Part shown: positions 1 through 64,000 of the stretch, piece after piece | Position numbering within the stretch: position 1 is the stretch's first letter | Layout of the letters: every line of letters begins with the position of its first letter | Made by a program: the position numbers and the translations under genes | Virus record (IMG/VR): IMGVR_UViG_3300027906_000002 | Span: 32,001-96,000 of that record | Length of the DNA: 64,000 nucleotides | Direction: 5' to 3' (one strand) | From: a virus | The notes under the pieces: generated by a model | Seen by the model: only the letters and a program-made list of their open reading frames with translations | Told to the model about the DNA's origin: nothing | Databases searched by the model: none

Positions 1-2
1 GT

Positions 3-1328
3 GGTAAAAGAGTAGAGACCAGTGATGGTAAGTACGATTTAACAGAATATTTGGCTGGTTGGGAAGTATTTGAAAGTATAAGTTCAGCAACCCAAGAAGC
101 AAGATTTGTTATAGAAGATCAAGGTGGATTGTTAGAATCTTTAACGGGTACAGAAGAATTTCGTTTATTAGTTAAAACGGGATTGACTGATAGAACCTAT
201 TATTTTAGAACTTATCAAATAGAATCTCGTGTAAGAGTTGGTCAATCTACTGACTTCTTTCAGATTAATGCTTGTTCAAATGAATTTGTTAAGAATGAGG
301 TTACTAATGTATTTGGTTCGAGTGAGAAAATTTTTAATAAGAAAATTAAAACAGAGCAAATTACTAGAGAGTTATTAAAAAATAGAAAATATTTGAATAC
401 TAAGAAAAAGGTATTTCTAGAAGATACTCTTAATAAACAAACATTTGTTGCTCCTAATTGGAGGGCAATTGATACAATTTTCTGGTGTGCTAATAGAAGT
501 ATACGTAAGAATCCTAAAGGAGGAACATTACAGAATGGGTTCTTATTTTGGGAAAATGCTCTTGGATATAATTTTAAATCTATTGATAAAATAATTGATG
601 ATGTAAATGATAATGATGGATCAAAAGAGACTGATATGAAGAAAGGTATTGGTAAGATGTATACTTACATATATTCACCTAAAAACTTTGCGAAAGATGG
701 TGATGATCAATATTCTATTGATACTATTACTTTTCCTGATGAGAAAAGTTATCTAATGGGATTAAGGCATGGCACTTGGTCTGGATATAGTGTTGGTTTT
801 GATCCAGTTAATATAGTTAAATCTCGTTGGGGTGTTAGTACTGATATGAAAAAGGATGAGTATCGGTATGGTGTTAAGAAATTATGGAAAAAAATGTCTC
901 ATGTTGGTAAATCTACTGCTATAAATCCAGTTAATAATATGGATGATGAAATCAGAAACATAGTTGACTTTCCTAAGAGGGTACGTTATACTATGCTTCC
1001 TAACCAAATTTTTGACCCCAAGTATAAAAATAACCCACAATCAAATTATGAGGAGTTGGTTGAATTACAAGCATACCAATGGATGAGGATAGAAACCCTT
1101 AGAAACATTAGGATGGTTATATCAGTTCCTGGTAATTTGGATTTATATTCTGGTAATGGTATAAGGGTTGATATACCAGCTACAAAGCTAGGTGGTGATA
1201 GACCAACACCAGATAAGAAATATAGTGGTAAATGGGTTATTGCTGGAATTAATCATTCTGGTGTTGGTTCAAGTTCTAAAATGAAGACAGAAATGTTTTT
1301 ATGTAAGGATTCGGTTAGCAAAAGATAA
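3..1328 (+). CDS. Probable baseplate hub protein (T4 gp27 / P2 gpD-like), 5' truncated by the window edge
   Basis: Frame is open from position 3, so the track start at 51 is not the true start. C-terminal 'VPGNLDLYSG...YSGKWVIAGINH' resembles hub proteins; lies two genes upstream of gp5. Confidence 0.5.
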   Translation, partial: GKRVETSDGKYDLTEYLAGWEVFESISSATQEARFVIEDQGGLLESLTGTEEFRLLVKTGLTDRTYYFRTYQIESRVRVGQSTDFFQINACSNEFVKNEVTNVFGSSEKIFNKKIKTEQITRELLKNRKYLNTKKKVFLEDTLNKQTFVAPNWRAIDTIFWCANRSIRKNPKGGTLQNGFLFWENALGYNFKSIDKIIDDVNDNDGSKETDMKKGIGKMYTYIYSPKNFAKDGDDQYSIDTITFPDEKSYLMGLRHGTWSGYSVGFDPVNIVKSRWGVSTDMKKDEYRYGVKKLWKKMSHVGKSTAINPVNNMDDEIRNIVDFPKRVRYTMLPNQIFDPKYKNNPQSNYEELVELQAYQWMRIETLRNIRMVISVPGNLDLYSGNGIRVDIPATKLGGDRPTPDKKYSGKWVIAGINHSGVGSSSKMKTEMFLCKDSVSKR

Positions 1329-1331
1329 ATA
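1324..1331 (+). promoter_or_regulatory. T4-type late promoter (NATAAATA)
   Basis: GATAAATA 35 nt upstream of the CP12 ATG. Confidence 0.6.
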
Positions 1332-1365
1332 GTTATTGTTACCTATAGTAACGGAGAAAAAAATT

Positions 1366-1593
1366 ATGAAGACTATCGAAGAACACATTCAAAAAGATAG
1401 AGACATTCTTGACAACCCAACAACTAGTCCTGCATCTCGGAGACATGTTGCAGAGGAGTTACATGAGTTAGAAGTTTATCGTGAGCATCACATTGATGAG
1501 ATTGAGGCAGGTGACCACCATGATCCTAATACAATCGAATTATTCTGTGAAATGCATCCTGACGAGCCAGAGTGCCTAGTATATGACGATTGA
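1366..1593 (+). CDS. cp12: CP12 Calvin-cycle inhibitor (phage auxiliary metabolic gene)
   Basis: 75 aa from ATG 1366 after GGAG; ends 'FCEMHPDEPECLVYDD', the CP12 C-terminal Cys-pair signature. Confidence 0.93.
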   Translation: MKTIEEHIQKDRDILDNPTTSPASRRHVAEELHELEVYREHHIDEIEAGDHHDPNTIELFCEMHPDEPECLVYDD

Positions 1594-2042
1594 TGAAAAA
1601 CTTTTTATCATGGTTACTTGGAACTTGGTCTAATAAAATTCAAGCACAATCCAGTCCTCTACTTTATAAACAAGTATTTGTTAGGTGGGAGGATGATGGA
1701 GATTTTATACATTCTGTTCATTGGGGAAGAAAGGAAGAACACAATCCATACTTAACAACTAATAAAAAACTAAAAGTACTATCCGATACTGAAGTTATAC
1801 TTGAGCATTGGGGTGGTACTTATAGTGGGTTTACAAGGAATGAGAGTTGTGATATGATATTAAAGTTTGATGGATCCGCATGGATGGGTAAGTTTGATAC
1901 CAGTATGGATGATGTAACTGGTCATGCAGAACTTGCTGTTTTTGGTCATAAACTTTTTATGAGAGACAGGTTTCTAGACTCTAAAGGTAAAATTATCTGG
2001 GGAGCAGATGAGATCTATAAGTTTAACAGAATAAATACATAA
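1593..2042 (+). CDS. cpeT: CpeT/CpcT-type phycobilin lyase
   Basis: 'GTWSNKIQAQSSP' N-terminus and 'RDRFLDSKGKIIWGADEIYKFNR' C-terminus match T-type lyases; TGATG overlap with cp12. Confidence 0.85.
   Translation: MKNFLSWLLGTWSNKIQAQSSPLLYKQVFVRWEDDGDFIHSVHWGRKEEHNPYLTTNKKLKVLSDTEVILEHWGGTYSGFTRNESCDMILKFDGSAWMGKFDTSMDDVTGHAELAVFGHKLFMRDRFLDSKGKIIWGADEIYKFNRINT
2030..2037 (+). promoter_or_regulatory. T4-type late promoter
   Basis: AATAAATA about 20 nt before the gp5 ATG. Confidence 0.6.
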
Positions 2043-2057
2043 AAACCGTACCATAAG

Positions 2058-4643
2058 ATGTTACAGCAAGAAGCTACCTCAATTGATGGAATTGTAAATG
2101 AACCTACGATTAACTTTGTAGGTAAAGATGGTTTTTGGTGGTGGGTAGGAGAAGTAGAAGATAATGAAGACCCTATGGAATTAGGTAGGGTTAAAGTTAG
2201 GTGTCTTGGATATTATACTAATATTCGTGGTGGTACTACTGCTGATTTAAAAACAGATCATTTGCCTTGGGCAACGGTATTACAACATACATCTCAAGCA
2301 GGTAATGATGCTCAAGGTGAATCATCAGGACAATTGCAACCTGGAGCAATTGTTATGGGATTCTTTATGGATGGTGAGAATGCACAGATGCCTTTGGTTT
2401 TGGGTGTCATGCGTTTGAATAAATCTTCAGGTTCAAGAGAGAAGAAAGAATTTGCTTTTACTGGTGAAGCAATGAGTTCAACCAGTACAGGTACTATTAA
2501 TCCAGCATCTAATAAACCAGGAGATCCTAATAGTATTTCTACTGATAATGTAAGAAGACCTGGAGTTGCAAATAATAGTGTTTCTACTGTTGCAGCAGCA
2601 AAAACTACACAAATTGGTGGAAAGGGATCTCCTAGTAATATAGGTACAACACCTGGAGTTAACGGTAGTGGTGGTAATCCTACTAAACCTAGACAACCAT
2701 CTAAACCTATTCCTGTTGGACAAGGTGTTGGTGGTCCTTGGAAGAGTGTGGATTATCAATTATCATATCTCTTAGAAGATTTGGCTGATAAATCTGCATT
2801 ATTGGTAAAGGATGAGAGTGGAGATTTCTTTAATGTGATTACTGGTAAAGTTGTTACAGCAAAAGAACTTACAGCAGGTATTCAAAATTTCTTAGGTGCA
2901 GTATTTACTCAGGCAATAAGTGCTATGAGAGGAGCAGCATCTAGTCTTGTTGAAGGATTGGACACTGAGTCATTAAAAGAAAAGGCAAATGGTGTTCCTT
3001 ATACTATAATTACTGAGGTTCAAGAAGCAGTTACAGAACTATTATCAGCTTTGTGTATTGTTGATAATCAATTAACTCAGTTTATACAGGATCCTCTTAG
3101 TGCTGTTACAAGTCAATTGGATTCTTTTTTACAAGGTGCTATTGATAAAGCAACTTTTGTAGCACAGGGAGTAGAGGATGTAATTGATAGAGTGTTCTGT
3201 AATGTTCAAGGTGTTTTGGATTCTCTTTTATCAATAATTGGAAAAGTAACTTCTGCTCTTGATAGTCTTGGGGAAGCTAAAGAAGTCATGGATGCATGGC
3301 AATCTGGTGAGCAGATATTTTCTGATGCTACTGATCTATTTGGTCAAGAGAAAATGACACTATCTGGTTTGTTCTCTTTCTTTATGAATCTATTTGGTGG
3401 TGGTAATTGTGAGAGAAAACCTAAAGGTGGTGAAGATGATGCTGGTTGGTTCCCTTTACTTGGTGTAACACATTGTACTCCAGAAGAATTTGCAGATATT
3501 GATAAGTTTAGGGGTGATAGTAGAGGTAAGTGTGGTGATGGTCAAAGTGAAGGTAGTAAGAGTAGTGGAGGAGGTATCTATGATTCTATTTTTGAAGAAG
3601 CAGATCCATATTTAACTACTGCTAAAACTTGGGTGAATGGTGCTTATGAGTTATACATTGGTACTCCTGGTCGTCAATCTACTCAACAGAAGAGAGAAAA
3701 TGGTACTACTTGGACATCTGTTAACATAAACAATGCTCAACACCAAGAGTGGATGGCTAAGAGAAGTATTAAAGAGAATAATCCAGACTTAACTGAAGAA
3801 GAGATTGAGGCAAAGGCTAAAGATAGTGTTAAATCTGCTACTGGTAGTGAAGGTGATACAGGTAATTTACAGGCAGATCATATCTCTTATGCTGGAACAT
3901 TAACTTCAGAAGTTCATGGTGATGACTGTAAAGTTATTGATTTGGATTTATGTAGAACAGTACAAGGTGATATTAGATTGAAATGTACTGGTGATATGCA
4001 TCTTGAAGTAGGTGGTGCATTTCTCATGAACGCTCAAGGAGCACCTAAGCAAGTAGATAAGAAAGGTAATAAGAAGAGTGATGAAGTGCAAAAGCATACT
4101 ATATCATTTGGTTCTGATGTTGACTGGGGTTTCCACGGTTCAAAATTGGAATGGAACGCATCTGAAATAAAGTTAGCAGGTCAGAAGATTTCAATTACTG
4201 GTAAGGAATGGGATAATGCATGTAAAATACAAAAAAATTCTGCTGTGGAAATGGCATTAACTTCTGATAACTCTATTAATATGTTAACAACTCATTTATT
4301 CCAACAGATTAATGAACCAAAAAAAGATCCTTTACCAGAAAAATCTGGTATTACTAGAATCGTTAGAGGTTCGATAGAAACTACTATGTTGGATGAAGGG
4401 TCTTCAAAGGATGAGATTCCAAGATATTCTATTGACAATAAGTATGGACCATGTACAATGGTATTTGGTGAGAAGGGAATGAATACTACTATTAAAGATG
4501 AAGGTGCTTATAAGTTAGATGTTGAAGGTGGTCCTATGTCTATGGAGTGTAAGAAAAATGCTACTATTTTTGCTGATAAGGATATGACTATAGAATGTAC
4601 AGAGACTATGAAGTTAATTGGAAAAGAGATCCATTTGAACTAA
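2058..4643 (+). CDS. gp5: Baseplate central spike gp5 (OB-fold N-terminus, beta-helical C-terminus)
   Basis: 'FWWWVGEVEDNEDPMELGRVKVRCLGYY...LPWA...GAIVMGFFMDGENAQMPLVLG' is the gp5/VgrG OB-fold motif; 861 aa. Confidence 0.9.
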   Translation: MLQQEATSIDGIVNEPTINFVGKDGFWWWVGEVEDNEDPMELGRVKVRCLGYYTNIRGGTTADLKTDHLPWATVLQHTSQAGNDAQGESSGQLQPGAIVMGFFMDGENAQMPLVLGVMRLNKSSGSREKKEFAFTGEAMSSTSTGTINPASNKPGDPNSISTDNVRRPGVANNSVSTVAAAKTTQIGGKGSPSNIGTTPGVNGSGGNPTKPRQPSKPIPVGQGVGGPWKSVDYQLSYLLEDLADKSALLVKDESGDFFNVITGKVVTAKELTAGIQNFLGAVFTQAISAMRGAASSLVEGLDTESLKEKANGVPYTIITEVQEAVTELLSALCIVDNQLTQFIQDPLSAVTSQLDSFLQGAIDKATFVAQGVEDVIDRVFCNVQGVLDSLLSIIGKVTSALDSLGEAKEVMDAWQSGEQIFSDATDLFGQEKMTLSGLFSFFMNLFGGGNCERKPKGGEDDAGWFPLLGVTHCTPEEFADIDKFRGDSRGKCGDGQSEGSKSSGGGIYDSIFEEADPYLTTAKTWVNGAYELYIGTPGRQSTQQKRENGTTWTSVNINNAQHQEWMAKRSIKENNPDLTEEEIEAKAKDSVKSATGSEGDTGNLQADHISYAGTLTSEVHGDDCKVIDLDLCRTVQGDIRLKCTGDMHLEVGGAFLMNAQGAPKQVDKKGNKKSDEVQKHTISFGSDVDWGFHGSKLEWNASEIKLAGQKISITGKEWDNACKIQKNSAVEMALTSDNSINMLTTHLFQQINEPKKDPLPEKSGITRIVRGSIETTMLDEGSSKDEIPRYSIDNKYGPCTMVFGEKGMNTTIKDEGAYKLDVEGGPMSMECKKNATIFADKDMTIECTETMKLIGKEIHLN

Positions 4644-4647
4644 TCTA

Positions 4648-4656
4648 TGCTATACT
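4648..4656 (+). promoter_or_regulatory. Possible extended -10 sigma70 promoter
   Basis: TGcTATACT 6 nt before ATG 4663; no clear -35. Confidence 0.4.
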
Positions 4657-4662
4657 ATTATT

Positions 4663-4824
4663 ATGGATGAACTACGACAACGACAATTAATAGAACTCAA
4701 GGAAATCCTTGAGGATACTATTGAATATTTCTGTGATGAGAACATGGTTTCTGGGGAAACTGCATGGAACATGGTAGGTGCTTTATCCGATGCGAAACTA
4801 AACGTGGAATTTACTAATGACTGA
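4663..4824 (+). CDS. Hypothetical protein, 53 aa (not in track)
   Basis: MDELRQRQLIELKEILEDTIEYFCDENMVSGETAWNMVGALSDAKLNVEFTND; overlaps the next gene. Confidence 0.7.
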   Translation: MDELRQRQLIELKEILEDTIEYFCDENMVSGETAWNMVGALSDAKLNVEFTND

Positions 4825-5035
4825 CATTCAAGATGTAACAGAAGAAGAGGCGGTTAGTAACCTACCTTTTCTTTTAAGTATGACACAGAGAAATAGAACT
4901 GTTTGGCGTATACGTAGAGAAGATGGTAGTTGCTGCTTACTATCTCCTGTAATACAGTCTGGTCCTCCTGTAGATCAAGAGGTCATTGATCAAGTTGAGG
5001 AATTTAAGAAAGAACTTCTTGACACTACTGACTAA
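4817..5035 (+). CDS. Phd/YefM-like (antitoxin-fold) small protein
   Basis: 'VTEEEAVSNLPFLLSMTQRNRTVWRIRREDGSCCLLSP' follows the Phd/YefM pattern (V-S-x-x-E-A-x-x-N-L-x-x-L-L...I-x-R...L-x-S). Confidence 0.55.
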   Translation: MTDIQDVTEEEAVSNLPFLLSMTQRNRTVWRIRREDGSCCLLSPVIQSGPPVDQEVIDQVEEFKKELLDTTD

Positions 5036-5069
5036 ATACCGTATACTGGTTAAGCAATAGGGCAGACCG

Positions 5070-5198
5070 ATGCGACTCAAACGCCATGAAACTCCTAGAA
5101 AGCAGGGACGTAATATTAAGTCTCGTGCTGCGTCTGCTCGTTTGCGCCAACTTAAAAAACGATCAAAACTATTAATAAGAAAACTTCGTAATGTATAG
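5070..5198 (+). CDS. Small basic hypothetical protein, 42 aa (not in track)
   Basis: MRLKRHETPRKQGRNIKSRAASARLRQLKKRSKLLIRKLRNV; overlaps the next start. Confidence 0.65.
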   Translation: MRLKRHETPRKQGRNIKSRAASARLRQLKKRSKLLIRKLRNV

Positions 5199-5901
5199 AT
5201 TATTTCCAACCCTTGTGCATGATCTTGAAGTTAGAAATTTTCAAGAGAGGAAGAAAGAACTTCAGGATTATTGTTATGATCAGATGGGTAAAGACCCAGA
5301 TGGAAAGATGTATAGAACTAATAGAGGTGGATGGCAATCTAATGATGATTACCATTTAAGTGAGAACCCAGTTAGAAGAGCAATTTTAGATACTTTAGGA
5401 TATTATCTCAATAACAATAAGGTTTTTAAAGATAATGTTAATCTATATTTGACAGCTTGTTGGATTAATATTAACGGTAAAGGACATTTTAATATTCAGC
5501 ATGACCACCCATCATGTCATATGTCAGGAGCATTGTATATAAAAATACCACCTATTCCAGAAAAATTTCTTGGTGGTGGTTCTAATAATGTATACGGTTA
5601 TTCAACTACTAAAATTGAAGGTGAGGGTGTTATTGGTGGAGAGATATGTTTTGCTAATCCAGCAGCATTTAGTGCTTGGCAAGAATTGTATAATTATACT
5701 GATGAATTTAAAGAAAAGCATTTACAATTTGGGTCATATTATATGCCACCTCAAGAAGGTACAATGTTATTTTTCCCTGCACATCTTAGACATCATGTAG
5801 AACCAAATAAGAGTGATGAGGATAGAATTTCTTGTTCATTTAATTTAGATTTAGTCCAAGATCGTATTGATGGCGGGAATATAGAGGGTGGATATAAATA
5901 A
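5191..5901 (+). CDS. 2OG-Fe(II) oxygenase (TIGR02466-like)
   Basis: 'QHDHPSCHMSGALYIK', 'LFFPAHLRHHVEPN', 'RISCSFN'. Confidence 0.85.
   Translation: MYRLFPTLVHDLEVRNFQERKKELQDYCYDQMGKDPDGKMYRTNRGGWQSNDDYHLSENPVRRAILDTLGYYLNNNKVFKDNVNLYLTACWININGKGHFNIQHDHPSCHMSGALYIKIPPIPEKFLGGGSNNVYGYSTTKIEGEGVIGGEICFANPAAFSAWQELYNYTDEFKEKHLQFGSYYMPPQEGTMLFFPAHLRHHVEPNKSDEDRISCSFNLDLVQDRIDGGNIEGGYK
5893..5900 (+). promoter_or_regulatory. T4-type late promoter
   Basis: Perfect TATAAATA upstream of ATG 5928. Confidence 0.7.
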
Positions 5902-5927
5902 TTAAAATATCTAGAATACAATATTAT

Positions 5928-6062
5928 ATGACTACGGATAGAAAAGCGGCTAAAAAATTATTAAAGCTTGCCAAAGAACACCCAGACTGGTATACTAAGA
6001 AAGACGTGTTCTACGCAAAACAAGTTAAGAAATTAACCAAAAAGAAAAAACCCACTGACTAA
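5928..6062 (+). CDS. Small basic hypothetical protein, 44 aa (not in track)
   Basis: MTTDRKAAKKLLKLAKEHPDWYTKKDVFYAKQVKKLTKKKKPTD. Confidence 0.7.
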   Translation: MTTDRKAAKKLLKLAKEHPDWYTKKDVFYAKQVKKLTKKKKPTD

Positions 6063-6067
6063 TTATT

Positions 6068-6256
6068 ATGGCACTATCAGAACAAGTAGAAACTGCTTTG
6101 AATGAAGCACAAGATAAACTAAGAGAAGCATTAGCATTTGCAGCAAGGAGTGAGAAACCTTATATTAGTAAGCATATTGCTGATATGATGATGAAAATAG
6201 ATTGTTTGAATGAAGTTTCAACTTTACTTGATAGTGTTGAAGGTATTATGGAGTAA
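6068..6256 (+). CDS. Hypothetical protein, 62 aa
   Basis: Track ORF, helical sequence, TAATG coupling to the next gene. Confidence 0.75.
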   Translation: MALSEQVETALNEAQDKLREALAFAARSEKPYISKHIADMMMKIDCLNEVSTLLDSVEGIME

Positions 6257-6906
6257 TGGATTTTCATCAACCTGTTAAACGACCTACAAAAGATTCTGTA
6301 TTGTATCATTTGTTTCCAACCCCAGTGTATGCTGCGATGATTGGTAACTTGGATGGAGTTCAGAGTGAATTGGATAGTGTCTGTGATAAATTAGAATTCT
6401 TATACAATCCTAATTTCGGACAGACACATAAATTATCTGCTCCTGATTTTAAAACAAATGTTATAGGAGAACATAAGTTAACTAATCTCTCTGATGAGAT
6501 TCATAAGCATATTCATAATTATCTTACTGCTATAGAGTTTGAACAGAGTGGTTATTGTACTAGAGGAGAAGAAGTACGATATGATATTGTTAGTTCTTGG
6601 ATAACTAAATTTGAGAAGAGAGATTATGCACATATCCATAATCATGGACATTGTGATCTTTCTGGTGTTTATTATTATAAAGTAGGTAATGATAAAGATG
6701 AAACAGGAGATTTATTCTTTCAATCTCCTTGTCCATCAATGATTACATCATTTATTTTTAATCATTATGCTTATAAGCAATGTCAGATACCTCAAGAGGG
6801 TAAATTGTTATTGTTTCCATCATATTTGGATCATGGAGTAGCGACAAATGAAAGTGGATATGATAGAATGAGTGTGTCCTTTAACATTATATTTGAAAGC
6901 CGATGA
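6256..6906 (+). CDS. 2OG-Fe(II) oxygenase (TIGR02466-like)
   Basis: 'HIHNHGHCDLSGVYYY', 'LLLFPSYLDHGV', 'RMSVSFN'. Confidence 0.85.
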   Translation: MDFHQPVKRPTKDSVLYHLFPTPVYAAMIGNLDGVQSELDSVCDKLEFLYNPNFGQTHKLSAPDFKTNVIGEHKLTNLSDEIHKHIHNYLTAIEFEQSGYCTRGEEVRYDIVSSWITKFEKRDYAHIHNHGHCDLSGVYYYKVGNDKDETGDLFFQSPCPSMITSFIFNHYAYKQCQIPQEGKLLLFPSYLDHGVATNESGYDRMSVSFNIIFESR

Positions 6907-7055
6907 TAGACAATGAATCAGACTTGATAGCAGAATTATTAACAATTGCTGCTGAACTTAAAGGTACGATGACTAGATCTACTACATATGCTAGTACTGG
7001 TAGATCATCCAAAAAAATTGTAATAGAGTACGACATTAAGGAGAACAAAAGATGA
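6903..7055 (+). CDS. Hypothetical protein, 50 aa (not in track)
   Basis: MIDNESDLIAELLTIAAELKG...IEYDIKENKR; ATGA overlaps at both ends. Confidence 0.7.
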   Translation: MIDNESDLIAELLTIAAELKGTMTRSTTYASTGRSSKKIVIEYDIKENKR

Positions 7056-7204
7056 AAATTAAACTAGGATCAGCAGTCACTAAGATTAAGGACTGGGATA
7101 AGGCAATGGCAAAGAAATTTCAGGACAAGTTTAACTTGACCGATTATCAAATGTTATGTCTTACTTTCGTTAAGGGTTTTGTTATTGGGGCTGTTCTTCT
7201 ATGA
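7052..7204 (+). CDS. Small protein with hydrophobic C-terminus, 50 aa (not in track)
   Basis: MKIKLGSAVTKIKDWDKAMAKKFQDKFNLTDYQMLCLTFVKGFVIGAVLL; AGGAG RBS, ATGA overlaps. Confidence 0.7.
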   Translation: MKIKLGSAVTKIKDWDKAMAKKFQDKFNLTDYQMLCLTFVKGFVIGAVLL

Positions 7205-7725
7205 AAGGAGAGTTATTATGTTTGATAAAGACATATTGTTATCGTAAAGGTGAGTATACTCTTTCTTCTGGTAAGAAAAGTGAGCATTATGTTAATTGCA
7301 AACCAGTTACTTTATCTGGAGTAGGACTTAATATAATCAGTCAGTTATTTACACAGGAATTATCTCCTTCTACACTAGCAGTAGGTGGTTTAACTCTTGG
7401 TGCTGATCCATTAGTGGCAGGTGTTGCTATGACTGCTGGTGTTGATGGTTTAATTGTTCGTAAAGAACCAAAGGGTCATGGTACTCAAGCATGGATTGAA
7501 GGACCAGCATTACCTTTAAATACGGAGATAACCGTACTAGAGGATGTAATTACAACAGGTGGGTCTGCTATTAAAGCAGTAGAGAAACTTCGTGATGCTG
7601 GATATAAAGTAAATGAGATTATTACTATTGTTGATAGGCAAGAAGATGGTGAAGCAGATATTAAAATGAAAGAAGCTAACATAACACTTAAGAGTCTATT
7701 CACTCTTGCTGAGGTTGCTAAATAG
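7201..7725 (+). CDS. pyrE: Orotate phosphoribosyltransferase
   Basis: 'LSSGKKSEHY', 'GGLTLGADP', flexible loop 'RKEPKGHG', PRPP-binding 'VLEDVITTGGS'. Confidence 0.95.
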   Translation: MKGELLCLIKTYCYRKGEYTLSSGKKSEHYVNCKPVTLSGVGLNIISQLFTQELSPSTLAVGGLTLGADPLVAGVAMTAGVDGLIVRKEPKGHGTQAWIEGPALPLNTEITVLEDVITTGGSAIKAVEKLRDAGYKVNEIITIVDRQEDGEADIKMKEANITLKSLFTLAEVAK

Positions 7726-7751
7726 AACTGTAGCAAAACGTATGATTATTC

Positions 7752-9071
7752 GTGGCAACTAAGAAGATATCACAGTTAGAGACAATATCTGACTCCAATT
7801 TGTCGGGGGAAGCAATTCTTCCTGTTGTTGTTTCTGATCCTTTGATTCCTAATAGGAAAGCGAAGGTTAATCAGTTAATGAAAGGAGTTAGTCAAGGAAC
7901 AAAAACTGAACCTGGTTTATGTTTTGACCTTGATAGAGACACTGGATTGTATCAAAATGCATACAATCAAATAGGTGTATCGTTTGGTGATGGTGGATTA
8001 TATGCCACTCGTCTTGATAATGGTAATGATAGTACTTCGTTATATGTTACAGCAATTGATGATGTAGCACAAAATACAGATATAGTTTTTGCTCCAAAAG
8101 GTACAGGTGCGGTTAAGGTAACAGGTCAATTTCTAATTGAAGATTCCTCTTTTGTTTTAGAGGATTCTCAGGGTCCAAAGGTAAGATTTGAAGTAGGTAA
8201 TGTTGGTACTGGTACTAGTACCAGAATCATGACACTTCCTCAAATTACTCAAGGTAATGGTACTACAATTGTAGGTGACAATACTACTCAAACGTTAACA
8301 AATAAAACTCTTCTTATTGATGAGGATAATTTTGTTATTGTTGATGGTACTGAAGAAGCAATTTTTCAAATCAACTGGCCAACAACGTCAGGAACTAGGA
8401 GATCTTACTTCTTACCTGATGCAGGTGCAGTAACAACTTCTGGAGAACCTACTGCAACATCTTCTACTCTACTTGATACTAAGACGGAACAGACAACTTT
8501 AAATAAGACTTTAGTCACTCCGAAAATGGCTGCTAATGCAGATGACGGAACAAGTTGGGTTCAATGGAATACTTCAGCATTAAGTGCTAATAGAACTATT
8601 TCATGTCCAGACCAAAGTTTAATTTTAGTTGGTACAGAATCAACTCAAACTCTTACTAACAAGACTGTTAGTGGTTTGATTGTTGCAGATACTACAGATC
8701 CTACTAAGAGATTCTTATTTGATATATCAAATAGTAACTCTCTTACTATAGAATCTATTCAGTTTCCACCTACGGCAAACCTAAATAATGATGGTGATAC
8801 TAATACAATAGTAACAGAGTTAGCAGGACAGGATTTAAAGAATAAAACAATTTATAATCCAGTAATTGCTCAGACAGGACTACCTGGACAAGTGACTATT
8901 TCTGTAGATAATATAACATCTACTAGAACTATTAGGTTCCCAGATGCGGATGCAACACTACTTTCTACTGAAAACGTAACTGTTGATGATGTTAACTTTG
9001 GTGCTGGTATCGGTGCTGCAAACTTAACTTCAAGAACAAGACTACAACAATTTTTCTACGCAGGATTCTAA
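7752..9071 (+). CDS. Virion structural / tail fibre-like protein
   Basis: GTG start, 439 aa, repeated 'TQTLTNKT' fibre-type motif, Thr/Asn-rich. Confidence 0.7.
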   Translation: MATKKISQLETISDSNLSGEAILPVVVSDPLIPNRKAKVNQLMKGVSQGTKTEPGLCFDLDRDTGLYQNAYNQIGVSFGDGGLYATRLDNGNDSTSLYVTAIDDVAQNTDIVFAPKGTGAVKVTGQFLIEDSSFVLEDSQGPKVRFEVGNVGTGTSTRIMTLPQITQGNGTTIVGDNTTQTLTNKTLLIDEDNFVIVDGTEEAIFQINWPTTSGTRRSYFLPDAGAVTTSGEPTATSSTLLDTKTEQTTLNKTLVTPKMAANADDGTSWVQWNTSALSANRTISCPDQSLILVGTESTQTLTNKTVSGLIVADTTDPTKRFLFDISNSNSLTIESIQFPPTANLNNDGDTNTIVTELAGQDLKNKTIYNPVIAQTGLPGQVTISVDNITSTRTIRFPDADATLLSTENVTVDDVNFGAGIGAANLTSRTRLQQFFYAGF

Positions 9072-9080
9072 TTAATAGCT

Positions 9081-10523
9081 ATGGCAGACCAAGGAATTTT
9101 AGCACAATCTAAACCAGGTGCGAATACAAATACTGTTTTATATTCAGCTCCAGTAGATAAATCTGCAAGTACAGTATTGACTGTAGCGAATGATGGAACT
9201 GGATCTGCATATAAAGTTGGTATAAAGGATTATGATCAAAAATTAACTCTTGATGCATCAACGTATAGGTTGCATACGGGTGATTTGATCTCAGGATATA
9301 AGGTAACAGTAGATAATGCCATGTCATCCACTACTGGTCTTACTGGTGGTAGTTTAATTACAAGTGATGATTCTGAAAAGAGTTTCTACTTTGAATCATT
9401 TGCTGTTCCTGATTTAACAACATGGTATGTAAAGGTTGCATCAATAAGGCAAGTAACTCTAGAATCTGTAACAGGTACTTTTACTGTAGGTTCGACTCTT
9501 AGTACAGGAACTTCACCTAATGATACAACAGCAGTAATTTTTGGTGTTGTTGGAACTATTCTTTATATTGGACCTTCTACTATTAATGGTACTGGTGCAG
9601 AATTTGCTGATGGTAATGCTGTAGCTTCTGGTGCTGCTTCTGGTACTATTTCAAGTGGTGGTATCGGTGCTGCAAGCGATGATTTTGTAATTTCAAAAAC
9701 AACTGCTGGTGGTACATATAGTCTTTATCTTGGAGATCCTTTAGAAGCATTTACTGATCGTACTTATAAGTTTGATCTTTCAGATTCTAGTATGACTGGT
9801 AGGGATTTTAAAATATCTAGTACTGTCAATGGAATATGGGGTCCTGATGGTGTAATAGGTGGTGGTGATGATGGTGTTGAATATACTACTGGTAAGACCA
9901 GTGGTGGTACTGCTGGACAGGCAGGAGCATATATTCAGTATGACTGGACAGCAAGTGGTACTTTAACTGTCATGTATTTTTATGATGGTGGATCAGGTAC
10001 TGCTGGTAATGCTGGTTTTGGTGGTGCTGATAGATCTCTCACAATGTCGGACCAGTTTACCTATAATGATTTCTTTGTTTATGATATTACTGGTACTTGG
10101 GTTAACGCATCTGATTCATTTACACAAACAGCAACTACTTTTACAGTAACTGCTCAAGCATCTGGTGCTTATGGTTATGTTCGTGATTATACTGGGACTG
10201 CTTTAAAAGTAGTTAAAGGTCTTAATTCTCCAGAGTTTGCTGGTAGTTTAACCTTTAAGGATGCACCACTCCAAGAAAACCTTACTAGATCTACTGTTAC
10301 TGTTAGCTCAGTTACTGTAGCTAGTGATGCACTTGAAGATGAGCATTATATTGTTAATGGTGTTGCCAATGGCAATAATGAAGTAGATAGAATCACTTCA
10401 TTAGTTGTTGGTCCTGGTGAGAGAATAGTTATTAATAGTACTACTGCTAATAACTCATTCAGTCTCATTGGATTTGAGGATGCAAGCACAGCATTTACTG
10501 CTAGAGTCTTCGCAGCGATCTAA
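9081..10523 (+). CDS. Virion structural protein
   Basis: 480 aa, Gly/Thr/Ser-rich beta composition, within the structural operon. Confidence 0.65.
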   Translation: MADQGILAQSKPGANTNTVLYSAPVDKSASTVLTVANDGTGSAYKVGIKDYDQKLTLDASTYRLHTGDLISGYKVTVDNAMSSTTGLTGGSLITSDDSEKSFYFESFAVPDLTTWYVKVASIRQVTLESVTGTFTVGSTLSTGTSPNDTTAVIFGVVGTILYIGPSTINGTGAEFADGNAVASGAASGTISSGGIGAASDDFVISKTTAGGTYSLYLGDPLEAFTDRTYKFDLSDSSMTGRDFKISSTVNGIWGPDGVIGGGDDGVEYTTGKTSGGTAGQAGAYIQYDWTASGTLTVMYFYDGGSGTAGNAGFGGADRSLTMSDQFTYNDFFVYDITGTWVNASDSFTQTATTFTVTAQASGAYGYVRDYTGTALKVVKGLNSPEFAGSLTFKDAPLQENLTRSTVTVSSVTVASDALEDEHYIVNGVANGNNEVDRITSLVVGPGERIVINSTTANNSFSLIGFEDASTAFTARVFAAI

Positions 10524-10529
10524 TAAATA
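10522..10529 (+). promoter_or_regulatory. T4-type late promoter
   Basis: AATAAATA 25 nt before ATG 10555. Confidence 0.6.
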
Positions 10530-10554
10530 ACCATATAGGAATAGCGTATACGTA

Positions 10555-13500
10555 ATGTCACTAACTAGGTTAAAGAATATTATTACGTCCAGAACTGGAC
10601 GTATTATCTACGTAAACCCTGACGATTTCGATGCTTCTGATGCAATTGATAACAGGGGTAACTCGGCATTACGTCCGTTTAAGAGTTTACAACGTGCTTT
10701 CCTTGAGGTGGCACGATTTTCATATAGAGTCGGTTTAAGTAATGACGAATTTGACGCATTTTCAATTTACTTATATCCAGCAGTATATGAAATAGATAAT
10801 AGACCTGGAGATATTCTTTATACAAACGTTGCACCTATTGATGAAAACTCTAACCTAGATTTAACATCTCCAAATAATGTACTATACAAATATAATTCAA
10901 TCGAAGGTGGTGTTATTGTACCCAGAGGTTGTTCTGTAGTTGGTAGTGACCTTAGAAGAACTAAAATAATTCCAAAGTATGTTCCTTATCCTACAACATA
11001 CGCTGCTAAAGGTATAAACACAGAAGCACAAGTACCTGCAAGAACTGCAATATTTAAAGTAACTGGTGGTACTTACTTCTGGCAATTCTCATTCTTTGAT
11101 GGTGCAGAAGAAGGTGTATATTTCAAACCTGATAGTGTAGAAACATTACCACCTAAGTATTCACATCATAGACTTACATGTTTTGAGTTTGCTGATGGTT
11201 TAAATACATTATCACAACTTATTGCTAATGGAACGGTTGCTAACGCAGATTATTCTGCTGTTCCAAATATTCTAGACAGAACAGACTTAGACATATATTA
11301 TCAGAAGATATCTAAAGCATTCGCAACAATTCCTGATACATCTGGTGATCCTACAACTGACCAAATTCAGGCAAGGGTTGAGGAAAACAGAATTGTTGGT
11401 CCTATTTCTGATGAATATAAGGTATTACAAATAACAAGAAACGGACAGACTGCTACTGCTGTTACTGTTGATGAATTTGATAACCCAAGAGATCATGGAT
11501 TCTCTGTTGGTGTTAACATTAACATCTCTGGAGTTACAGGTTCAACTGGACCTCAATCAGAATTAGACTCTGGTATATACAATGGTTCATTCACTGTAAC
11601 ATCTGCATCTGGTAACGTATTCACTTATCAAATGGCAGCAGAACCTTCTGGTAATGCTGTTGGTTCAAACGTAACAGTTAAGACTGAGATTGATACAGTT
11701 GACTCAGCGTCACCTTATGCTTTCAACCTATCACTGAGAAGTGTGTGGGGTATGAATGGTATGAACGCTGATGGTGCTAAAGCAACTGGTTTCAAATCAA
11801 TGGTTGTGGCACAGTTTACTGGACTATCACTACAGAAAGACGACAGAGCATTTGTAAGATATAACGCATCAACTGGTAACTATGACGTAGCAACATCTGG
11901 AGATGGTGCTCACTTAGATGGATTTGCAGAGTATAGAAAAGATTGGGGTCATAGACATATTGTTGCATCTAATGATGCATTTATTCAGGCGGTCTCGGTG
12001 TTCGCTGTTGGATACTATGCTCATTTCTCAGCACACAACGGTGCTGACATGTCAATTACTAATAGTAACAGTAACTTTGGTAATACTGCACTTAGATCTG
12101 CTGGATTTAAGAATAAGTCATTCTCTAAAGATAAGGCAGGTTCATTAACTCATGTTATTCCACCTAAAGCTTTAGGTGTTATTTCAACTTCTGCTACTGG
12201 TGCAAATAATGGTGGTAATATTACATTAGCTAATGATGGATCTGTCAATGGTGTTATTGAAGGAATGACAGTTCATGGTGTTGGAATAGGTCAAGGTGCA
12301 ACTGTTGGATCTGTTAATACCAATACTAGAGTTATTACATTAACAGAAACTAATACTGCTGTTATTGATGGTAATGTTATTTTTGGTGAAGAGACATCTG
12401 TTAACTGGGTTAACGTTGATATTAAGAGAACTAAGACAATTAACTCTGCATTGGCAGGACAAGGTGGTACTCCAGGAACTAGATTGTATCTCTATGGTTA
12501 TACTGTAGAAGCATCACCACCAACAACAAGAGTACAGGGTTATACAATCGGTGCTAGACAAGATGGTACTGGACTTGATGCAGTAGCAGATAAAATTAAT
12601 TGTTTGCTTGTTGCTAATGGTGCAAATGAAGCGACTATTCATAATGCAGCAGTATCACCTTATGGACCTAGTGTTTCTGGTGTTTCTGCTGGTACTGCTG
12701 GATCTCCAATACAATTTGATAATCAAACATATACTATAGGTGGTGTACCAGATGTAGTGGGTGGTTGGTATCTTTCTGTAGATTCTGTTAATAACATGAT
12801 CTATGATACATTATCAACTAACGCAACATATAATACTGTTAACTTTACACCAACAACATTCCTTAAGAGAATACCTGACCCAAGAGACTTACAAGATAGA
12901 ACATATAGATTCCGTTATGTAATTGATAAGGATAAGACTAATCCATTACCAAGAGATCCTCTATCTGGTTATGTATTACAACCATTGAATAGTGATACTA
13001 CATCATATGCATTATCTAAGTGTTATTACATTTACGATATTGAAGTTGTACAACCATTTGTTCGAGGTGTTGATGATGGTATCTATTACCTAACATTATT
13101 ATGTGCATCTATTGCACCTTCAACTTCTAACTTTAATGATAGATTCTTCTCTCAGAATGTTAACGAAGTATATCCTACATTTGACAGAGATAATCCTCTT
13201 GCTGATCCAGATCCTGCTATATCTGTTGCTGATAACCAAATCATTGGTTTAGTTAATGCAACTGATGGTGCAACACCAACTCCTAATCTTGATCCTCAAA
13301 GAAGTATTACTAAGGAATCAACTGAGTTCTTACTAGCAGATACAGGTTGGACACAACCAGGTACTACACCTAACTTTGACTCTGTTAATGGTAGGTTATC
13401 TAACACAGAATTAACTGCTCGTGCTGGTGATGAGGAAGTAAGAAAGATTAAGATAAGACAGAATAATGATGGTACGGTAGCACCAATAGCAGTAGAGTTT

Positions 13501-14517
13501 AGACGACACTCTATCTTAAGATCAGGTAACCATACGTTTGAGTATCTCGGTTTTGGTCCAGGTAACTATTCAACTGCGTTCCCTCAAACACAGGTTGAGA
13601 CATTAACTACTAATCAAGTTAGGTTCTCTCAGTCTATTAAAGAGGCAGCAGGTGTTGCGTTCTATTCAGGTCTTAACTCAAATGGTGACCTATTCATTGG
13701 TAACCAGGTCATTAACCCTGTTACTGGTCAGATCACTAACGAAGATATTGCACAGTTGAATGTTGTTGGTGAAGAGAATACTACTATTGAAACCTTCTCT
13801 GAGTTGGTTATAACTGATAAAATAACTGTAATTGGTGGAGCATCTAACCAGTTAGAATCTATATTCGCTGGTCCTGTTACTTTCCAAGGACAGACAACGT
13901 TTACTGATAACTTATCTGCTAAGAAGATTTCATACTTCAACCAAGATGGTACAGTTATTAAGCAGACTCTACTAGCACCAGAGCTAGCAACTGGACAACC
14001 AGATTTCTCTAACATAACAGGATATGATACTCCTGCTGATGGTGACTTAGTTTATAATATAAACTGGGTTCCAGGTAAATCTCTTGGTTGGATTCGTTAT
14101 GCTCAAGAGTGGAAAGAATTTGGTCTAACAGACACAGGTATCATTGATATTTCTACCTTTAGTAATACTCAAAACATTGGTATTGGTAAGACAGCAACTG
14201 CTGACTTTAGAGTTGATATATTAGGTAATGCTAAGGTAGATGGTGACTTAGTTGTAACTGGTCGAGGTGGTGTTGCATCTGACAAGTATATTACAAGAAC
14301 TTATACTGGTGATGGATCAACATTAACATTTGCATTAACAACTTATGGTGCTGGTATTCAACATACTGATGACTCTGTATTAGTATTCTTGAATGGTGTA
14401 GCACAGATAGCAGGTACTAACTATACTGTTGATACTCTTGGTGCAAATATTGTATTCAGTTCTGGTGATGCACCATTGAATACAGATACAGTTCATATTT
14501 TAGAATTACCTATCTAA
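10555..14517 (+). CDS. Large virion structural / tail fibre-associated protein
   Basis: 1320 aa; 'IIYVNP...NRGNSALRPFKSLQRA' N-terminus typical of cyanophage tail proteins; C-terminal 'YTGDGSTLTF...VFLNGVAQIAGTNYT' module. Confidence 0.75.
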   Translation: MSLTRLKNIITSRTGRIIYVNPDDFDASDAIDNRGNSALRPFKSLQRAFLEVARFSYRVGLSNDEFDAFSIYLYPAVYEIDNRPGDILYTNVAPIDENSNLDLTSPNNVLYKYNSIEGGVIVPRGCSVVGSDLRRTKIIPKYVPYPTTYAAKGINTEAQVPARTAIFKVTGGTYFWQFSFFDGAEEGVYFKPDSVETLPPKYSHHRLTCFEFADGLNTLSQLIANGTVANADYSAVPNILDRTDLDIYYQKISKAFATIPDTSGDPTTDQIQARVEENRIVGPISDEYKVLQITRNGQTATAVTVDEFDNPRDHGFSVGVNINISGVTGSTGPQSELDSGIYNGSFTVTSASGNVFTYQMAAEPSGNAVGSNVTVKTEIDTVDSASPYAFNLSLRSVWGMNGMNADGAKATGFKSMVVAQFTGLSLQKDDRAFVRYNASTGNYDVATSGDGAHLDGFAEYRKDWGHRHIVASNDAFIQAVSVFAVGYYAHFSAHNGADMSITNSNSNFGNTALRSAGFKNKSFSKDKAGSLTHVIPPKALGVISTSATGANNGGNITLANDGSVNGVIEGMTVHGVGIGQGATVGSVNTNTRVITLTETNTAVIDGNVIFGEETSVNWVNVDIKRTKTINSALAGQGGTPGTRLYLYGYTVEASPPTTRVQGYTIGARQDGTGLDAVADKINCLLVANGANEATIHNAAVSPYGPSVSGVSAGTAGSPIQFDNQTYTIGGVPDVVGGWYLSVDSVNNMIYDTLSTNATYNTVNFTPTTFLKRIPDPRDLQDRTYRFRYVIDKDKTNPLPRDPLSGYVLQPLNSDTTSYALSKCYYIYDIEVVQPFVRGVDDGIYYLTLLCASIAPSTSNFNDRFFSQNVNEVYPTFDRDNPLADPDPAISVADNQIIGLVNATDGATPTPNLDPQRSITKESTEFLLADTGWTQPGTTPNFDSVNGRLSNTELTARAGDEEVRKIKIRQNNDGTVAPIAVEFRRHSILRSGNHTFEYLGFGPGNYSTAFPQTQVETLTTNQVRFSQSIKEAAGVAFYSGLNSNGDLFIGNQVINPVTGQITNEDIAQLNVVGEENTTIETFSELVITDKITVIGGASNQLESIFAGPVTFQGQTTFTDNLSAKKISYFNQDGTVIKQTLLAPELATGQPDFSNITGYDTPADGDLVYNINWVPGKSLGWIRYAQEWKEFGLTDTGIIDISTFSNTQNIGIGKTATADFRVDILGNAKVDGDLVVTGRGGVASDKYITRTYTGDGSTLTFALTTYGAGIQHTDDSVLVFLNGVAQIAGTNYTVDTLGANIVFSSGDAPLNTDTVHILELPI

Positions 14518-14539
14518 ATAATAATAGTAAGGAGGTCTT

Positions 14540-14962
14540 ATGGCAGTTTCAAGAATTAGTGGAAATCAAATATCGACTTCCACAGAAGCAATTATCACTA
14601 CACTTGGTTTTTTAAACTCTAATAGTGTCTTTAAATTACCTGTTGGTAATATAGCACAAAGACCTGTTGGTGTTACTGCTGGTACTCTAAGGTATAATAG
14701 TGAGATAGATAACGCAGAGATATATGTTAACGATGATGGTACTGGTTCTGCTGGATGGGCTCCAGTTGCAGGTGGTGGTCCAGCATTAGGAGAAGAAAGT
14801 GTTATAAGAACGAATCATAATGTTATTTCAGAAAATATTACTGTAGGTCCATCAGCAAATAATGATGCTAAATTTACAAACGGTTTTACTGCTGGACCTG
14901 TGACCATTGCTAATGGTTACACCATTACTATAGAAAGTGGAGCAGCATGGAGCGTAATCTAA
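14540..14962 (+). CDS. Short tail-fibre-module protein
   Basis: AAGGAGG RBS; 'LPVGNIAQRP...GTLRYNS...AEIY' module shared with five neighbours. Confidence 0.7.
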   Translation: MAVSRISGNQISTSTEAIITTLGFLNSNSVFKLPVGNIAQRPVGVTAGTLRYNSEIDNAEIYVNDDGTGSAGWAPVAGGGPALGEESVIRTNHNVISENITVGPSANNDAKFTNGFTAGPVTIANGYTITIESGAAWSVI

Positions 14963-16165
14963 ATGACGAGCGAAATTAAAGTAGCAGCATTACAGGGCAA
15001 TTCTCCCAACTTCAAGATAAATCTTGCCAATGACACTACTCTTAAGATGGAGAGTGATTTAAGATTGCAGAATCAATCTTATTTACCTGTGCCTGGTGGT
15101 GATCCAGATGCAAATGTCTATGCTAGACCACAAGATCCTAGTTATGGATCTCTTTTTATGAATACAAAGACAGGTAAGTTAGAGTATTGGAAGCATGGTG
15201 GTAAAGGAGGTTGGGGTTATATTATCAGTGGTGGTGGAGATGGAGAAGATGCAGCAGGAGACTTTTTATATCCTTGGGAAACAGGATCATCATTTACTTT
15301 CACTTCTGGTGGAAGAGGTGGTAGTAGTAATACATATGAAGCACCTAGTATTGGGAATGTAAGACAACACTCCAGTTATAGTGGTTCTGATGCTTGGGAG
15401 AATGAATATTTAACTACACCCAATTATGATGGTGTTATGCAATGGACTGTGCCTGGAACTGGTATTTGGACGTTTGAAGTTGCAGGTGCAAGAGGTGGTA
15501 CATCAAGTGGTTATGGTGGTTATAGACAACCAGGTTGGGGATATAGTGTAGAAGGAGATTTCACCCTTAATGGTGGTGATAATATTATGATTGTTGTAGG
15601 ACAACAAGGTCAAAATTCACAGAATGGTGGAGGTGGTGGAGGATCATTTGTATACAAAAATAGAAACGATTCTTATCCAATGTTAGCAGGTGGTGGAGGA
15701 GGTGGTGCTGGTTATAATAGCGGTAATGGTTATGATGCTACAAGTAGTAGCACTGCTGGTGGATGCCCCCCTTGTGGAACAAGTGGTGGATCAAATGGTA
15801 ACTCAGGTTCAGATGCCTACGGTAATGGTGGATCTGGAGGAGGATGGAACTCCTATGGTAACCAAGGTGGATCAAGTGGTAACACATCCAACTTCCGAGG
15901 AAAGCAAGCATCATATTATGGTGGATTTGGAATGGGTGGTGGAGCACAAGGTGGTGACAACGGTGGAGGAGGCGGTGGCGGTTACTCTGGCGGTGGATCT
16001 GGTTGTGACGGAGGAAACGGTTGGGGTGGCGGTGGTGGAGGATCCTATATTTGGACAGGATCTCCATTATATGCAGGAGCAAGTGCAAATAAAGGAAATA
16101 ACACCAGTAGTACTGGTGGAGGAAGTGGATGGGGATATGTTAAAGTAACACTTAAGTCTGTTTAA
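14963..16165 (+). CDS. Glycine-rich adhesin-like protein 1 (ALK/LTK-type glycine-rich domain)
   Basis: N-terminal fibre module, then 'WTVPGTGIWTFEVAGARGG...GGGGGGSFV...AGGGGGG' polyglycine architecture. Confidence 0.7.
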   Translation: MTSEIKVAALQGNSPNFKINLANDTTLKMESDLRLQNQSYLPVPGGDPDANVYARPQDPSYGSLFMNTKTGKLEYWKHGGKGGWGYIISGGGDGEDAAGDFLYPWETGSSFTFTSGGRGGSSNTYEAPSIGNVRQHSSYSGSDAWENEYLTTPNYDGVMQWTVPGTGIWTFEVAGARGGTSSGYGGYRQPGWGYSVEGDFTLNGGDNIMIVVGQQGQNSQNGGGGGGSFVYKNRNDSYPMLAGGGGGGAGYNSGNGYDATSSSTAGGCPPCGTSGGSNGNSGSDAYGNGGSGGGWNSYGNQGGSSGNTSNFRGKQASYYGGFGMGGGAQGGDNGGGGGGGYSGGGSGCDGGNGWGGGGGGSYIWTGSPLYAGASANKGNNTSSTGGGSGWGYVKVTLKSV

Positions 16166-16168
16166 AAT

Positions 16169-16176
16169 TATAAATA
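16169..16176 (+). promoter_or_regulatory. T4-type late promoter
   Basis: Perfect TATAAATA before ATG 16203. Confidence 0.7.
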
Positions 16177-16202
16177 AATAATGATAGGTAATAGATGGAG
16201 TT

Positions 16203-17495
16203 ATGAGTAATCTCAACGTAGATACCGTTACAGCAGCGAATGTTCATGCAACTGGAATGGTATCCGCTAATACCGCATTAAAAGCACCAAATTATGCGGA
16301 TGCAGGAAAACCTGCTAGTGCTGATCCAGGAGTGATAATCTATAATACAACTGGACAGGATGTTGAGTTGTGGAAAGGAAGTACTTGGTTAAGTCTAGGT
16401 GCTGGTAATATGAGAACATGGTCAGGAGAAGAAGGGAGACCAACATCACCTGCAACAGGACAATTTGGTTTTAATACAACAACAGGACAGGCAGAGATAT
16501 TCAACGGTTCTGATTGGATAACATTTGGTGCTAATTCTGCTGAAGGTGCTGCTGCTGCTCTATTTAACTTTAGTTCGTTTACATTCCTTTCTATTGTAGG
16601 TAGAGGACAGGATACAGGTCCAAACTCAAGTCAAATGAGTAGTGAGTATTCTGGACAACCTTGGGCATCACAATACTTTAAGCAAGGAGATTATCAAGGT
16701 TATCAAGTATGGACAGTGCCTGAAGATGGTAATTATGTCATTGAAGCAGGTGGAGCAAGAGGTGGTAGAGATTTAAACTATGGACAACAAAACCTTTGGG
16801 GAGCAGTTGTTACAGGAACGTTTGCTTTAACTAGAGAAACAGAATTATCAATGGTAGTTGGTGTTGGTGGTAACCAATACTATTCACCTCATGGACATGA
16901 ATGTGGAGGTGGTGGTGGATCATTTGTTGTTAACAAGACAACAAGTTCTCCATTGCTTATTGCTGGTGGTGGAGGAGGTAGTGCTGGTGGTGCATCATGG
17001 GGATGGTCATGTAGCAGACCTACATCATGGGGATATGGACAATCAGGAGAATATGGTGGAAGACCAACTTGTTATACGAACCCTTCACAACCTAGTCCTG
17101 GATACGGTGGTAACACAAATGGTGGATACATGGGTGGTGCTGGAGGAGGATATTTAACTAAAGGTCAGAATGGAGGTGGTCACTGTCGAACTGCTCAAGG
17201 TGGTCAAGGATATAATAATGGTATGGTAGGTGGTTACGGTAATTCTTGTTATAATAGTACTGGAAATCGTGGTGGATTTGGAGGAGGTGGCGGTGGTCAA
17301 CTCTCTGGACCAGGTGCAGGTGGAGGATGGACTGGAGGTTGTACTTCAGGACAGTGGGCATCTCACGCTACTCATGGTGGTGGCGGTGGTTCATATAATG
17401 CTGGAACCAATGCTCAAGCACAACAAGGTGGTAACTCATCATCTGAAGGTGGTCAATATAGTGGTAACGGATACATTAAAATTACTAAACAATAA
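16203..17495 (+). CDS. Glycine-rich adhesin-like protein 2
   Basis: Two N-terminal fibre modules plus 'WTVPEDGNYVIEAGGARGG' glycine-rich domain; close paralogue of 19475-20806. Confidence 0.72.
   Translation: MSNLNVDTVTAANVHATGMVSANTALKAPNYADAGKPASADPGVIIYNTTGQDVELWKGSTWLSLGAGNMRTWSGEEGRPTSPATGQFGFNTTTGQAEIFNGSDWITFGANSAEGAAAALFNFSSFTFLSIVGRGQDTGPNSSQMSSEYSGQPWASQYFKQGDYQGYQVWTVPEDGNYVIEAGGARGGRDLNYGQQNLWGAVVTGTFALTRETELSMVVGVGGNQYYSPHGHECGGGGGSFVVNKTTSSPLLIAGGGGGSAGGASWGWSCSRPTSWGYGQSGEYGGRPTCYTNPSQPSPGYGGNTNGGYMGGAGGGYLTKGQNGGGHCRTAQGGQGYNNGMVGGYGNSCYNSTGNRGGFGGGGGGQLSGPGAGGGWTGGCTSGQWASHATHGGGGGSYNAGTNAQAQQGGNSSSEGGQYSGNGYIKITKQ
16850..16894 (+). repeat. 45 bp exact direct repeat, copy 1 (copy 2 at 20167-20211)
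   Basis: AATGGTAGTTGGTGTTGGTGGTAACCAATACTATTCACCTCATGG is identical in the two paralogous genes. Confidence 0.9.
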
Positions 17496-17498
17496 ACT

Positions 17499-17705
17499 AT
17501 GGCACAGTTTTATGATGGTTTCAAGTGGAGAGGAAATTCTTCCTACAATCCATTTGCTAGTGAAACATTAAAAAAAGAAAGAATGGACATGTGTAGAGCA
17601 TGTGACCAATTCAAACCAAGAACTCAGCAATGTAATAAGTGTGGTTGCTTTATGCAATTAAAAACAAAGATGAAAGACGCACATTGCCCCATTGATAAAT
17701 GGTAA
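17499..17705 (+). CDS. Small Cys-rich putative metal-binding protein
   Basis: CxxC-x9-CxxCGC-x12-CP-x2-KW pattern: 'CRACDQF...CNKCGCF...HCPIDKW'. Confidence 0.75.
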   Translation: MAQFYDGFKWRGNSSYNPFASETLKKERMDMCRACDQFKPRTQQCNKCGCFMQLKTKMKDAHCPIDKW

Positions 17706-17711
17706 TAAATA
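17704..17711 (+). promoter_or_regulatory. T4-type late promoter
   Basis: AATAAATA before ATG 17734. Confidence 0.5.
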
Positions 17712-17733
17712 AACATAAGGACATTTATAGATT

Positions 17734-18015
17734 ATGACACCTGCAGAACTAAAAGAAAAACAGATCGCTATAGAAGCATCTATTCGTACTTTGGAAGAGC
17801 AACTCCAAACAGCAAAGAACCATCAAAGGGAATTATTTGTATTAGAGGCAGATTTAGTTATTACTCAACAGATAGAATCTGGAGTACATGCTGCTGCAAT
17901 GGCAAATAGAGCAGCACAAGAAGCATTAGACGAAGCAGATAATGCATTGCATTATCCAGAAGGTGATCCGATTAATGATATCGATCCACCAGCAGTACCA
18001 CCAACTGAAGAATAA
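17734..18015 (+). CDS. Coiled-coil hypothetical protein, 93 aa
   Basis: Heptad-like N-terminus, acidic/Pro tail; TAATG coupling. Confidence 0.7.
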   Translation: MTPAELKEKQIAIEASIRTLEEQLQTAKNHQRELFVLEADLVITQQIESGVHAAAMANRAAQEALDEADNALHYPEGDPINDIDPPAVPPTEE

Positions 18016-18317
18016 TGGCAAAAGTAACAACATCTAAAATATCTGGTATTGGTGCTACACTAGGACAAGTTAGTGTTAGTACTGGACATACCTTTGAGGT
18101 GGATGGTGTTGTTGACTTAACACACTGTACTAACCAAGCATTTCAGTTACCAACAGGTACTATAAGTCAGAGACCACAGAATCCACTTACAGGTTATCTT
18201 AGGTGGAATACTGATAATGACCCTAACACAGGTAGTACCATTGGTTTAGAATATTATAATGGTACTGAATGGTGGAATATTAATACAGCACCCGAACCTG
18301 AAGAGGAGGATCCATAA
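18015..18317 (+). CDS. Short tail-fibre-module protein with no head domain
   Basis: 'LPTGTISQRPQNPLTGYLRWNTD...LEYYNGTEW', then an acidic end. Confidence 0.7.
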   Translation: MAKVTTSKISGIGATLGQVSVSTGHTFEVDGVVDLTHCTNQAFQLPTGTISQRPQNPLTGYLRWNTDNDPNTGSTIGLEYYNGTEWWNINTAPEPEEEDP

Positions 18318-19448
18318 ATGAGTATCATAAGATTTGACGAGTTATATGGACCAGAGCAAACAGAGATGATGCTTCAGATGGATGGTCAAGACCATCTTAA
18401 TATCTTTGGAACTTTTGCTATGGGGCAATTGGGTCAGATATGTTTACCATCTGGTACAACAGGACAAAGACCAACAAGTCCTAATGTTGGTATGATAAGA
18501 ATTAATGAAACCCTACTTGCTATAGAAGTATACGATGGTGAGACATGGATACCAGTTACAAATCCTCAAGGTGGTGCAGGTACTGGTGCTACAACTGCTG
18601 TAGGTCAGCAAAAATATGGTTCAGCAGGTACATTCTCATGGACATGCCCTGATAATGTATATGATGTTTCAGTGGTATGTGTTGGAGGTGGTGGTGGTTC
18701 TACTAGAGATGAGCAAGGTGCAGGTGGAGGTGCTGGTCTTGGATGGGCAAACGGTATTCAAGTTCAACCAGGTCAGAGTTATCAAGTAGTTGTTGGAGCA
18801 AAAGGTACATCAGCATCACCAGGAAACTATGCTGGTAATGGTGGACAATCATATTTTATAGACACCAATACCATATGGGGTGGAGGTGGAGGTGGAACTG
18901 GTAGAGATAGAAATGGTTCTGCTAATAGACCAGGTTACGGAGGTCAAGGTGGAACATGGGGTGGATCAGGTGGATCTGCTCAAGGTGGAGGAGATGGTGG
19001 TAATGGAGGAGATGGTAACAGAAGTAGTTTAAGTGATACAGGACAATCTTGTGGTGGAGGTGGTGCTGCTGGATACTCAGGAAATGGAGGATATGGAGGA
19101 CACTATACTTCAGGTTGGGGTACTGGTGGTAATGGTTCTGGTGGCGGTGGATCAGGTGGATATGCTGGTTCTTCCGAATCCTATGGAGGAGGAGGTGGAG
19201 GCGTAGGTCTCAACGGTCAAGGTTCTAATGGTAATGTAAGTTCAAGTAATGGTGGTGCTGGTAATGGTGGATCAGGTGGTTCAAATGGTGGAGGAAACAC
19301 AGGTAATGACCCAGATGTTCCAGGTGGTGACTACGGTGGTGGTGCTGGATCAAACGACTCATATGGATCATATGGTGGTGTAGGTGGTGTCCGTATTATA
19401 TGGGGTCCAGATAGAGCATTTCCAAGCACTAACACCGCAGACCAATAA
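18318..19448 (+). CDS. Glycine-rich adhesin-like protein 3 (different glycine-rich head type)
   Basis: Fibre module 'LPSGTTGQRP...EVYDGETW', then 'GTFSWTCPDNVYDVSVVCVGGGGG...GVGGVRIIWG'. Confidence 0.7.
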   Translation: MSIIRFDELYGPEQTEMMLQMDGQDHLNIFGTFAMGQLGQICLPSGTTGQRPTSPNVGMIRINETLLAIEVYDGETWIPVTNPQGGAGTGATTAVGQQKYGSAGTFSWTCPDNVYDVSVVCVGGGGGSTRDEQGAGGGAGLGWANGIQVQPGQSYQVVVGAKGTSASPGNYAGNGGQSYFIDTNTIWGGGGGGTGRDRNGSANRPGYGGQGGTWGGSGGSAQGGGDGGNGGDGNRSSLSDTGQSCGGGGAAGYSGNGGYGGHYTSGWGTGGNGSGGGGSGGYAGSSESYGGGGGGVGLNGQGSNGNVSSSNGGAGNGGSGGSNGGGNTGNDPDVPGGDYGGGAGSNDSYGSYGGVGGVRIIWGPDRAFPSTNTADQ

Positions 19449-19451
19449 ATA
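19444..19451 (+). promoter_or_regulatory. T4-type late promoter
   Basis: AATAAATA followed by GGAGG RBS and ATG 19475. Confidence 0.55.
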
Positions 19452-19474
19452 TAATGGAGGAATAGTATTATCCC

Positions 19475-20806
19475 ATGTCAGAATTTTCATCAAGACTCTT
19501 ATCAGCAACGACCATTAATGTAAGTGGTATGGTAACTGGTACTAAAGGAATCCAAGTTCCTTCAGTTACCACTGCTAACCGACCAAGTGGGATGACTGGA
19601 TCTCACTCTGGTGCATTGATATATGATAACGAGAAAGAAACCTTATGTGTATGGTCAGGTAGTTCTTGGATTGAGGTGGGAAGAGCAGTTGATGTGTTAC
19701 CTACATGGACTGAATCATCTAAACCATCAACTAATCTAGAAAATGGTTTGATTGGGTATAATACAGATAACGAAGAAATAGAAATATATTTTGATCCAGG
19801 CGATCCAGGAGATAATGAGGAAGAGGAGGAAGCAGGTTGGATCACACCATTTAGCGGTGGTTCTGGTGGTAAACTATTTGACTTCTCAACATTTACATTC
19901 AAATCCATTGTAGGTAGAGGAAGTCATCAAGGTCCTAATGAGAGTCAAATGACCTCAACATACGGTGGGCAACCTTGGAATGATGGTACTAATTTTGGTC
20001 AAGGAACTTATCAAGGTTATCAACTCTGGACTGTTCCTGAAAATGCTAATTATCAGATAGAAGTAGGTGGAGCAAGAGGAGGAAGAGACTATAACTATGG
20101 GTATACTGATTATTGGGGTGCTAAGGTTACAGGTACATTCTCATTAAGTAAGGGAGATCAATTAGAAATGGTAGTTGGTGTTGGTGGTAACCAATACTAT
20201 TCACCTCATGGTAATGAGGCAGGTGGAGGTGGTGGATCATTTGTTAAGAACGCTACATCAAATCAACCTTTAATTATTGCTGGTGGTGCTGGTGGATCAC
20301 CTAGTAATAACTGGGGATGGTCATGTGGAAGATCATCATCATGGGCAAACGGTCAATCTGCTGAATATAGTGGAAGACCACAATGTCATAACAACCCTTC
20401 CCAGGCAAGTCCTGGATATGGTGGAAATACTAGTGGTGGATATATGGGTGGTGCTGGTGGTGGATACTTGACTGGTGGTTCAAATGGTGGTGGTCATTGT
20501 TGTACTGCTTACGGTGGTCAAGGATTTAATCAAGGTATGGTAGGTGGAGATGGTAACTGTTGCTATGGATCAGGAAATAAAGGTGGATTTGGTGGAGGTG
20601 GTGGAGGACAACTATCTGGACCAGGTGGTGGTGGAGGATGGACTGGAGGTTGTACTTCAGGTCAATGGTCTTCTTACTCTACTGGTGGAGGTGGAGGTGG
20701 TTCATATAATGCTGGAACCAGTACCACTAATCAACAAGGTGGTAATACTTCAAACGAAGCAAGCACGTATACTGGAGACGGATATATTAAGATAACCAAA
20801 CAATAA
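19475..20806 (+). CDS. Glycine-rich adhesin-like protein 4
   Basis: Paralogue of 16203-17495 with the same domain order and the same C-terminus 'GYIKITKQ'. Confidence 0.72.
   Translation: MSEFSSRLLSATTINVSGMVTGTKGIQVPSVTTANRPSGMTGSHSGALIYDNEKETLCVWSGSSWIEVGRAVDVLPTWTESSKPSTNLENGLIGYNTDNEEIEIYFDPGDPGDNEEEEEAGWITPFSGGSGGKLFDFSTFTFKSIVGRGSHQGPNESQMTSTYGGQPWNDGTNFGQGTYQGYQLWTVPENANYQIEVGGARGGRDYNYGYTDYWGAKVTGTFSLSKGDQLEMVVGVGGNQYYSPHGNEAGGGGGSFVKNATSNQPLIIAGGAGGSPSNNWGWSCGRSSSWANGQSAEYSGRPQCHNNPSQASPGYGGNTSGGYMGGAGGGYLTGGSNGGGHCCTAYGGQGFNQGMVGGDGNCCYGSGNKGGFGGGGGGQLSGPGGGGGWTGGCTSGQWSSYSTGGGGGGSYNAGTSTTNQQGGNTSNEASTYTGDGYIKITKQ
20167..20211 (+). repeat. 45 bp exact direct repeat, copy 2
   Basis: Identical to 16850-16894. 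Confidence 0.9.
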
Positions 20807-20807
20807 A

Positions 20808-20849
20808 CTGTCACATCTATAGACAAAGAGGGTAACTATCTGCTATACT
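20808..20849 (+). promoter_or_regulatory. Early sigma70-type promoter with a palindrome half-site
   Basis: CTGTCACA (20808-15), TAGACA (20820-25), 18 nt, TG-c-TATACT (20844-49). Marks the start of the early block. Confidence 0.7.
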
Positions 20850-20871
20850 AGCGAAGTATTAGAGCAGAAAG

Positions 20872-21105
20872 ATGCCCTCATTTTATTTACAATCCATTGA
20901 TGATAATGGAGCAACGACAACGAAATCATTTGAATCAAGTTATCTCGATGAGGTAGTAGAGAATATAGATGATTTTCTTAGAGGTTCTGGATTTGCCTAT
21001 GATGAGTTGCAACTTATTAAAAGTTCTACTTCTGATGAAACAACTAAGTCATTTCTAAGGGAACAGGTAAATGAGTATCGGAGAACACAGTCATCAGTTG
21101 ACTAA
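20872..21105 (+). CDS. Hypothetical protein, 77 aa
   Basis: Track ORF directly after the early promoter. Confidence 0.75.
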   Translation: MPSFYLQSIDDNGATTTKSFESSYLDEVVENIDDFLRGSGFAYDELQLIKSSTSDETTKSFLREQVNEYRRTQSSVD

Positions 21106-21150
21106 TCTGCATACATAAATTGTAGTCTATTAAATTGCACAGACAAACTC

Positions 21151-21330
21151 ATGGGTAAGACTTATAGGCGTGGTGGTGCTGAAAGAGGTTATTCCTCACC
21201 AGGTAAATCACTACGAGATAAGAGACAACGGGGTACAAACAGATCCGAATTTAGAGAAGGTAGTAATGACAATTATAAGAACAAAATTAAACCTAAAAAT
21301 GACTATGAGGATCAACAACAATGGACTTAG
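21151..21330 (+). CDS. Basic hypothetical protein, 59 aa (not in track)
   Basis: MGKTYRRGGAERGYSSPGKSLRDKRQRG...EDQQQWT. Confidence 0.65.
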   Translation: MGKTYRRGGAERGYSSPGKSLRDKRQRGTNRSEFREGSNDNYKNKIKPKNDYEDQQQWT

Positions 21331-21470
21331 ACAAAAATAAAATACCAGGAGTTGATGTATCAAATCAATCACCTGGTTTGTTACCTGAATCATTTTATGA
21401 TGATGATGACTTAGAGTATGATGATGCTTCACTAGATGGAGTAGAAATAGAATACACAACATCATTGTAA
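21321..21470 (+). CDS. Acidic hypothetical protein, 49 aa (not in track)
   Basis: MDLDKNKIPGVDVSNQSPGLLPESFYDDDDLEYDDASLDGVEIEYTTSL; TAATG coupling. Confidence 0.6.
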   Translation: MDLDKNKIPGVDVSNQSPGLLPESFYDDDDLEYDDASLDGVEIEYTTSL

Positions 21471-21775
21471 TGGAAGACACTAAACAGGAAAAATGGGAAC
21501 GTGGTAAGACTCTTATGCTAGAGTCTTTACATAAACCTGATGACAGATTGAGAGGATGTGCTCACAATCAAAAGTGCTATCACGAATTACTTGAAATAAG
21601 AGATCAAGTAATTGAAATGGTAAGAGGGATACCTAATCCTCATGCAGAAGCATTAGCATTTGGTAAGGTTAATTCACTTCCAAATCCTACAGTCACAACA
21701 CCTAACGGTGATATTAGTGAAACTTTAATGAGTGGAGCATTGGGTGATTATTATGCAGATAAGAGGGAGTATTAA
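21470..21775 (+). CDS. Hypothetical protein, 101 aa
   Basis: Track ORF in a coupled series. Confidence 0.75.
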   Translation: MEDTKQEKWERGKTLMLESLHKPDDRLRGCAHNQKCYHELLEIRDQVIEMVRGIPNPHAEALAFGKVNSLPNPTVTTPNGDISETLMSGALGDYYADKREY

Positions 21776-21777
21776 TA

Positions 21778-21975
21778 ATGAATATTGATTTGCCTGAATG
21801 TATATTATTAAATGATAGTGAGAAGCAACTACTAAAGGATGCTTTCTTATCATACATGAAGGAACTAGAGATAAAGACAAAGAAAGAGAAAATGTTAACT
21901 GCTGAAGCATATCAGGAGGTTAGATATCAACTTGAGGATATGATACAGAAATTACATTTAGGGTATGGCAGTTAA
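21778..21975 (+). CDS. Hypothetical protein, 65 aa
   Basis: Track ORF with GGAG RBS. Confidence 0.7.
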   Translation: MNIDLPECILLNDSEKQLLKDAFLSYMKELEIKTKKEKMLTAEAYQEVRYQLEDMIQKLHLGYGS

Positions 21976-22022
21976 CTAAGTGGCACATGACCTCATGTCA
22001 TCACATGGGGTTCATGTATAAT
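21964..22022 (+). promoter_or_regulatory. Early promoter with 24 bp palindromic element
   Basis: TATGGCAG-ttaactaa-GTGGCACA (21964-87); TG-TATAAT (22017-22). Confidence 0.8.
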
Positions 22023-22028
22023 AGTATT

Positions 22029-22637
22029 ATGAAATTACAATTCCCACCTAAACTCGTTGAGGCAGTTCATTACCTCAATCAATTAACCATTCAAGTGAGT
22101 GAATCACATGAGGATGGTAGAGTTAATAGTATTGATGATGAAGATACTATTATAGATCTTCTCATTGAAAGATATGGTGATAATGTAGAAAAACCTAAAG
22201 CAAGATGTTGGTGGGATCTTAAACTATTTGGATACCCTACTAATATTAAATCATCTAAGTTTGGAAGTGCAGCAGATAATTTCTCATCTAAAGCAGCAAT
22301 ATTATATGCACTAACTGATATTCCAGAGGAGGATGTTACATGTACATCATGGAAGAGTTTTCAAACTAAACTAAAAGAGAACTCATCACAATCAACACCA
22401 AGAGATTATTATATAATTGTACTCAATAAGGTAACTGGTGTTGTATATTTACAATCACTCAAATCATTGAGTAAACTAACATCTAATGGTAATAACCTAC
22501 CATTTCAGATTAAGTGGAGAGATAATATACATCCTGTACAAAGAGACTATTTACAATCATATGATTTTCTGGTAGAATACTACAAGGAATCAGTACGCAA
22601 GAAAATTACATCACATGATGGATTTGAAGAACTGTAA
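22029..22637 (+). CDS. Putative Type II restriction endonuclease (PD-(D/E)XK-like)
   Basis: ATG 22029 follows the -10 box (the track start 21987 lies upstream of the promoter). Acidic helix 'SIDDEDTI' plus 'WWDL...PTNIKSS' D...x-I-K pattern; overlaps a methyltransferase gene. Confidence 0.55.
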   Translation: MKLQFPPKLVEAVHYLNQLTIQVSESHEDGRVNSIDDEDTIIDLLIERYGDNVEKPKARCWWDLKLFGYPTNIKSSKFGSAADNFSSKAAILYALTDIPEEDVTCTSWKSFQTKLKENSSQSTPRDYYIIVLNKVTGVVYLQSLKSLSKLTSNGNNLPFQIKWRDNIHPVQRDYLQSYDFLVEYYKESVRKKITSHDGFEEL

Positions 22638-23391
22638 ATTACACCAAGGCGATTGTTTAGAATTAATGAAGGAGATACCAGATGAGTCTATTGACTTTAT
22701 CTGTTGTGATCCACCATACGGTACTACATCTATTAAATGGGATTCAGTCCTAGATTATAATAAATTGTGGGAACAATATGGTAGGATAATTAAACCTAAA
22801 GGTATTATATGTTTGTTTGGTTCTCAACCATTTACATCTCAATTAATATGTTCTAAGATAGATTGGTTTAGGTATGAGATTATATGGAATAAGAATAAGT
22901 GTGGATCACCAGGTCTTGCAAAGAAGAGACCAATGAAAGTGCATGAGAATATATTAATATTCTATAAAAATGCTGGTGGTACATATAATCCTCAAATGAC
23001 TAAAGGAGAACCATTTAAAAGAGTGAGTAAGAACCCAGAAGGTTATGTAGGTAAGAAGAATGACCACAATTATGGTATGAAACCACGCAAAGAGTTTGAG
23101 AATAAGGGTACAAGATATCCTAAATCAATTGTTAACATCTCTAGAGATTTTAGTGCTCAACAACAGGTACATCCAACACAGAAACCAGTACCATTAATGG
23201 AGTGGTTAATTAAAACATACTCCAATGAAGGTGAAACTGTATTAGATAATTGTATGGGTTCAGGTTCAACTGGAGTAGCAGCAATTAAATTAAATAGATC
23301 TTTCATAGGTATTGACACATCACCAGAATATGTTAGAATATCTAATGAAAGAATCGAATCAATCCCACTAGATTTAACTAAAATACTATGA
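22615..23391 (+). CDS. DNA N6-adenine/N4-cytosine methyltransferase (beta class)
   Basis: Motif IV 'CCDPPYG', 'HPTQKPVPLMEWLI', motif I 'VLDNCMGSGSTG'. Confidence 0.93.
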   Translation: MMDLKNCKLHQGDCLELMKEIPDESIDFICCDPPYGTTSIKWDSVLDYNKLWEQYGRIIKPKGIICLFGSQPFTSQLICSKIDWFRYEIIWNKNKCGSPGLAKKRPMKVHENILIFYKNAGGTYNPQMTKGEPFKRVSKNPEGYVGKKNDHNYGMKPRKEFENKGTRYPKSIVNISRDFSAQQQVHPTQKPVPLMEWLIKTYSNEGETVLDNCMGSGSTGVAAIKLNRSFIGIDTSPEYVRISNERIESIPLDLTKIL

Positions 23392-24581
23392 ATACAGATA
23401 TGACTGGATTACATGAAGAATTTGGTGTAGATATACCAACAGCACCAGAGATTGATCCTAACCAATGTTTCAATGAAGAGTTATTAAAGTCTTTTAAAGA
23501 TACAATAGATCAACAACCTCATTTACATGTTAATACTATACTGGGTAGTTATGCTACAGTTGTACCAGATAGTAACAATCAAATTTATCCTCAATTAATA
23601 TGGATTGATGAGATACATGATTTAGAGTCAATTAGGAATACTATAACAGGAGAAGTGAGACCAAGAGGATGGCAAATAAGAGATGGAGAAGATGTTAACG
23701 AAGATTGTGTTAATGATTATCATCAAGATATAGTTAATAAGGAATGGGTTCCTACACACATGTGTGGTTGTGTATTTGAATTGGAAGATGGGTGGTATAG
23801 TGTATCAAGTAGAGGTGTAAAACGTAAGTATGGTGTTGCTAATTTACATCATAGATTAAAAGCAGCAGCAGAAGCAGGTGAAGATTATATTATTGCATGG
23901 GTAATAAAATTTAAAGATCTTAGATTATTAGCAGAGTGGGCATGTGCTGAAGCAAATAGGAATAAGTATACTTCTAATCCTAGAAAAGATAATGATATTG
24001 TTAGAGCAATTCAAGAGCAATTAACATGGGAGTCAGAACTTAAGATTGCATTAGATAATGCTGAAGAAGATGGAGAAGAGAAAACAAAAATAATAGTTAA
24101 CAAACTTAAATTATTTCATCTTCATGGAAATACTATCAATGGTTTAGTTAGAAAGTTAGAAAGTGTCGGTGTATTTACAGGAGATAGGAGAAGAAGAAGT
24201 GCAGAAGATATTGATAAATGGTTTGAAGATAATTTACCTAGTTGGAAGAAAACAGGTCAAAATGAATATTTAAATGACCAAGGTGTAACAGTTAAAGTTG
24301 TACAAAATATGGGTAACAATCATTTTGCAACTGCTGGTTATCTTGCAGATCAGATACTTGCTGATATCCCACATATAATAATTACTTCTGATAGTTCAGG
24401 TAAAGAAAAACTTCCAACTGATGTATTACAATACAGAAAAGGACATTTAAGTGATGCTTATAAACATATTGATAAGATGGGTGAAGTAAGAGATCTACTT
24501 AGATCAGGTAAAGCACGATTAGCAACACAATATAATCTTCCTGGATTAAATAATGAAGATACATTAATCTACATTCCATAA
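23388..24581 (+). CDS. ParB/Srx-like domain protein
   Basis: 'YGVANLHHRLKAAAEAGEDYIIAWV' resembles the ParB/Srx (G)xHR-x2-A-A motif; ATGA overlap with the methyltransferase. Confidence 0.5.
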   Translation: MNTDMTGLHEEFGVDIPTAPEIDPNQCFNEELLKSFKDTIDQQPHLHVNTILGSYATVVPDSNNQIYPQLIWIDEIHDLESIRNTITGEVRPRGWQIRDGEDVNEDCVNDYHQDIVNKEWVPTHMCGCVFELEDGWYSVSSRGVKRKYGVANLHHRLKAAAEAGEDYIIAWVIKFKDLRLLAEWACAEANRNKYTSNPRKDNDIVRAIQEQLTWESELKIALDNAEEDGEEKTKIIVNKLKLFHLHGNTINGLVRKLESVGVFTGDRRRRSAEDIDKWFEDNLPSWKKTGQNEYLNDQGVTVKVVQNMGNNHFATAGYLADQILADIPHIIITSDSSGKEKLPTDVLQYRKGHLSDAYKHIDKMGEVRDLLRSGKARLATQYNLPGLNNEDTLIYIP

Positions 24582-24640
24582 TGTGACACCTAACATAGTG
24601 TCACAGTAAACTACCATTTCATTCTATACTATAGTATATT
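24582..24640 (+). promoter_or_regulatory. Early promoter with perfect 24 bp palindromic element
   Basis: TGTGACAC-ctaacata-GTGTCACA (24582-605); -10 candidates TATACT 24625, TATAGT 24630, TATATT 24635. Confidence 0.8.
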
Positions 24641-24646
24641 AACAAT

Positions 24647-24847
24647 ATGAGAAAATTCTTTTCTCCCGATCAACAAATCAAGTTGATTAAAAATGCTTTG
24701 AAAAAAGCAGAACAAGGTTCCGTTCTTTATAATGATGATGAACTCATCAAATTAAAGACATCACTTAATAAATTGCGTGATGAGAAGGAACAAACTAGGA
24801 AACTACTCAACCGAGGATTTGGTTATGACAAAGAAACTAACAGTTGA
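24647..24847 (+). CDS. Hypothetical protein, 66 aa
   Basis: Track ORF directly after the promoter. Confidence 0.75.
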   Translation: MRKFFSPDQQIKLIKNALKKAEQGSVLYNDDELIKLKTSLNKLRDEKEQTRKLLNRGFGYDKETNS

Positions 24848-24953
24848 TTACGATCAAAAGTATGACAATTGTCAGGAAAATGAGGATGATTGGGTATCAT
24901 CAGTTATAGGAACTGAAGATGATGCAATCTATGACATTCTGGATCAATTATGA
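24825..24953 (+). CDS. Acidic hypothetical protein, 42 aa (not in track)
   Basis: MTKKLTVDYDQKYDNCQENEDDWVSSVIGTEDDAIYDILDQL; GAGGA RBS, ATGA overlap. Confidence 0.6.
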   Translation: MTKKLTVDYDQKYDNCQENEDDWVSSVIGTEDDAIYDILDQL

Positions 24954-25318
24954 ATACTTGGGAAGTCACATTACAACGTGAAAATGGTATCAACAAGACA
25001 GTAATTGTTGATGATTGTATGTATGAAAGTGAAGCAGAATTGCTTGCTGAATCACAATATGGACTTCCAGTTTTAAAAGTATTATATAAAGGACAATCAG
25101 ATGTTTGGGGTATGAGTAATAAAGATGGTAATGATTACATTTGGTATGATTTACCTAGACGGAGAGCAAGAGGGGGAAAAAATGTAGATATAGATGGTCT
25201 ATTTGGAGTGATGATGATTATACCTGCACTTGCCACACTTGTTATTATTATTGAGTATTGGTTACCAATACTTATTATTACATGTGGTGTAGGTGCATTT
25301 ATGTCATTCAAGAAATAG
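24950..25318 (+). CDS. Hypothetical protein with hydrophobic C-terminal segments
   Basis: 122 aa, ends 'LFGVMMIIPALATLVIIIEYWLPILIITCGVGAFMSFKK'. Confidence 0.7.
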   Translation: MNTWEVTLQRENGINKTVIVDDCMYESEAELLAESQYGLPVLKVLYKGQSDVWGMSNKDGNDYIWYDLPRRRARGGKNVDIDGLFGVMMIIPALATLVIIIEYWLPILIITCGVGAFMSFKK

Positions 25319-25363
25319 GCATTTATATTTGTTAACTTAAGGTGTTCAATTCATCACAAATGT

Positions 25364-25371
25364 TATAAATA
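25364..25371 (+). promoter_or_regulatory. T4-type late promoter inside the early block
   Basis: Perfect TATAAATA in an intergenic region. Confidence 0.65.
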
Positions 25372-25396
25372 ATGATAGTCACCGAAAGGTACAGTT

Positions 25397-25455
25397 AGGA
25401 GTAACAAGATGCACTGAAACCTCATTTATTATGAGTTTAATGTATACAAGGAGGT
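25397..25455 (+). promoter_or_regulatory. Leader with SD-preceded minimal uORF (ATG-CAC-TGA) and hairpin before a strong SD
   Basis: AGGAG 25397-401, ATG CAC TGA 25409-17, hairpin CTCAT/ATGAG 25421-35, AAGGAGGT 25448-55. Confidence 0.5.
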
Positions 25456-25459
25456 CTAA

Positions 25460-25624
25460 TTGTCCAACAGTTTAATTTCATTCAATCAAATGGCATTTTG
25501 GAAACATGGAACAGATGATACTTCTCAAGATGAGAAGATAGATGAGTACTTTGAATGTCTAATTGATTGCGATACAAACGACCAAAATAGTTGTAGGAGG
25601 GTATGTTCAGAGTTATTAGTTTAA
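25460..25624 (+). CDS. Small twin-Cx3C protein, 54 aa (not in track)
   Basis: TTG start after AAGGAGGT; MSNSLISFNQMAFWK...DEYFECLIDCDTNDQNSCRRVCSELLV. Confidence 0.8.
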   Translation: MSNSLISFNQMAFWKHGTDDTSQDEKIDEYFECLIDCDTNDQNSCRRVCSELLV

Positions 25625-25648
25625 GGGACAATTAACAACAATTAAGTT

Positions 25649-25676
25649 AAAAGAGGGTTGCAAAACCCTCTTTTTT
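25649..25676 (+). terminator. Intrinsic terminator overlapping the next promoter's -35
   Basis: AAAAGAGGGTT-gcaa-AACCCTCTTTTTT. Confidence 0.8.
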
Positions 25677-25686
25677 AATGTATAAT
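25658..25686 (+). promoter_or_regulatory. Early sigma70 promoter
   Basis: TTGCAA-17 nt-TATAAT with TG extension. Confidence 0.8.
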
Positions 25687-25692
25687 AGGTAC

Positions 25693-26661
25693 ATGAAAGA
25701 TACTATTCTATTTGGAGATTGTCGTAAGACGTTATCAGCGTTCTTACCAAATAGTGCTCGTATGTGTGTAACATCACCACCATATTACGGACTAAGAGAT
25801 TATGGTGGAGAAGATAATCAAATAGGATTAGAACAATCACCAGAAGAATATGTTAACGAGATGGTGAAAGTATTCAGAGAAGTTAGAAATATATTGACTG
25901 ATGATGGAACACTATGGTTAAACATAGGTGATAGTTATTACAACTATCGTCCTGGTAAGGGTGCTAATTACCCTAAGCAAAGTGTTAGTGAGACTAGACA
26001 AGATCTACCCACTAATAGTAACAAACGTGCTAACAAATTAGAGGGACTAAAAGAGAAGGATCTAATTGGTATTCCTTGGATGTTAGCATTTGCATTAAGA
26101 GCAGATGGATGGTACTTAAGGCAAGATATTATATGGCATAAACCTAATCCAATGCCTGAAAGTGTGCGTGATAGATGTACTAAAGCACATGAATATATCT
26201 TCTTGTTGAGTAAGAATAAGCATTACTATTATGATAATGAGAGTATAAAAGAACCTGCTAAAGATTGGGGTACTCGTGATAGATCTAAGGGGAAATATCA
26301 CAATGAAGGTACAGGTTTATCACCTCATACTGGTCTCACTAAATCATATCCAACAAAGAACAAACGTAGTGTATGGAGTATAACTAAGAGACCATATAAG
26401 GGTGCTCATTTTGCTACTTTCCCACCTGAATTAATCACACCATGTATACTTGCAGGTTCAGCACTAAATGATACTATCCTCGACCCATTTATGGGTAGTG
26501 GTACAACAGCAGCAGTGGCAAAATCATTAGGTAGGTATTACATAGGGTGTGAATTACATGAGGATTATGGTCATTTAATAGAGGAGAGAGTACGAGAATA
26601 CCATGTGACACCTGACAAAGAGGCACACAACCCACTGACAACACTGCTGAATGATGTATAA
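25693..26661 (+). CDS. DNA N4-cytosine/N6-adenine methyltransferase (beta class), solitary
   Basis: Motif IV 'VTSPPYYG', 'HFATFPPELI', motif I 'ILDPFMGSGTT'; ATG 25693 follows the -10 box. Confidence 0.93.
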   Translation: MKDTILFGDCRKTLSAFLPNSARMCVTSPPYYGLRDYGGEDNQIGLEQSPEEYVNEMVKVFREVRNILTDDGTLWLNIGDSYYNYRPGKGANYPKQSVSETRQDLPTNSNKRANKLEGLKEKDLIGIPWMLAFALRADGWYLRQDIIWHKPNPMPESVRDRCTKAHEYIFLLSKNKHYYYDNESIKEPAKDWGTRDRSKGKYHNEGTGLSPHTGLTKSYPTKNKRSVWSITKRPYKGAHFATFPPELITPCILAGSALNDTILDPFMGSGTTAAVAKSLGRYYIGCELHEDYGHLIEERVREYHVTPDKEAHNPLTTLLNDV

Positions 26662-26662
26662 T
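26604..26662 (+). promoter_or_regulatory. Early promoter with 24 bp palindromic element, inside the methyltransferase 3' end
   Basis: TGTGACAC-ctgacaaa-GAGGCACA (26604-27); TG-TATAAT (26657-62). Confidence 0.78.
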
Positions 26663-26668
26663 AGATAT

Positions 26669-26825
26669 GTTGAGAGATCACTAGGTTTCCAACTACTAAG
26701 ACATCAGGCATCCGTAAGACTTTCAAGGTTGCGTTCAATCGCATTTAAGTCGAACTTAAGCAAACATAAGTCCTGTGAATCTTAGACATGATGTTAGAGT
26801 AATTTACTTACCCTAGTCTCTCAAC
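26669..26825 (+). ncRNA. Predicted ~157 nt structured RNA (sRNA or 5' leader)
   Basis: Starts at the expected +1 of the promoter. 5' GTTGAGAGA/CTAGG pairs with 3' CCTAG/TCTCTCAAC, with nested internal helices; followed by a T-run; no ORF. Confidence 0.7.
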
Positions 26826-26846
26826 TTTTTTCTTTGATCTAACTAC

Positions 26847-27137
26847 ATGCCAACTGCAACACCTCGTAAGACTTCAACTGCAACACCACGCAAGAGAAGA
26901 ACACGCAAGGCAACTGCAAAGAAAGTAACACCAACTCCACTAAATACAACAGTCGAAACTAAACTCAATGGAGATCCTATTGTGACTGAAACTGTTAACA
27001 ATGAAGTGAAAGTTGATGTGAAAAGAAGAAACCTAACCGAGTTAAATGGTCTTGAGTTAGTAATACTTCCTCTAGTATATCTTGAGGGATTTGTTAAACT
27101 AATCCTAAAAGAGACTGGAGTATTAGAAACAGTGTGA
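26847..27137 (+). CDS. Basic protein with TPRK repeats (possible nucleic-acid binder)
   Basis: 10 K/R and no acidic residue in the first 27 aa; 'TATPRK' twice; hydrophobic C-terminal segment. Confidence 0.7.
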   Translation: MPTATPRKTSTATPRKRRTRKATAKKVTPTPLNTTVETKLNGDPIVTETVNNEVKVDVKRRNLTELNGLELVILPLVYLEGFVKLILKETGVLETV

Positions 27138-27192
27138 CAGTTAAACAACCTACACACTGAGACCCCATAAGGGGTCTTTTTTTGTGTATAAT
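27133..27192 (+). promoter_or_regulatory. Early promoter with palindromic element
   Basis: TGTGACAG-ttaaacaa-CCTACACA (27133-56); TG-TATAAT (27187-92). Confidence 0.75.
27160..27183 (+). terminator. Intrinsic terminator inside the promoter
   Basis: AGACCCC-ataa-GGGGTCT followed by a T-run. Confidence 0.8.
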
Positions 27193-27216
27193 GATTATGT
27201 CCTTTGAAATGATTCT

Positions 27217-28467
27217 TTGAAAGACGCATTGAGACCACACCAGCAGAGAGCATATGATAAGATGACCACTGAGAATTCAGGTCAGATTATTATACCTACT
27301 GGTGGTGGCAAAACATTCATTATGATAGCAGATTGTCATAGATTAGTAACAACAACTCCTCGTAGTCCTCAGACTATTGTTGTAGTTGCACCACGCATAT
27401 TGCTTGCTAATCAGTTATCTAACGAGTTTGAATCTGCACTTCCTGATGTTAAGATAGCACATGTACATTCTGGTGAAACTCATCATTTTAGTACAACAGA
27501 TCACAGGTTTTTAACACATTGGGGTTGCTCTAATCCTCAGTATGATAAGTTAATCTTTACCACCTATCATTCACTCCACAGAGTATTAGATAGCATGGTA
27601 AATATCAACAGAATATACTTTGATGAGGCACACAATGGCACTAGCAAAGTATTCTTTAAGCAGATAAAGAGAATCGCTGAGTTACAAATACCACGCTTCT
27701 TCTTTACTGCTACACCACGCATTTCACGCTCTAAGAATAGTATTAGTGCGGAACGTGGTATGAACAATGCGGAGATATATGGTGAAAAGTTAGAAGAAAC
27801 ATCTGCTAAGGAGTTAATAGATAGTGGCACTATCTTATACCCTAAAGTTATACCATTTGAGACCGATAGAGAGCGTACTAAACAGAACGCACATGAGGTT
27901 GATAGTGATAACTTAAAGGACATACTTAACTCCTTAACTGATAACAATCCAAAGGTACTTGTGAGTGCTCCAACAACAAGAATCATGTGGAATATGCTAT
28001 CACAAACTGATATTCAGTCATGGTTATTAGAGCATGATTATAACATCATGCACATCACATCTAAACATGGTGCTGTTATCAATGGTAAGAAAGTAGGAAG
28101 GGAAAAGTTCTTCCAAACCCTTACAGATTGGGGCAAAGATGATAACAAAAGGTTTGTAATCTTCCACTATAGTATACTATCAGAAGGCATAAATGTTCCT
28201 GGTTTGACTCATTCAATCATGCTTAGAAACTTACCTACCATTGAAATGGCACAGACAATAGGTAGAGTTATCAGGATACATGAGAAGGATAGAGTATCAA
28301 TGAAGGATGGTAAGATACCTGCTGGTCAGTATAACTTATACCATAAAAGTCATGGTCAAATTGTTGTACCTATGACTGGTAAGTATGGTCAAAGAATAGC
28401 AGATAGATTGAAATCTATTGTTTCATATATCTTTATAGAGGGTATTCCACCAAGAGCATACGTCTAG
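27217..28467 (+). CDS. SF2 DEAH-box helicase (Res-subunit-like, no nuclease domain)
   Basis: Walker A 'IPTGGGKT', 'FDEAH', 'TATP', 'ILSEGINVP', 'QTIGRVIR'; 416 aa, TTG start. Confidence 0.9.
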   Translation: MKDALRPHQQRAYDKMTTENSGQIIIPTGGGKTFIMIADCHRLVTTTPRSPQTIVVVAPRILLANQLSNEFESALPDVKIAHVHSGETHHFSTTDHRFLTHWGCSNPQYDKLIFTTYHSLHRVLDSMVNINRIYFDEAHNGTSKVFFKQIKRIAELQIPRFFFTATPRISRSKNSISAERGMNNAEIYGEKLEETSAKELIDSGTILYPKVIPFETDRERTKQNAHEVDSDNLKDILNSLTDNNPKVLVSAPTTRIMWNMLSQTDIQSWLLEHDYNIMHITSKHGAVINGKKVGREKFFQTLTDWGKDDNKRFVIFHYSILSEGINVPGLTHSIMLRNLPTIEMAQTIGRVIRIHEKDRVSMKDGKIPAGQYNLYHKSHGQIVVPMTGKYGQRIADRLKSIVSYIFIEGIPPRAYV

Positions 28468-28525
28468 TGTGCCAGTCTGTAAACTGCACACTATTCTCCC
28501 CACTGCCTCTAAAATGACCTATAAT
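28468..28525 (+). promoter_or_regulatory. Early promoter with palindromic element (23 bp variant)
   Basis: TGTGCCAG-tctgtaaa-CTGCACA (28468-90); TATAAT (28520-25). Confidence 0.75.
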
Positions 28526-28552
28526 AACAGAGTACCAAACAAAGACACCTTT

Positions 28553-28882
28553 ATGACAGTCTCCAACCTATCTCAAACAGCACGAGTTGAAATGTGGGTT
28601 TTGGATTTGGTAGATGCACTTGAAGCAAACTACACAAGTCGTTACCCTGATTCACCTAATCCTGTAAAGTTTGAAACTAAGGTAGGTAAGAAGTACATCA
28701 AAATTATTCAAGTTGATGGAGGTGTTCATGCTTTCATTGATAAGAATACAGGTGAAGTTTATAAACCTGCATCTTGGAAATCACCAGCAAAGCACGTTAG
28801 ATATGATTTAAGGATCATTAATCAACGTCAAGAGTGTTATTCAAGAGCAGATTGGGCAGGTGGTTATCTTTACATAAGATAA
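28553..28882 (+). CDS. Phage hypothetical protein, 109 aa
   Basis: ATG 28553 lies after the promoter; 'GKKYIKI...VHAFIDKNTGEVYKPASWKSPAKHVRY...WAGGYLY'. Confidence 0.8.
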   Translation: MTVSNLSQTARVEMWVLDLVDALEANYTSRYPDSPNPVKFETKVGKKYIKIIQVDGGVHAFIDKNTGEVYKPASWKSPAKHVRYDLRIINQRQECYSRADWAGGYLYIR

Positions 28883-28891
28883 TCAATCATT

Positions 28892-28919
28892 AGTCCTAAG
28901 TATGACTCTAAACTGCTTA
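28892..28919 (+). other. Predicted compact H-type pseudoknot in intergenic RNA
   Basis: S1 AGTC/GACT (28892-95/28904-07); S2 TAAGTA/TGCTTA (28897-902/28914-19, one G-U). Confidence 0.4.
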
Positions 28920-28945
28920 TTGTAAATTTACTTTCTCACTTTATC

Positions 28946-29047
28946 ATGTCATTTAATCCTGAAGTTGCACTATTCAATCTACTTGAAGATGCACAAACAG
29001 CAGCAGAATTACTAGCAGTAATTGATGACTACATTGCTAACAGTTAG
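28946..29047 (+). CDS. Micro-protein, 33 aa (not in track)
   Basis: MSFNPEVALFNLLEDAQTAAELLAVIDDYIANS, followed by a terminator. Confidence 0.6.
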   Translation: MSFNPEVALFNLLEDAQTAAELLAVIDDYIANS

Positions 29048-29055
29048 TAACACTT

Positions 29056-29081
29056 AGGGGGGATCATTTCCCCCCTTTTTT
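29056..29081 (+). terminator. Intrinsic terminator
   Basis: AGGGGGG-atcattt-CCCCCCT followed by a T-run. Confidence 0.8.
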
Positions 29082-29103
29082 ATCACCCATTTGTTAAATA
29101 ACT

Positions 29104-29238
29104 ATGAACACATCAATCCGTTATTGGTTCCCTGATACCAGACAGTGCAGATATTTGTACTTTAAAACATACCAACAGGCACTAGATTGTATTGAATTGT
29201 TTAAACAAATCGAGGTAAGATCGGAGGTAATTGTATGA
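29104..29238 (+). CDS. Hypothetical protein, 44 aa (not in track)
   Basis: MNTSIRYWFPDTRQCRYLYFKTYQQALDCIELFKQIEVRSEVIV. Confidence 0.65.
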   Translation: MNTSIRYWFPDTRQCRYLYFKTYQQALDCIELFKQIEVRSEVIV

Positions 29239-29399
29239 CTGAACCATACACAATTGAAACGAGTTGTTATACAATAGACTTTACAAATAGGAAGGCATAT
29301 GAAGATGTATTGAAGGAATGTGAGAGACTAAGTGTTAATATGGATTACTACTTCTTAGAGTTTGACACAACAGACACCGAACCAGAAGCATATATGTGA
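29235..29399 (+). CDS. Hypothetical protein, 54 aa (not in track)
   Basis: GGAGG RBS, ATGA overlap; MTEPYTIETSCYTIDF...EPEAYM. Confidence 0.65.
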   Translation: MTEPYTIETSCYTIDFTNRKAYEDVLKECERLSVNMDYYFLEFDTTDTEPEAYM

Positions 29400-29454
29400 C
29401 AGTTAACTAAGTTGCACACTAAACCCCCATTTTGGGGGTTTTATCGTTTATAAT
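29395..29454 (+). promoter_or_regulatory. Early promoter with palindromic element
   Basis: TGTGACAG-ttaactaa-GTTGCACA (29395-418); TATAAT (29449-54). Confidence 0.8.
29421..29442 (+). terminator. Hairpin/terminator inside the promoter
   Basis: AAACCCCC-atttt-GGGGGTTT-T. Confidence 0.7.
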
Positions 29455-29479
29455 AAGAATGTTCAAACGAATTCAACCC

Positions 29480-29599
29480 ATGAACACAAATCTTTCAAAA
29501 GAAGTGTATGAGCAGTTGTTGAACCCAACTCCAACAATTCGTTATTACTTCTTATCAAACTTAACAACCAAATCTACAACTAAGGGAGGTAAAAAGTAA
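29480..29599 (+). CDS. Micro-protein, 39 aa (not in track)
   Basis: MNTNLSKEVYEQLLNPTPTIRYYFLSNLTTKSTTKGGKK; TAATG coupling. Confidence 0.55.
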   Translation: MNTNLSKEVYEQLLNPTPTIRYYFLSNLTTKSTTKGGKK

Positions 29600-29838
29600 T
29601 GAATAACTTACAAGAATTCATTGATTATGTGTGGAGTTTCTATAACCCACAATCTGACCTTTACCCTATTAAAGGTTTAACAAAGAACGACATATTAGAG
29701 GCAAGTTGGTTATACTTGCAGATGTGTTGTTATCCATCAATGCCCGAATATACTTGGGGTGATGGTGATAGTTTAGATAGAGAACATGTAAGAGATATTT
29801 TACTACAGAGTCCTCAATTTTCCTTTGGAGGTGCATGA
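29599..29838 (+). CDS. Hypothetical protein, 79 aa
   Basis: GGAGG RBS; track ORF. Confidence 0.75.
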   Translation: MNNLQEFIDYVWSFYNPQSDLYPIKGLTKNDILEASWLYLQMCCYPSMPEYTWGDGDSLDREHVRDILLQSPQFSFGGA

Positions 29839-29996
29839 CTAACATCACAAGATACACTCGTGCTGGTAAGAATGGGAAGCAAATTGCATGTCCTAAATGT
29901 GAATCAGTACGAACAGTTTATCACTTCAACTTCTCAGGATTAACATGTCCTGATTGTAAACAATCCATCACCAAATATGACTGGAGGTTAGCATGA
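29835..29996 (+). CDS. Zn-ribbon micro-protein, 53 aa (not in track)
   Basis: Two CxxC knuckles: 'IACPKCES...LTCPDCKQ'; GGAGG RBS. Confidence 0.75.
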   Translation: MTNITRYTRAGKNGKQIACPKCESVRTVYHFNFSGLTCPDCKQSITKYDWRLA

Positions 29997-30127
29997 AACT
30001 ATTCCTCTTAATCATCATCGGATTATTATTATATAACTCCGAAGATTCTCGTTATTTTATTAGTGACCAACTACAAAATGCGAGTGAGTTTGTAAGACCA
30101 GAACCAACAATCCAAGTGAGGTACTAA
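29993..30127 (+). CDS. Small protein with N-terminal hydrophobic segment, 44 aa (not in track)
   Basis: MKLFLLIIIGLLLYNSEDSRYF...; GGAGG RBS. Confidence 0.65.
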   Translation: MKLFLLIIIGLLLYNSEDSRYFISDQLQNASEFVRPEPTIQVRY

Positions 30128-30128
30128 C

Positions 30129-30434
30129 ATGAACTACAGACAATCTGCAAATCCAAATGCAACAAATAGTGAGTTAGATGCTAAGAAGATAGTATATCCT
30201 AGCATCCCTAATTGTGAGTTGCCAGTATCACTAACTGAAGAACAAATCTCCACGATTCTTTATATCATGGAGGGATATATTGTAAATTCAGATGATACTA
30301 ATGATGAGCAATTTAATAATGATGTTGATGACATCTTTGAGAAGTTAGAGACCGCAGTTGATATACACTATGCGGAATTAGACGCACTATGTAACACTAA
30401 CCCTGAACCATTCATTCCTACTTTCCATGACTAA
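30129..30434 (+). CDS. Acidic hypothetical protein, 101 aa
   Basis: Track ORF, GAGG RBS. Confidence 0.7.
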   Translation: MNYRQSANPNATNSELDAKKIVYPSIPNCELPVSLTEEQISTILYIMEGYIVNSDDTNDEQFNNDVDDIFEKLETAVDIHYAELDALCNTNPEPFIPTFHD

Positions 30435-30684
30435 TTCATCCCCTAAAGTATCATTCACACCAGATCAAAAGAGAGAACTAATTGAACAGTATGCTGAACT
30501 CTTAGTTGATAACATGGATCCTAAAACTCTTGCACAATATGTGTATGAAGACCTCGTATATACATACGAACAATCATCATCACAAGAGTTAAAAGAGCAG
30601 ATAGATGATTATGACCCTGAGTTATTTGATGAGTTACTTGATAACGTAACCGCACCAAGTGTGAGTCTAAATGTAATTAAATAA
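30427..30684 (+). CDS. Acidic hypothetical protein, 85 aa
   Basis: Track ORF overlapping the previous stop. Confidence 0.75.
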   Translation: MTNSSPKVSFTPDQKRELIEQYAELLVDNMDPKTLAQYVYEDLVYTYEQSSSQELKEQIDDYDPELFDELLDNVTAPSVSLNVIK

Positions 30685-30698
30685 GAGTCAAGACATAG

Positions 30699-30758
30699 TG
30701 TGTCAGTTTACATACTGGCACACATTTTTCCCATATGGGGTGGTTGTGTGTGTATAAT
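30699..30758 (+). promoter_or_regulatory. Early promoter with palindromic element
   Basis: TGTGTCAG-tttacata-CTGGCACA (30699-722); TG-TATAAT (30753-58). Confidence 0.8.
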
Positions 30759-30782
30759 AGGTATATACACGAAAGAACTCTT

Positions 30783-30992
30783 ATGTCAAAAACTCAAACC
30801 ATCATCAACAGAATTCTAGAAGTTGAGAACTTCCAGAATGTCGCTTGCGTATGTGCTGACTGGTCTGAGTTTGTACAAGAACTAAGCGAGTGGGGTGTTT
30901 ATGGGTGTGCTAAGATCGATTTCTTAGATGCTGATCTAGACATCCCAACACTTGATAAGTTCATGGTAACCGAAAACGGTTACATCAGATAA
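30783..30992 (+). CDS. Hypothetical protein, 69 aa
   Basis: ATG 30783 is downstream of the promoter; the track start 30735 lies inside it. Confidence 0.75.
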   Translation: MSKTQTIINRILEVENFQNVACVCADWSEFVQELSEWGVYGCAKIDFLDADLDIPTLDKFMVTENGYIR

Positions 30993-30996
30993 ACCC

Positions 30997-31056
30997 TGTG
31001 GCAGTCTAGGAAGTGGCACAAGGTCGCTTGATTTATGCCCCAATCTGTGCTATATT
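30997..31056 (+). promoter_or_regulatory. Early promoter with palindromic element
   Basis: TGTGGCAG-tctaggaa-GTGGCACA (30997-31020); TTGATT (31028-33), 17 nt, TATATT (31051-56). Confidence 0.82.
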
Positions 31057-31119
31057 AAGTACATAATCAAGGAAGACCAAATTTCTTGATCTCCAGAACA
31101 AACATTCAATTTCAAAATT

Positions 31120-31422
31120 ATGTCAAAATCTTTATTTCAACAATCCATCAACCTATGTGAAGACTACTTAGGTTTTGAGTGGTCACAAGGTGTTCGCACC
31201 TCTATCTTCGATTCTTACAGACGTGAGAACGATTTAGATCCTAGTCTTTCAATCTACCATTACGGTGGAGACCGTTTCGAGGTTCGTTCTATGAACTATT
31301 CTGATTCAACTGGTTGCATTGTAGGCGATCAGGTCGATCTTGGTTCTTTTGATAACATCTACGATGCACAAGATTGTGCCGAAGATTATCTAAAAGATCT
31401 ACTATTAAACCTCGGTGTTTAA
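31120..31422 (+). CDS. Hypothetical protein, 100 aa
   Basis: Track ORF. Confidence 0.75.
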   Translation: MSKSLFQQSINLCEDYLGFEWSQGVRTSIFDSYRRENDLDPSLSIYHYGGDRFEVRSMNYSDSTGCIVGDQVDLGSFDNIYDAQDCAEDYLKDLLLNLGV

Positions 31423-31453
31423 TAGTTACCAGCACACATTACAGAGTTTTATT

Positions 31454-31714
31454 ATGCAACTTTCTTCTAAATCTGGTCACATGGTTAGTGACTACTACCC
31501 TGTAAAAACACGTAACGGTGTTAAACAGTATGATAGAGTTCTCAGAATTCTAACATTTATGGGACAAACTATGTCCAAAAGAATTATGACTACTCAACAG
31601 TATGTCAATGAAGTTTATGACAAAATCCATCAATTTGAGTACGTTGATAACAACGTAGATCACTCAAATATGTGGCAGTTTGTATCATCTACGGAGGTAA
31701 CTTACCATGTATAG
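31454..31714 (+). CDS. Hypothetical protein, 86 aa
   Basis: ATG 31454 preferred over the track's GTG 31415. Confidence 0.7.
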   Translation: MQLSSKSGHMVSDYYPVKTRNGVKQYDRVLRILTFMGQTMSKRIMTTQQYVNEVYDKIHQFEYVDNNVDHSNMWQFVSSTEVTYHV

Positions 31715-31934
31715 TAGTGATGCTTTCGGTAGAATCTTCTGGGTTGATGATAACTTCGATTTCAAATCATGCCCACTATGTGTAGATGGGACTGGTGATT
31801 TTGACTGTGAAGATTATGTATCAGACTGGACAGATTGGGAGGGAGTTAATATGAGTTTGCTCTTCCAAATACACAAGACTTGTTTACATTTAAAGCAAGA
31901 TCATTCTAACTCAATATCATTAGTAGGAGTTTAA
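31707..31934 (+). CDS. Hypothetical protein, 75 aa
   Basis: GGAGG RBS; track ORF. Confidence 0.75.
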   Translation: MYSSDAFGRIFWVDDNFDFKSCPLCVDGTGDFDCEDYVSDWTDWEGVNMSLLFQIHKTCLHLKQDHSNSISLVGV

Positions 31935-31939
31935 TTATT

Positions 31940-32068
31940 ATGTCATGTATTCAAAATGAAGAACTATTAGAAACAATCTATGAGGAACTTGCAGAAGAGT
32001 TTCCATTACTTAGTGACCAAGAATTACACGATTTAACTGTTGCTAAGTTTGAAGATATGTCCCACTAA
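31940..32068 (+). CDS. Acidic micro-protein, 42 aa (not in track)
   Basis: AGGAG RBS; MSCIQNEELLETIYEELAEEFPLLSDQELHDLTVAKFEDMSH. Confidence 0.7.
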   Translation: MSCIQNEELLETIYEELAEEFPLLSDQELHDLTVAKFEDMSH

Positions 32069-32113
32069 ATGTGGATCAAACGCCCGATTTTTTGCCCTCT
32101 CGCTATTAACCAA

Positions 32114-32332
32114 ATGACACAACTTGAAAAGGACATTGCATTTTGCATTGATGAATGTGAGATGTCAAATGAACAAATAGGTGACATATTACGTTGTTGT
32201 GAGAATTTAGGAGGCATACCTGTGGAATACTTTGCAGAGGAATTTGTCTTCCTAAGTGATAACGACACTAAGGTACATGATGATGATTACTTAAACATTG
32301 CTGAGTTTAATTCTATGTACTGGGAGGCATAA
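32114..32332 (+). CDS. Acidic hypothetical protein, about 72 aa
   Basis: Same frame as track ORF 32069; start uncertain (32069 or 32114). Confidence 0.65.
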   Translation: MTQLEKDIAFCIDECEMSNEQIGDILRCCENLGGIPVEYFAEEFVFLSDNDTKVHDDDYLNIAEFNSMYWEA

Positions 32333-32334
32333 AT

Positions 32335-32652
32335 ATGGACGTAATCATCACTCCTGATTATCAACAACGACACCCTAATCCCCCTATGCCAGTATATCGA
32401 GATTACGAAATCACTATTAATTTGAATGAATTAGTAGAACATTCTATCCCACTATGTGATGTCAGACATCCTGACCATTGTTTAACATCAGACCAGATAG
32501 ATGAACTCGCTCATTGTTTGCGAGGAGAGTTAGATTTCACCCCTATCTTTAATCAAGCATACGCAATTATTAAGGAGTATGTTACTAAGAGTGGCACAGA
32601 ATTGCCGAGTGAAAATAACAATCAACTAGACAAACATTTGCACTATAAGTAA
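32335..32652 (+). CDS. Hypothetical protein, 105 aa
   Basis: GGAGG RBS; track ORF. Confidence 0.7.
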   Translation: MDVIITPDYQQRHPNPPMPVYRDYEITINLNELVEHSIPLCDVRHPDHCLTSDQIDELAHCLRGELDFTPIFNQAYAIIKEYVTKSGTELPSENNNQLDKHLHYK

Positions 32653-32673
32653 TAACAACAGTATCTTACTATT

Positions 32674-32907
32674 ATGCAACCAATTATCCTAATTCAGTGG
32701 AATACATTAACAACTGGTTGGGATAGTTATGTAAATACATTCTCATCTAATGAACAAATGACCTACCTTGACTTGTTAACAACTCTGGAAAACTTGCCAG
32801 AGGAAGAGTTACTTAAACCAGTAACATTGTATGACGAAGATGTAAATGACTATTTGAAAGTTAGACGAGTTGAACAGAAAGAATTCGACACATATTTAAT
32901 CATCTGA
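32674..32907 (+). CDS. Hypothetical protein, 77 aa
   Basis: Track ORF. Confidence 0.6.
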   Translation: MQPIILIQWNTLTTGWDSYVNTFSSNEQMTYLDLLTTLENLPEEELLKPVTLYDEDVNDYLKVRRVEQKEFDTYLII

Positions 32908-32995
32908 TTATGACTTATGATGATATGATTAACATCAACTCACATATAATAATGTTGATGATTATGCTCTCTAGTTAACACTCACTTCTAAACAA

Positions 32996-33181
32996 ATGCA
33001 GTATAAAGTATATGATTCTAAAGACAAATTACATGGCACGTTTGAATCAGTTTTAGATCTCGAATTGTACATGGATGCTGTTAGAAACTCTAGGGGAGAA
33101 AGGTATAAAGATTTACCTAAACATTCGTGCTTTGATTATATCAAATCTATCGGATGGTTTATGGACATTGTTGACAATTAG
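32996..33181 (+). CDS. Hypothetical protein, 61 aa
   Basis: Track ORF. Confidence 0.7.
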   Translation: MQYKVYDSKDKLHGTFESVLDLELYMDAVRNSRGERYKDLPKHSCFDYIKSIGWFMDIVDN

Positions 33182-33194
33182 TGGGGTTAATCAT

Positions 33195-33473
33195 ATGCGA
33201 TTCAATGACTTTAAGAAAGGACAAATTGTCCGTTTTAAAGATGAAGTAGGAGAGGTTAATTTCATTGACAAAATGTACATAACTCTTACACTGCATAGGT
33301 GGAAGAAACCCCCAGAATTAGCAGAAGGTAGTTGTTACCCATATGGAGAAGTTAACCTGCTATGTAACAATAAATACTGGGATGATTTGGAGTTGTTAAA
33401 TGATACGGAAGACACACAAGATAGTGCCGCTATGTATAAATCACAAGAGGGAAGATATGGAGACGTACAATGA
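33195..33473 (+). CDS. Hypothetical protein, 92 aa (possible SH3-like N-terminus)
   Basis: ATG 33195; 'FKKGQIVRFKDEVGEVNFI'. Confidence 0.7.
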   Translation: MRFNDFKKGQIVRFKDEVGEVNFIDKMYITLTLHRWKKPPELAEGSCYPYGEVNLLCNNKYWDDLELLNDTEDTQDSAAMYKSQEGRYGDVQ

Positions 33474-33634
33474 TAGATAACGAGAACAAAGAGTATGACT
33501 TGAATGTTACTCACGGAGAACAGATTAACTATGTGTTTATAACACTTAAGGAGTTAATCGTTATGCAATGGGAACACATCAGAGAACACAGATTATGGAC
33601 ACTATTTAACACCCCTGTGGAAAAGATTGACTAA
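33470..33634 (+). CDS. Hypothetical protein, 54 aa (not in track)
   Basis: ATGA overlap; MIDNENKEYDLNVTHGEQINYVF...VEKID. Confidence 0.55.
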   Translation: MIDNENKEYDLNVTHGEQINYVFITLKELIVMQWEHIREHRLWTLFNTPVEKID

Positions 33635-33703
33635 ATTGTGTAAAACAATTAAATGGTTAATTAAACTAGGTTGAGTGTTACTTACCTGTGGAAATGTGGA
33701 AAA
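33616..33703. other. Cluster of DnaA-box-like 9-mers (candidate replication origin)
   Basis: TGTGGAAAA 33616-24, TGTGTAAAA 33637-45, TGTGGAAAT 33687-95, TGTGGAAAA 33695-703 (reverse complement TTTTCCACA), with an AT-rich spacer. Confidence 0.5.
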
Positions 33704-33765
33704 CTAATACACTCTTAGCATACAATCTACCGACTGTCAAGTATAACGAGGATATCACAATATTC

Positions 33766-33794
33766 TTGCTAATTATCACAAATTATGGTATAAT
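33766..33794 (+). promoter_or_regulatory. Sigma70 promoter with no ORF of its own
   Basis: TTGCTA-17 nt-TG-TATAAT; degenerate half-site ATATCACA ends 30 nt before the -10. Confidence 0.7.
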
Positions 33795-33854
33795 TACCTT
33801 GTGAGAGGTTCAGAAACCCTTGGAGTATTTGCCCCCTATTGTTAACACATAGTA

Positions 33855-33913
33855 TGTGACAGTAGAGAAAGTGGCACACAGGTTGTTGTAAGTTGCCTCT
33901 GAGGGGTTATAAT
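33855..33913 (+). promoter_or_regulatory. Early promoter with palindromic element
   Basis: TGTGACAG-tagagaaa-GTGGCACA (33855-78); TATAAT (33908-13). Confidence 0.82.
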
Positions 33914-33944
33914 TAAAGAGTAACAAACAAAGGATCAATCCTAA

Positions 33945-34175
33945 ATGAAACTTACACCCATTGCTGCTAATCAGAACGAAGTTACTATCAACGACGGAAC
34001 ACAAATCTTCTTCAGTTATAGAACACCAGTTGCAGCATATTTGCCAGAGAAAGGTTATGTTAGAACTGAAAAGTTCTGGTCAGTAACAACATCTAGGCAC
34101 ATCAATAAGTGGTTAGGAGGTGTTAACAATGTCTCTGAAATCAGTCAAGAGATTCTTGACAATCTAGCAGCATAA
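33945..34175 (+). CDS. Phage hypothetical protein, 76 aa
   Basis: AAGGA RBS; 'FFSYRTPVAAY...WSVTTSRHINKW'. Confidence 0.8.
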   Translation: MKLTPIAANQNEVTINDGTQIFFSYRTPVAAYLPEKGYVRTEKFWSVTTSRHINKWLGGVNNVSEISQEILDNLAA

Positions 34176-34184
34176 TGTTATACT

Positions 34185-34213
34185 GGGAGTAACAACAATT
34201 ACTCCCTTTTTTA
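34185..34213 (+). terminator. Intrinsic terminator closing the early block
   Basis: GGGAGTAA-caacaa-TTACTCCC followed by T7. Confidence 0.82.
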
Positions 34214-34408
34214 TGCTCTAATGTAACACACAGACAGTTAAATTGATCTACTAAATGTAAAGAACTCGCCCCAAAAGGCAGTCGTGATGGGGGTTCTCGG
34301 TCTTCATGGGGGCCGTTAATATAAAAAGGATAGAGACCCTAACCTACAAAGGTTCCCAAGAGCAAGTGATATATAAAAATATTTAAAAAAAATTTCCCAG
34401 TAAAAAAC

Positions 34409-34621
34409 ATGACTCCACAGTTTTCACAAGATTTTCAAGATACTCGCACATGGTTGCTTGAGACCCTTATAAGGTATGAGGGATGTCTGGATACACGAAT
34501 GTATGGCTGTGCTGATCTTTGTGTAAATGCAGATTGTATAAATGATGTTAAAGATGTAGTTAAGACTTGGGAAGATTTTAAGAAAAGAACACCATCCACT
34601 TCATCAGTTAACCGTTTATGA
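34409..34621 (+). CDS. Hypothetical protein, 70 aa
   Basis: Track ORF; first gene after the non-coding boundary. Confidence 0.7.
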   Translation: MTPQFSQDFQDTRTWLLETLIRYEGCLDTRMYGCADLCVNADCINDVKDVVKTWEDFKKRTPSTSSVNRL

Positions 34622-34630
34622 AAACTGAAT

Positions 34631-34792
34631 ATGTCAAAAAGATTCACACTTACCCTACAAGAGGATGATTTCGGTGATAATTACATATCAATTCCAGAAG
34701 AAGTTGCCGAGGCACTGGACTGGAATATAGATGATGTGCTAGAATATCATTTAGAAGAACCTAAACTAACATTTAAAAAGATTGATGAGTGA
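34631..34792 (+). CDS. AbrB/MazE/SpoVT-like small DNA-binding protein, 53 aa (not in track)
   Basis: MSKRFTLTLQEDDFGDNYISIPEEVAEALDWNIDDVLEYHLEEPKLTFKKIDE fits the G-x2-x-x-I-P-x-E-x3-L-x-W-x2-D-x-L swapped-hairpin pattern. Confidence 0.65.
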   Translation: MSKRFTLTLQEDDFGDNYISIPEEVAEALDWNIDDVLEYHLEEPKLTFKKIDE

Positions 34793-35099
34793 CCCTAATC
34801 AGAACATTACTGAAATTGATCCTTGGCAAGATAATGCTGAGGCACATGAAGTACTGAATACGTGCGTACATGAATTAGCAGCGAGACTAGGAGAGGTTAC
34901 AAAGTATGTTAGTGACCTAACTACCCCTGAGAAGATATTATATAAACCAAAAGGAGCAAAGGAGTATCTAAATATTAAGGAGAACTATGATGAGATATAT
35001 CGTAGGTTAACAGAATTAGAAGCAATGGCACATAAAGCACCTACAACTGATCATGGAAAGAGACTTACTGCTTTAGAGGAAAAGGTAAATGGGTTGTAA
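34785..35099 (+). CDS. Hypothetical protein, 104 aa (coiled-coil segments)
   Basis: ATG 34785 in frame with the track ORF. Confidence 0.7.
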   Translation: MSDPNQNITEIDPWQDNAEAHEVLNTCVHELAARLGEVTKYVSDLTTPEKILYKPKGAKEYLNIKENYDEIYRRLTELEAMAHKAPTTDHGKRLTALEEKVNGL

Positions 35100-37503
35100 A
35101 CCTGTTGGAGAAAGATATACAGATTCCTGTGTGAGGCAACATCCAGGTACTGCTGATGGTGTCAGCATAGAATTTTTAGAATATCCTGGTGCAACTATCA
35201 GACAAGGCAATTTACCTTACAACGTACCTGCGAGAGATGGCACAACTGTTCAGTATCAATCTGATCTAGTATGCTCGTCAGGCAATCCAGCAGATATGTT
35301 AACTGATGGTATGTGTGGTAAGGCAAATCGCTTAAACGTTGAGTACTTACAAGAAGGAGAGAGTAGTGGAGATTGTTTATTTGTATATGACTACTACCCT
35401 ACAGGTCTTTCCTTTGACTTTGGATACTCTGATACATGGTTTTCATACTTATTTGATACTACCGATAAGGCAGGTATATTAGGAACACCTTGCTATCATA
35501 TAGAAACAGAAGAAACTAATATACCTGAGTCATCTCCTGGTGCAGGTGATGGTAGTTATTCTTCATCATCTTCTTGTTTTCCTTGTAGTGCCTTTGACTG
35601 TACCCCCGCTTCGACCACAATATCGTATACTGTCCCAAATGAAGGAAGAGATTCCGACGACCCCGACTGCCCACATTCTACCTTATTTGCAGTAGATACC
35701 CAAAGTCCTAAACTAACGTTCAGTTATGACTCGCTTTCAACCACGTTACCTGATGGATGTCTAGACTTTGAGTTGTCATATGATGGTGTAACCTATACTG
35801 ATAGTTGGAATGAGAATGAAACGACTGGTACTGAATATATTACGGCACAGAACCCCTACCAGGGTGGCGACGAGGCATTCAGTGACTTCAAGATATTTGA
35901 GTTAGATTCTGGTCTTGCACAAGGTCTTAGAATCAAATGTGAGATTAAACCTGTGTTTGACGATACTAACGACCCAACAGTCTTTTCAGGCACATCCTGG
36001 CGTATTACAGAGGTCTTATCACCTGGTACTGGATACTCAGTAGGAACCACATTCTCTTTGAGTTATACTCATACCCTTCCAGACAATAGTACAGTTGTTC
36101 TTACTAATAATATAAAGATCAAAACAATAGGTCCAGTACAAGCAACAGAAGGTCAAGAGGGGTTTGATGTACTAAGAGCAGGTGATACAGTTAATGGTCA
36201 TATAGTAACTCGTGTATTTCACACCGATATAGATAATTTTCCATACCATATAGCATATCTTGATGCTTGTGGTAGTAATTTTGCAAAGGATACACAGTAT
36301 ACATCCGACAGGAACCACGTAATTACAGCAAAAGCAGGTTGGGGTATTCCAGACCGAGCACATCTTGTAGGTTTCTATGAGTTTATGAATAAGTCTATAC
36401 AGTATGTTACTGCTGATGTAGATCAAGAATCACCAAATAGGTTCCATGACCTAAGAGTGCCACAGGTTACTATGTCTATTGTTAATGGTGTAGTTGATAA
36501 TATCAGTATAGTTGATGGTGGAGCTGGTTGGCAAACACTAGATGCTGTGCCAGATGTGTATATTACCGCCCCCCTAACCACCACAGGTAAGAGAGCAACA
36601 GTAAGGGCTACGTTTGTAGGCGGTGCAATGACTGGTATTACAGTAGTTGATGGAGGATCTGGGTATTCTTCTACAAAACCTCCGAACTTACAGATAAGAA
36701 ATGTACATAAGGTAGTGGATCGTACTATAGATAACGGTACATATAGAGCAACATATGCAGATGATATAAGAACATTGTTACTTTCCTTACCAGAAGGCGA
36801 CTCTGAATCTAGTGCTGCTACATTAAGAGCACTAGAAAACCTACCTCAGAACTTTTTTGATCAATATAAGGTAGCAGATTTCAGTGTTAAAGGTGATCCT
36901 AATACGCAACGTGTAAGACAAAAGGCTCAAAGGATGTATAGTGACACTGCTACAAACCCATTAAAGGAATCTAATAGAATTGATGACTTAGATATGAGTG
37001 TAGTAGAGAATAGTACTGTAATAGATACGGAATTAAAGGATATTCTTAAGCAATATCTCCGTGATGAGAGTCATAGAAGTAGAATGCAACACATAGAGGA
37101 TATAACACAAAAGGTTATTCCTGAATATAGTAACCATGATGAGCGTTATGTTACTACTATACAGGGTAGAATTAGTGAATTACCTCAAGCATCAGAGTAT
37201 ACTAAGTACATGATGAAGCAATATAGACCCGATCCCCAAGATAGTATAGATATTAATATAACATTATCATGTAGTACCGTGGAAAGTGGGTGTGGACATA
37301 TCACATGTCCTGCACCTCCATCCTCATCTCCTGGTCCATATCAGTCATTTTCTATGTCTGGAATACTTGGAGATGGATGCAAACCGTGGACTGCGTCGGG
37401 AACGATGAAAGTGTGGAATGATTTGACCAGAGCTAATGCAGCATGGTCAGCTGCAATAGCAGCATACGGAAACCCTTACGATACAGGAATGTATTTACCC
37501 TAA
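35089..37503 (+). CDS. Virion structural protein (probably baseplate-associated)
   Basis: 804 aa; 'DGGAGW...PDVYITAP' and 'DGGSGYSSTKPP' G-x-G-Y repeats as in the giant protein; coupled to PAAR. Confidence 0.6.
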   Translation: MGCKPVGERYTDSCVRQHPGTADGVSIEFLEYPGATIRQGNLPYNVPARDGTTVQYQSDLVCSSGNPADMLTDGMCGKANRLNVEYLQEGESSGDCLFVYDYYPTGLSFDFGYSDTWFSYLFDTTDKAGILGTPCYHIETEETNIPESSPGAGDGSYSSSSSCFPCSAFDCTPASTTISYTVPNEGRDSDDPDCPHSTLFAVDTQSPKLTFSYDSLSTTLPDGCLDFELSYDGVTYTDSWNENETTGTEYITAQNPYQGGDEAFSDFKIFELDSGLAQGLRIKCEIKPVFDDTNDPTVFSGTSWRITEVLSPGTGYSVGTTFSLSYTHTLPDNSTVVLTNNIKIKTIGPVQATEGQEGFDVLRAGDTVNGHIVTRVFHTDIDNFPYHIAYLDACGSNFAKDTQYTSDRNHVITAKAGWGIPDRAHLVGFYEFMNKSIQYVTADVDQESPNRFHDLRVPQVTMSIVNGVVDNISIVDGGAGWQTLDAVPDVYITAPLTTTGKRATVRATFVGGAMTGITVVDGGSGYSSTKPPNLQIRNVHKVVDRTIDNGTYRATYADDIRTLLLSLPEGDSESSAATLRALENLPQNFFDQYKVADFSVKGDPNTQRVRQKAQRMYSDTATNPLKESNRIDDLDMSVVENSTVIDTELKDILKQYLRDESHRSRMQHIEDITQKVIPEYSNHDERYVTTIQGRISELPQASEYTKYMMKQYRPDPQDSIDINITLSCSTVESGCGHITCPAPPSSSPGPYQSFSMSGILGDGCKPWTASGTMKVWNDLTRANAAWSAAIAAYGNPYDTGMYLP

Positions 37504-38042
37504 TGGCAATAGGAGCAGCGTTATTTAAAGGCAATTGTAGCGGTCATGGCACTGGTAGTGGATCTATGCACCATCCAGGACTAGGTGGAGGAACACTTGG
37601 TGGATGCCCTCACTCACCAACAGCAGGGCAAATTATCGCAAAACCCGTAGCACAGATGGATGCTGTTACAACTTGGAAGCCTACTGAGCAAAAACCCAAG
37701 ACAAAATTGGAAAGAAGTGTTATAATAAACAATAAGATCCCTATTATAGATAGAGATGAGCTTGTTCTACACCCTACTAAGACAAAACACAAAACCACTT
37801 CCGTTGGTTCAAGGTGTTATACCGTCAGATCAAGTCCTGCGTGGCATTGCACGGAGGGTATATCAGGTGGTAGAGAGTCTTCAGATGGACATCAGCGTAG
37901 ATGTTACTCCAGTACCAAAACAGTTTGGATTACAGGAGAACTTGCTGGTAGAATAGGTGATGATCTAGGTGAGGACACAACTGAGTGGCCTTGTCTATCA
38001 ACTATCTCAGGTGGGAGTAAAGACGTTTTTATTGGAGACTAA
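37503..38042 (+). CDS. PAAR-like spike tip protein (T4 gp5.4-like)
   Basis: ATG 37503; 'CSGH', 'VIINNKIP', 'VWITGELAGRIGDDL...C...ISGGSKDVFIG'. Confidence 0.75.
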   Translation: MAIGAALFKGNCSGHGTGSGSMHHPGLGGGTLGGCPHSPTAGQIIAKPVAQMDAVTTWKPTEQKPKTKLERSVIINNKIPIIDRDELVLHPTKTKHKTTSVGSRCYTVRSSPAWHCTEGISGGRESSDGHQRRCYSSTKTVWITGELAGRIGDDLGEDTTEWPCLSTISGGSKDVFIGD

Positions 38043-38045
38043 ATT

Positions 38046-38198
38046 ATGCCAAAGTTTAAAAATGGTGGTTCATGGGGAAGTACTGACTACATTCTCCCAG
38101 TACCAAAGAAGACCCGTCAAGGACGGAGTACTTTTACTAAATTAAGTGCTACTTCACGCAACAAAAAGAAGAAAGCGTACAGGGGCCAAGGTAACTGA
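38046..38198 (+). CDS. Small basic protein, 50 aa (not in track)
   Basis: MPKFKNGGSWG...KKTRQGRSTFTKLSATSRNKKKKAYRGQGN. Confidence 0.75.
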   Translation: MPKFKNGGSWGSTDYILPVPKKTRQGRSTFTKLSATSRNKKKKAYRGQGN

Positions 38199-39646
38199 TG
38201 GGTATCATTAATAAGAGAGAACCTGAATCCTCTGTTATACAGAGAGAGGGTAATTCTGGTATTGTTACCCCTGATTATAGAATCCCTGCAGGTGTTCCAC
38301 CTGTACCAAGAAATAATCAAGGGAAGAATGATGTATACCTAGAACCCGAAGCAAAAAAAGAAGAAAATCATTACAATAGTAAAGAAGAGTCTTCTAGACC
38401 TGTCGTACCTTTTACTGGTGGGTGGATGGAGAAGAAACTAAGTGATGAGCAAATGAAGTACCTTTGGGATACGATTGACAAGAAGAAGGAAAGTTGCGCT
38501 TATAGACTTGCTGGACATGTAATGGATAGTTACGATCTTGAAGATGAGGAGCAATTCTTCTACCTAAACGTCTTGGATCCATTGATGCAAGAGTATATGC
38601 ATAACTTTGGTAATCCAGGAGATGATATTCCAGTTAATAATTTACATCCGTATTGTTTACACCATTGGTGGGTAAATTATCAGCGTCAAACTGAATACAA
38701 TCCAGTTCATGATCATAGTGGAGCATTTTCATTTGTTATATGGATGAAAATTCCGTATACTAATGAGGAACAAAACGAAACAGGGGGAGAGAAAGCTGAA
38801 ATTGCTAAAAGAGCAGGTTTGAGTAGAGGACATGCTTCAAATGGAGCATTTGAATTTTCGTATAGTGACATTCTTGGAAAGTCTAATACATTTTATTATG
38901 ATATGGGAAAACCATTAGAAGGTACTATGCTTCTATTCCCTTCTAGTTTAAAGCATCAGGTATATCCATTTTTTAATAATGACGAATATAGAATTTCTAT
39001 ATCTGGTAATATAGTTCTTAATACTAATACAAGAATACCTGTAGAAATGAATACGGATCTGCCTGACTTTATAGAACCAGGTAAATTAGAAAAAAATCAT
39101 CAGAGTACTGCAACTACTATAGTAGCTTTACCAGAACATACAGATAAGAAGATCGGTGAATATCATTATCCACCATTTAATGATATTAATGAGAAATTAT
39201 TTCATATCATACAAGATTTGGGATCTGGTAGTACAGGAGTAAATCCCAAAGAAGCACATTGTACGATGACTGATTGGGATTTGTATACAAGTCAAGAACA
39301 TGTTAAAACTATGGTAGATTGGGTTCAACGAATTATTGATGACCAGTTTAATCCTCCAGAACATGATTTTAAGACAGTAGAGACATGGGCAGTTACATAT
39401 AAGGAAGGTGAAGATATAGACTGGCATTCTCACGGAATTAGTTGTTATTCCTTTGTTTATTATGTTAATGTTCCTGAAGGATCATCACCATTGCTATTTC
39501 AGAATCCAGAAGGTATAATAGATCCAAAACCAGGTAAGGTAGTTATTTTTGAAAGTAGATTAAAACACAAGGTTCCACCTAATAACTGTAACGGTAGATG
39601 TGCTGTATCAGGCAACATTTTTCTAAAAAAACATAGAGAATTATGA
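38198..39646 (+). CDS. Tandem two-domain 2OG-Fe(II) oxygenase
   Basis: Domain 1 'PVHDHSGAFSFV...FPSSLKHQVYP...RISISGN'; domain 2 'WHSHGISCYSFVYY...FESRLKHKVPP...RCAVSGN'. Confidence 0.8.
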   Translation: MGIINKREPESSVIQREGNSGIVTPDYRIPAGVPPVPRNNQGKNDVYLEPEAKKEENHYNSKEESSRPVVPFTGGWMEKKLSDEQMKYLWDTIDKKKESCAYRLAGHVMDSYDLEDEEQFFYLNVLDPLMQEYMHNFGNPGDDIPVNNLHPYCLHHWWVNYQRQTEYNPVHDHSGAFSFVIWMKIPYTNEEQNETGGEKAEIAKRAGLSRGHASNGAFEFSYSDILGKSNTFYYDMGKPLEGTMLLFPSSLKHQVYPFFNNDEYRISISGNIVLNTNTRIPVEMNTDLPDFIEPGKLEKNHQSTATTIVALPEHTDKKIGEYHYPPFNDINEKLFHIIQDLGSGSTGVNPKEAHCTMTDWDLYTSQEHVKTMVDWVQRIIDDQFNPPEHDFKTVETWAVTYKEGEDIDWHSHGISCYSFVYYVNVPEGSSPLLFQNPEGIIDPKPGKVVIFESRLKHKVPPNNCNGRCAVSGNIFLKKHREL

Positions 39647-40320
39647 CTTTATCAACTCAATTAAAAGAAGGTACTAAAAAATCACATAATGCGGCAGAGA
39701 ATACTAAATTTGTTGCTGGTTTCCTCAAAGGAGTACTAAACCCAGAAGAGTACCGTAAACTAATTACGGACTTTTATTATGTCTATGAGACAATGGAGGA
39801 AAGGATACAGGAAACTAAGGATCCTTTAGCAAATACGTTGCAACAATGGAATGCAAAATTATTTCGTACCGCATTTCTCAATAGAGATCTTAGGTATTAT
39901 TATGGTCCTATGTACAGGAGTATGCTGACACCATCAGAATCTTGTAATAATTATTGTTATAGGATTAATGAAATAGCAGAGAAAGATCCATATCTTCTTA
40001 TAGCACATCATTATACTAGGTACATTGGTGATCTGTCAGGTGGTCAAATCCTTAAGGGTATTGCTCAGAAGGCGTTAAATCCTCCTGAAGGAGAGGGATT
40101 ACACTTTTACGAGTTTCCCATGATAGAAGATGCAAAGGCGTTTAAAACCGATTACAAAGCAGTTCTAGACGGTCTGGAAATTAATCAAAATCAGATTGAT
40201 GCATTAATTGATGAAGCAAATTACGCATTTAAACTTAACATGCATATGTTTGATGAACTTCAAGGAGATGCGAAAAAAGGACTACTTAAAGTACTATGGG
40301 GAGTAGTTACTGGAAGATGA
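39643..40320 (+). CDS. ho1: Heme oxygenase
   Basis: 'LKEGTKKSHNAAE' proximal His helix; 'AHHYTRYIGDLSGGQIL' signature. Confidence 0.95.
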   Translation: MTLSTQLKEGTKKSHNAAENTKFVAGFLKGVLNPEEYRKLITDFYYVYETMEERIQETKDPLANTLQQWNAKLFRTAFLNRDLRYYYGPMYRSMLTPSESCNNYCYRINEIAEKDPYLLIAHHYTRYIGDLSGGQILKGIAQKALNPPEGEGLHFYEFPMIEDAKAFKTDYKAVLDGLEINQNQIDALIDEANYAFKLNMHMFDELQGDAKKGLLKVLWGVVTGR

Positions 40321-40913
40321 AAGGAACTATAGCTAATTTGTATCCAACTCCAATATATTGGGTGGAGAAGTTGGATAATTTTGATCAAATTCAGAATGAA
40401 ATTGATGAAGCCGTAAAAAGCGTTAACTTTGAAATGAAAGGAGATTGGGGTGCAACTCATTATCTTTCAGATCCTACTTTCAAAGAGAATTTTATCGTTT
40501 CAAACAATTTAGATCATTTGAAAGATCAAATTGTATACCATTTAAATGATTATATGAAAGGTATTCAATTTCCTCATACTAATGGATATATTGGAAGTTC
40601 ATGGATTTCCTTATTTAAAAAGGGAAACTATGGGCATTGCCATCATCATGGTACTACTGATGTGTCTGGAGTATACTATTATAAAACTGATGGATCTGAT
40701 GGCAGTATATATTTTGAAAATCCTACTCCTGCTATGACCTCATCATTTTGTTATAAAGCTTTGTGTGAAAGAGAGCAAATAGTTCCTAGTGAAGGTATGC
40801 TTGCTTTATTTCCTGGTTGGTTGATGCATGGTATAACGACAAATCAGACAAATCATGATAGAATGAGTCTATCATTTAACATAGTGTTTAATAGAGACGA
40901 GAGTAATTATTGA
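40317..40913 (+). CDS. 2OG-Fe(II) oxygenase (TIGR02466-like)
   Basis: ATG 40317 (ATGA overlap); 'HCHHHGTTDVSGVYYY', 'FPGWLMHG', 'RMSLSFN'. Confidence 0.85.
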   Translation: MKGTIANLYPTPIYWVEKLDNFDQIQNEIDEAVKSVNFEMKGDWGATHYLSDPTFKENFIVSNNLDHLKDQIVYHLNDYMKGIQFPHTNGYIGSSWISLFKKGNYGHCHHHGTTDVSGVYYYKTDGSDGSIYFENPTPAMTSSFCYKALCEREQIVPSEGMLALFPGWLMHGITTNQTNHDRMSLSFNIVFNRDESNY

Positions 40914-41626
40914 TTATGAAATTCCAACCATATGATCACGGGTTCCCATTCATCATTATAGATGACTATTTTGATGAGGATGAGTTGAAATTATTATGGA
41001 ATGAGGTCGATACTCTGTATAAAGAGGACGTTTTCTTGGATCCAGTCGACTCTTATAGTGCTTATGATGTGAATGGATTCCTAAAAAACAATAAATGCAT
41101 CCATTTAGACGAATATTTTGCTAAAAAACGACAAAAAAGCGATATTTTACAAATAAATCGCAAAATTTTCCTTCAAGACCTCTTAGTAAGGTCAGAAAAT
41201 TGGTTTTTTAAGAATTTTATCAAAACTTGTGACTATGATTCCACATTATTATCATATTACGAGGGTGACAATTATTATAGAGCACATACAGATGCATCGA
41301 TGATTACTGGACTATATTGGTTCTATAAAGAGCCTAAACAGTTTACTGGAGGGGAGTTTATATTCCCTGAGTATAAGATTGATATTGAAGTAGTTAACAA
41401 TAGAATGTTATTGTTTCCATCATTTATTAAACATCAGGTTATGGAAGTTTATTTAGATCCAAAATTTGCAGATCAAAATATGGGTAGATGGTGTATGACA
41501 CAATTTTTAGATTCTAAGTCAATGTGCGACATAGAATCAACAAAAGAGAGAACTGATATAGAAAAAATGCGAGTGAGAAGGGAGAAAATGGATAAAGATG
41601 TAAAAAGTGTTCTCTTTAATAGATAA
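40910..41626 (+). CDS. 2OG-Fe(II) oxygenase (prolyl-4-hydroxylase-like, HxD)
   Basis: 'YYRAHTDAS', 'FTGGEFIF', 'LLFPSFIKHQV', 'RWCMTQF'; start TTG 40910 or ATG 40916. Confidence 0.85.
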   Translation: MIMKFQPYDHGFPFIIIDDYFDEDELKLLWNEVDTLYKEDVFLDPVDSYSAYDVNGFLKNNKCIHLDEYFAKKRQKSDILQINRKIFLQDLLVRSENWFFKNFIKTCDYDSTLLSYYEGDNYYRAHTDASMITGLYWFYKEPKQFTGGEFIFPEYKIDIEVVNNRMLLFPSFIKHQVMEVYLDPKFADQNMGRWCMTQFLDSKSMCDIESTKERTDIEKMRVRREKMDKDVKSVLFNR

Positions 41627-41629
41627 ATA
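41622..41629 (+). promoter_or_regulatory. T4-type late promoter
   Basis: GATAAATA ahead of the baseplate wedge operon. Confidence 0.6.
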
Positions 41630-41653
41630 ATAAAGACGTATAAGTCTTTATTG

Positions 41654-41884
41654 ATGAGTGAATCTATTATATTCAAAAGTATTGTACCAAGAGGCAGCTC
41701 TGTAGGTCCTACTGCGGAGCAAATGGATGCAGCTTATAATAAAAAAGATGAACGACATGAAGGTGTAGCGAATAGACCTGTTGATATGTCTGATGAATTC
41801 CGAAACAATGGCTGGGAATACTGTAAATATTTAATTACAGATCCAAGGAGTGACAGTTATCTTAAAAATAGGGAAGGTGAATAG
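41654..41884 (+). CDS. Hypothetical protein, 76 aa
   Basis: ATG 41654; directly precedes gp25. Confidence 0.75.
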   Translation: MSESIIFKSIVPRGSSVGPTAEQMDAAYNKKDERHEGVANRPVDMSDEFRNNGWEYCKYLITDPRSDSYLKNREGE

Positions 41885-42309
41885 TGGCATTAAAACCAAT
41901 AACAGGTGCAGAATTAACTAAAAATAAATCGAGACATTTTGCTGATGTTAATATTGCATTTTCTAAAAATAGGTTTACTGATGATGCATCAAAGGTAACA
42001 AATGCAAATTCAATCAAACAATCTATCAAAAATCTAGTTTTAACTAGACCAGGGGAAAAATTATTTCAAAGTAATGTTGGTAGTGGAGTATATCAAAGAC
42101 TCTTTGAACAGTTAGATCCCTTTACGATTGATACAATACAAGGTGACATAATAAATACCATTAACCAATATGAATCTAGAGTGCAACTTCTGAGTTGCAA
42201 ATTAACTCCATTTTACACTGCAGGTAAAGTTTCCGTAGCCGTTAGGTATAAGGTTGTTGGATTACCTATTACAGAATCTATATCATTCGTATTACAGAGA
42301 CCTAGTTAA
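41884..42309 (+). CDS. gp25: Baseplate wedge subunit gp25
   Basis: 'SIKQSIKNLVLTRPGEKLFQSNVGS...INQYESRV' gp25/GPW signature. Confidence 0.92.
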   Translation: MALKPITGAELTKNKSRHFADVNIAFSKNRFTDDASKVTNANSIKQSIKNLVLTRPGEKLFQSNVGSGVYQRLFEQLDPFTIDTIQGDIINTINQYESRVQLLSCKLTPFYTAGKVSVAVRYKVVGLPITESISFVLQRPS

Positions 42310-44334
42310 ATGCAACCGAATAAGCTAACAGCATTAGACTTTGAAGATATCAAAGCTTCTATAAATTCATATCTGAGAACGAGAGATGAGTTTACAGATT
42401 ATGATTTTAATGGATCTACATTATCATATCTTGTCGATGTTTTATCATATAACAGTTATTATTCAGCATTCTTGTCCAATATGGCAATGAATGAGGTATT
42501 CTTACCTTCATCTACAATTAGAGATAATGTTGTTAATATTGCTAAACTATTAAATTATGTTCCTAGATCAACGACATGTTCTAAAGCATGTGTAAAACTG
42601 GAAGTTCAGACACCTAAGACTAATTTAGCATATCCTAGTTCTGTTACTTTGAAGAGGGGTCCTGTTGCAAGAGGTAGTAATTATATTTGGAATATTCTAG
42701 AAGATGTTACTGTAGAAGTTGATACTGTAACTGGTAAAGCGTTATTTGAGGCTGTTACTATTAATGAAGGGTCTATAATCAATTTTTCATACACTGTTAA
42801 CACTTTCCAGTCTCAAGAGTATAAAATTCCTTCTGAGGATGCTGATATAGAGACTTTGAGGGTTACAGTTAAAGCAAACGAGTCTTCTACTACTTCAGAC
42901 CTCTATAACAAGGTAGAAACTGTTACCAACCTAACTGGTAATACACGTAGTTATTTCCTCTCTGAAGGCGAGGATATGCGGTATCAGGTAAGATTTGGTG
43001 ATGATAGTATTGGTAGAAAGTTAAAGGATGGTGAGATTATCAATTTTGAGTACTTAACTTGTTCTGGAAAAGAAGCAAATGAAGTAACTAGTTTTGGTTA
43101 TATTGGAACTATGGAAGATAGTAATAATATAGTAGTTTCTAATGCTGATATTATTCTTACTGCAAAACAACGTTCTCAAATGGGTGATGACCCAGAGACA
43201 ATAGAATCTATTAAGTATATGGCTCCAAGATTCTATGCTTCTCAATATAGAGCAGTAACAGCACAGGATTATGCTGTTATTACCAAAAATCTTTATTCTA
43301 ATGCTGAGTCCGTTGTTGCTTATGGTGGAGATTCTTTAACACCTCCAATATACGGTAAAGTATACGTTGCTGTTAAGACTAAGACTGGATCTCTTTTAAA
43401 TGATCAGTCTAAGAAGGATTTACAGACTAAATTGAGAGCATATTCAATGGCATCTATAGATCCTGTTGTTATTGATCCAGATGAGCTTTATATCTATCCT
43501 AAAGTCTTTGTTCTTTATGATACTGGTGTAACTAGCAATACTTCTGATATTAAAACAAATATTCAGAATTCTATTAATGATTGGGCTACTCAAACACAAA
43601 TTAACAATTTCAACTCTACATTTAGAAACCAACAGTTCCAAAAAGCAATTGCTTTATCAGATAAAGCAGTTAGTGACGTTTCCGTTCAAACCTCTCTTTT
43701 AAAATATATTAGAGCTGATGCTGACCAGACAAATACTTATTGTATTTCTACTGGTGGTGCTCTTTATAATAGTGCTCCTAGTAATACAGACGGTGCATGT
43801 ACAAAGGAACCAGTTATACTTTCTGGAAACTTTAGGACTGCTGATAGACCAGGTATTGATCAATTATTTGAAGATGATGGATTTGGTAAACTAAAAACAT
43901 TCTATAATACTGGAAATAAGAAGGTTTATACTAATAATTCTGCTGGTAGTATCAATTATGATACTGGAGAAATATGTCTTGGTCCTATTAATATCGTTGG
44001 TGCAGGTGATGATGTCCCTGAATCTACAAATATGGATTTAACTGATCCTGTAACAGGTATTGGTACTGTTATAGATCCTACTAAATTGAATCCGAATTTA
44101 AACCTCCCAGTACTCTTTATACCAGGCAATAATACGACAATTCCAGCGTCAACACCTGGTACTATTATCAATGTAGTCAATCCTGAAGTAACGGTAGCAC
44201 CAATTGGAACTATTCCACCTACCACTATCCCTCTAAATAGTTTGACACCACAAACATTTAACCAAACACCAACTTTGGTTGAGGTAACTCAGATTACTAA
44301 TACAGGTGATCCAAACAGCTCGACTTGTTTCTAA
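42310..44334 (+). CDS. gp6: Baseplate wedge subunit gp6
   Basis: 'LDFEDIKAS...FTDYDFNGSTLSYLVDVLSYN', 'RFGDDSIG', 'ESIKYMAPRFYASQYRAVTAQDY'. Confidence 0.93.
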   Translation: MQPNKLTALDFEDIKASINSYLRTRDEFTDYDFNGSTLSYLVDVLSYNSYYSAFLSNMAMNEVFLPSSTIRDNVVNIAKLLNYVPRSTTCSKACVKLEVQTPKTNLAYPSSVTLKRGPVARGSNYIWNILEDVTVEVDTVTGKALFEAVTINEGSIINFSYTVNTFQSQEYKIPSEDADIETLRVTVKANESSTTSDLYNKVETVTNLTGNTRSYFLSEGEDMRYQVRFGDDSIGRKLKDGEIINFEYLTCSGKEANEVTSFGYIGTMEDSNNIVVSNADIILTAKQRSQMGDDPETIESIKYMAPRFYASQYRAVTAQDYAVITKNLYSNAESVVAYGGDSLTPPIYGKVYVAVKTKTGSLLNDQSKKDLQTKLRAYSMASIDPVVIDPDELYIYPKVFVLYDTGVTSNTSDIKTNIQNSINDWATQTQINNFNSTFRNQQFQKAIALSDKAVSDVSVQTSLLKYIRADADQTNTYCISTGGALYNSAPSNTDGACTKEPVILSGNFRTADRPGIDQLFEDDGFGKLKTFYNTGNKKVYTNNSAGSINYDTGEICLGPINIVGAGDDVPESTNMDLTDPVTGIGTVIDPTKLNPNLNLPVLFIPGNNTTIPASTPGTIINVVNPEVTVAPIGTIPPTTIPLNSLTPQTFNQTPTLVEVTQITNTGDPNSSTCF

Positions 44335-44340
44335 AATTAG

Positions 44341-47300
44341 ATGGCAAATACGAATAAGGTCTCTCAGTCAGTTAAATCATTAACTCCTGATTTTATTGAA
44401 CAGGATTATCCCCTGTTTAATAAGTTTATTGAGTACTATTATAGATCTCAAGAAAAGACTGGTCTAGGACAGAATATAGTTAATAATTTCCTACAATATC
44501 TGGATATTGATAAACTGGATGTTGGGATTCTTGATGGTGCGACAAAGATTGTAGAAGCAATTAATGAGACTGATGATAAGATAATTGTAGAGTCTGTTGA
44601 TACCTTTTTAGAGAAAAATGGGTCATTATTAATTGGCGACGAAGTAATATATTACGAGAAAACGACATCTTCACCTAACATTGCGTTAAGTCCAGGTATT
44701 TCATACGAGCAGGTTCAGTTAAAATGGACTGGTCTTGCAAGTCCATTAGCACTTTTTGATGGTTCAAAACAGAGATTTCCGTTAACATCACAAGATAATC
44801 CTATTGCTCCACCATCTGCACAGCATTTAATTGTTAAAGTATATGGTGAATTACAAATACCTCTTTTAGATTTTACTGTAGATGGTACTGATATTGTCTT
44901 TACTGAGGCTCCTAGAGCTAAATTGGATGCTGATGATACATCTTCCACTACTGTAACATACATGAGTGGTTTTGTTGAGAGTCCTATAGTACAAATTGAT
45001 AATATATCCAATAGTTTTGGTGATGATAAGAGACAATTCACTATTACTAGGAATAATGAGAGATACGAACCAGTTATTGATGAATATGTCTATGCAATAT
45101 ATGATAATCAACTTTTAATACCAAAAGAAGAATTTTATATTGATCATGATCAATTTATATTTAAAAATGCACCTTTAAATGGTAGATATTTGGAATTATT
45201 TGCTGTTGAAGCACCAATTCCTTCTTTTGGTGCTGATGCTGTAGGATATGCTCGTATTGATAATGATGGAAGCCTTACAGGCATTTCTACAAATATTAAT
45301 GGTAGTAATTATCGATATGAATATCCACCAAAAGTATCTGTTAATAGTTTAACTGGTAGTGGTGCTTCTGCAACAGCACTTGTTAACGGTGTTAAAGAAG
45401 TACAATTATTAAGTGGTGGTAAAGGATATAGTGATACAAACCCACCTACTGTTGTTGTTCAAGATCCAACAAAACCTGGTGCAAAAACTTCACAAATTAA
45501 GGCAACAGTTACTAATGGAGAAGTTAGTAGTCTAGAGGTACTTAATTCTGGTAATGGTTATACCTTTACACCTAGATTGACTTTCCAACAGCCTGGTGGT
45601 GCAAAAATTGGAGTTCCATACATTGTTGGTGGTTCTATTAGTGGGACTGTTGAAGTTTTAGAGAAGGGATTTGGATATACAACAGTTCCTGAAATTTATG
45701 TTGATGAACCAACAGGTGAAGATGGTATCAAGGCTTCATTACAAGCAGTATTAGTAGATGGTCAAATCCAAAGTATTAATATTTTAAATGCTGGTCAGGG
45801 ATATGAAACTGTCCCTAGAATGATGATTAAGGATCCTGTAGGTGCTCAGGTATTAGAAACAAGGGTTGATGGTGACGGAAGAGTTGTTTCTATCGAACTT
45901 TTAAGTGGTGGTAGTGGATATGATGACGTTCCTTCTGTATACATTTTAGATGATAGAACAGATGGAACTGGAGCATATGCTGGTGGTACTGGAGCTACTG
46001 CAGTAGCATCAATATTCAATGGTAGAATAATTGATATTAATATCGTTAATTTTGGTAGAGACTATAGTGCTGCTAATCCTCCAACAATATTCATTCAAGA
46101 TCCACCATCTGCAGAAGCATCTGCAAATGTAGGATTAAACCAAGTTACTGGATTTATTGTAAATCAGGCTGGTTCTGGATATACTAAAGCACAATTTGAA
46201 GGATGTGCTAGAGCAGCAAGTGGTATTACTGCATATACTGAAGATGGTAACGCAGTTTTCACAAATGATACTGCTGCAACTTCTGCAGCAATTGATACCC
46301 CAGTAAAATGTTTGGATCAACTTTTTGTTAAGAGACTTCTTGACAAATATACAGAACAGTTCCTTCCAGATGTTCCAAGTCTTGATTATACAAAGATTGA
46401 TGTAAGAAATGCTATAAAATCAATTAAAGATTTCTATGCATCTAAAGGTACATCTTTTAGTATTGCATATCTATTTAAATTACTATATGGTGAAACGGTA
46501 AGTATATCTTATCCTAAAGATCAAATTATTAAGCCATCTAATGCTACTTGGTCTATTGATACTATTCTTCGTGCATCTTTAGAGAGTGGTGATCCTGTTA
46601 ATATTAAGGATGGTCTTATAACTCAAGAAGCTGATATTGCTGATTCTAATGTTCAAGCAGCAAGTGCACTTGTAGAAAACTTTATATCAATTAAAACCTC
46701 TGAATTAGAGATTTTTGAACTTGTATTATCAGAAGAAACTATTAATGGTACTTTTACTGTACCTTATAAGACAAGATTGGGTGAGCCTTTAACTGTAGAT
46801 GACAGTATTATTACAGTTGACTCCACTATTGGTTGGCCAGAAAGAAACGGTGAATTTGTTATTGGTGGTACTGAAGTTGTACAATATAAGGAGAAATCAT
46901 TAAACCAGTTTATTGAATGTACTCGTTCTGTTAATGGTGTAGTTGAAGATTGGGATTCTGCTACTGAAGTAAAGTCTAATTTTAGAATTTATATCAATAA
47001 GGGTACTCTTCAAGAAGTTGTAATGAATATTGTTGGTATCGTTGATGCTCAACAAACAACTTTAACAGATACTGGATCTTACTATCTTCCTGGTGATAAA
47101 TTAACAGTTTCTAAGTTAGGTGGTACTGGTATTAATCCAGATTTAACAACTTGGTTATATAACGTCAAAAAACTAATTGAAGTTACAAGTATCACTTACG
47201 GTGGTGTTAACGATCAATCTGCTACTGTAACTTGTGCTAACCCTCATGGACTATTGGTTGGGGATCAGGTTACAATATATGGTGCTAACCCAATCATCTA

Positions 47301-50300
47301 TAACGGATCTTCTCTTGTAACATCTAGAGATGGTGAGTATATTTTCCAATATAATTTACCACAACCTGCTACAGTTGAACCACAAGGTAATATTTTAGTA
47401 TCTATTGACCTTAATAAAGGTAAGTCACTTAACACTGCTATCTTTAATGCTATTAGCCCCTATACTACAAACGTACAAAACTCATTCTTTAATGATCAAT
47501 ACGTTTATGTTGCTGCTACAGGTATTCCAAACTATGAAATTGGTCCTTTCCCAGGATCTGCACTTCTTCCAGGCAACCAGCGTAAATTAAACAGGTTCCC
47601 TAAAGTTGCACAAACAATTTCAACTAAAGACATTATTAATCCTGGTCCTATTGGTACATGGGTTAATGGTGTTTCTATATGGTCTTATAAGTCAGATTTA
47701 AGCAAAACATTTGGTGCTGTAACAGGTATTGATATATTAAATGTAGGTAAAGACTATGATGCTGCTTCTCCTCCAGCAATTACCATATCTGGTGGTGGAG
47801 GTGCTAATGCAACAGCAGAAGTAACTGTTGATGGTTCTATTAGTGAAATTACAGTTACCGATGGTGGTTCTGGTTATACAACCTCACCATTGGTCTCTAT
47901 AGTCGGTGGTGATGGGTCTGGAGCTGCTGCTACAGCAATTATTACTAAAGGTGAAGTTTCACGTATTCTAATCAATACTGGAGGTACTGGATATACTTCA
48001 CAACCTTCTATTACTATTGTTGGTGGTGAAGGTACTGGAGCACAAGGTACAGCTTCTGTACGTGGTCCTATTAAATCAATTGATGTTACTAATGGTGGTA
48101 ATTCTTATACTTCAAAACCTACCATATCATTAAGTTCTGGTAGTGGTGCTGTTGCACAGGCTATCGTTAATAATGGAAGAATTATATCTATTGCTATAAT
48201 TTCTGCTGGTCAAGGTTATACTACTGCACCCGAAGTTACCATTCAAGGTGATGGTTTTGGTGCTATTGCAAGAGCAACAATTGATGTTGATGGTGAAAAT
48301 GCTGGTAGGGTAACTGGAATTGAGATTGTTAACAGAGGTATTAACTATCTTCAAGGTACTACAGTTATTAATCTAACTTCTGTTGGTCAAGATGCTTTAT
48401 TTGAGTCAAATGTATTTGAATGGACTTATAATTTAGAATCTACTTCTATATTTGATGACGCAAGAGGTGGTGTATTTACTGGTTATAATAATGAGTATGG
48501 TGGTGAATATGCTCATTTATCCAATCCTCAGAGAATGAGGTATATTTTAGGTGATAACCTCTATAAAGATGCTTATGGTAAAACTTTAGAAAAAGAAGAT
48601 CAGTTAGGACACTCTCCTATTATTGGTTGGGCATTTGATGGTAATCCAATTTATGGTCCTTATGGTTATACTGATCCAACTGACCAAGGATCTGCTGTAA
48701 TTAGACTTAGCACTTCATTTAGATTACAAGAGAGTCTTGTATTTGATGCAACAACCAATCCATATCCTATTAGAAATGATGGACCTCTTCTTACAGATGT
48801 AGATACAGATGGTGATTATCTATATCCTGCAGGTAAATTTGTTGAAGATTATGAATATGTCTTTGGATTAGGTGATCTAGACCAATATAATGGTCGTTTT
48901 TGTAAGACTCCAGATTATCCAGAGGGTAGATATTGTTATTTTGTAACTATTGATGCTACAGAAGATGGTAATGCATTATTCCCATATGTTATTGGACCAA
49001 GTTACAACTCAGTTGTTGATACTTGGAACCTTTCAACTAGTGCGGTACAACAAAATATCCCTTCTGGTGTTGTAAGATATAGAGATCCTTACGAAAATGT
49101 TGATATTGATGTATCAAGAACACCAAATGCTTCTACTGCTGCATTAACCACTGAAGATGGTGATGTGTTGATGTTTGAAGTTGAGGATGTTAACCGTGAT
49201 GGTGTTATTACTGCTGATGAGACTGAAAATCCTGCTGAGATGTTTGAAGAGTCTCCTCTACAGTTATTTGATTATTTCCCTAAAGTTAAGTTTGACTCTA
49301 AAGTTGATATTGAAGTTGAGACTATAACTAAATTTGAAGATGCTTCTGTAACTGGATTTACTATTGAAAACCCAGGAAAGAACTATCAGGTTGATGATAT
49401 ACTTACATTTGATAATTCAGGTACTGACGGAGCTGGTGTTTCTGCTCGTATTTCTAGGATTAAGGGTGAAGCTATAGATTCTTATAGTTTTGAGAACGTT
49501 AATGGATTGAATTACGGTGTCTTAGACACTAATGTCCCACATAATTTGGTTACTGGTGATGAAGTATATGTTGATTATACTCCTATAATGAATAATACGA
49601 ACAAATCTTTTGTTGTTCGTCAAATTAAGGGTATAGAATCTATTGTAATTGATCAGGCTGGTTCTGGATATGATGAGGAGATTCCACCAACAATTATTAT
49701 TGATGGTGATGGTACTGCTGGTAAATTAGAAGCAGTAGTTACTTCTGTTGGATCTATTGATACCGTTAATATTATCAATTCTGGATCAAATTATACTACA
49801 AGTCCTCGTGTTATATTAAGTCATCCACAAATTTTCAAGAAGGCAGATTATTATGTAACAACGATATCAAATAACAATTATGTTTGTGTTAATGATGTCT
49901 ATGTTAATGATGAAAAAGAGACATTCTATTGTGGTAAAACAAAAGATGCTACTGGAAATACCGTTGCATTTATATCTAAGTATTCTGCTCTAGGTGTTAA
50001 AGAGTGGGAAAGAACTCTAGAAAGTACAGTTGGACAATATTATACAGAGTATCAAAAAATATATGTTAATAAGAATGCATATACAAATGATGAAATTTGG
50101 GTTGTAGGTAATAATAGACCAAATGCAAACCTTTTGGATGTTTATAATCCAGATATTATCTTATGTAAGTATACTCAATCTGTAGATGGATTGGATGCTA
50201 CTTTAGATTTCCAAAAAGGATATGCTGGTATATCTGGTGCTAATCGTGCAGATTATGTTACTTGTATTGAGAAATATTCAGATATTCGTTATGTTATTGG

Positions 50301-53300
50301 TGGATATACAAATACAAACTCATTAAATCCTGATGATGCCTTTATAGCATCTATTGATACTACAGGTAATTTTGCTGTTAAGAGAAAGATTGCATCTGGA
50401 ACTTTATCTGAAAGATTAACAGATATGTTAATCATTGGTGATAATGTATATTTCACTATGGAGACTGCTTCTGGTCCCGACTCTAAAGATATTAACTTAG
50501 CTTTTGGTAAGGCTACTATTGGTATCAATGCAATAACAATAGATTGGATAAAGGAATTAAGTAATACGGTTTATTCTTTCTTAAACACTAGCTTAACTAT
50601 AGACGAATTTAATGAGTTTTATGTTACTGCAACTTGCAGACTTAAGTCTGATGATACTACTAAAGATAGTTTCTGGGTAGGTAAATTAAATGCAGAAGGT
50701 AATGTAATTTGGAATTATCGTTATCTTGCTACTGGTAGAGAATTAACCTTAGTTGATAAGGCTGTTATTGATATATTTGGTGATCTTAACGTTGCATATA
50801 CAAAAGATGATCAAGTTACTAGAAAAACAACTGTAGGAACTGTTAAGATTGGTTATGACGGTACTATGAAGAAGCATAGTACAAGTGAATTTAATAAGAA
50901 GCAAATTGAAGGTATTACTGCAAATGCAATGGATGTGGATGTATCTGGTGATGTATACGTTTACGGTCAAACTCAATGGAATAGGAATGAGTTTATTTTA
51001 GATTTTGCTGATGGTGGAGCTCCTCTTACTGATCTCTCTGCTCATTATACTATTACAGATCAAAGTGCTAATAATTCTATACGTTATCTGAATGGTGTAG
51101 CAAAGATTGATGGATGTAATGTACCAGCTAATACTCAAACTACTTGGGAAAATGGTCATATTAAAGCATCTTCTTCTGAGTTAGGTACTACATTGGATGG
51201 TGACTTTACCATTCAGATGATGGTATACATTGATGGAGATTCTGGTCTTCCATTTAGTTTAAGTCAGAACCTTATGACCCTATGTCAGATTGGTAGTTCT
51301 CAGGATGCTACTGGTGGTCTTTGGTTAGGATTTGGTACAGGTCGTGGTTTAGATTTAACAATTGCTAATAGTTCAACTCAAATTGTTAATGCTACTGCTA
51401 TTTCAAGTGCTTCTTCTGTAATGCTTAATAATACTTGGATTTCAGTTGCAATAACTAAGTCTGGAAATCTATTCTCATCATATGTTAATGGTGTTCTAGT
51501 AGCTAGTGGAACTATATCAAATACATCATTTGCTGGTAAGGATCTATACTTTGGTGTTGGACCTGGATTTGGTGCTGGTGTTAACGATTTTGATAAAGAT
51601 ACACAAGGACAATTCTTCCTTGATGATATTAAATTAAAGAATAGGGCAGTAACTCCAACTTCACCATCTGATATTAATGGACTCCCACAAGCATCTCAAT
51701 TTGGTTTTGGATATTCTTGGACAGATACTGCTTGGTTTGCTGCTCAAACAAGAAGATATGAGTATGATGATTATATTGGTTTTGGTTTAAAGATTGATAA
51801 GAATGCTGATTCAGAACGGTTAGGTGATCAAGGATTACAAACAAATACTCAGATTGGATTTGCAAGAACTAATATTGATGTTGTTCCAGGATCACCTTTA
51901 ACTATTGGTAGTACTGGTTTTGAATTAGCAGAAGCAGGTTTCCAATCATTAGACTTTGATGATGCTACAACAACCATGTCTCAGGACACAGAGACACTAA
52001 CTTATGCTGCTGATGTTTGGAGTGCTAGAACTTCAACTGTTCCTTCTCCAGGATCTCAAAAGTTAAGGGTATCTGCTGTTGTTAAAGATAGGTACTACAT
52101 TAAACCTACATCAACAACTGTCATTAATAATATACAAGAACTTACGTTAAATCAGGCATTTGATTTTACAGTTGGTGCTAAATTAGTTCTTCAAAATCCT
52201 AACGGTACGTTTATTAATAGTGGTTATATTATTAAAAAGGATAATTCTGTTAATAAAATATATCTTGCTATTATTCACAATGCTTGGACTGATGATTTAG
52301 ATAATGGGGAATTAGTCACTCAACAATTCAGTGAGCAAGATAGTTATGGTATTATTGGTCCTCTTCCAAATGATATTAATGAAATTAAGAATTATGTGTT
52401 TACTGAGATTAATAACACAACTCCAGGAACATTTGATATAGATCTTGCTACTTTCGATGCACCTTCGGATATTGGTGGAACTAATAATTTAGATGATTTT
52501 GCAAAATTAAAGGAATTTGATGTAAATGATTATTCAATTAGAATAGATGAGGTTTCAGGTGGATCGACATATATTCCTGGATCTGTTGTTGATATTACAT
52601 CTAGTGATATAACATTTAATACTGCTTATAGTACTTGTCAAATTACTAATTTAGCTGGTGTTCTTAAGATTACTTTAACAGCAAATCTAACAAAGATTAT
52701 TCAAGTAAGTTCTGTTGCCAATACTGACGAAGTATATTGTATCACCTCTACAAGTCATTACTTACATACTGGTGAGATGATTTATATTGATGGTAACCCA
52801 TCACAAGAATCTGGTGGTACTACTTACGATGAATATGATGGTGCTTTCCCAGTTGATAGTGTTATCAGTCCATTAGAATTTACATATAAGTTAAATCAAG
52901 CTGCTGTAACTTCACCTTCTGCATCAGCAGCTGCTGTTAGTGTATATGTTAAGTCTCCTGTTTTAAAAATGTATTATGGTCATCAGTATCTGTTTGACCT
53001 AAGCCATTCTTCAATGGTTGGTGGAAACTTATCCTTTGCTAAGGATAATCTTTATAAGTTGGAATATTCATTCAACTCTATTGAGAGAATTGGTATTCCT
53101 GGTGTAACTGGTCAAGGACAACCTACACCTACAGTTAAGTTGAAGATTGACGAGGATATTGTTACTAATATCTCATATTATTTCGATCCATCTAGAACTG
53201 GAGCAGATTCTCCTGTAATTGAAGGTAGTTATCTAGATGTTACAGATTCTCCTTATAAGGGTATCTTTACTATTTCAAGTACTGCTGGTGCAACTATTAC

Positions 53301-56300
53301 TGAAGGTGCAGATATATTCAAGTTCCTTCTTGCTAATGAACCAGAAGGAAATGCAAATGTTAATCAAACAACTTATAGTACAAGTTCTCTGAAAGCAGTT
53401 GGTTCTATTGCGGATGTTCGTATAGTTAATGCTGGTGGATTCTACACTAAATTACCTATTGTTACAGATATTCAATCAACAAGAAATATTGAAAGAGTTC
53501 AAATTAATGAACCAGGTACTGAATATGCTATTGGTGTTTATAACTCTGTTCCTATTCAAGGTGATGGAGAAGGTGGTTTAGTTAGTATTCTAGTTAATGA
53601 TGGGGCAGATGAAGATGGTATTACAATTCCTGGTCAAATACAAGAGGTAGTTGTTACTTCTCCAGGTAAGGCATATACTACTGCTTATGTTGATATTGAA
53701 GGAATTCCAGGTATTCTTGGACCAGGATTACAAGGATCTGGTGCAGAATTGACTGTTGTTATTCCTCCTTTTGGTACTGAGGCATCTATCTTCACCAGAG
53801 GTGATAAGGTTGGTAAGATTAAGAAACTTAAAAACAATAACTTCGGTTATGATTATCCTCATGACTATACTTTACGTCCTGAGATTACATTCCCAATAAA
53901 TGCTCAGTTAACTTCTACAAGTATTCTTGAAAGTATTACTGTTACAAATCCAGGTTCTGGATATTCATTAGCACCTGCTGTAATAATTCAAGGTGGTGGT
54001 GGATATGGTGCTCAAGCTGAAGCATCTATTAAGAACGGTAGATTAGATAACATTGTTGTTAAAGATCCTGGTGCTGGATATTCTTCTACACCACAAGTTA
54101 GTTTAAGATCTTCTTTCAACTATGTTGTTAACTTAGACTTAGGTTTATTACAATTTGCTTATCCTCATGGAATACCCAATGGTGCTGAACTTTCATTAGC
54201 AGTAACTGATACTGGAGATGGTGCTGATTTCCCACTATCTGCTGGTGCTACTGGTCGTCTTAATGGAAATACTACTTATTATGCTATTTCTGGTTCAGCA
54301 AATTCACTAGAGGATGATCAATTAAAAATTGCTATCACTGAGGCTAACGCAGAACTTGGTGATGGTCTTACATTTGTCAATGCTGGTGATGGTCGTCAAA
54401 GTGTATTAACTGAGTCATTTGGTGGTGCTGCTGAAGCTAATGTTATCACATCTACTTTCTTGGAAGGTGAATTAGTTTATCAGGGGGAAACATTAGAAGT
54501 TGCTACTGCAACTGGATATGTTTCTACAAACTCTGGTTGGCAAGTTGGACCTAGAATTCTTAAGATTGTTAATCATGATGGTTTATTTGCAGAGAATGAA
54601 AGAATAACTGGTGTTATTTCTAAGTCTTCTGGTATTATTAGTGATCTTAAAGTTGCTCGTGGTGTGTTAGATATTGGATCTATCACTAAAACTACTGGTC
54701 AATTCATTGATGATGTTGGTAAGCCATCTGAAATTATTCAGAAGATTCAAGACTCTTACTATTATCAGGACTTCTCTTATGCTGTTAAGTCTGCTGTTTC
54801 TATTAGTGAGTGGAAAGAGATTCTAATCAGGAACGTTCACCCTGCATCATTTAAGGTGTTTGGTGAGTTGAACTTAAATGAATATGGTCAAATTCCTAAT
54901 AAGGAGACATTCTTCCAGTTAACTAAATCAGTCGAACTTGCTCAAGAAGCAGTTGTTCCTAATATCCAAAGTTTTGCTCTAGTTGAGCCAATTTATTCAG
55001 AGTTTAATAATACTGAAGTTTTATTCCGTCAAAAGAGATTGACATCTTCTGAGAATATTCTAACTTCTGTTGTTCAACGTGTTGATAATATCGATCACTT
55101 ATTTGATGGTGAGAGAATAGCATTCCCATTAACAGTTGAGGGAGGAACTGTTGTTGCTAACGCAAACCAGTTGATGATCGTTCTTAATGGTATTGTACAG
55201 AACCCAAATACAGCATTCCAAATACAAGGTGATTCTATAGTATTCTCTGAGCCACCTTCACCACCTGCTAGTGTTAAATATGCTAATCTTACTATTAGTC
55301 AGATCCAAACCTATGATTTAACATGGAATAACCAGAGTGGTATCTATCCTCTTATTGGTAATAGTCTTGTTGGTACTAGCTCACAAGCTAGATTAATTGT
55401 AACTTCAGTTACTGGAGATATTATCAGTGGATATATGGATGAAGGTACATTCATTCTTGGTGAATTATGTACAGTCTCTGCAACAGGATTCTCTGGTAAT
55501 TTAGTTGATATTACAGCTGTTTCTAATATTGGATTGTATACTTATGGAGAAACAGTTACTAACCTTCAAGGTGATACTGCTAAAGTCGAACAAATTAACT
55601 TAGAAACTGGTGCAGAAACTCCAGTTTGTGATTTACGTTATGCTATTGGACCTTCTACTACTGAATTTGAAGTAGTTCCTGTCGATGGTACTGGACCACT
55701 TCCTGTTGGAACCATAGATGTAGCCGAGAATGATGGATTCAGAATCGGTGCTGAAATTATGGAAGTACTCACAGTTGTTGATGGAGCTGAATCTACAACA
55801 ATAACCGTAGTTAGGGGTGTATTAGGAACTCAGGCAACTGCCCAACAAGAGGGTTCTCCAATGTATAGTACTGATATTAATGTTACTGAGGCTCTTACAT
55901 TAAGTAAGACTGCTGGTACATATCAGTCTACACCAGGTCTTTATAATATTCAATTGAATGATGTTATTATTGGTGCTAAATCTGGCACTGTATCTAGAGT
56001 TACAACTGCTAGTGTGTATCAAGATCCTGTTACGGGAGAGTTTATTGGTCAGGTTGATATTTCTCCTGGATCTTCATTCTTTGGACTACTATTCAACAGA
56101 ATTACATCTACATCTTATCCAAACGTAGTTATAGATGACATTTCCAAGTCTCAAATTAGTGTTGTCGATTTTGATGATAACGCAACTGCATACAACACAA
56201 ACTTCCCATCAAATGAGATAGTTAGTAACTATGTTATTCCTTACAGTAATGCAGTAGGAACATTGCAGATTGGAGAAGATATTCGTAACTATAAGATAGA

Positions 56301-59300
56301 GTATGGTAATAATACTGGAGAATTTACTGCTGGTGAAGATGGTAGAGTTAGAAAGATATCAATGTATGATAAAGAGGGTGAAGGATTCTTCAATGCAGGT
56401 CAAATAATTAGAACTCGTGATACTAAAGCTGAAGTTATTGGATATAACCAAGCACGTGGAATTGTATACTTAGGTAAGATTGGTAGAAGTCTACCTGATG
56501 GTCAAGATTATTTTGAGTTTGATTTTGCTAATGATGCTGCAATTTCTAATACACAGAAGAAATTTGGAAGTACTTCATTACAATTAGATGGTACTGGAGA
56601 TTATATTGGTGTTGCATCAACAAGTGAAATTGCTTTTGGTACAGGTGAGTATACTATTGAGTTCTGGTGCAGACCAGATACTGCTGCACTAGCAGGTTTA
56701 GCTGAAATTTATGATACTAGAACAGCTGATCCTGAAATTTCTGGAAGGATCTACTTAAATGGTGCTCAGATTCGTTATAATGTTAATGGTTCTGATATTG
56801 TAACTTCTGGTGCTACTGTTATTCCAACCAACAATACTTGGTATCATATCGCTGTAAGTAGATCTGGATCAACGGTTAAGTTATTCCTTGATGGAGTTGA
56901 AGTAGGATCTGCTACAGATAATAGTACATATGTTGCTAGACCAATTAGAATCGGAGCTACTTATTCAGCAACTAATGCATTTGCTGGATATATTGATGAG
57001 TTTAGAATTTCTAGTGTAGCAAGATATACTGGAGCATTTAATCCTCCTGCAGGTATCCATCAAGGTGATGTTGATACTAAGGTATTATTACATTTTGATA
57101 GTACTAATGGAGATAAATTTGTTGATGATTGGTCTGGTGGAGAATCATTTAGTAATGCAGAATACTTTAATAATGATCCTATTGTGGCTTCTAGACGTTA
57201 TATTGGGGATCATAATTATGTTGGTGGTACTGTATCTGGTGCTGTTATTATCCAGCAAGGTATAATATCAAAGGATGTAACTGATGCTACCTATAATGGT
57301 TCGACTGGAGACTTGGTATTAACCATAGGATCTCATAGTTATACAACATCAAATACAATTAAGATTGCTCATAATTCATTAACATTCACTTGTGATATGG
57401 ATAACAATGCTACTCAGCATACTTATCCACGTATAACTGACCCTGTATATGATACTGCAATTGCAATTACTGCAGTAACTGCTACTACAATTACAGTTAA
57501 TGTTGGTGTAGCAATTCAACAAGGATTTGCTAAGAATAGCCACAGATACAATAATGCTGGTCAATTAATTCTTAAGAACTTAGAATTTATTGCGAAAGAA
57601 GTTGTATACATGATTAATCATAGATTCCCTAACTTTACTGTTATTGGAGGAGATGCTAATTGTGAAGATGATGTTAAAGATATCTGTAGATCAATTGTAG
57701 CAGATATGCGTAATGGTGGTAATGATAAGACTTGGCTTGCTACTTCATACTATATCGATAGAGCTGACACAGCAAATGTAAAACTACTTAATATTGAGAC
57801 AGAGGTTAGAGAAACTATCTGGGCTTATAATAAACTTGATCAAATGTTAGAGTTTATTGTTACTAACAGTGAGTGGAAACCAGTTGGTGATCATGGATTA
57901 AAACAATACACTGACACATCTATTACTGATTCTTCCACAACTTCATTCACTTATAAGACACCTACTGGTGCAACTTATGATGCAGACACTGGAGATCTAA
58001 CACTTACTGACGTTGGTCATGGATTAGTTGGTAGAAGAGCAGTAACAGTAGAGGCTGGTACATCATATAATGCTGAAACTGGAATTCTTTCAGTAACATC
58101 TGCAAGTCATCTATTCCAAAATGGTGACAAGGTAATGCTTGAGAAAGAGTCATTGACCTTTACTTGTGATATGGATGGTCATAAGACTGAGCATAAGTAT
58201 CCAAGAGCATCAGATCCAGCACTTGCTGGTTGGTTAACTGTTAGCAATTCACAAACAAATACTTTTGATCTTGATGTTGGTAAGTCACCTCTATTAGTCT
58301 TCAATCCTACTGGTGGATCTTATGATGCATCGACTGGTCATATGAAGTTGCAAATAGGTGATAATATATTAACTCCAGGAACTAATATTAAGGTTGCACC
58401 CAATTCAATTTACTTTAAATGTACAAGTGATGGATTGCAGGCTGTTAAGAAATATCCTAGAACTACAGACCCAATTGCAGGTAAGCCAACCCCAATTGCA
58501 TATGATGGTGAGCAATTAAGTGCATCATTTGCTAACTATACACCTACAACAGGTGTAATGAGGATTACTGCTGGTAAGACATTCACTCCTCTTGATGCAA
58601 CATATAATGCTGTTAATGGAATGATGAATTTAACCATCCCTGATCATGGAATGGTTGCTGGTGATACTGTGAGATTGGAAGATGGTGCTATAACATTCAC
58701 ATGTGGTATGGATGATCATTATAGTACTCATGCATATCCTAGAACTACTGATCCTAAGAGAGGACTTCAGTTATCTATTACTAATGTTCAGACTCATTCA
58801 TTCTCAGTTAATGTTGGTATCTCACCTAAAGTTCAGTTAACACCTAATAATGGTTCTTATGATCCATCTACAGGTTTAATGACTTTAGAATTTAATACTG
58901 CTCATGGATTAACTGCTGGTACAAGTATTAAGATTGCAAAAGAATCATTAACATTTAGTTGTGGATTTGGTGGTGCTTCTGGCGATGCTGCTAAGAAGTC
59001 TTATCCAAGATCTACTGACCCATTCTATGATACTGCAGTCAAGATTGAATCAGCAACTACTAATGCTATTACTGTTAAAATTCTAGAGAACGTTCCTTCA
59101 ACTAACACTGATACTCATACTTGGGTTGGTGCTACAACTGGATGTATACACACTGGTGGTGATTATGAGCATATCTTCCATAGTGCTCTTACTAATGGTG
59201 TTGTTTGGAATAAGCATGGTCTTGTTAATGGAGATAGAATTAAGATTGCTACCAATTCATTAACATTTACATGTCAGTTAGATAATCAAATAACTGAACA

Positions 59301-62300
59301 TTCATATCCTAGAGCAACTGATCCTTATAATGGAAGATGGTTGGCAGTATCTAATGTAGGTGCTAATACATTTGATGTTAATGTTGGAATTTCTCCTGAT
59401 ACTTCATCACATATATTCAAATCAGCTTATTTAAATGGAATTACTAAGAGAGATGGAAGTATAACTCTTGATGTTGGTAAGTCACCTAGAGTTGGATATG
59501 ATGTTGCTGGTGCGACATATGATCCTCTTACTGGTGATATGGTTCTTAATGTTGGAATTCATAATCTTCTAGAGAATCAAACGATACAAATTGCTGATAA
59601 TGGATTATCATTTACATGTGCTATGGATGGTAATGCAACCACACATAGTTATCCTAGATTAACTGATCCATCTCGTAAGCATGCACTTAATATTACTGAT
59701 GTTGGTGAGACAAGTAAGACTGTAAGTGGAGCAAGTTATACACCAGCTTCAGGACAAATGAGTCTTACTGTTACTGGACATAATCTTACTCCTGCTACAA
59801 CACATACACCAACTAATGCAGTTTATAACCCTGCTACTGGTGAATTAGAGTTAACGATTGTTGGTCATAGTTTTGATAATGGTGATAGGATTCTACTTGA
59901 TGATGACTGCTTAACATTTACATGTGCTAAGGATAATCATCAATCACAACACACATATCCTAGAGCGAGTGATCCATCTAGTATGAAGTGGTTGTCTGTA
60001 CAGAATGTACATGTAGATAGATTCACAGTTAATATTAGTAAGTCAACGGATATATCTGAGCATAGATTTATTTCTGCTACTTCAACTTGTTTGAAGAGAG
60101 CAAAAGATTCAGTTAAGTTTGATGATGATTCAATTACATTTAGATGTGATTTGGACTCTCAAGCAACTGATCACACATACCCAAGAGTAAGTGACCCTGT
60201 TCATCAACAATGGATTCCTATTACATCTTCACCAGATGCTAATACTATTGTTCTTAATGTTGGTAAGTCTTCTGATACATCAACACATGTATATCAAACT
60301 GCAACTTCTGGCGGTCTAAAAGCACAAACTGGATATATTACAGTTAATGTTGGTAAGTCACCTACTGTTTCACATAACCCATCATCAGTAACATATACAC
60401 CTGGTAATGGTTCTATGGCAATGAGTATTGGAAATCATTACCTTCGTGGTGGATCTCAGCATACAGCAACTACTGCATCCTATGAGGCATCAACAGGTAT
60501 TATGACCCTTAGTGTTGCTAATCATGGATTCTCTGTTGGTGATTATATTAAGATTGCAGAGAACAGCATTACATTTACATGTACTATGAATGGTAATGCA
60601 ACTAATAAGCAATATCCAAGATCTACAGACCCATCATTCAATAAGTGGTTGGCAATTGTAGGAATAACAACAGATACATTCCAAGTTAATGTTGGTGCTT
60701 CACCTCTTGTAAAACATAATGTAACTACTGCAACATATGATCCTGCTACTGGTCTTATTGAAGCAACTATTGGATCTCACACTCTCGAAGTTGGTGAGCC
60801 AGTAATGCTTAAGGATTATGGATTCTCATTTACTTGTGGTCTTGATGGAGATACAATTTCTAAGTTATATCCTAGAGAAACAGGATTTATACAGAATGCT
60901 GGTGTTGCTGACCCTGCATGGAGAACTCCTGTAGTAATTACTGCTAAGAGTGCTACAACAATTACATTTAATGTTGGTACTTCATCTGATGTAACTGCTC
61001 ATAACTGGACTGGTGGTACATCTTCAGAAGCAATAGTTTCTGGTGGTGATTATGACCATACATTCGTAACTGCTTCTACTAATGGAGTATACAGAACTAA
61101 TGAAACCGTGATGATTGGTGAAGAGTCTATGACCTTCACATGCGACTTTAATGGTGATGGTAATACTACTGAGAAGAAATACCCTAGAGCATCAGGTTCT
61201 AACGCTCCTGGTGGTGCTGATTATGCATATAACAAACCTGTTCCTATTACATCTGTAGGAACTAATACACATACACCAACTTTAGCAACTTATGTTCCTG
61301 CTACTGGTGTTATGAACATCCAGTTGGTAAATCATGGATTCGCATTATCAACTAATCATACAGTAACTGATGCAACATTTACAGCAACAACTGGTGTAAT
61401 GAAACTCACTGTTGCTGGTCATGGATTCCAAGAGGGAGATAGAATTAAACTTGGTGATGGATCTTTAAGATTTACATGTGCTAAGGATGGTAATGCAAGC
61501 AATCATGACTATCCTAGAGCATCTGATTTTGCAAGTAATAGATGGTTACCAATATTCAATGTAAGTACTAATTTCTTTGAAGTTAATATTGGTAATATGT
61601 TTGGACCAGCAGCGATTTCACATACGACTGCACATGCATTTGTATCTGCTGTTGCTAATGGATTAACCAAGGCAAATTCTTGCATCAAACTTGCAGAAAA
61701 TGCATTAACATTCACATGCGGTAAGGATAGTGGTGCTAGTGAGCATTCATATCCAAGAAGAACTGACCCATCATTCGATGAGTGGTTACCACTAAGTAAT
61801 GTTCTAGTAGATTCATTTGATGTTTATATTGGTAAAGCTAGTGATACATCAACTCATACATTTGTATCTGCTGTTGCTGGTAGTCTTCATAGTCAAACTG
61901 GTGTTATTAATTTGAATGTTGGTATATCAACTGACACAACTACTCATAATTATGTTGCTGCAACTAAGTTAACACCCACTAATGCTGCTTACAACCCAAC
62001 TACAGGTGTCATGACTATCACTGTCAATGATCACAATATGGCAAATGGTGAGCAAGTTATGATTGATGATGGTGCTATTAAGTTAAGTTGTGCATTTGGT
62101 GGTGCATCTGGTGGTGCTGCAGAGAAGGATTATCCTAGAGCATCTGACCCTGCTAGTGGTAGATGGTTAACTGTTTCTAATGTTTCTACCAATTCATTTG
62201 ATGTACAAGTATTAGATGTAGTACCTTCTACAAACACTGATGCACATTCATTCGTATCTGCTGTTTCTAATAGTATTACTAGAGGTATCTTAAGAACTGG

Positions 62301-64000
62301 TGGTAATCACAGTCATACATTTGCTAAGGCAAGAAAGAATGCTGTAATCGCTGGTGGTATCTATAGACATGAGTTTGTTTCTCCTAGTGCATATACAGTA
62401 ACTGATGGTGCTTACAACCCAACTACAGGTGTGATGACCCTTACAATTCCTAATCATGGATTTGAATCTGGTGATTATATTATGATGGATGATGATTCCA
62501 TAGTCTTTAATTGTAGTTTTGGTGGTAGTGCAACAGATAAGTCATATCCAAGATCATCTGACCCAATTAGCGGTAAGTATGTACCTATAGGTAATGTAAC
62601 TACTGATACATTTACTATTCAGGTATTAGATTCTACACCTTCCACTAATACTGATGCCCATACATTTGTATCTGCATCTACTGGTGGTGTTCATAGAGCA
62701 GTACTTCATACAGGTGGTGTTTATAATCATACATTCAAATCTGCTACTATTAATGGAATATACAATCAGGGTCAGGCAATAGAAATTCTACCTGATGCAC
62801 TTAAGTTTACTTGTGATATGGATGGTGCAGAAACTAATCACCCATACCCTCGTAAGACAGATCCAGCATACAAGTCTTCATTACCTATTACTCATTACAC
62901 TGCTGATACATTTACTGTAAATGTAGGTAGTACTACTTTTGGTGATAATAGAAATTATACTTCATATACACCTTCCTTTGCTACATACGATCCTTCTACT
63001 GGTATATTAATATTAACTATTGAGGGACATCCATTAACTTCAGATGATTATATCACCTTAGATGATAATGCATTGAAATTTACATGTTTAATGGATAATA
63101 ATCAGACTACTAAGTCTTATCCACGTCCAGGACATGATGTTCGTGCAGCAAGAAGGAAACTTAAGGTTCTTGGAACCACGGTCAATACAATAAGTCTTAA
63201 TGTAGGTGCTGCACAAGCAAACCAAACATTTACACCTTCTGATGCATCTTATGATGCTGAGACTGGTGAGATGACCTTAACAATTGGTCAGCATGGTATG
63301 AGAGTTGGAGCAAACGTTACTATTGCAAATGGTAGTTTAAGATTCACATGTGGAATGGATGGCAACACTGCTAATAAGGATTATCCTCGTGCAACAGATC
63401 CATATGGAGATCTTAAGTCTATTCCAATTACTCATGTAGGTCATACACACGGAACAGTAACAAATGCTGTGTATACTCCTGCATCTGGTTTGATGGTTCT
63501 AACCGTACCTGCACATGGATACTCTAATGGAGATTATATTCAGATTGCTGATGAATCATTAACACTAAGATGTTTGCTTGATGGTAATAGTACTGATCAC
63601 TCATATCCAAGATCTACTGATTATCCTTCAGGAAGATGGTTACCAATCTCAAATAAGACAAATGATACATTCGAGGTTAATGTTGGAGTTTCACCTGATA
63701 CTACAACACATGTATTCCAGAAAGCTGCTACTAAGGGTATTAGAAGACAGAGTGGTGTAATAACAGTTAATGTTGGTAAATCACCTGTTAAGGGATATGA
63801 TGTAACTGATGCATCCTTTGTTCCTGGAACTGGAGCTCTAACTGTTACCATAGGTAACCATAGTTTAACTACAGGTACAGCAGTTAGAATTGCTAATAAT
63901 TCACTTGTATTCCGTTGCGATCAAGATGGTCAAGGTTCTGATCACTCATATCCTCGTGCAAATGGTCAGGGTGGTGCATCTGGTAATGACCCTGCATGGA
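44341..64000 (+). CDS. Giant baseplate wedge gp7-like / virion structural protein, 3' truncated (at least 6553 codons)
   Basis: ATG 44341 directly after gp6. Frame 1 was stop-free at every line I spot-checked up to the window end, and the track shows no competing long ORF. Contains 'FYASKGTSFSIAYLFKLLYGE', G-x-G-Y repeats, YHYH-like and LamG-like regions and YPR repeats. Confidence 0.85.
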   Translation, partial: MANTNKVSQSVKSLTPDFIEQDYPLFNKFIEYYYRSQEKTGLGQNIVNNFLQYLDIDKLDVGILDGATKIVEAINETDDKIIVESVDTFLEKNGSLLIGDEVIYYEKTTSSPNIALSPGISYEQVQLKWTGLASPLALFDGSKQRFPLTSQDNPIAPPSAQHLIVKVYGELQIPLLDFTVDGTDIVFTEAPRAKLDADDTSSTTVTYMSGFVESPIVQIDNISNSFGDDKRQFTITRNNERYEPVIDEYVYAIYDNQLLIPKEEFYIDHDQFIFKNAPLNGRYLELFAVEAPIPSFGADAVGYARIDNDGSLTGISTNINGSNYRYEYPPKVSVNSLTGSGASATALVNGVKEVQLLSGGKGYSDTNPPTVVVQDPTKPGAKTSQIKATVTNGEVSSLEVLNSGNGYTFTPRLTFQQPGGAKIGVPYIVGGSISGTVEVLEKGFGYTTVPEIYVDEPTGEDGIKASLQAVLVDGQIQSINILNAGQGYETVPRMMIKDPVGAQVLETRVDGDGRVVSIELLSGGSGYDDVPSVYILDDRTDGTGAYAGGTGATAVASIFNGRIIDINIVNFGRDYSAANPPTIFIQDPPSAEASANVGLNQVTGFIVNQAGSGYTKAQFEGCARAASGITAYTEDGNAVFTNDTAATSAAIDTPVKCLDQLFVKRLLDKYTEQFLPDVPSLDYTKIDVRNAIKSIKDFYASKGTSFSIAYLFKLLYGETVSISYPKDQIIKPSNATWSIDTILRASLESGDPVNIKDGLITQEADIADSNVQAASALVENFISIKTSELEIFELVLSEETINGTFTVPYKTRLGEPLTVDDSIITVDSTIGWPERNGEFVIGGTEVVQYKEKSLNQFIECTRSVNGVVEDWDSATEVKSNFRIYINKGTLQEVVMNIVGIVDAQQTTLTDTGSYYLPGDKLTVSKLGGTGINPDLTTWLYNVKKLIEVTSITYGGVNDQSATVTCANPHGLLVGDQVTIYGANPIIYNGSSLVTSRDGEYIFQYNLPQPATVEPQGNILVSIDLNKGKSLNTAIFNAISPYTTNVQNSFFNDQYVYVAATGIPNYEIGPFPGSALLPGNQRKLNRFPKVAQTISTKDIINPGPIGTWVNGVSIWSYKSDLSKTFGAVTGIDILNVGKDYDAASPPAITISGGGGANATAEVTVDGSISEITVTDGGSGYTTSPLVSIVGGDGSGAAATAIITKGEVSRILINTGGTGYTSQPSITIVGGEGTGAQGTASVRGPIKSIDVTNGGNSYTSKPTISLSSGSGAVAQAIVNNGRIISIAIISAGQGYTTAPEVTIQGDGFGAIARATIDVDGENAGRVTGIEIVNRGINYLQGTTVINLTSVGQDALFESNVFEWTYNLESTSIFDDARGGVFTGYNNEYGGEYAHLSNPQRMRYILGDNLYKDAYGKTLEKEDQLGHSPIIGWAFDGNPIYGPYGYTDPTDQGSAVIRLSTSFRLQESLVFDATTNPYPIRNDGPLLTDVDTDGDYLYPAGKFVEDYEYVFGLGDLDQYNGRFCKTPDYPEGRYCYFVTIDATEDGNALFPYVIGPSYNSVVDTWNLSTSAVQQNIPSGVVRYRDPYENVDIDVSRTPNASTAALTTEDGDVLMFEVEDVNRDGVITADETENPAEMFEESPLQLFDYFPKVKFDSKVDIEVETITKFEDASVTGFTIENPGKNYQVDDILTFDNSGTDGAGVSARISRIKGEAIDSYSFENVNGLNYGVLDTNVPHNLVTGDEVYVDYTPIMNNTNKSFVVRQIKGIESIVIDQAGSGYDEEIPPTIIIDGDGTAGKLEAVVTSVGSIDTVNIINSGSNYTTSPRVILSHPQIFKKADYYVTTISNNNYVCVNDVYVNDEKETFYCGKTKDATGNTVAFISKYSALGVKEWERTLESTVGQYYTEYQKIYVNKNAYTNDEIWVVGNNRPNANLLDVYNPDIILCKYTQSVDGLDATLDFQKGYAGISGANRADYVTCIEKYSDIRYVIGGYTNTNSLNPDDAFIASIDTTGNFAVKRKIASGTLSERLTDMLIIGDNVYFTMETASGPDSKDINLAFGKATIGINAITIDWIKELSNTVYSFLNTSLTIDEFNEFYVTATCRLKSDDTTKDSFWVGKLNAEGNVIWNYRYLATGRELTLVDKAVIDIFGDLNVAYTKDDQVTRKTTVGTVKIGYDGTMKKHSTSEFNKKQIEGITANAMDVDVSGDVYVYGQTQWNRNEFILDFADGGAPLTDLSAHYTITDQSANNSIRYLNGVAKIDGCNVPANTQTTWENGHIKASSSELGTTLDGDFTIQMMVYIDGDSGLPFSLSQNLMTLCQIGSSQDATGGLWLGFGTGRGLDLTIANSSTQIVNATAISSASSVMLNNTWISVAITKSGNLFSSYVNGVLVASGTISNTSFAGKDLYFGVGPGFGAGVNDFDKDTQGQFFLDDIKLKNRAVTPTSPSDINGLPQASQFGFGYSWTDTAWFAAQTRRYEYDDYIGFGLKIDKNADSERLGDQGLQTNTQIGFARTNIDVVPGSPLTIGSTGFELAEAGFQSLDFDDATTTMSQDTETLTYAADVWSARTSTVPSPGSQKLRVSAVVKDRYYIKPTSTTVINNIQELTLNQAFDFTVGAKLVLQNPNGTFINSGYIIKKDNSVNKIYLAIIHNAWTDDLDNGELVTQQFSEQDSYGIIGPLPNDINEIKNYVFTEINNTTPGTFDIDLATFDAPSDIGGTNNLDDFAKLKEFDVNDYSIRIDEVSGGSTYIPGSVVDITSSDITFNTAYSTCQITNLAGVLKITLTANLTKIIQVSSVANTDEVYCITSTSHYLHTGEMIYIDGNPSQESGGTTYDEYDGAFPVDSVISPLEFTYKLNQAAVTSPSASAAAVSVYVKSPVLKMYYGHQYLFDLSHSSMVGGNLSFAKDNLYKLEYSFNSIERIGIPGVTGQGQPTPTVKLKIDEDIVTNISYYFDPSRTGADSPVIEGSYLDVTDSPYKGIFTISSTAGATITEGADIFKFLLANEPEGNANVNQTTYSTSSLKAVGSIADVRIVNAGGFYTKLPIVTDIQSTRNIERVQINEPGTEYAIGVYNSVPIQGDGEGGLVSILVNDGADEDGITIPGQIQEVVVTSPGKAYTTAYVDIEGIPGILGPGLQGSGAELTVVIPPFGTEASIFTRGDKVGKIKKLKNNNFGYDYPHDYTLRPEITFPINAQLTSTSILESITVTNPGSGYSLAPAVIIQGGGGYGAQAEASIKNGRLDNIVVKDPGAGYSSTPQVSLRSSFNYVVNLDLGLLQFAYPHGIPNGAELSLAVTDTGDGADFPLSAGATGRLNGNTTYYAISGSANSLEDDQLKIAITEANAELGDGLTFVNAGDGRQSVLTESFGGAAEANVITSTFLEGELVYQGETLEVATATGYVSTNSGWQVGPRILKIVNHDGLFAENERITGVISKSSGIISDLKVARGVLDIGSITKTTGQFIDDVGKPSEIIQKIQDSYYYQDFSYAVKSAVSISEWKEILIRNVHPASFKVFGELNLNEYGQIPNKETFFQLTKSVELAQEAVVPNIQSFALVEPIYSEFNNTEVLFRQKRLTSSENILTSVVQRVDNIDHLFDGERIAFPLTVEGGTVVANANQLMIVLNGIVQNPNTAFQIQGDSIVFSEPPSPPASVKYANLTISQIQTYDLTWNNQSGIYPLIGNSLVGTSSQARLIVTSVTGDIISGYMDEGTFILGELCTVSATGFSGNLVDITAVSNIGLYTYGETVTNLQGDTAKVEQINLETGAETPVCDLRYAIGPSTTEFEVVPVDGTGPLPVGTIDVAENDGFRIGAEIMEVLTVVDGAESTTITVVRGVLGTQATAQQEGSPMYSTDINVTEALTLSKTAGTYQSTPGLYNIQLNDVIIGAKSGTVSRVTTASVYQDPVTGEFIGQVDISPGSSFFGLLFNRITSTSYPNVVIDDISKSQISVVDFDDNATAYNTNFPSNEIVSNYVIPYSNAVGTLQIGEDIRNYKIEYGNNTGEFTAGEDGRVRKISMYDKEGEGFFNAGQIIRTRDTKAEVIGYNQARGIVYLGKIGRSLPDGQDYFEFDFANDAAISNTQKKFGSTSLQLDGTGDYIGVASTSEIAFGTGEYTIEFWCRPDTAALAGLAEIYDTRTADPEISGRIYLNGAQIRYNVNGSDIVTSGATVIPTNNTWYHIAVSRSGSTVKLFLDGVEVGSATDNSTYVARPIRIGATYSATNAFAGYIDEFRISSVARYTGAFNPPAGIHQGDVDTKVLLHFDSTNGDKFVDDWSGGESFSNAEYFNNDPIVASRRYIGDHNYVGGTVSGAVIIQQGIISKDVTDATYNGSTGDLVLTIGSHSYTTSNTIKIAHNSLTFTCDMDNNATQHTYPRITDPVYDTAIAITAVTATTITVNVGVAIQQGFAKNSHRYNNAGQLILKNLEFIAKEVVYMINHRFPNFTVIGGDANCEDDVKDICRSIVADMRNGGNDKTWLATSYYIDRADTANVKLLNIETEVRETIWAYNKLDQMLEFIVTNSEWKPVGDHGLKQYTDTSITDSSTTSFTYKTPTGATYDADTGDLTLTDVGHGLVGRRAVTVEAGTSYNAETGILSVTSASHLFQNGDKVMLEKESLTFTCDMDGHKTEHKYPRASDPALAGWLTVSNSQTNTFDLDVGKSPLLVFNPTGGSYDASTGHMKLQIGDNILTPGTNIKVAPNSIYFKCTSDGLQAVKKYPRTTDPIAGKPTPIAYDGEQLSASFANYTPTTGVMRITAGKTFTPLDATYNAVNGMMNLTIPDHGMVAGDTVRLEDGAITFTCGMDDHYSTHAYPRTTDPKRGLQLSITNVQTHSFSVNVGISPKVQLTPNNGSYDPSTGLMTLEFNTAHGLTAGTSIKIAKESLTFSCGFGGASGDAAKKSYPRSTDPFYDTAVKIESATTNAITVKILENVPSTNTDTHTWVGATTGCIHTGGDYEHIFHSALTNGVVWNKHGLVNGDRIKIATNSLTFTCQLDNQITEHSYPRATDPYNGRWLAVSNVGANTFDVNVGISPDTSSHIFKSAYLNGITKRDGSITLDVGKSPRVGYDVAGATYDPLTGDMVLNVGIHNLLENQTIQIADNGLSFTCAMDGNATTHSYPRLTDPSRKHALNITDVGETSKTVSGASYTPASGQMSLTVTGHNLTPATTHTPTNAVYNPATGELELTIVGHSFDNGDRILLDDDCLTFTCAKDNHQSQHTYPRASDPSSMKWLSVQNVHVDRFTVNISKSTDISEHRFISATSTCLKRAKDSVKFDDDSITFRCDLDSQATDHTYPRVSDPVHQQWIPITSSPDANTIVLNVGKSSDTSTHVYQTATSGGLKAQTGYITVNVGKSPTVSHNPSSVTYTPGNGSMAMSIGNHYLRGGSQHTATTASYEASTGIMTLSVANHGFSVGDYIKIAENSITFTCTMNGNATNKQYPRSTDPSFNKWLAIVGITTDTFQVNVGASPLVKHNVTTATYDPATGLIEATIGSHTLEVGEPVMLKDYGFSFTCGLDGDTISKLYPRETGFIQNAGVADPAWRTPVVITAKSATTITFNVGTSSDVTAHNWTGGTSSEAIVSGGDYDHTFVTASTNGVYRTNETVMIGEESMTFTCDFNGDGNTTEKKYPRASGSNAPGGADYAYNKPVPITSVGTNTHTPTLATYVPATGVMNIQLVNHGFALSTNHTVTDATFTATTGVMKLTVAGHGFQEGDRIKLGDGSLRFTCAKDGNASNHDYPRASDFASNRWLPIFNVSTNFFEVNIGNMFGPAAISHTTAHAFVSAVANGLTKANSCIKLAENALTFTCGKDSGASEHSYPRRTDPSFDEWLPLSNVLVDSFDVYIGKASDTSTHTFVSAVAGSLHSQTGVINLNVGISTDTTTHNYVAATKLTPTNAAYNPTTGVMTITVNDHNMANGEQVMIDDGAIKLSCAFGGASGGAAEKDYPRASDPASGRWLTVSNVSTNSFDVQVLDVVPSTNTDAHSFVSAVSNSITRGILRTGGNHSHTFAKARKNAVIAGGIYRHEFVSPSAYTVTDGAYNPTTGVMTLTIPNHGFESGDYIMMDDDSIVFNCSFGGSATDKSYPRSSDPISGKYVPIGNVTTDTFTIQVLDSTPSTNTDAHTFVSASTGGVHRAVLHTGGVYNHTFKSATINGIYNQGQAIEILPDALKFTCDMDGAETNHPYPRKTDPAYKSSLPITHYTADTFTVNVGSTTFGDNRNYTSYTPSFATYDPSTGILILTIEGHPLTSDDYITLDDNALKFTCLMDNNQTTKSYPRPGHDVRAARRKLKVLGTTVNTISLNVGAAQANQTFTPSDASYDAETGEMTLTIGQHGMRVGANVTIANGSLRFTCGMDGNTANKDYPRATDPYGDLKSIPITHVGHTHGTVTNAVYTPASGLMVLTVPAHGYSNGDYIQIADESLTLRCLLDGNSTDHSYPRSTDYPSGRWLPISNKTNDTFEVNVGVSPDTTTHVFQKAATKGIRRQSGVITVNVGKSPVKGYDVTDASFVPGTGALTVTIGNHSLTTGTAVRIANNSLVFRCDQDGQGSDHSYPRANGQGGASGNDPAW
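57280..64000 (+). repeat. Protein-level repeat array with 21 'TFxC...YPR' cores in the giant ORF
   Basis: YPR codons start at 57424, 58198, 58453, 58735, 59002, 59305, 59650, 59956, 60178, 60613, 60868, 61180, 61510, 61750, 62131, 62545, 62845, 63118, 63382, 63604, 63949. Confidence 0.9.

Follow-up and report, generated by a model that had tools for sequence, protein, structure and literature searches.

The window analysed here, a stretch of 64,000 nucleotides from a T4-like cyanophage (positions 32,001 to 96,000 of the IMG/VR virus record IMGVR_UViG_3300027906_000002), carries between 20.8 and 33.9 kb nine full copies of a 24-bp palindrome with the consensus TGTGNCAGT-N6-ASTGNCACA, each set at an almost constant distance ahead of a -10 hexamer, together with two half or degenerate sites. 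The palindrome matches an element ahead of the Yfr2 RNA genes of cyanobacterial hosts, and the reading that we favour, with moderate confidence, is that these early promoters depend on an activator, that their site copies the upstream element of yfr2, and that its reader is a host regulator of the PlmA-type GntR class. The sites, and one ORF that has been considered as the source of a reader, are as follows.

20806..20849 (+): half-site promoter; proximal half-site AACTGTCACA at 20806-20815, 28-nt gap, -10 TATACT at 20844-20849; ATG at 20872
21964..22022 (+): palindrome 21964-21987, spacer hairpin of -12.4 kcal/mol, -10 TATAAT at 22017-22022; ATG at 22029 of a 202-aa gene without a Pfam family
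24582..24640 (+): palindrome 24582-24605, -10 TATATT at 24635-24640; ATG at 24647 of a 66-aa gene, whose P-SSM7 orthologue likewise lies behind a palindrome
26604..26662 (+): palindrome 26604-26627, within the 3′ end of an N6_N4 DNA methylase gene (25678-26661), -10 TATAAT at 26657-26662, best -35 of the set (CTGACA); counterpart found in P-SSM7
27133..27192 (+): palindrome 27133-27156 with a variant proximal half that is kept in P-SSM7 and P-SSM2, terminator hairpin and T-run at 27159-27185 in the place of the -35, -10 TATAAT at 27187-27192; leads to the helicase gene 27217-28467
28468..28525 (+): variant palindrome 28468-28491, proximal half one base short, -10 TATAAT at 28520-28525; ATG at 28553 of a DUF7717 protein
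29395..29454 (+): palindrome 29395-29418, terminator hairpin and T-run at 29421-29448, -10 TATAAT at 29449-29454; leads a series of small ORFs at 29.4-30.7 kb
30699..30758 (+): perfect palindrome 30699-30722, weak hairpin, -10 TATAAT at 30753-30758; ATG at 30783 (69 aa; P-SSM7 protein 78% identical)
30997..31056 (+): palindrome 30997-31020, -10 TATATT at 31051-31056; ATG at 31120 (100 aa)
33750..33794 (+): degenerate proximal half-site GGATATCACA at 33750-33759, 29-nt gap, -10 TATAAT at 33789-33794
33855..33913 (+): palindrome 33855-33878, -10 TATAAT at 33908-33913; ATG at 33945 (76 aa)
34631..34792 (+): AbrB-like ORF of 53 aa with a weak AbrB/MazE-like match, kept in P-SSM7

The nine sites had been named in an earlier note on this DNA, and their common palindrome is borne out: a pattern search with up to three mismatches recovered eight of them and missed only 28468, a variant that is one base short before the last CACA. 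This search gave 16 strand matches against 1.66 expected from shuffled sequence, a number reached by none of 100 shuffles. The scan of the full genome that the note had called for yielded a clean break, since ten sites in the 179,402 bp score 17 or more in a weight-matrix scan (the nine of the window and one at genome position 152633), followed by a half-site at genome position 19554 with a score of 15.0 and then by a background of at most 12.6. Beyond the ten full sites, the half-sites listed above and the one at 19554, the 179-kb genome holds no further match of comparable strength, and the structural blocks of the window are free of full sites, as had been claimed for the late blocks. The two lesser sites, reported at 20808 and 33752, are indeed proximal half-sites placed before a -10. 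Besides small ORFs, the genes behind the phage sites include those of a helicase and of a DUF7717 protein; gene content and relatives suggest that the genes behind the sites are early in this phage. The 711-aa gene behind the site at 152633 was considered as a subunit of RNR and rejected, being without a Pfam family.

The nine full sites are followed by TATAAT (seven) or TATATT (two), with a gap from the last base of the motif to the hexamer of 29-30 nt, or 28 nt at the shifted 28468 variant, which agrees with the 30-31 nt previously given when the count runs to the first base of the hexamer. Among 205 unique oriented sites of IMG/VR the gap is again 29 (120 sites), 30 (53) or 28 nt (27). In the promoters of this phage the palindrome has its centre some 54 bp before the presumed start. 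The -35 boxes of the phage promoters are poor (one to five of six positions matching), and because of this the proposed spacing of about 7 nt between motif and -35 cannot be discerned in this phage; it can be seen in relatives with a higher GC content and in promoters of the host. The sites belong to a single class of promoter, in which a two-fold symmetric, predicted protein-binding site stands at a fixed distance, and this supports the suggestion of a site for a dimer. Alternatively, the palindrome might work as a hairpin, in RNA or in a single strand, that for instance signals processing or termination of the transcript coming from upstream; a potential stem of 9 bp with a 6-nt loop just 3′ of stop codons speaks for this. 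The alternative is rejected for lack of covariation between paired positions: position 5 has A or C where its partner, position 20, has mostly G, and G predominates at both 8 and 17. Moreover, separate canonical terminators follow the palindromes at 27133 and 29395, and the constant spacing is the one to the -10 that follows, not the one to the preceding stop codon, which leaves this alternative barely credible.

Four of the nine spacers contain hairpins, three of them strong (-12.4, -13.8 and -13.4 kcal/mol) and one weak (-4.4 kcal/mol), and a T-run follows two of the three strong ones. These hairpins, the position of the sites next to the preceding stop codon and the order of the small genes 3′ of the helicase, which is scrambled with respect to P-SSM7, would suit the view that the repeats are mainly substrates for recombination, that is, portable promoter-terminator cassettes like the PeSLs of RB49/phi1, with no dedicated reader. 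In the comparison with this one relative, the promoter stays with its own downstream gene in three cases. Recombination, however, calls for homology and has no need of a consensus with two-fold symmetry whose spacer bases are free, and across the sites the arms are conserved in contrast to the variable spacer and N positions; furthermore, the same arms occur at single-copy sRNA promoters of the host, and PeSLs have an AT-rich upstream region in place of a palindrome. Cassette shuffling, as first proposed, is compatible with the hairpins and the scrambled order as a secondary property, but it leaves the conserved palindrome unexplained and is very improbable as the whole account. Shuffling and a dedicated reader are not exclusive and can both hold.

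The element is not new as a feature of phages and is common to all the T4-like cyanophages tested, so that the caution about novelty in the earlier note was right. Copies number 10 in P-SSM7, 15 in P-SSM2, 9 in S-PM2, 4 in P-SSM4 and 20 in S-CRM01, with 5 in Syn9 and 9 in P-TIM40 at up to three mismatches (reverse-pattern controls 0-1), and more than 100 stretches of IMG/VR carry it. In 2016, Doron and colleagues (ISME J 10:1437) reportedly described a ‘novel early regulatory element’ upstream of early genes of T4-like cyanophages (Syn9, P-TIM40), said to be conserved across genomes and metagenomes; they are not known to have named a binding protein. The palindrome is very probably this element, as we assume from its presence in the same two phages and its conservation in T4-like cyanophages. 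Sullivan 2010 makes no mention of the palindrome.

The element also extends to a different kind of phage. A complete Mic1-like siphophage of 96.8 kb, whose DNA polymerase is 96% identical to that of Mic1, has 35 copies, and the Microcystis siphophage Mic1 itself has about 48, all at 57.3-72.1 kb and confined to its experimentally early gene block. Promoter units lie 68-71 nt ahead of the start codons of Mic1 gp51, 52, 68, 69, 70, 71 and 73, all of which belong to the early class (Table S1, PMC11237433); the Mic1 transcriptome paper contains no promoter analysis. Conversely, HTVC008M, which belongs to the family of the present T4-like phage but has a SAR11 host, gave a single match with three mismatches, and T4, S-TIM5 and P-SSP7 gave matches at background level. 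The distribution of the element thus tracks the host and not the phage lineage, with the reservation that S-TIM5 and P-SSP7 share the hosts and lack the element, which counts against an explanation by PlmA.

This pattern bears on the possibility that a phage protein reads the site, either an activator delivered with the virion or an early/middle repressor that would turn early promoters off, for which the AbrB-like ORF at 34631 had been put forward. Early shut-off needs some mechanism, the ORF is kept in P-SSM7 with its weak AbrB/MazE match, and a small, fast-evolving protein might escape BLAST. Nevertheless, the two unrelated lineages have the site but no detectable DNA-binding protein in common, a reader gene shared by them having been sought and rejected: by BLASTP, the Mic1-like phage has no more in common with this one than PhoH and a weak RNR-like match. 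The Pfam match of the ORF is below threshold (E 3e-4), and the ORF has no BLASTP match (E<=1e-3) in the Mic1-like siphophage with its 35 copies. No GntR domain was found in either of these two complete phage genomes, the SAR11-infecting relative HTVC008M lacks the element, and uninfected cyanobacteria use it at their own yfr2 promoters. The AbrB-like ORF is accordingly not supported as the reader, and a phage protein in that role appears quite unlikely.

In 401 cyanobacterial genomes there are 11 intergenic near-perfect palindromes, and five of them lie 38-40 nt before a Cyano-1 (Yfr2) RNA. In an unbiased survey, 12 of 21 Cyano-1 genes of large-genome cyanobacteria showed the phage-type arrangement at 39-41 nt from the RNA, with a -35 and a -10 in between (binomial p 6e-12); phage sites and Cyano-1 promoters share an asymmetry too, in that the proximal half is often AAGTG. 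The yfr2 promoters of Prochlorococcus have the distal half-site in the same position, starting 64 nt ahead of the Cyano-1 model start, and a proximal-type half directly upstream of it, which together form the 22-nt CGRE1, and in other cyanobacteria the full palindromes have their end 40-41 nt ahead of that model start; the distal and proximal half-sites of the phage are the two halves of this 22-nt element of 29 HL Prochlorococcus yfr2 promoters. The two half-sites, of 9-10 bp, are the same in both elements, and so are the unconstrained base in their middle and the T at their flank. Their arrangement differs: in CGRE1 (21-22 nt) they are swapped and abutting, with outer GTTA/GTTG flanks 13-14 nt apart, whereas in the phage element (24 nt) they face inward across a 6-bp spacer, in the order found at yfr2 promoters of many large-genome cyanobacteria. 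Both elements stand upstream of a sigma-70-type promoter with the same distance from the distal half-site to the -10. CGRE1 promoters drive yfr2 and those of the phage drive protein-coding genes, the likeness being one of geometry. As to Yfr2-like RNAs carried by the phages themselves, no Rfam match in the window reached the gathering score, and neither the early region of Mic1 nor the block of the Mic1-like phage gave a Cyano-1 hit at E<=0.1.

No wider host regulon emerged in five picocyanobacterial genomes, where matches were at or below the reverse-pattern control, one recurring inside the RNase P RNA and the rest lying in coding DNA. A 24-mer identical in eight filamentous cyanobacteria was rejected as regulatory because it lies inside a gene of about 398 aa, presumably, by eye from its sequence, a class I aminoacyl-tRNA synthetase. 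The absence of other host sites here fits with the restriction of CGRE1 in MED4, where no other occurrence exists in the genome (PMC6778093). The CGRE1 literature found, namely the two Lambrecht papers, makes no link to phages.

Since the palindrome matches the element ahead of the host Yfr2 genes, PlmA, a host protein that the earlier note had left out of account, is the best candidate reader. PMM1637, a PlmA-family GntR protein of Prochlorococcus, binds CGRE1 in pull-down and EMSA experiments (PMC6191309, Lambrecht et al. 2018), loses this binding in the R50A mutant and acts as an activator in an E. coli reporter (PMC6191309). A single GntR gene is present in each Prochlorococcus genome, and the winged-helix domain of PlmA is 70-97% identical across cyanobacteria, with 24-26 of 27 core residues the same. 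Two observations count against it: the yfr5 promoter, which has the distal half-site only, is not shifted by PMM1637 (PMC6191309), and the proven site has half-sites swapped with respect to the phage, which puts its dyad 12 bp further upstream. Binding of PMM1637 to the phage arrangement is predicted, with an activating role there like the one it has at CGRE1. Another host factor, such as a different conserved DNA-binding protein of cyanobacteria or a part of RNA polymerase like the C-terminal domains of alpha, might read the phage-type arrangement, in which case the similar half-sites would belong to overlapping but distinct elements. The unlike arrangement speaks for it, as does the location of the element where an UP element would lie, and a host-dependent distribution fits any conserved host factor; however, the half-sites are those of CGRE1 down to the free base and flanking T, the yfr2 promoters are the sole host sites found, and, in contrast to UP elements, the element contains G+C and shows strict two-fold symmetry. 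The regulators of Prochlorococcus are, moreover, very few. On balance we hold another host factor to be unlikely.

Returning to PlmA, each promoter combines a good -10 with a -35 that is poor or missing and with the 24-bp two-fold symmetric site upstream, to which the single PlmA-type GntR of the host (PMM1637 in Prochlorococcus MED4) would bind as a dimer. Bound PlmA would recruit the host RNA polymerase, and therefore the phage gene set would fire right after DNA entry, without a phage protein; terminator hairpins in the otherwise unused -35/spacer region would insulate neighbouring cassettes. We give an even chance to the broader proposal that PlmA, a partner of the PII-PipX nitrogen/carbon module, is the immediate-early switch for at least two unrelated cyanophage lineages that copied the yfr2 promoter; these would be the T4-like cyanophages, marine and freshwater, and the Mic1-like siphophages of Microcystis. 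Through such copying, the start of infection would be wired to the light and nitrogen status of the host, and dozens of high-affinity phage sites may draw PlmA off yfr2.

Because purification, EMSA and reporter assays have been published for the candidate, what drives the early genes of T4-like cyanophages can be put to a direct test. Should PlmA be the reader, infection would hinge in its first step on a host regulator responsive to high light and nitrogen starvation, in hosts that include the most abundant phototrophs of the ocean and bloom-forming Microcystis; this would bear on how infection success varies with the environment, and would offer a portable, host-dependent promoter for cyanobacterial genetics. 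If it is not, the window still contributes a further phage example of promoters already known as a class.

With respect to known systems, the palindrome is neither a CRP (TGTGA-N6-TCACA) nor an NtcA site (GTA-N8-TAC, centred near -41.5), as had been stated, its outer arms being 16 bp apart and its centre near -54. The PeSL (promoter-early stem-loop) cassettes of the T4-type coliphages RB49/phi1 (Arbiol et al. 2010, PMC2839356) are similar in combining an intergenic early promoter with a terminator hairpin, which sometimes lies between where the -35 and the -10 stand, and in belonging to a plastic region with small ORFs, but they have a canonical -35 and AT-rich upstream DNA where the phage holds a weak -35 and a specific palindrome. 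As for T4 itself, we know of no MotA/AsiA system like that of T4 in T4-like cyanophages, and the upstream region of T4 early promoters is an A-rich UP element. T4 lacks the phage palindrome, and its early promoters have no site for a host transcription factor; as summarized in PMC5780444, they are sigma-70-like, surpass every bacterial promoter in strength and receive help from the injected Alt protein. The immediate-early transcription by unmodified host polymerase, boosted by upstream DNA, that is predicted for the promoters described here is a likeness to T4.

The window covers positions 32,001-96,000 of a 179,402-bp IMG/VR record, a complete genome of a T4-like cyanophage whose nearest isolate is Prochlorococcus phage P-SSM7 (about 80% nucleotide identity, only across the methylase-helicase stretch) and whose psbA shows 93% protein identity to that of Prochlorococcus MIT 1012. 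An earlier note had reported a repeated palindrome before promoters, made of two 9-bp arms around a 6-bp spacer. A search of the window with its consensus at up to three mismatches recovered eight of the nine full sites that it named and gave 16 strand matches against 1.66 expected, a number reached by none of 100 shuffles; the ninth, at 28468, is a variant of the element that lacks one base before the final CACA. A TATAAT-like hexamer follows every window site after 28-30 nt, and the two sites described as half or degenerate proved to be proximal half-sites (the arm nearer the promoter) that keep this spacing, at 28 and 29 nt. When a weight matrix made from the sites was run across the whole genome, ten sites scored 17-30, the nine in the window plus genome position 152633, and a half-site at genome position 19554 scored 15; the rest of the genome stayed at or below 12.6, cleanly separated from the sites. 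The sites, their spacing and the genome-wide scan thus bear out the original observation.

Outside the window, the tenth full palindrome (genome 152633-152656) is well separated from the putative early block, is followed by TATACT 29 nt later and by a second copy of the proximal half directly after the first, and stands immediately upstream of a 711-aa ORF with no Pfam family. The half-site promoter at genome 19554-19577, also outside the window, precedes a 136-aa ORF with a glycine-zipper 2TM domain (Rick_17kDa_Anti). Within the window, two N6_N4 DNA methylase genes (22615-23391 and 25678-26661) are 2.3 kb apart, and the palindrome at 26604 sits within the 3′ end of the second.

At the -35 positions of the window promoters only 1-5 of six bases match TTGACA, and GC-richer IMG/VR relatives carry a clear -35 (TTGACA or TTTACA) starting 7-8 nt past the palindrome. 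The spacer holds a hairpin in four window promoters, including a full intrinsic terminator with a T-run at 27133 and 29395. Such units, combining promoter and terminator, resemble the PeSL cassettes of RB49 and phi1, and the proposal that the sites are junctions of cassette shuffling stands in this part: compared with P-SSM7, the promoter stays with its downstream gene at three loci, and the small genes after the helicase occur in scrambled order. Shuffling leaves the conserved, two-fold symmetric arms unexplained, though, and may be a by-product of 60-bp units being repeated. In three phages (window 27133-27156; P-SSM7 40104; P-SSM2 58535) the proximal half of the helicase promoter deviates identically, reading AACCTNCACA, which suggests that a particular and perhaps weaker site is under selection.

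In IMG/VR, at least 120 stretches combine the palindrome with TATAAT at 28-33 nt, and the 495 matrix sites among the matches listed peak at gaps of 29 (192 sites), 30 (72) and 28 nt (31). Isolate phages were counted in the same terms as the window.

Palindrome sites in isolate cyanophages (up to three mismatches; reverse-pattern controls 0-2 throughout)
P-SSM7: 10 sites
Syn9: 5 sites
P-TIM40: 9 sites
P-SSM2: 15 sites
S-PM2: 9 sites
P-SSM4: 4 sites
S-CRM01 (freshwater): 20 sites, five of them perfect

At the same threshold, the Pelagibacter phage HTVC008M (one match, with three mismatches), T4 (two) and the T7-like cyanophage P-SSP7 (one) were at background level, and the cyanomyovirus S-TIM5 had no match. 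HTVC008M has a SAR11 host although its family assignment is that of the T4-like cyanophages; these four cases indicate that the element follows cyanobacterial hosts in certain phage lineages, and not phage ancestry.

One IMG/VR locus contained 33 sites within 8.8 kb. This locus belongs to a complete 96,796-bp genome (G010) with siphovirus-type tail genes, 35 sites (up to two mismatches), all at 80.1-92.0 kb, and a DNA polymerase that shows 96% identity to its counterpart in Microcystis phage Mic1; by BLASTP, the window phage and this Mic1-like phage share only PhoH and a weak RNR-like match. The Mic1 isolate itself (MN013189) has 48 matrix sites, all within 57.3-72.1 kb, in units of palindrome, 7 nt, TAGACA or TGGACA, 17 nt and CATAAT, which lie 68-71 nt upstream of the start codons of gp51, gp52, gp68, gp69, gp70, gp71 and gp73. 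A Mic1 time course, published with no promoter analysis, places gp49 and gp69-73 in class E1 and gp50-53, 65, 66 and 68, among others, in E2 (PMC11237433, main text and Table S1), so that all seven genes directly behind a unit are classed as early. The element thus stands before genes measured as early in a phage whose one feature in common with T4-like cyanophages is a cyanobacterial host. Tandem arrays of palindrome-promoter units with a 56-63-bp period, facing both directions, are also present (Mic1 65.9-72.1 kb; 80.1-85.2 kb in the Mic1-like genome G010), occupying stretches with no annotated genes, such as Mic1 67.4-69.5 kb.

In 205 unique sites from IMG/VR loci (among the matches listed), oriented by the -10 box, the arms are conserved apart from the fifth base of each, which varies freely, as do the six bases at the centre. 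Positions that would pair in a hairpin show no covariation: A or C at position 5 faces mostly G at position 20, and G predominates at both 8 and 17. The proximal half is better conserved than the distal one, farther from the promoter. By these alignments the palindrome reads as a protein site, not an RNA structure.

Five picocyanobacterial genomes had no excess of palindrome matches, and a recurrent match there was dismissed as part of RNase P RNA. Across 401 cyanobacterial genomes, 36 matches (up to one mismatch) were found against 8 for the reversed pattern; the 36 all lie in genomes of at least 3.3 Mb, and eight of them were set aside as one conserved 24-mer in coding DNA. Another 11 matches are intergenic, and five of these are followed after 38-40 nt by a Cyano-1 RNA gene (RF01701, the Yfr2 sRNA family). 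When above-threshold Cyano-1 genes of large-genome cyanobacteria were taken regardless of any palindrome, the highest-scoring matrix window lay 39-41 nt ahead of the start of the RNA in 12 of 21 (chance about 6e-12), with a -35 eight bases on and then a -10, and these upstream sites resemble the phage ones in the asymmetry of their proximal half. Among high-light Prochlorococcus, 29 yfr2 promoters have the distal half-site in that same position; in one promoter class a proximal-type half lies directly upstream of it, forming a 22-nt inverted repeat, and in the other the terminator of the preceding gene takes the place of the upstream half.

One yfr2 palindrome of a 4.8-Mb cyanobacterium (G224) equals the Mic1-like phage site G010 81234 in all 24 bases, spacer included. 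Near-perfect intergenic palindromes with no adjoining Cyano-1 RNA (cyanobacterial loci L234, L235, L236, L240 and L254) may be additional sites at which this reader acts in hosts. No palindrome stands upstream of the weak Cyano-1 matches in large-genome cyanobacteria (L323-L327, L336 and L337; 37-40 bits). Their common 5′ sequence is a different one with GAGGAGCGAACCAG at its end, and they probably represent another RNA, or a leader, that has the same anti-Yfr1-like motif.

The 22-nt repeat is the CGRE1 element of Lambrecht et al. 2018 (PMC6191309), with which it agrees in flanks, length, a one-base-shorter low-light form and the yfr5 upstream half disrupted by a terminator. The yfr2 promoter, and not its shuffled-motif version, pulled down PMM1637, the GntR-family PlmA regulator of MED4, which shifts the yfr2 and yfr4 promoters in EMSA, loses binding upon an R50A change and raises expression from both promoters in an E. 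coli reporter; a single half-site (yfr5) is insufficient for binding in vitro, and PlmA homologues are universal in, and restricted to, cyanobacteria (PMC6191309). CGRE1 occurs nowhere else in the MED4 genome (PMC6778093), in agreement with our host scans. A single GntR gene occurs in each Prochlorococcus genome searched; comparison of picocyanobacteria with two large-genome cyanobacteria gives 70-97% identity for its winged-helix domain and 24-26 matches among the 27 core residues. No GntR domain was found in the window phage or Mic1-like phage genomes.

Host PlmA is thus, on comparative grounds, the probable reader and activator of the candidate phage early promoters, although with considerable room for doubt. 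It would bind the palindrome centred near -54 and activate promoters having a good -10 but little -35, so that their genes would fire at once upon DNA entry and the unused spacer would be free to hold the terminator of the preceding cassette. Identical half-sites, the distal half-site at the same position and the use of the phage-type arrangement at yfr2 promoters of other cyanobacteria all argue for this binding. Its weak point is geometry, since in the proven PMM1637 site the same halves are swapped and abutting, with the dyad 12 bp (about one helical turn) farther upstream. The remaining probability falls to another host factor, to a phage protein (for instance a repressor responsible for shut-off) and to minor alternatives. 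The AbrB-like ORF (34631-34792), once proposed as the reader, has a sub-threshold Pfam match only, gave no BLASTP hit (E≤1e-3) against the Mic1-like phage, and is unnecessary in that role because hosts use the element in the absence of any phage.

As a phage feature the element is very probably already known, since its distribution fits a novel regulatory element that Doron et al. 2016 reportedly found to control the early genes of Syn9 and P-TIM40 and to be conserved among T4-like cyanophages; our literature search found no mention of its reach into Mic1-like siphophages. The promoter class is real and of a kind previously described for cyanophages, and the window adds one more phage to it; host PlmA offers a concrete, testable candidate for its reader.

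Follow-up and report, generated by a model that had tools for sequence, protein, structure and literature searches.

A modular structured RNA behind an early promoter of a T4-like cyanophage

The other early genes of the phage studied here have leaders of 0–25 nt, so the 185 nt gap between the stop of a methylase gene (26661) and the ATG of a small basic ORF (26847) is special, and raises the question of what a leader of this length contains. The window, which is the whole 64,000 nt stretch of viral DNA analysed (IMG/VR record IMGVR_UViG_3300027906_000002, positions 32,001 to 96,000), had been annotated from its letters alone. This first-pass annotation placed in the gap a candidate RNA, folded and paired from end to end, with its first base at the +1 of an early promoter, and offered as its role a 6S-like decoy, a partner of the basic protein, or an attenuating leader. 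The coordinates that it used are all confirmed, those of the TATAAT (26657–62), of CTAGG and CCTAG (26681–85 and 26812–16), of the T6 run (26826–31) and of the gap itself, and GTTGAGAGA (26669–77) does pair with TCTCTCAAC (26817–25). All of the features described here are on the + strand.

The promoter and the one-gene cassette

The promoter is of the early sigma70 type, CTGACA-16 nt-TATAAT (26635–26662), with 11 of 12 consensus matches, and is the top-scoring site of the promoter scan in the 3.5 kb from 25000 to 28500. Upstream is a palindromic box, TGTGACA-N10-AGGCACA (26604–26627), which lies outside the RNA and is context only; it is the common box of the early promoters of this genome, present at a constant spacing from the -10 at nine of them. 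The promoter predicts a +1 at about 26669, from which the structured RNA extends for 157 nt, with its first paired base 6 nt past the -10. In 39 of the 40 relatives of the scaffold described below there is likewise a TATAAT-like -10 about 6–8 nt ahead of the first paired base. A terminator hairpin lies immediately before the -10 in many relatives, and in the syntenic 'type a' relatives an inverted repeat overlaps the presumed -10. No common leader tag was seen on the other early messages of the phage.

The closing stem of the RNA ends 21 nt before the ATG of a 96 aa ORF in the ORF list (26847–27137), the N-terminal half of which is very basic (MPTATPRK...) and which has no Pfam or PHROG family and belongs to no recognisable RNA-binding family. 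This ORF is probably translated off the leader's own transcript. The cassette has this one gene and is closed by an intrinsic terminator at 27159–27178, where an 8 bp stem with five G-C pairs is followed by a T run; it is the sole terminator call across 25000–28500. At 26817–26832, which takes in the run of six U residues directly after the closing stem (26826–26831), the same scan gives no call. The U6 is possibly a partial terminator, or may simply be a U-rich translation-initiation region. It is not conserved, the RNA of the relatives continuing into the coding sequence or into additional RNA modules.

Two mechanical ORFs of 44 aa and 57 aa lie over the RNA element. They are not credible as coding sequences, because the relatives differ from one another here by insertions that are not triplets and by wholesale swaps of modules.

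The scaffold rod

The RNA folds to -40.2 kcal/mol, compared with a shuffle mean of -28.8 (z -3.11; 1 of 200 shuffles equally good), in a structure that reproduces the nested helices of the first-pass annotation and that has no large two-sided bubble of the 6S type. The minus strand folds about equally well (z -3.08), so the strand is not chosen by folding alone. The first-pass annotation saw no likeness to tRNA, tmRNA, manA, wcaG or glutamine-riboswitch motifs. Rfam 15 agrees, in that the 64 kb window and nine related loci have 0 matches at the gathering score, with nothing relevant for 26500–27000 at E up to 10 other than one chance snoRNA fragment. ARAGORN finds no tRNA or tmRNA.

Forty distinct relatives, among them those in P-SSM7, P-SSM2 and S-SSM4, define a scaffold of 92–164 nt with four ordered helices, S1-S2-S3-S4, all of which are present in the window. 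Across the 40-sequence alignment S2 to S4 are 97.8% paired and 11 of the 15 pairs have compensatory changes, a level that 0 of 500 shuffles reach; slid controls are 30–56% paired. A search for covarying homologues had been proposed as a check in the first-pass annotation, and these sequences provide them. A covariance model of the scaffold (R2) in a leave-out version, made without the window and its two closest relatives, recovers the window with 53.2 bits (E ~9e-12) over model positions 1–141 and window positions 26675–26824, spanning the 3' half of the scaffold end to end. Together with the match of the promoter to consensus and the z-score of the fold, this bears out the proposal of a structured RNA, paired from end to end, at the +1 of an early promoter.

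The closing helix S1 pairs GUUGAGAGA (26669–26677) perfectly with UCUCUCAAC (26817–26825). It is a 'class A' stem, GUUGAG.../...CUCAAC, as in relatives L002 and L261, and in these three sequences it is not followed by the 3' tail CUCUCACC that is a common, non-defining accessory of class-B members; the window has the U6 in that place. In L024 a core-only element is closed by a stem identical to this S1. The S1 position of other relatives is occupied by GGGAAAACAAAC/GUUUUGUUUUCUC or GGGAAACAAAAG/CUUUUUGUUUCUC, and in class-B relatives the 3' strand is a U-tract, GUUUUGUUUU, which pairs with an upstream A-tract. S2, CUAGG at 26681–26685 with its partner at 26812–26816, aligns with GAGG/CCUC of the relatives and is 100% paired, alignment columns 14/200 being G-C, G-U, and U-A. 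S1 and S2 are the two outer helices of the first-pass annotation, which are therefore those of a covarying family, kept in the homologues through compensatory changes.

In S3, CCAAC (26689–26693) pairs with GUUAG (26793–26797), with one C.A mismatch in this copy, and over the 40 sequences five of six pairs are compensatory, as in UCUUUC/GAAAGA, CUCAAC/GUUGAG, and CCCGAC/GUUGGG. S4 joins CUAAG (26696–26700) to CUUAG (26781–26785) and is 99% paired, with compensatory changes at five of five pairs (CUCUG/CAGAG, CUAAG/CUUAG, GACUG/CAGUC, GUCUG/CAGAC). The 3' half of the scaffold (26781–26816) thus runs from the 3' strand of S4 (26781–85) through ACAUGAU (26786–92), the 3' strand of S3 (26793–97) and GAGUAAU (26798–26804) to the 3' strand of S2 (26812–16). 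ACAUGAU and G(G)UAAU are near-invariant across the alignment and are one-sided junction strands on the 3' side, which gives the scaffold one-sided internal loops, 2 nt opposite 7 and 2–3 nt opposite 13–14.

The inner helices of the first-pass annotation, ACATCA/TGATGT, TAAGA/TCTTA, and TTCA/TGAA, belong to the minimum free energy structure of this copy, for which nearest-neighbour energies favour the inner non-family fold over the family fold by ~11 kcal/mol. They are absent in the relatives, where S3, S4, the helix P3 of the core, and possibly P2 are conserved in their place.

The core and the exchange of modules

Within S4 is a core of ~60 nt, present as 65 distinct copies in viral and marine-metagenome contigs, the exact pattern of which has 0 hits in a library of genomes from 185,579 prokaryote species. 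The core of the window (26714–26762) consists of the 5' strand GUAAGACUUUCAAGG, the hairpin P3 (UGCG 26730–33 with CGCA 26740–43), the conserved strand UUUAAGUCGAA (26744–54), and the 3' strand CUUAAGCA (26755–62). It has the two invariant strands of the family, (R)UAAGACUUUCAAGG and UUUAANUYGAACUUAAG(C/U)A, which flank the variable hairpin. P3 is 99.4% paired with all four pairs compensatory, and is the sole core helix that RNAalifold predicts unaided. The proposed P2 is 100% paired, yet has only one covarying pair, and is partly fixed by the search patterns used to gather the core copies. With the core model (R1) the window reaches 80.5 bits, a value that is not independent since the window is among the sequences used to build R1. 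An alternative core hairpin, UUAAGU/ACUUAA, was rejected, being broken without compensation in 15 of 44 sequences, and the pattern GGAAAACAAACGAG alone is too unspecific, its matches being mostly chance.

The stems that close the core are of unrelated sequence in different copies, with the pairing retained. In the window the closing stem is part of a frame, with CAGG and GGCAUCC on the 5' side (26705–26713) and AACAUAAGU and CCUG on the 3' side (26763–26775), CAGG pairing with CCUG (26772–26775). The 3' side is conserved alongside the core in the syntenic type-a relatives (L028, L034, L040, L048, and L252), and the frame GGCA...UAAGUCC surrounds many differing inserts in relatives. The motif YTAAAGYGT, which precedes the type-a copies and in relatives makes up the loop and the 3' arm of a hairpin upstream, is absent in the window.

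The two modules are conserved, apparently undescribed RNA families of T4-like cyanophages (Kyanoviridae). Neither is annotated in the isolate records examined (P-SSM7, P-SSM2, S-SSM4, and MbCM1), and no paper describing these RNAs was found, the supplement of a 2023 viral structured-RNA catalogue lying outside the scope of the literature search. There are no further copies in the phage's own genome, nor any of the modules M2–M4 of the relatives. In Prochlorococcus MIT 1012 and MIT 9302 and Synechococcus RCC307, searches with R1, R2, and BLAST returned nothing below E 0.4. Mimicry of rRNA was considered, as the P-SSM7 scaffold resembles helix 43 of E. coli 23S rRNA (5 of 200 shuffles as good) and that of L004 resembles positions 1576–1600 (0 of 200), and was rejected as chance, the matches failing against shuffles on Prochlorococcus and Synechococcus 23S rRNA.

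Between close relatives the modules have been gained, lost, nested, and strung in tandem, and they have moved from locus to locus and from genome to genome. Positions 26706–26774 are 97–100% identical to contigs in which the flanking genes, including the methylase, are merely 73–80% identical, which would indicate selection on, or transfer of, the RNA itself. Conversely, L383 has flanks that are 82% and 90% identical and a different RNA. Indeed the 96 aa basic gene is preceded in P-SSM7, L367, and L383 by a leader of different composition.

Such mobility, and a minus strand that folds as well as the plus strand, might suggest that the palindrome acts as DNA and has no function as RNA, either as a miniature inverted-repeat mobile element or as a recombination cassette of the PeSL type. 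The PeSL of T4-type phages are described as a promoter with a small terminator hairpin, many to a genome, at which genes are shuffled (Arbiol et al. 2010, PMC2839356; Comeau et al. 2014, PMC4122927). As with PeSL, there is here a strong host-type early promoter with stem-loops in a hyperplastic early region where neighbouring cassettes are shuffled; Comeau et al. (PMC4122927) do not mention cyanophages. Unlike PeSL as so described, it is the promoter and its upstream box that are repeated, whereas the covarying RNA of 92–164 nt is downstream of the promoter and occurs once per genome. Nor does the element behave as a miniature inverted repeat, as it is single copy, its terminal repeats covary rather than conserve sequence, and its orientation is always that of the gene. 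Its invariant parts are unpaired strands and not ends, and only the plus strand tolerates G-U pairs: the scaffold helices contain 16 G-U cells and, leaving aside one pair of ambiguous register, 3 unpaired cells. A DNA-level element is accordingly very improbable. Every copy is oriented like the downstream gene and behind a promoter, and this constant orientation, with the G-U pairs, demonstrates that the plus strand is the RNA sense.

The genes that follow the modules are varied. A scaffold or core is ahead of the basic gene in the window, P-SSM7, L367, L383, L360, L177, L261, L227, and the type-a contigs. In at least 15 contigs the gene behind the scaffold is an unrelated one, phrog_1987, and in S-SSM4 it is a tRNA gene; the core precedes genes that are unrelated to one another, for the basic protein, phrog_1987, helicases, a phosphopantetheinyl-transferase-like protein, and small acidic ORFs. 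This bears on whether the basic protein is the partner of the RNA, for instance by binding the UAAG(A/U)C words of its own leader as an operator and so regulating itself. Five of these words are present within 26697–26867, the densest cluster in the window, and one of the five, another CGUAAGACUU, falls in codons 7–11 of the gene, which together with the recurrent position of scaffold or core before the basic gene would be consistent with autoregulation. However, the word within the gene follows from how an R-K-T motif is encoded, the protein is of no recognisable RNA-binding family, and the scaffold is found more often before the phrog_1987 gene than before this one. The partnership proposed in the first-pass annotation is therefore weak, and an operator of this kind is quite unlikely.

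Leader, free RNA, or shared toolkit

From the sequence comparisons, the RNA fits best as primarily a 5' leader, because the relatives have no terminator or second promoter between RNA and gene. In P-SSM7, L367, L355, L366, and others, just 17–30 nt separate the RNA from the ATG. The fuller reading, in which these 157 nt combine a scaffold with a nested core and form the folded 5' end of an early transcript that continues into the gene for the 96 aa basic protein, is preferred tentatively, with slightly less than an even chance of being correct.

Under this leader reading, the rod S1–S4 would pair the first transcribed bases with the last, and would hold in the tip of S4 the ultra-conserved core, P1/P3 around the invariant strands, with its GGCA...UAAGUCC frame. 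The terminal helix may hide the 5' end from host RNases that depend upon it. A factor from host or phage, probably a protein, may bind the unpaired nucleotides that are invariant, among them the recurring UAAG(A/U)C words. Its binding could adjust how stable the message is or how well it is translated, or could titrate the factor at an early stage of infection. The conserved loops do need another reason, because a plain hairpin would suffice for 5' protection. Known 5' stabilisers, such as the ompA 5' UTR, the T4 gene 32 leader, and ermC/SP82, are simple hairpins with no long invariant loops. As in these, the first transcribed nucleotides here are predicted to be in a helix after the promoter and before the coding region, and by analogy would be protected. 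The put antitermination RNAs of phage HK022 are multi-hairpin RNAs encoded just after early promoters; the RNA here, which is not known to be related to put in sequence, is similar in build and position and might work in cis on the polymerase that transcribes it. Since the cassette has one gene before its terminator, there would be little to antiterminate.

The U6 after the closing stem, 21 nt ahead of the ATG, raises two further explanations. One is a conditional, riboswitch-like terminator, in which a ligand or protein on the core would set the closing stem and with the U-run gate read-through. Invariant junction strands amid freely covarying helices are typical of aptamers, and in class-B relatives the U-tract that forms the 3' strand of S1 pairs with the A-tract upstream. 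Against this, the core is followed by genes that share no common function, relatives do not keep the U-run, no terminator is called at the closing stem, there is no conserved alternative anti-terminator pairing, and no known riboswitch model matches, making the explanation improbable. For the attenuating leader of the first-pass annotation, it is the leader that stands, given the lack of a terminator or second promoter before the gene in the relatives, while the attenuation stays putative, given the inconstant U-run.

The other is that the RNA acts in trans as a free small RNA, released by a stop at the U6 or by cleavage of the leader, with the rod as a decoy or sponge of a host factor. A closing stem of 9 + 5 bp is directly followed by the U6, which could release a free RNA of 160 nt, and U-rich tracts come after the closing stem in the type-a relatives and in L191 as well. 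The gain, loss, nesting, and tandem stringing of modules would be expected of the parts of an arms race. The S-SSM4 scaffold is ahead of a tRNA gene, and it is in such surroundings that stable small RNAs arise in phage T4. These are the T4 species 1/2 RNAs (rnaC, rnaD), small, structured, early RNAs with unknown function that are processed from the tRNA cluster transcript, whereas the RNA here appears to head an mRNA. In most scaffold relatives, however, the RNA is followed by no terminator and the gene behind it lacks a separate promoter, no terminator is called at the closing stem of the window, and there is no similarity to host RNAs, either in host 23S rRNA or in the three host genomes.

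Of the free RNAs that could be envisaged, the 6S-like decoy of the first-pass annotation shares with 6S RNA (RF00013, including the cyanobacterial Yfr7) a rod of ~160 nt whose ends are paired and whose length is broken by irregular internal loops. It differs in that no 6S model matches at the gathering score or at E up to 10, the loops are one-sided with no central bubble, and the smallest members are 92–94 nt. 6S RNA also conserves shape more than sequence, unlike the sequence-invariant strands found here. The 6S version is thus not supported, and a free trans-acting RNA of any kind is on the unlikely side.

Orphan structured RNAs have been described in marine cyanophages before, such as manA (RF01745), wcaG (RF01761), glnA/Downstream-peptide, and PhotoRC-II (Weinberg et al. 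2010, PMC2864571). Like these, which as a rule lie in 5' leaders and for the most part lack a known ligand or function, the modules reported here are conserved, covarying non-coding RNAs of T4-like cyanophages. They differ in having no Rfam match, in an RNA that starts at the +1 and pairs end to end, and in being swappable and nestable.

This modularity allows a broader reading, which is doubtful but would extend beyond this locus, that T4-like cyanophages possess a combinatorial toolkit of aptamer-like RNAs that is exchanged between them and expressed at the 5' ends of their earliest messages, to act against host proteins (RNases, defence nucleases, or translation factors, for example) as decoys or inhibitors. 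The toolkit would include the scaffold, the core, and at least three further modules in relatives, all of which share the GGCA...UAAGUCC frame.

Cyanomyoviruses rank with the most abundant viruses of the ocean, and little is understood of how they take over Prochlorococcus and Synechococcus early in infection. Two RNA families supported by covariation, both missing from Rfam, are now defined in them. The behaviour of these RNAs is unusual, in that single strands are invariant within helices that change freely, parts nest or run in tandem, and whole modules are replaced between phages with flanking genes that are 82–90% identical. The presence of the scaffold in the cultured phages P-SSM7, P-SSM2, and S-SSM4 makes the question directly testable. 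If there is a bound factor, these RNAs would represent a new layer of phage–host interaction and compact natural RNA scaffolds that tolerate inserts; should the toolkit reading be true, they would be an RNA counterpart to the protein anti-defence genes of hyperplastic early regions.

Setting of the element and its relatives

The virus, of which the window covers only part (full record 179,402 bp), is a T4-like cyanomyovirus; among cultured phages, Prochlorococcus phage P-SSM7 is the one most closely related to it around this locus. The virus's own psbA product shares 97% identity with its counterpart in Prochlorococcus MIT 1012, which identifies the host, by sequence similarity, as Prochlorococcus. 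Within the early region, the element is flanked by a DNA methylase gene (PF01555, 25678-26661) and by a 96-aa ORF (26847-27137) that is of no family and whose N-terminal half is very basic; after this ORF come a terminator (27159-27178) and a gene for a helicase.

The promoter CTGACA-16-TATAAT (26635-26662) has 11/12 matches, is the top promoter-like site in 3.5 kb, and would place the +1 at ~26669. The sequence from 26669 to 26832 has an MFE of -40.2 kcal/mol (z -3.1 against dinucleotide shuffles), in which the nested helices described in the first-pass annotation are present; all of its coordinates are correct on re-reading the sequence. Its view of the RNA as a candidate novel one agrees with the lack of a match to the element in Rfam 15, and no tRNA or tmRNA was found here. 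The reverse strand folds equally well, however, and the strand and the reality of the RNA therefore had to be judged by comparison with relatives.

BLAST searches of phage records returned partial relatives at differing loci, and scanning IMG/VR and marine metagenomes for patterns added many more. These resolve into two separable conserved units, the scaffold and the core. In a genome library spanning 185,579 species of bacteria and archaea, the core pattern has 0 matches. No description of either RNA was found in the literature; an earlier one is possible, the main cyanophage transcriptome and 2023 catalogue data lying outside the search.

The scaffold and core families

The 40 distinct scaffold sequences (92-166 nt) have a common element order. 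The closing stem S1 is GGGAAAACAAAC/GUUUUGUUUUCUC in most and GUUGAGAGA/UCUCUCAAC in the window, while that of P-SSM2, read separately, is GGGAAACAAAAG/CUUUUUGUUUCUC. S2 is GAGG/CCUC (CUAGG/CCUAG in the window), S3 is CCUAAC/GUUA(A)GG, and S4 is CUCUG/CAGAG (CUAAG/CUUAG in the window). The strand ACAUGAU, between S3 and S4, and one containing G(G)UAAU are also part of this order. Across the alignment 97.8% of S2-S4 positions are paired, with both-sided changes at 11 of the 15 pairs, values attained by none of 500 shuffles; with sliding partners as the control, pairing falls to 30-56%. There are 16 G-U cells in the scaffold helices against 3 unpaired cells, setting aside one register-ambiguous pair, which argues for the plus strand as the RNA strand.

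When 39 scaffolds, not including the window or its two closest relatives, were used to build a covariance model, that model recovered 26675-26824 over its whole length (53.2 bits, E ~9e-12). With the same model, three host genomes gave no hit, and the phage's own genome gave no convincing second copy. Among cultured phages, P-SSM7, P-SSM2, S-SSM4, and S-SSM6b have scaffolds and P-SSM5 matches in part; the region is without annotation in all four isolate records read (MbCM1, P-SSM7, P-SSM2, S-SSM4).

The core, in 65 distinct copies, consists of the strands (R)UAAGACUUUCAAGG and UUUAANUYGAACUUAAG(C/U)A on either side of a hairpin, P3, whose stem and loop vary freely. In 44 distinct sequences P3 is 99.4% paired and 4/4 pairs have compensatory changes (for example UGCG/CGCA, UGUG/CACA, GAGC/GCUC, GACC/GGUC). 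The closing stem has at least 8 unrelated sequences, with pairing kept. A further helix, P2, of G(A)CUU(UC)AAG with CUUAAGC, shows 100% pairing, with a change of the outermost pair from G-C to A-U in three separate backgrounds; it is proposed tentatively, because the search patterns fixed part of it and RNAalifold alone predicts only P3. A competing local hairpin is broken, uncompensated, in 15 of the 44 sequences. There is one core in the phage's genome and none in the three host genomes searched.

In another cyanomyovirus lineage (L194:1540-1814; also the contigs L183-L197, L205, L210, and others) the core lies within a CUGGAUCGC/GCGAUCCAG stem, in ~270 nt of non-coding sequence with further conserved GC-rich sequence and no Rfam match, ahead of a 163-aa phosphopantetheinyl-transferase-like gene (PF01648) adjoining the baseplate genes gp25, gp6, and gp7. 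In MbCM1 (L001:1330-1593, record 41462-41725) a minus-strand CDS annotated 'helicase' (AFD02903.1) overlies the core 3' of the true helicase stop and is probably an annotation artefact; the next plus-strand 'helicase' CDS, AFD02904.1, is not a continuation of the helicase.

Composite build and turnover

The usual tip of S4 is a 9-nt loop (e.g. P-SSM7, L355), which in many relatives carries an insert of 20-90 nt. The window's insert comprises the core, its frame (GGCAUCC ... AUAAGUCC), and a short stem, CAGG/CCUG. The frame and core are found without a scaffold in contig L024, closed by the identical GUUGAGAGA/UCUCUCAAC stem, and, closed by GUGUAAGG/CCUUACAC, in contigs sharing the methylase-to-basic-protein synteny. 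Both S1 classes, that of the window and that of most scaffolds, are found both in the presence and in the absence of the scaffold body, and likewise of the core (window, L024, L002, L355, L015, L242). L242 is a second, independently built composite, and in L261 a core element and a scaffold are in tandem. Since contigs with a stand-alone core have a scaffold as well, 0.6-2.4 kb from it (L023:10026-10116, L203:3327-3413, L052:8960-9044), the two usually coexist as separate units of one early region, fused only in the window and L242.

Nested or tandem non-coding modules also recur in relatives, and many have GUAAGUCC as their end: M2 (GGCAAGGAUCUAUGGUUGUCUC...GUAAGUCC) and M3 (ACGAGGAGAUGGAUGUGCCUCUCGGUUCGCAACCGAAGAAAGAACUAACAUCC), found in P-SSM2 (L386:770-885, record ~55978-56093) and in L007, L010, L011, L128, L363, and L383, and M4 (UGUGGGAUGACUUAGUAC...CAUCCCACA; L004:1577-1665), which is in tandem after scaffolds or nested inside them. 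In P-SSM2 the scaffold, M2, and M3 occupy a ~300-nt unannotated gap ahead of PSSM2_070. The genome of the window has no copy of M2, M3, or M4. In the syntenic relatives L028, L034, L040, L048, and L230 the presumed -10 hexamer, TATAGT, and the core-closing inverted repeat, AGUGUAAGG/CCUUACACU, overlap; transcription either starts further upstream or leaves out part of the repeat.

The inner helices of the first-pass annotation (ACAUCA/UGAUGU, UAAGA/UCUUA, UUCA/UGAA) pair the invariant 5' strand of the core with the 3' half of the scaffold. They are the thermodynamic optimum of the window copy, the best fold that keeps all family helices reaching -29.3 kcal/mol against -40.2, but their pairing partners are missing in relatives and they displace S3 and S4, the family's best-supported helices. 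The G at position 26777 is specific to the window, A being the base in eight related L004-type scaffolds (CCUGUAAAUCUUAG). The resulting UGAA can pair with UUCA of the core strand, adding one pair to the non-family fold.

Five contigs are 97-100% identical to the window over 26706-26774; their methylase genes are only 73-80% identical to its own, and their basic-protein genes are barely alignable. Contig L383 is 82% identical upstream and 90% downstream, with unrelated RNA sequence at 26704-26846. The RNA parts are thus much more tightly constrained than their neighbours, or have been recently exchanged, or both. That the element is itself mobile DNA is contradicted by its single copy, covarying ends, and fixed orientation.

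A proposed structured 5' leader

In 39 of the 40 scaffolds a TATAAT-like -10 lies ~6-8 nt ahead of the first paired base; the distance from RNA to ATG is 17-30 nt in most, or is filled by more RNA modules, and in most there is no terminator or second promoter before the next ATG. This arrangement indicates that the primary transcript is an mRNA with a structured 5' end. Only the window and a few relatives have a U6 run after the closing stem; a released 160-nt RNA, though possible, would therefore not be the rule for the family. The gene 3' of the scaffold mostly encodes a phrog_1987 protein (MGTRSRIG...HHWDGYP, unknown function) or the basic protein; a 30-aa basic ORF and tRNA-Val take its place in S-SSM4. 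Genes 3' of the core are a wider set, including helicases and the phosphopantetheinyl-transferase-like gene.

The S-SSM4 scaffold (L387:718-1029, record ~1274-1585) is minimal and stands behind a perfect TTGACA-17-TATAAT promoter; its 30-aa ORF is unannotated and very basic, has a Shine-Dalgarno-like GAGGAAG, and is followed by the tRNA. Other early genes of the phage have leaders of 0-25 nt. The early promoters near 22030, 24640, 26657, 27195, 28530, 29455, 30760, 31055, and 33915 have a common upstream box, TGTGACA-N10-TGGCACA (21964-33855), and many have a terminator hairpin between box and -10. At several (e.g. boxes at 21964 and 24582) the ATG is ~6-7 nt 3' of the -10, which suggests leaderless early mRNAs.

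Five plus-strand UAAG(A/U)C words occur within 171 nt (26697, 26715, 26746, 26767, 26867), the densest cluster in the 64-kb window (Poisson P ~7e-6 per 260 nt, ~0.002 corrected), and the word is 4.5-fold enriched in scaffold members; it is a candidate recognition element. The fifth lies within the basic ORF, at codons 7-11, as CGUAAGACUU, a 10-mer that the core 5' strand also has; the codons of R-K-T can account for this copy.

The 6S-like decoy put forward in the first-pass annotation fails against the features of 6S RNA that can be tested, and rRNA mimicry was tested and ruled out. The locked 5' end, the invariant strands within covarying helices, predicted early expression, and rapid exchange together fit a leader that would be protected at its 5' end by the closing helix and would bind a putative factor through its long invariant unpaired strands, and that, once bound, may act in cis on its own message or in trans as a decoy.
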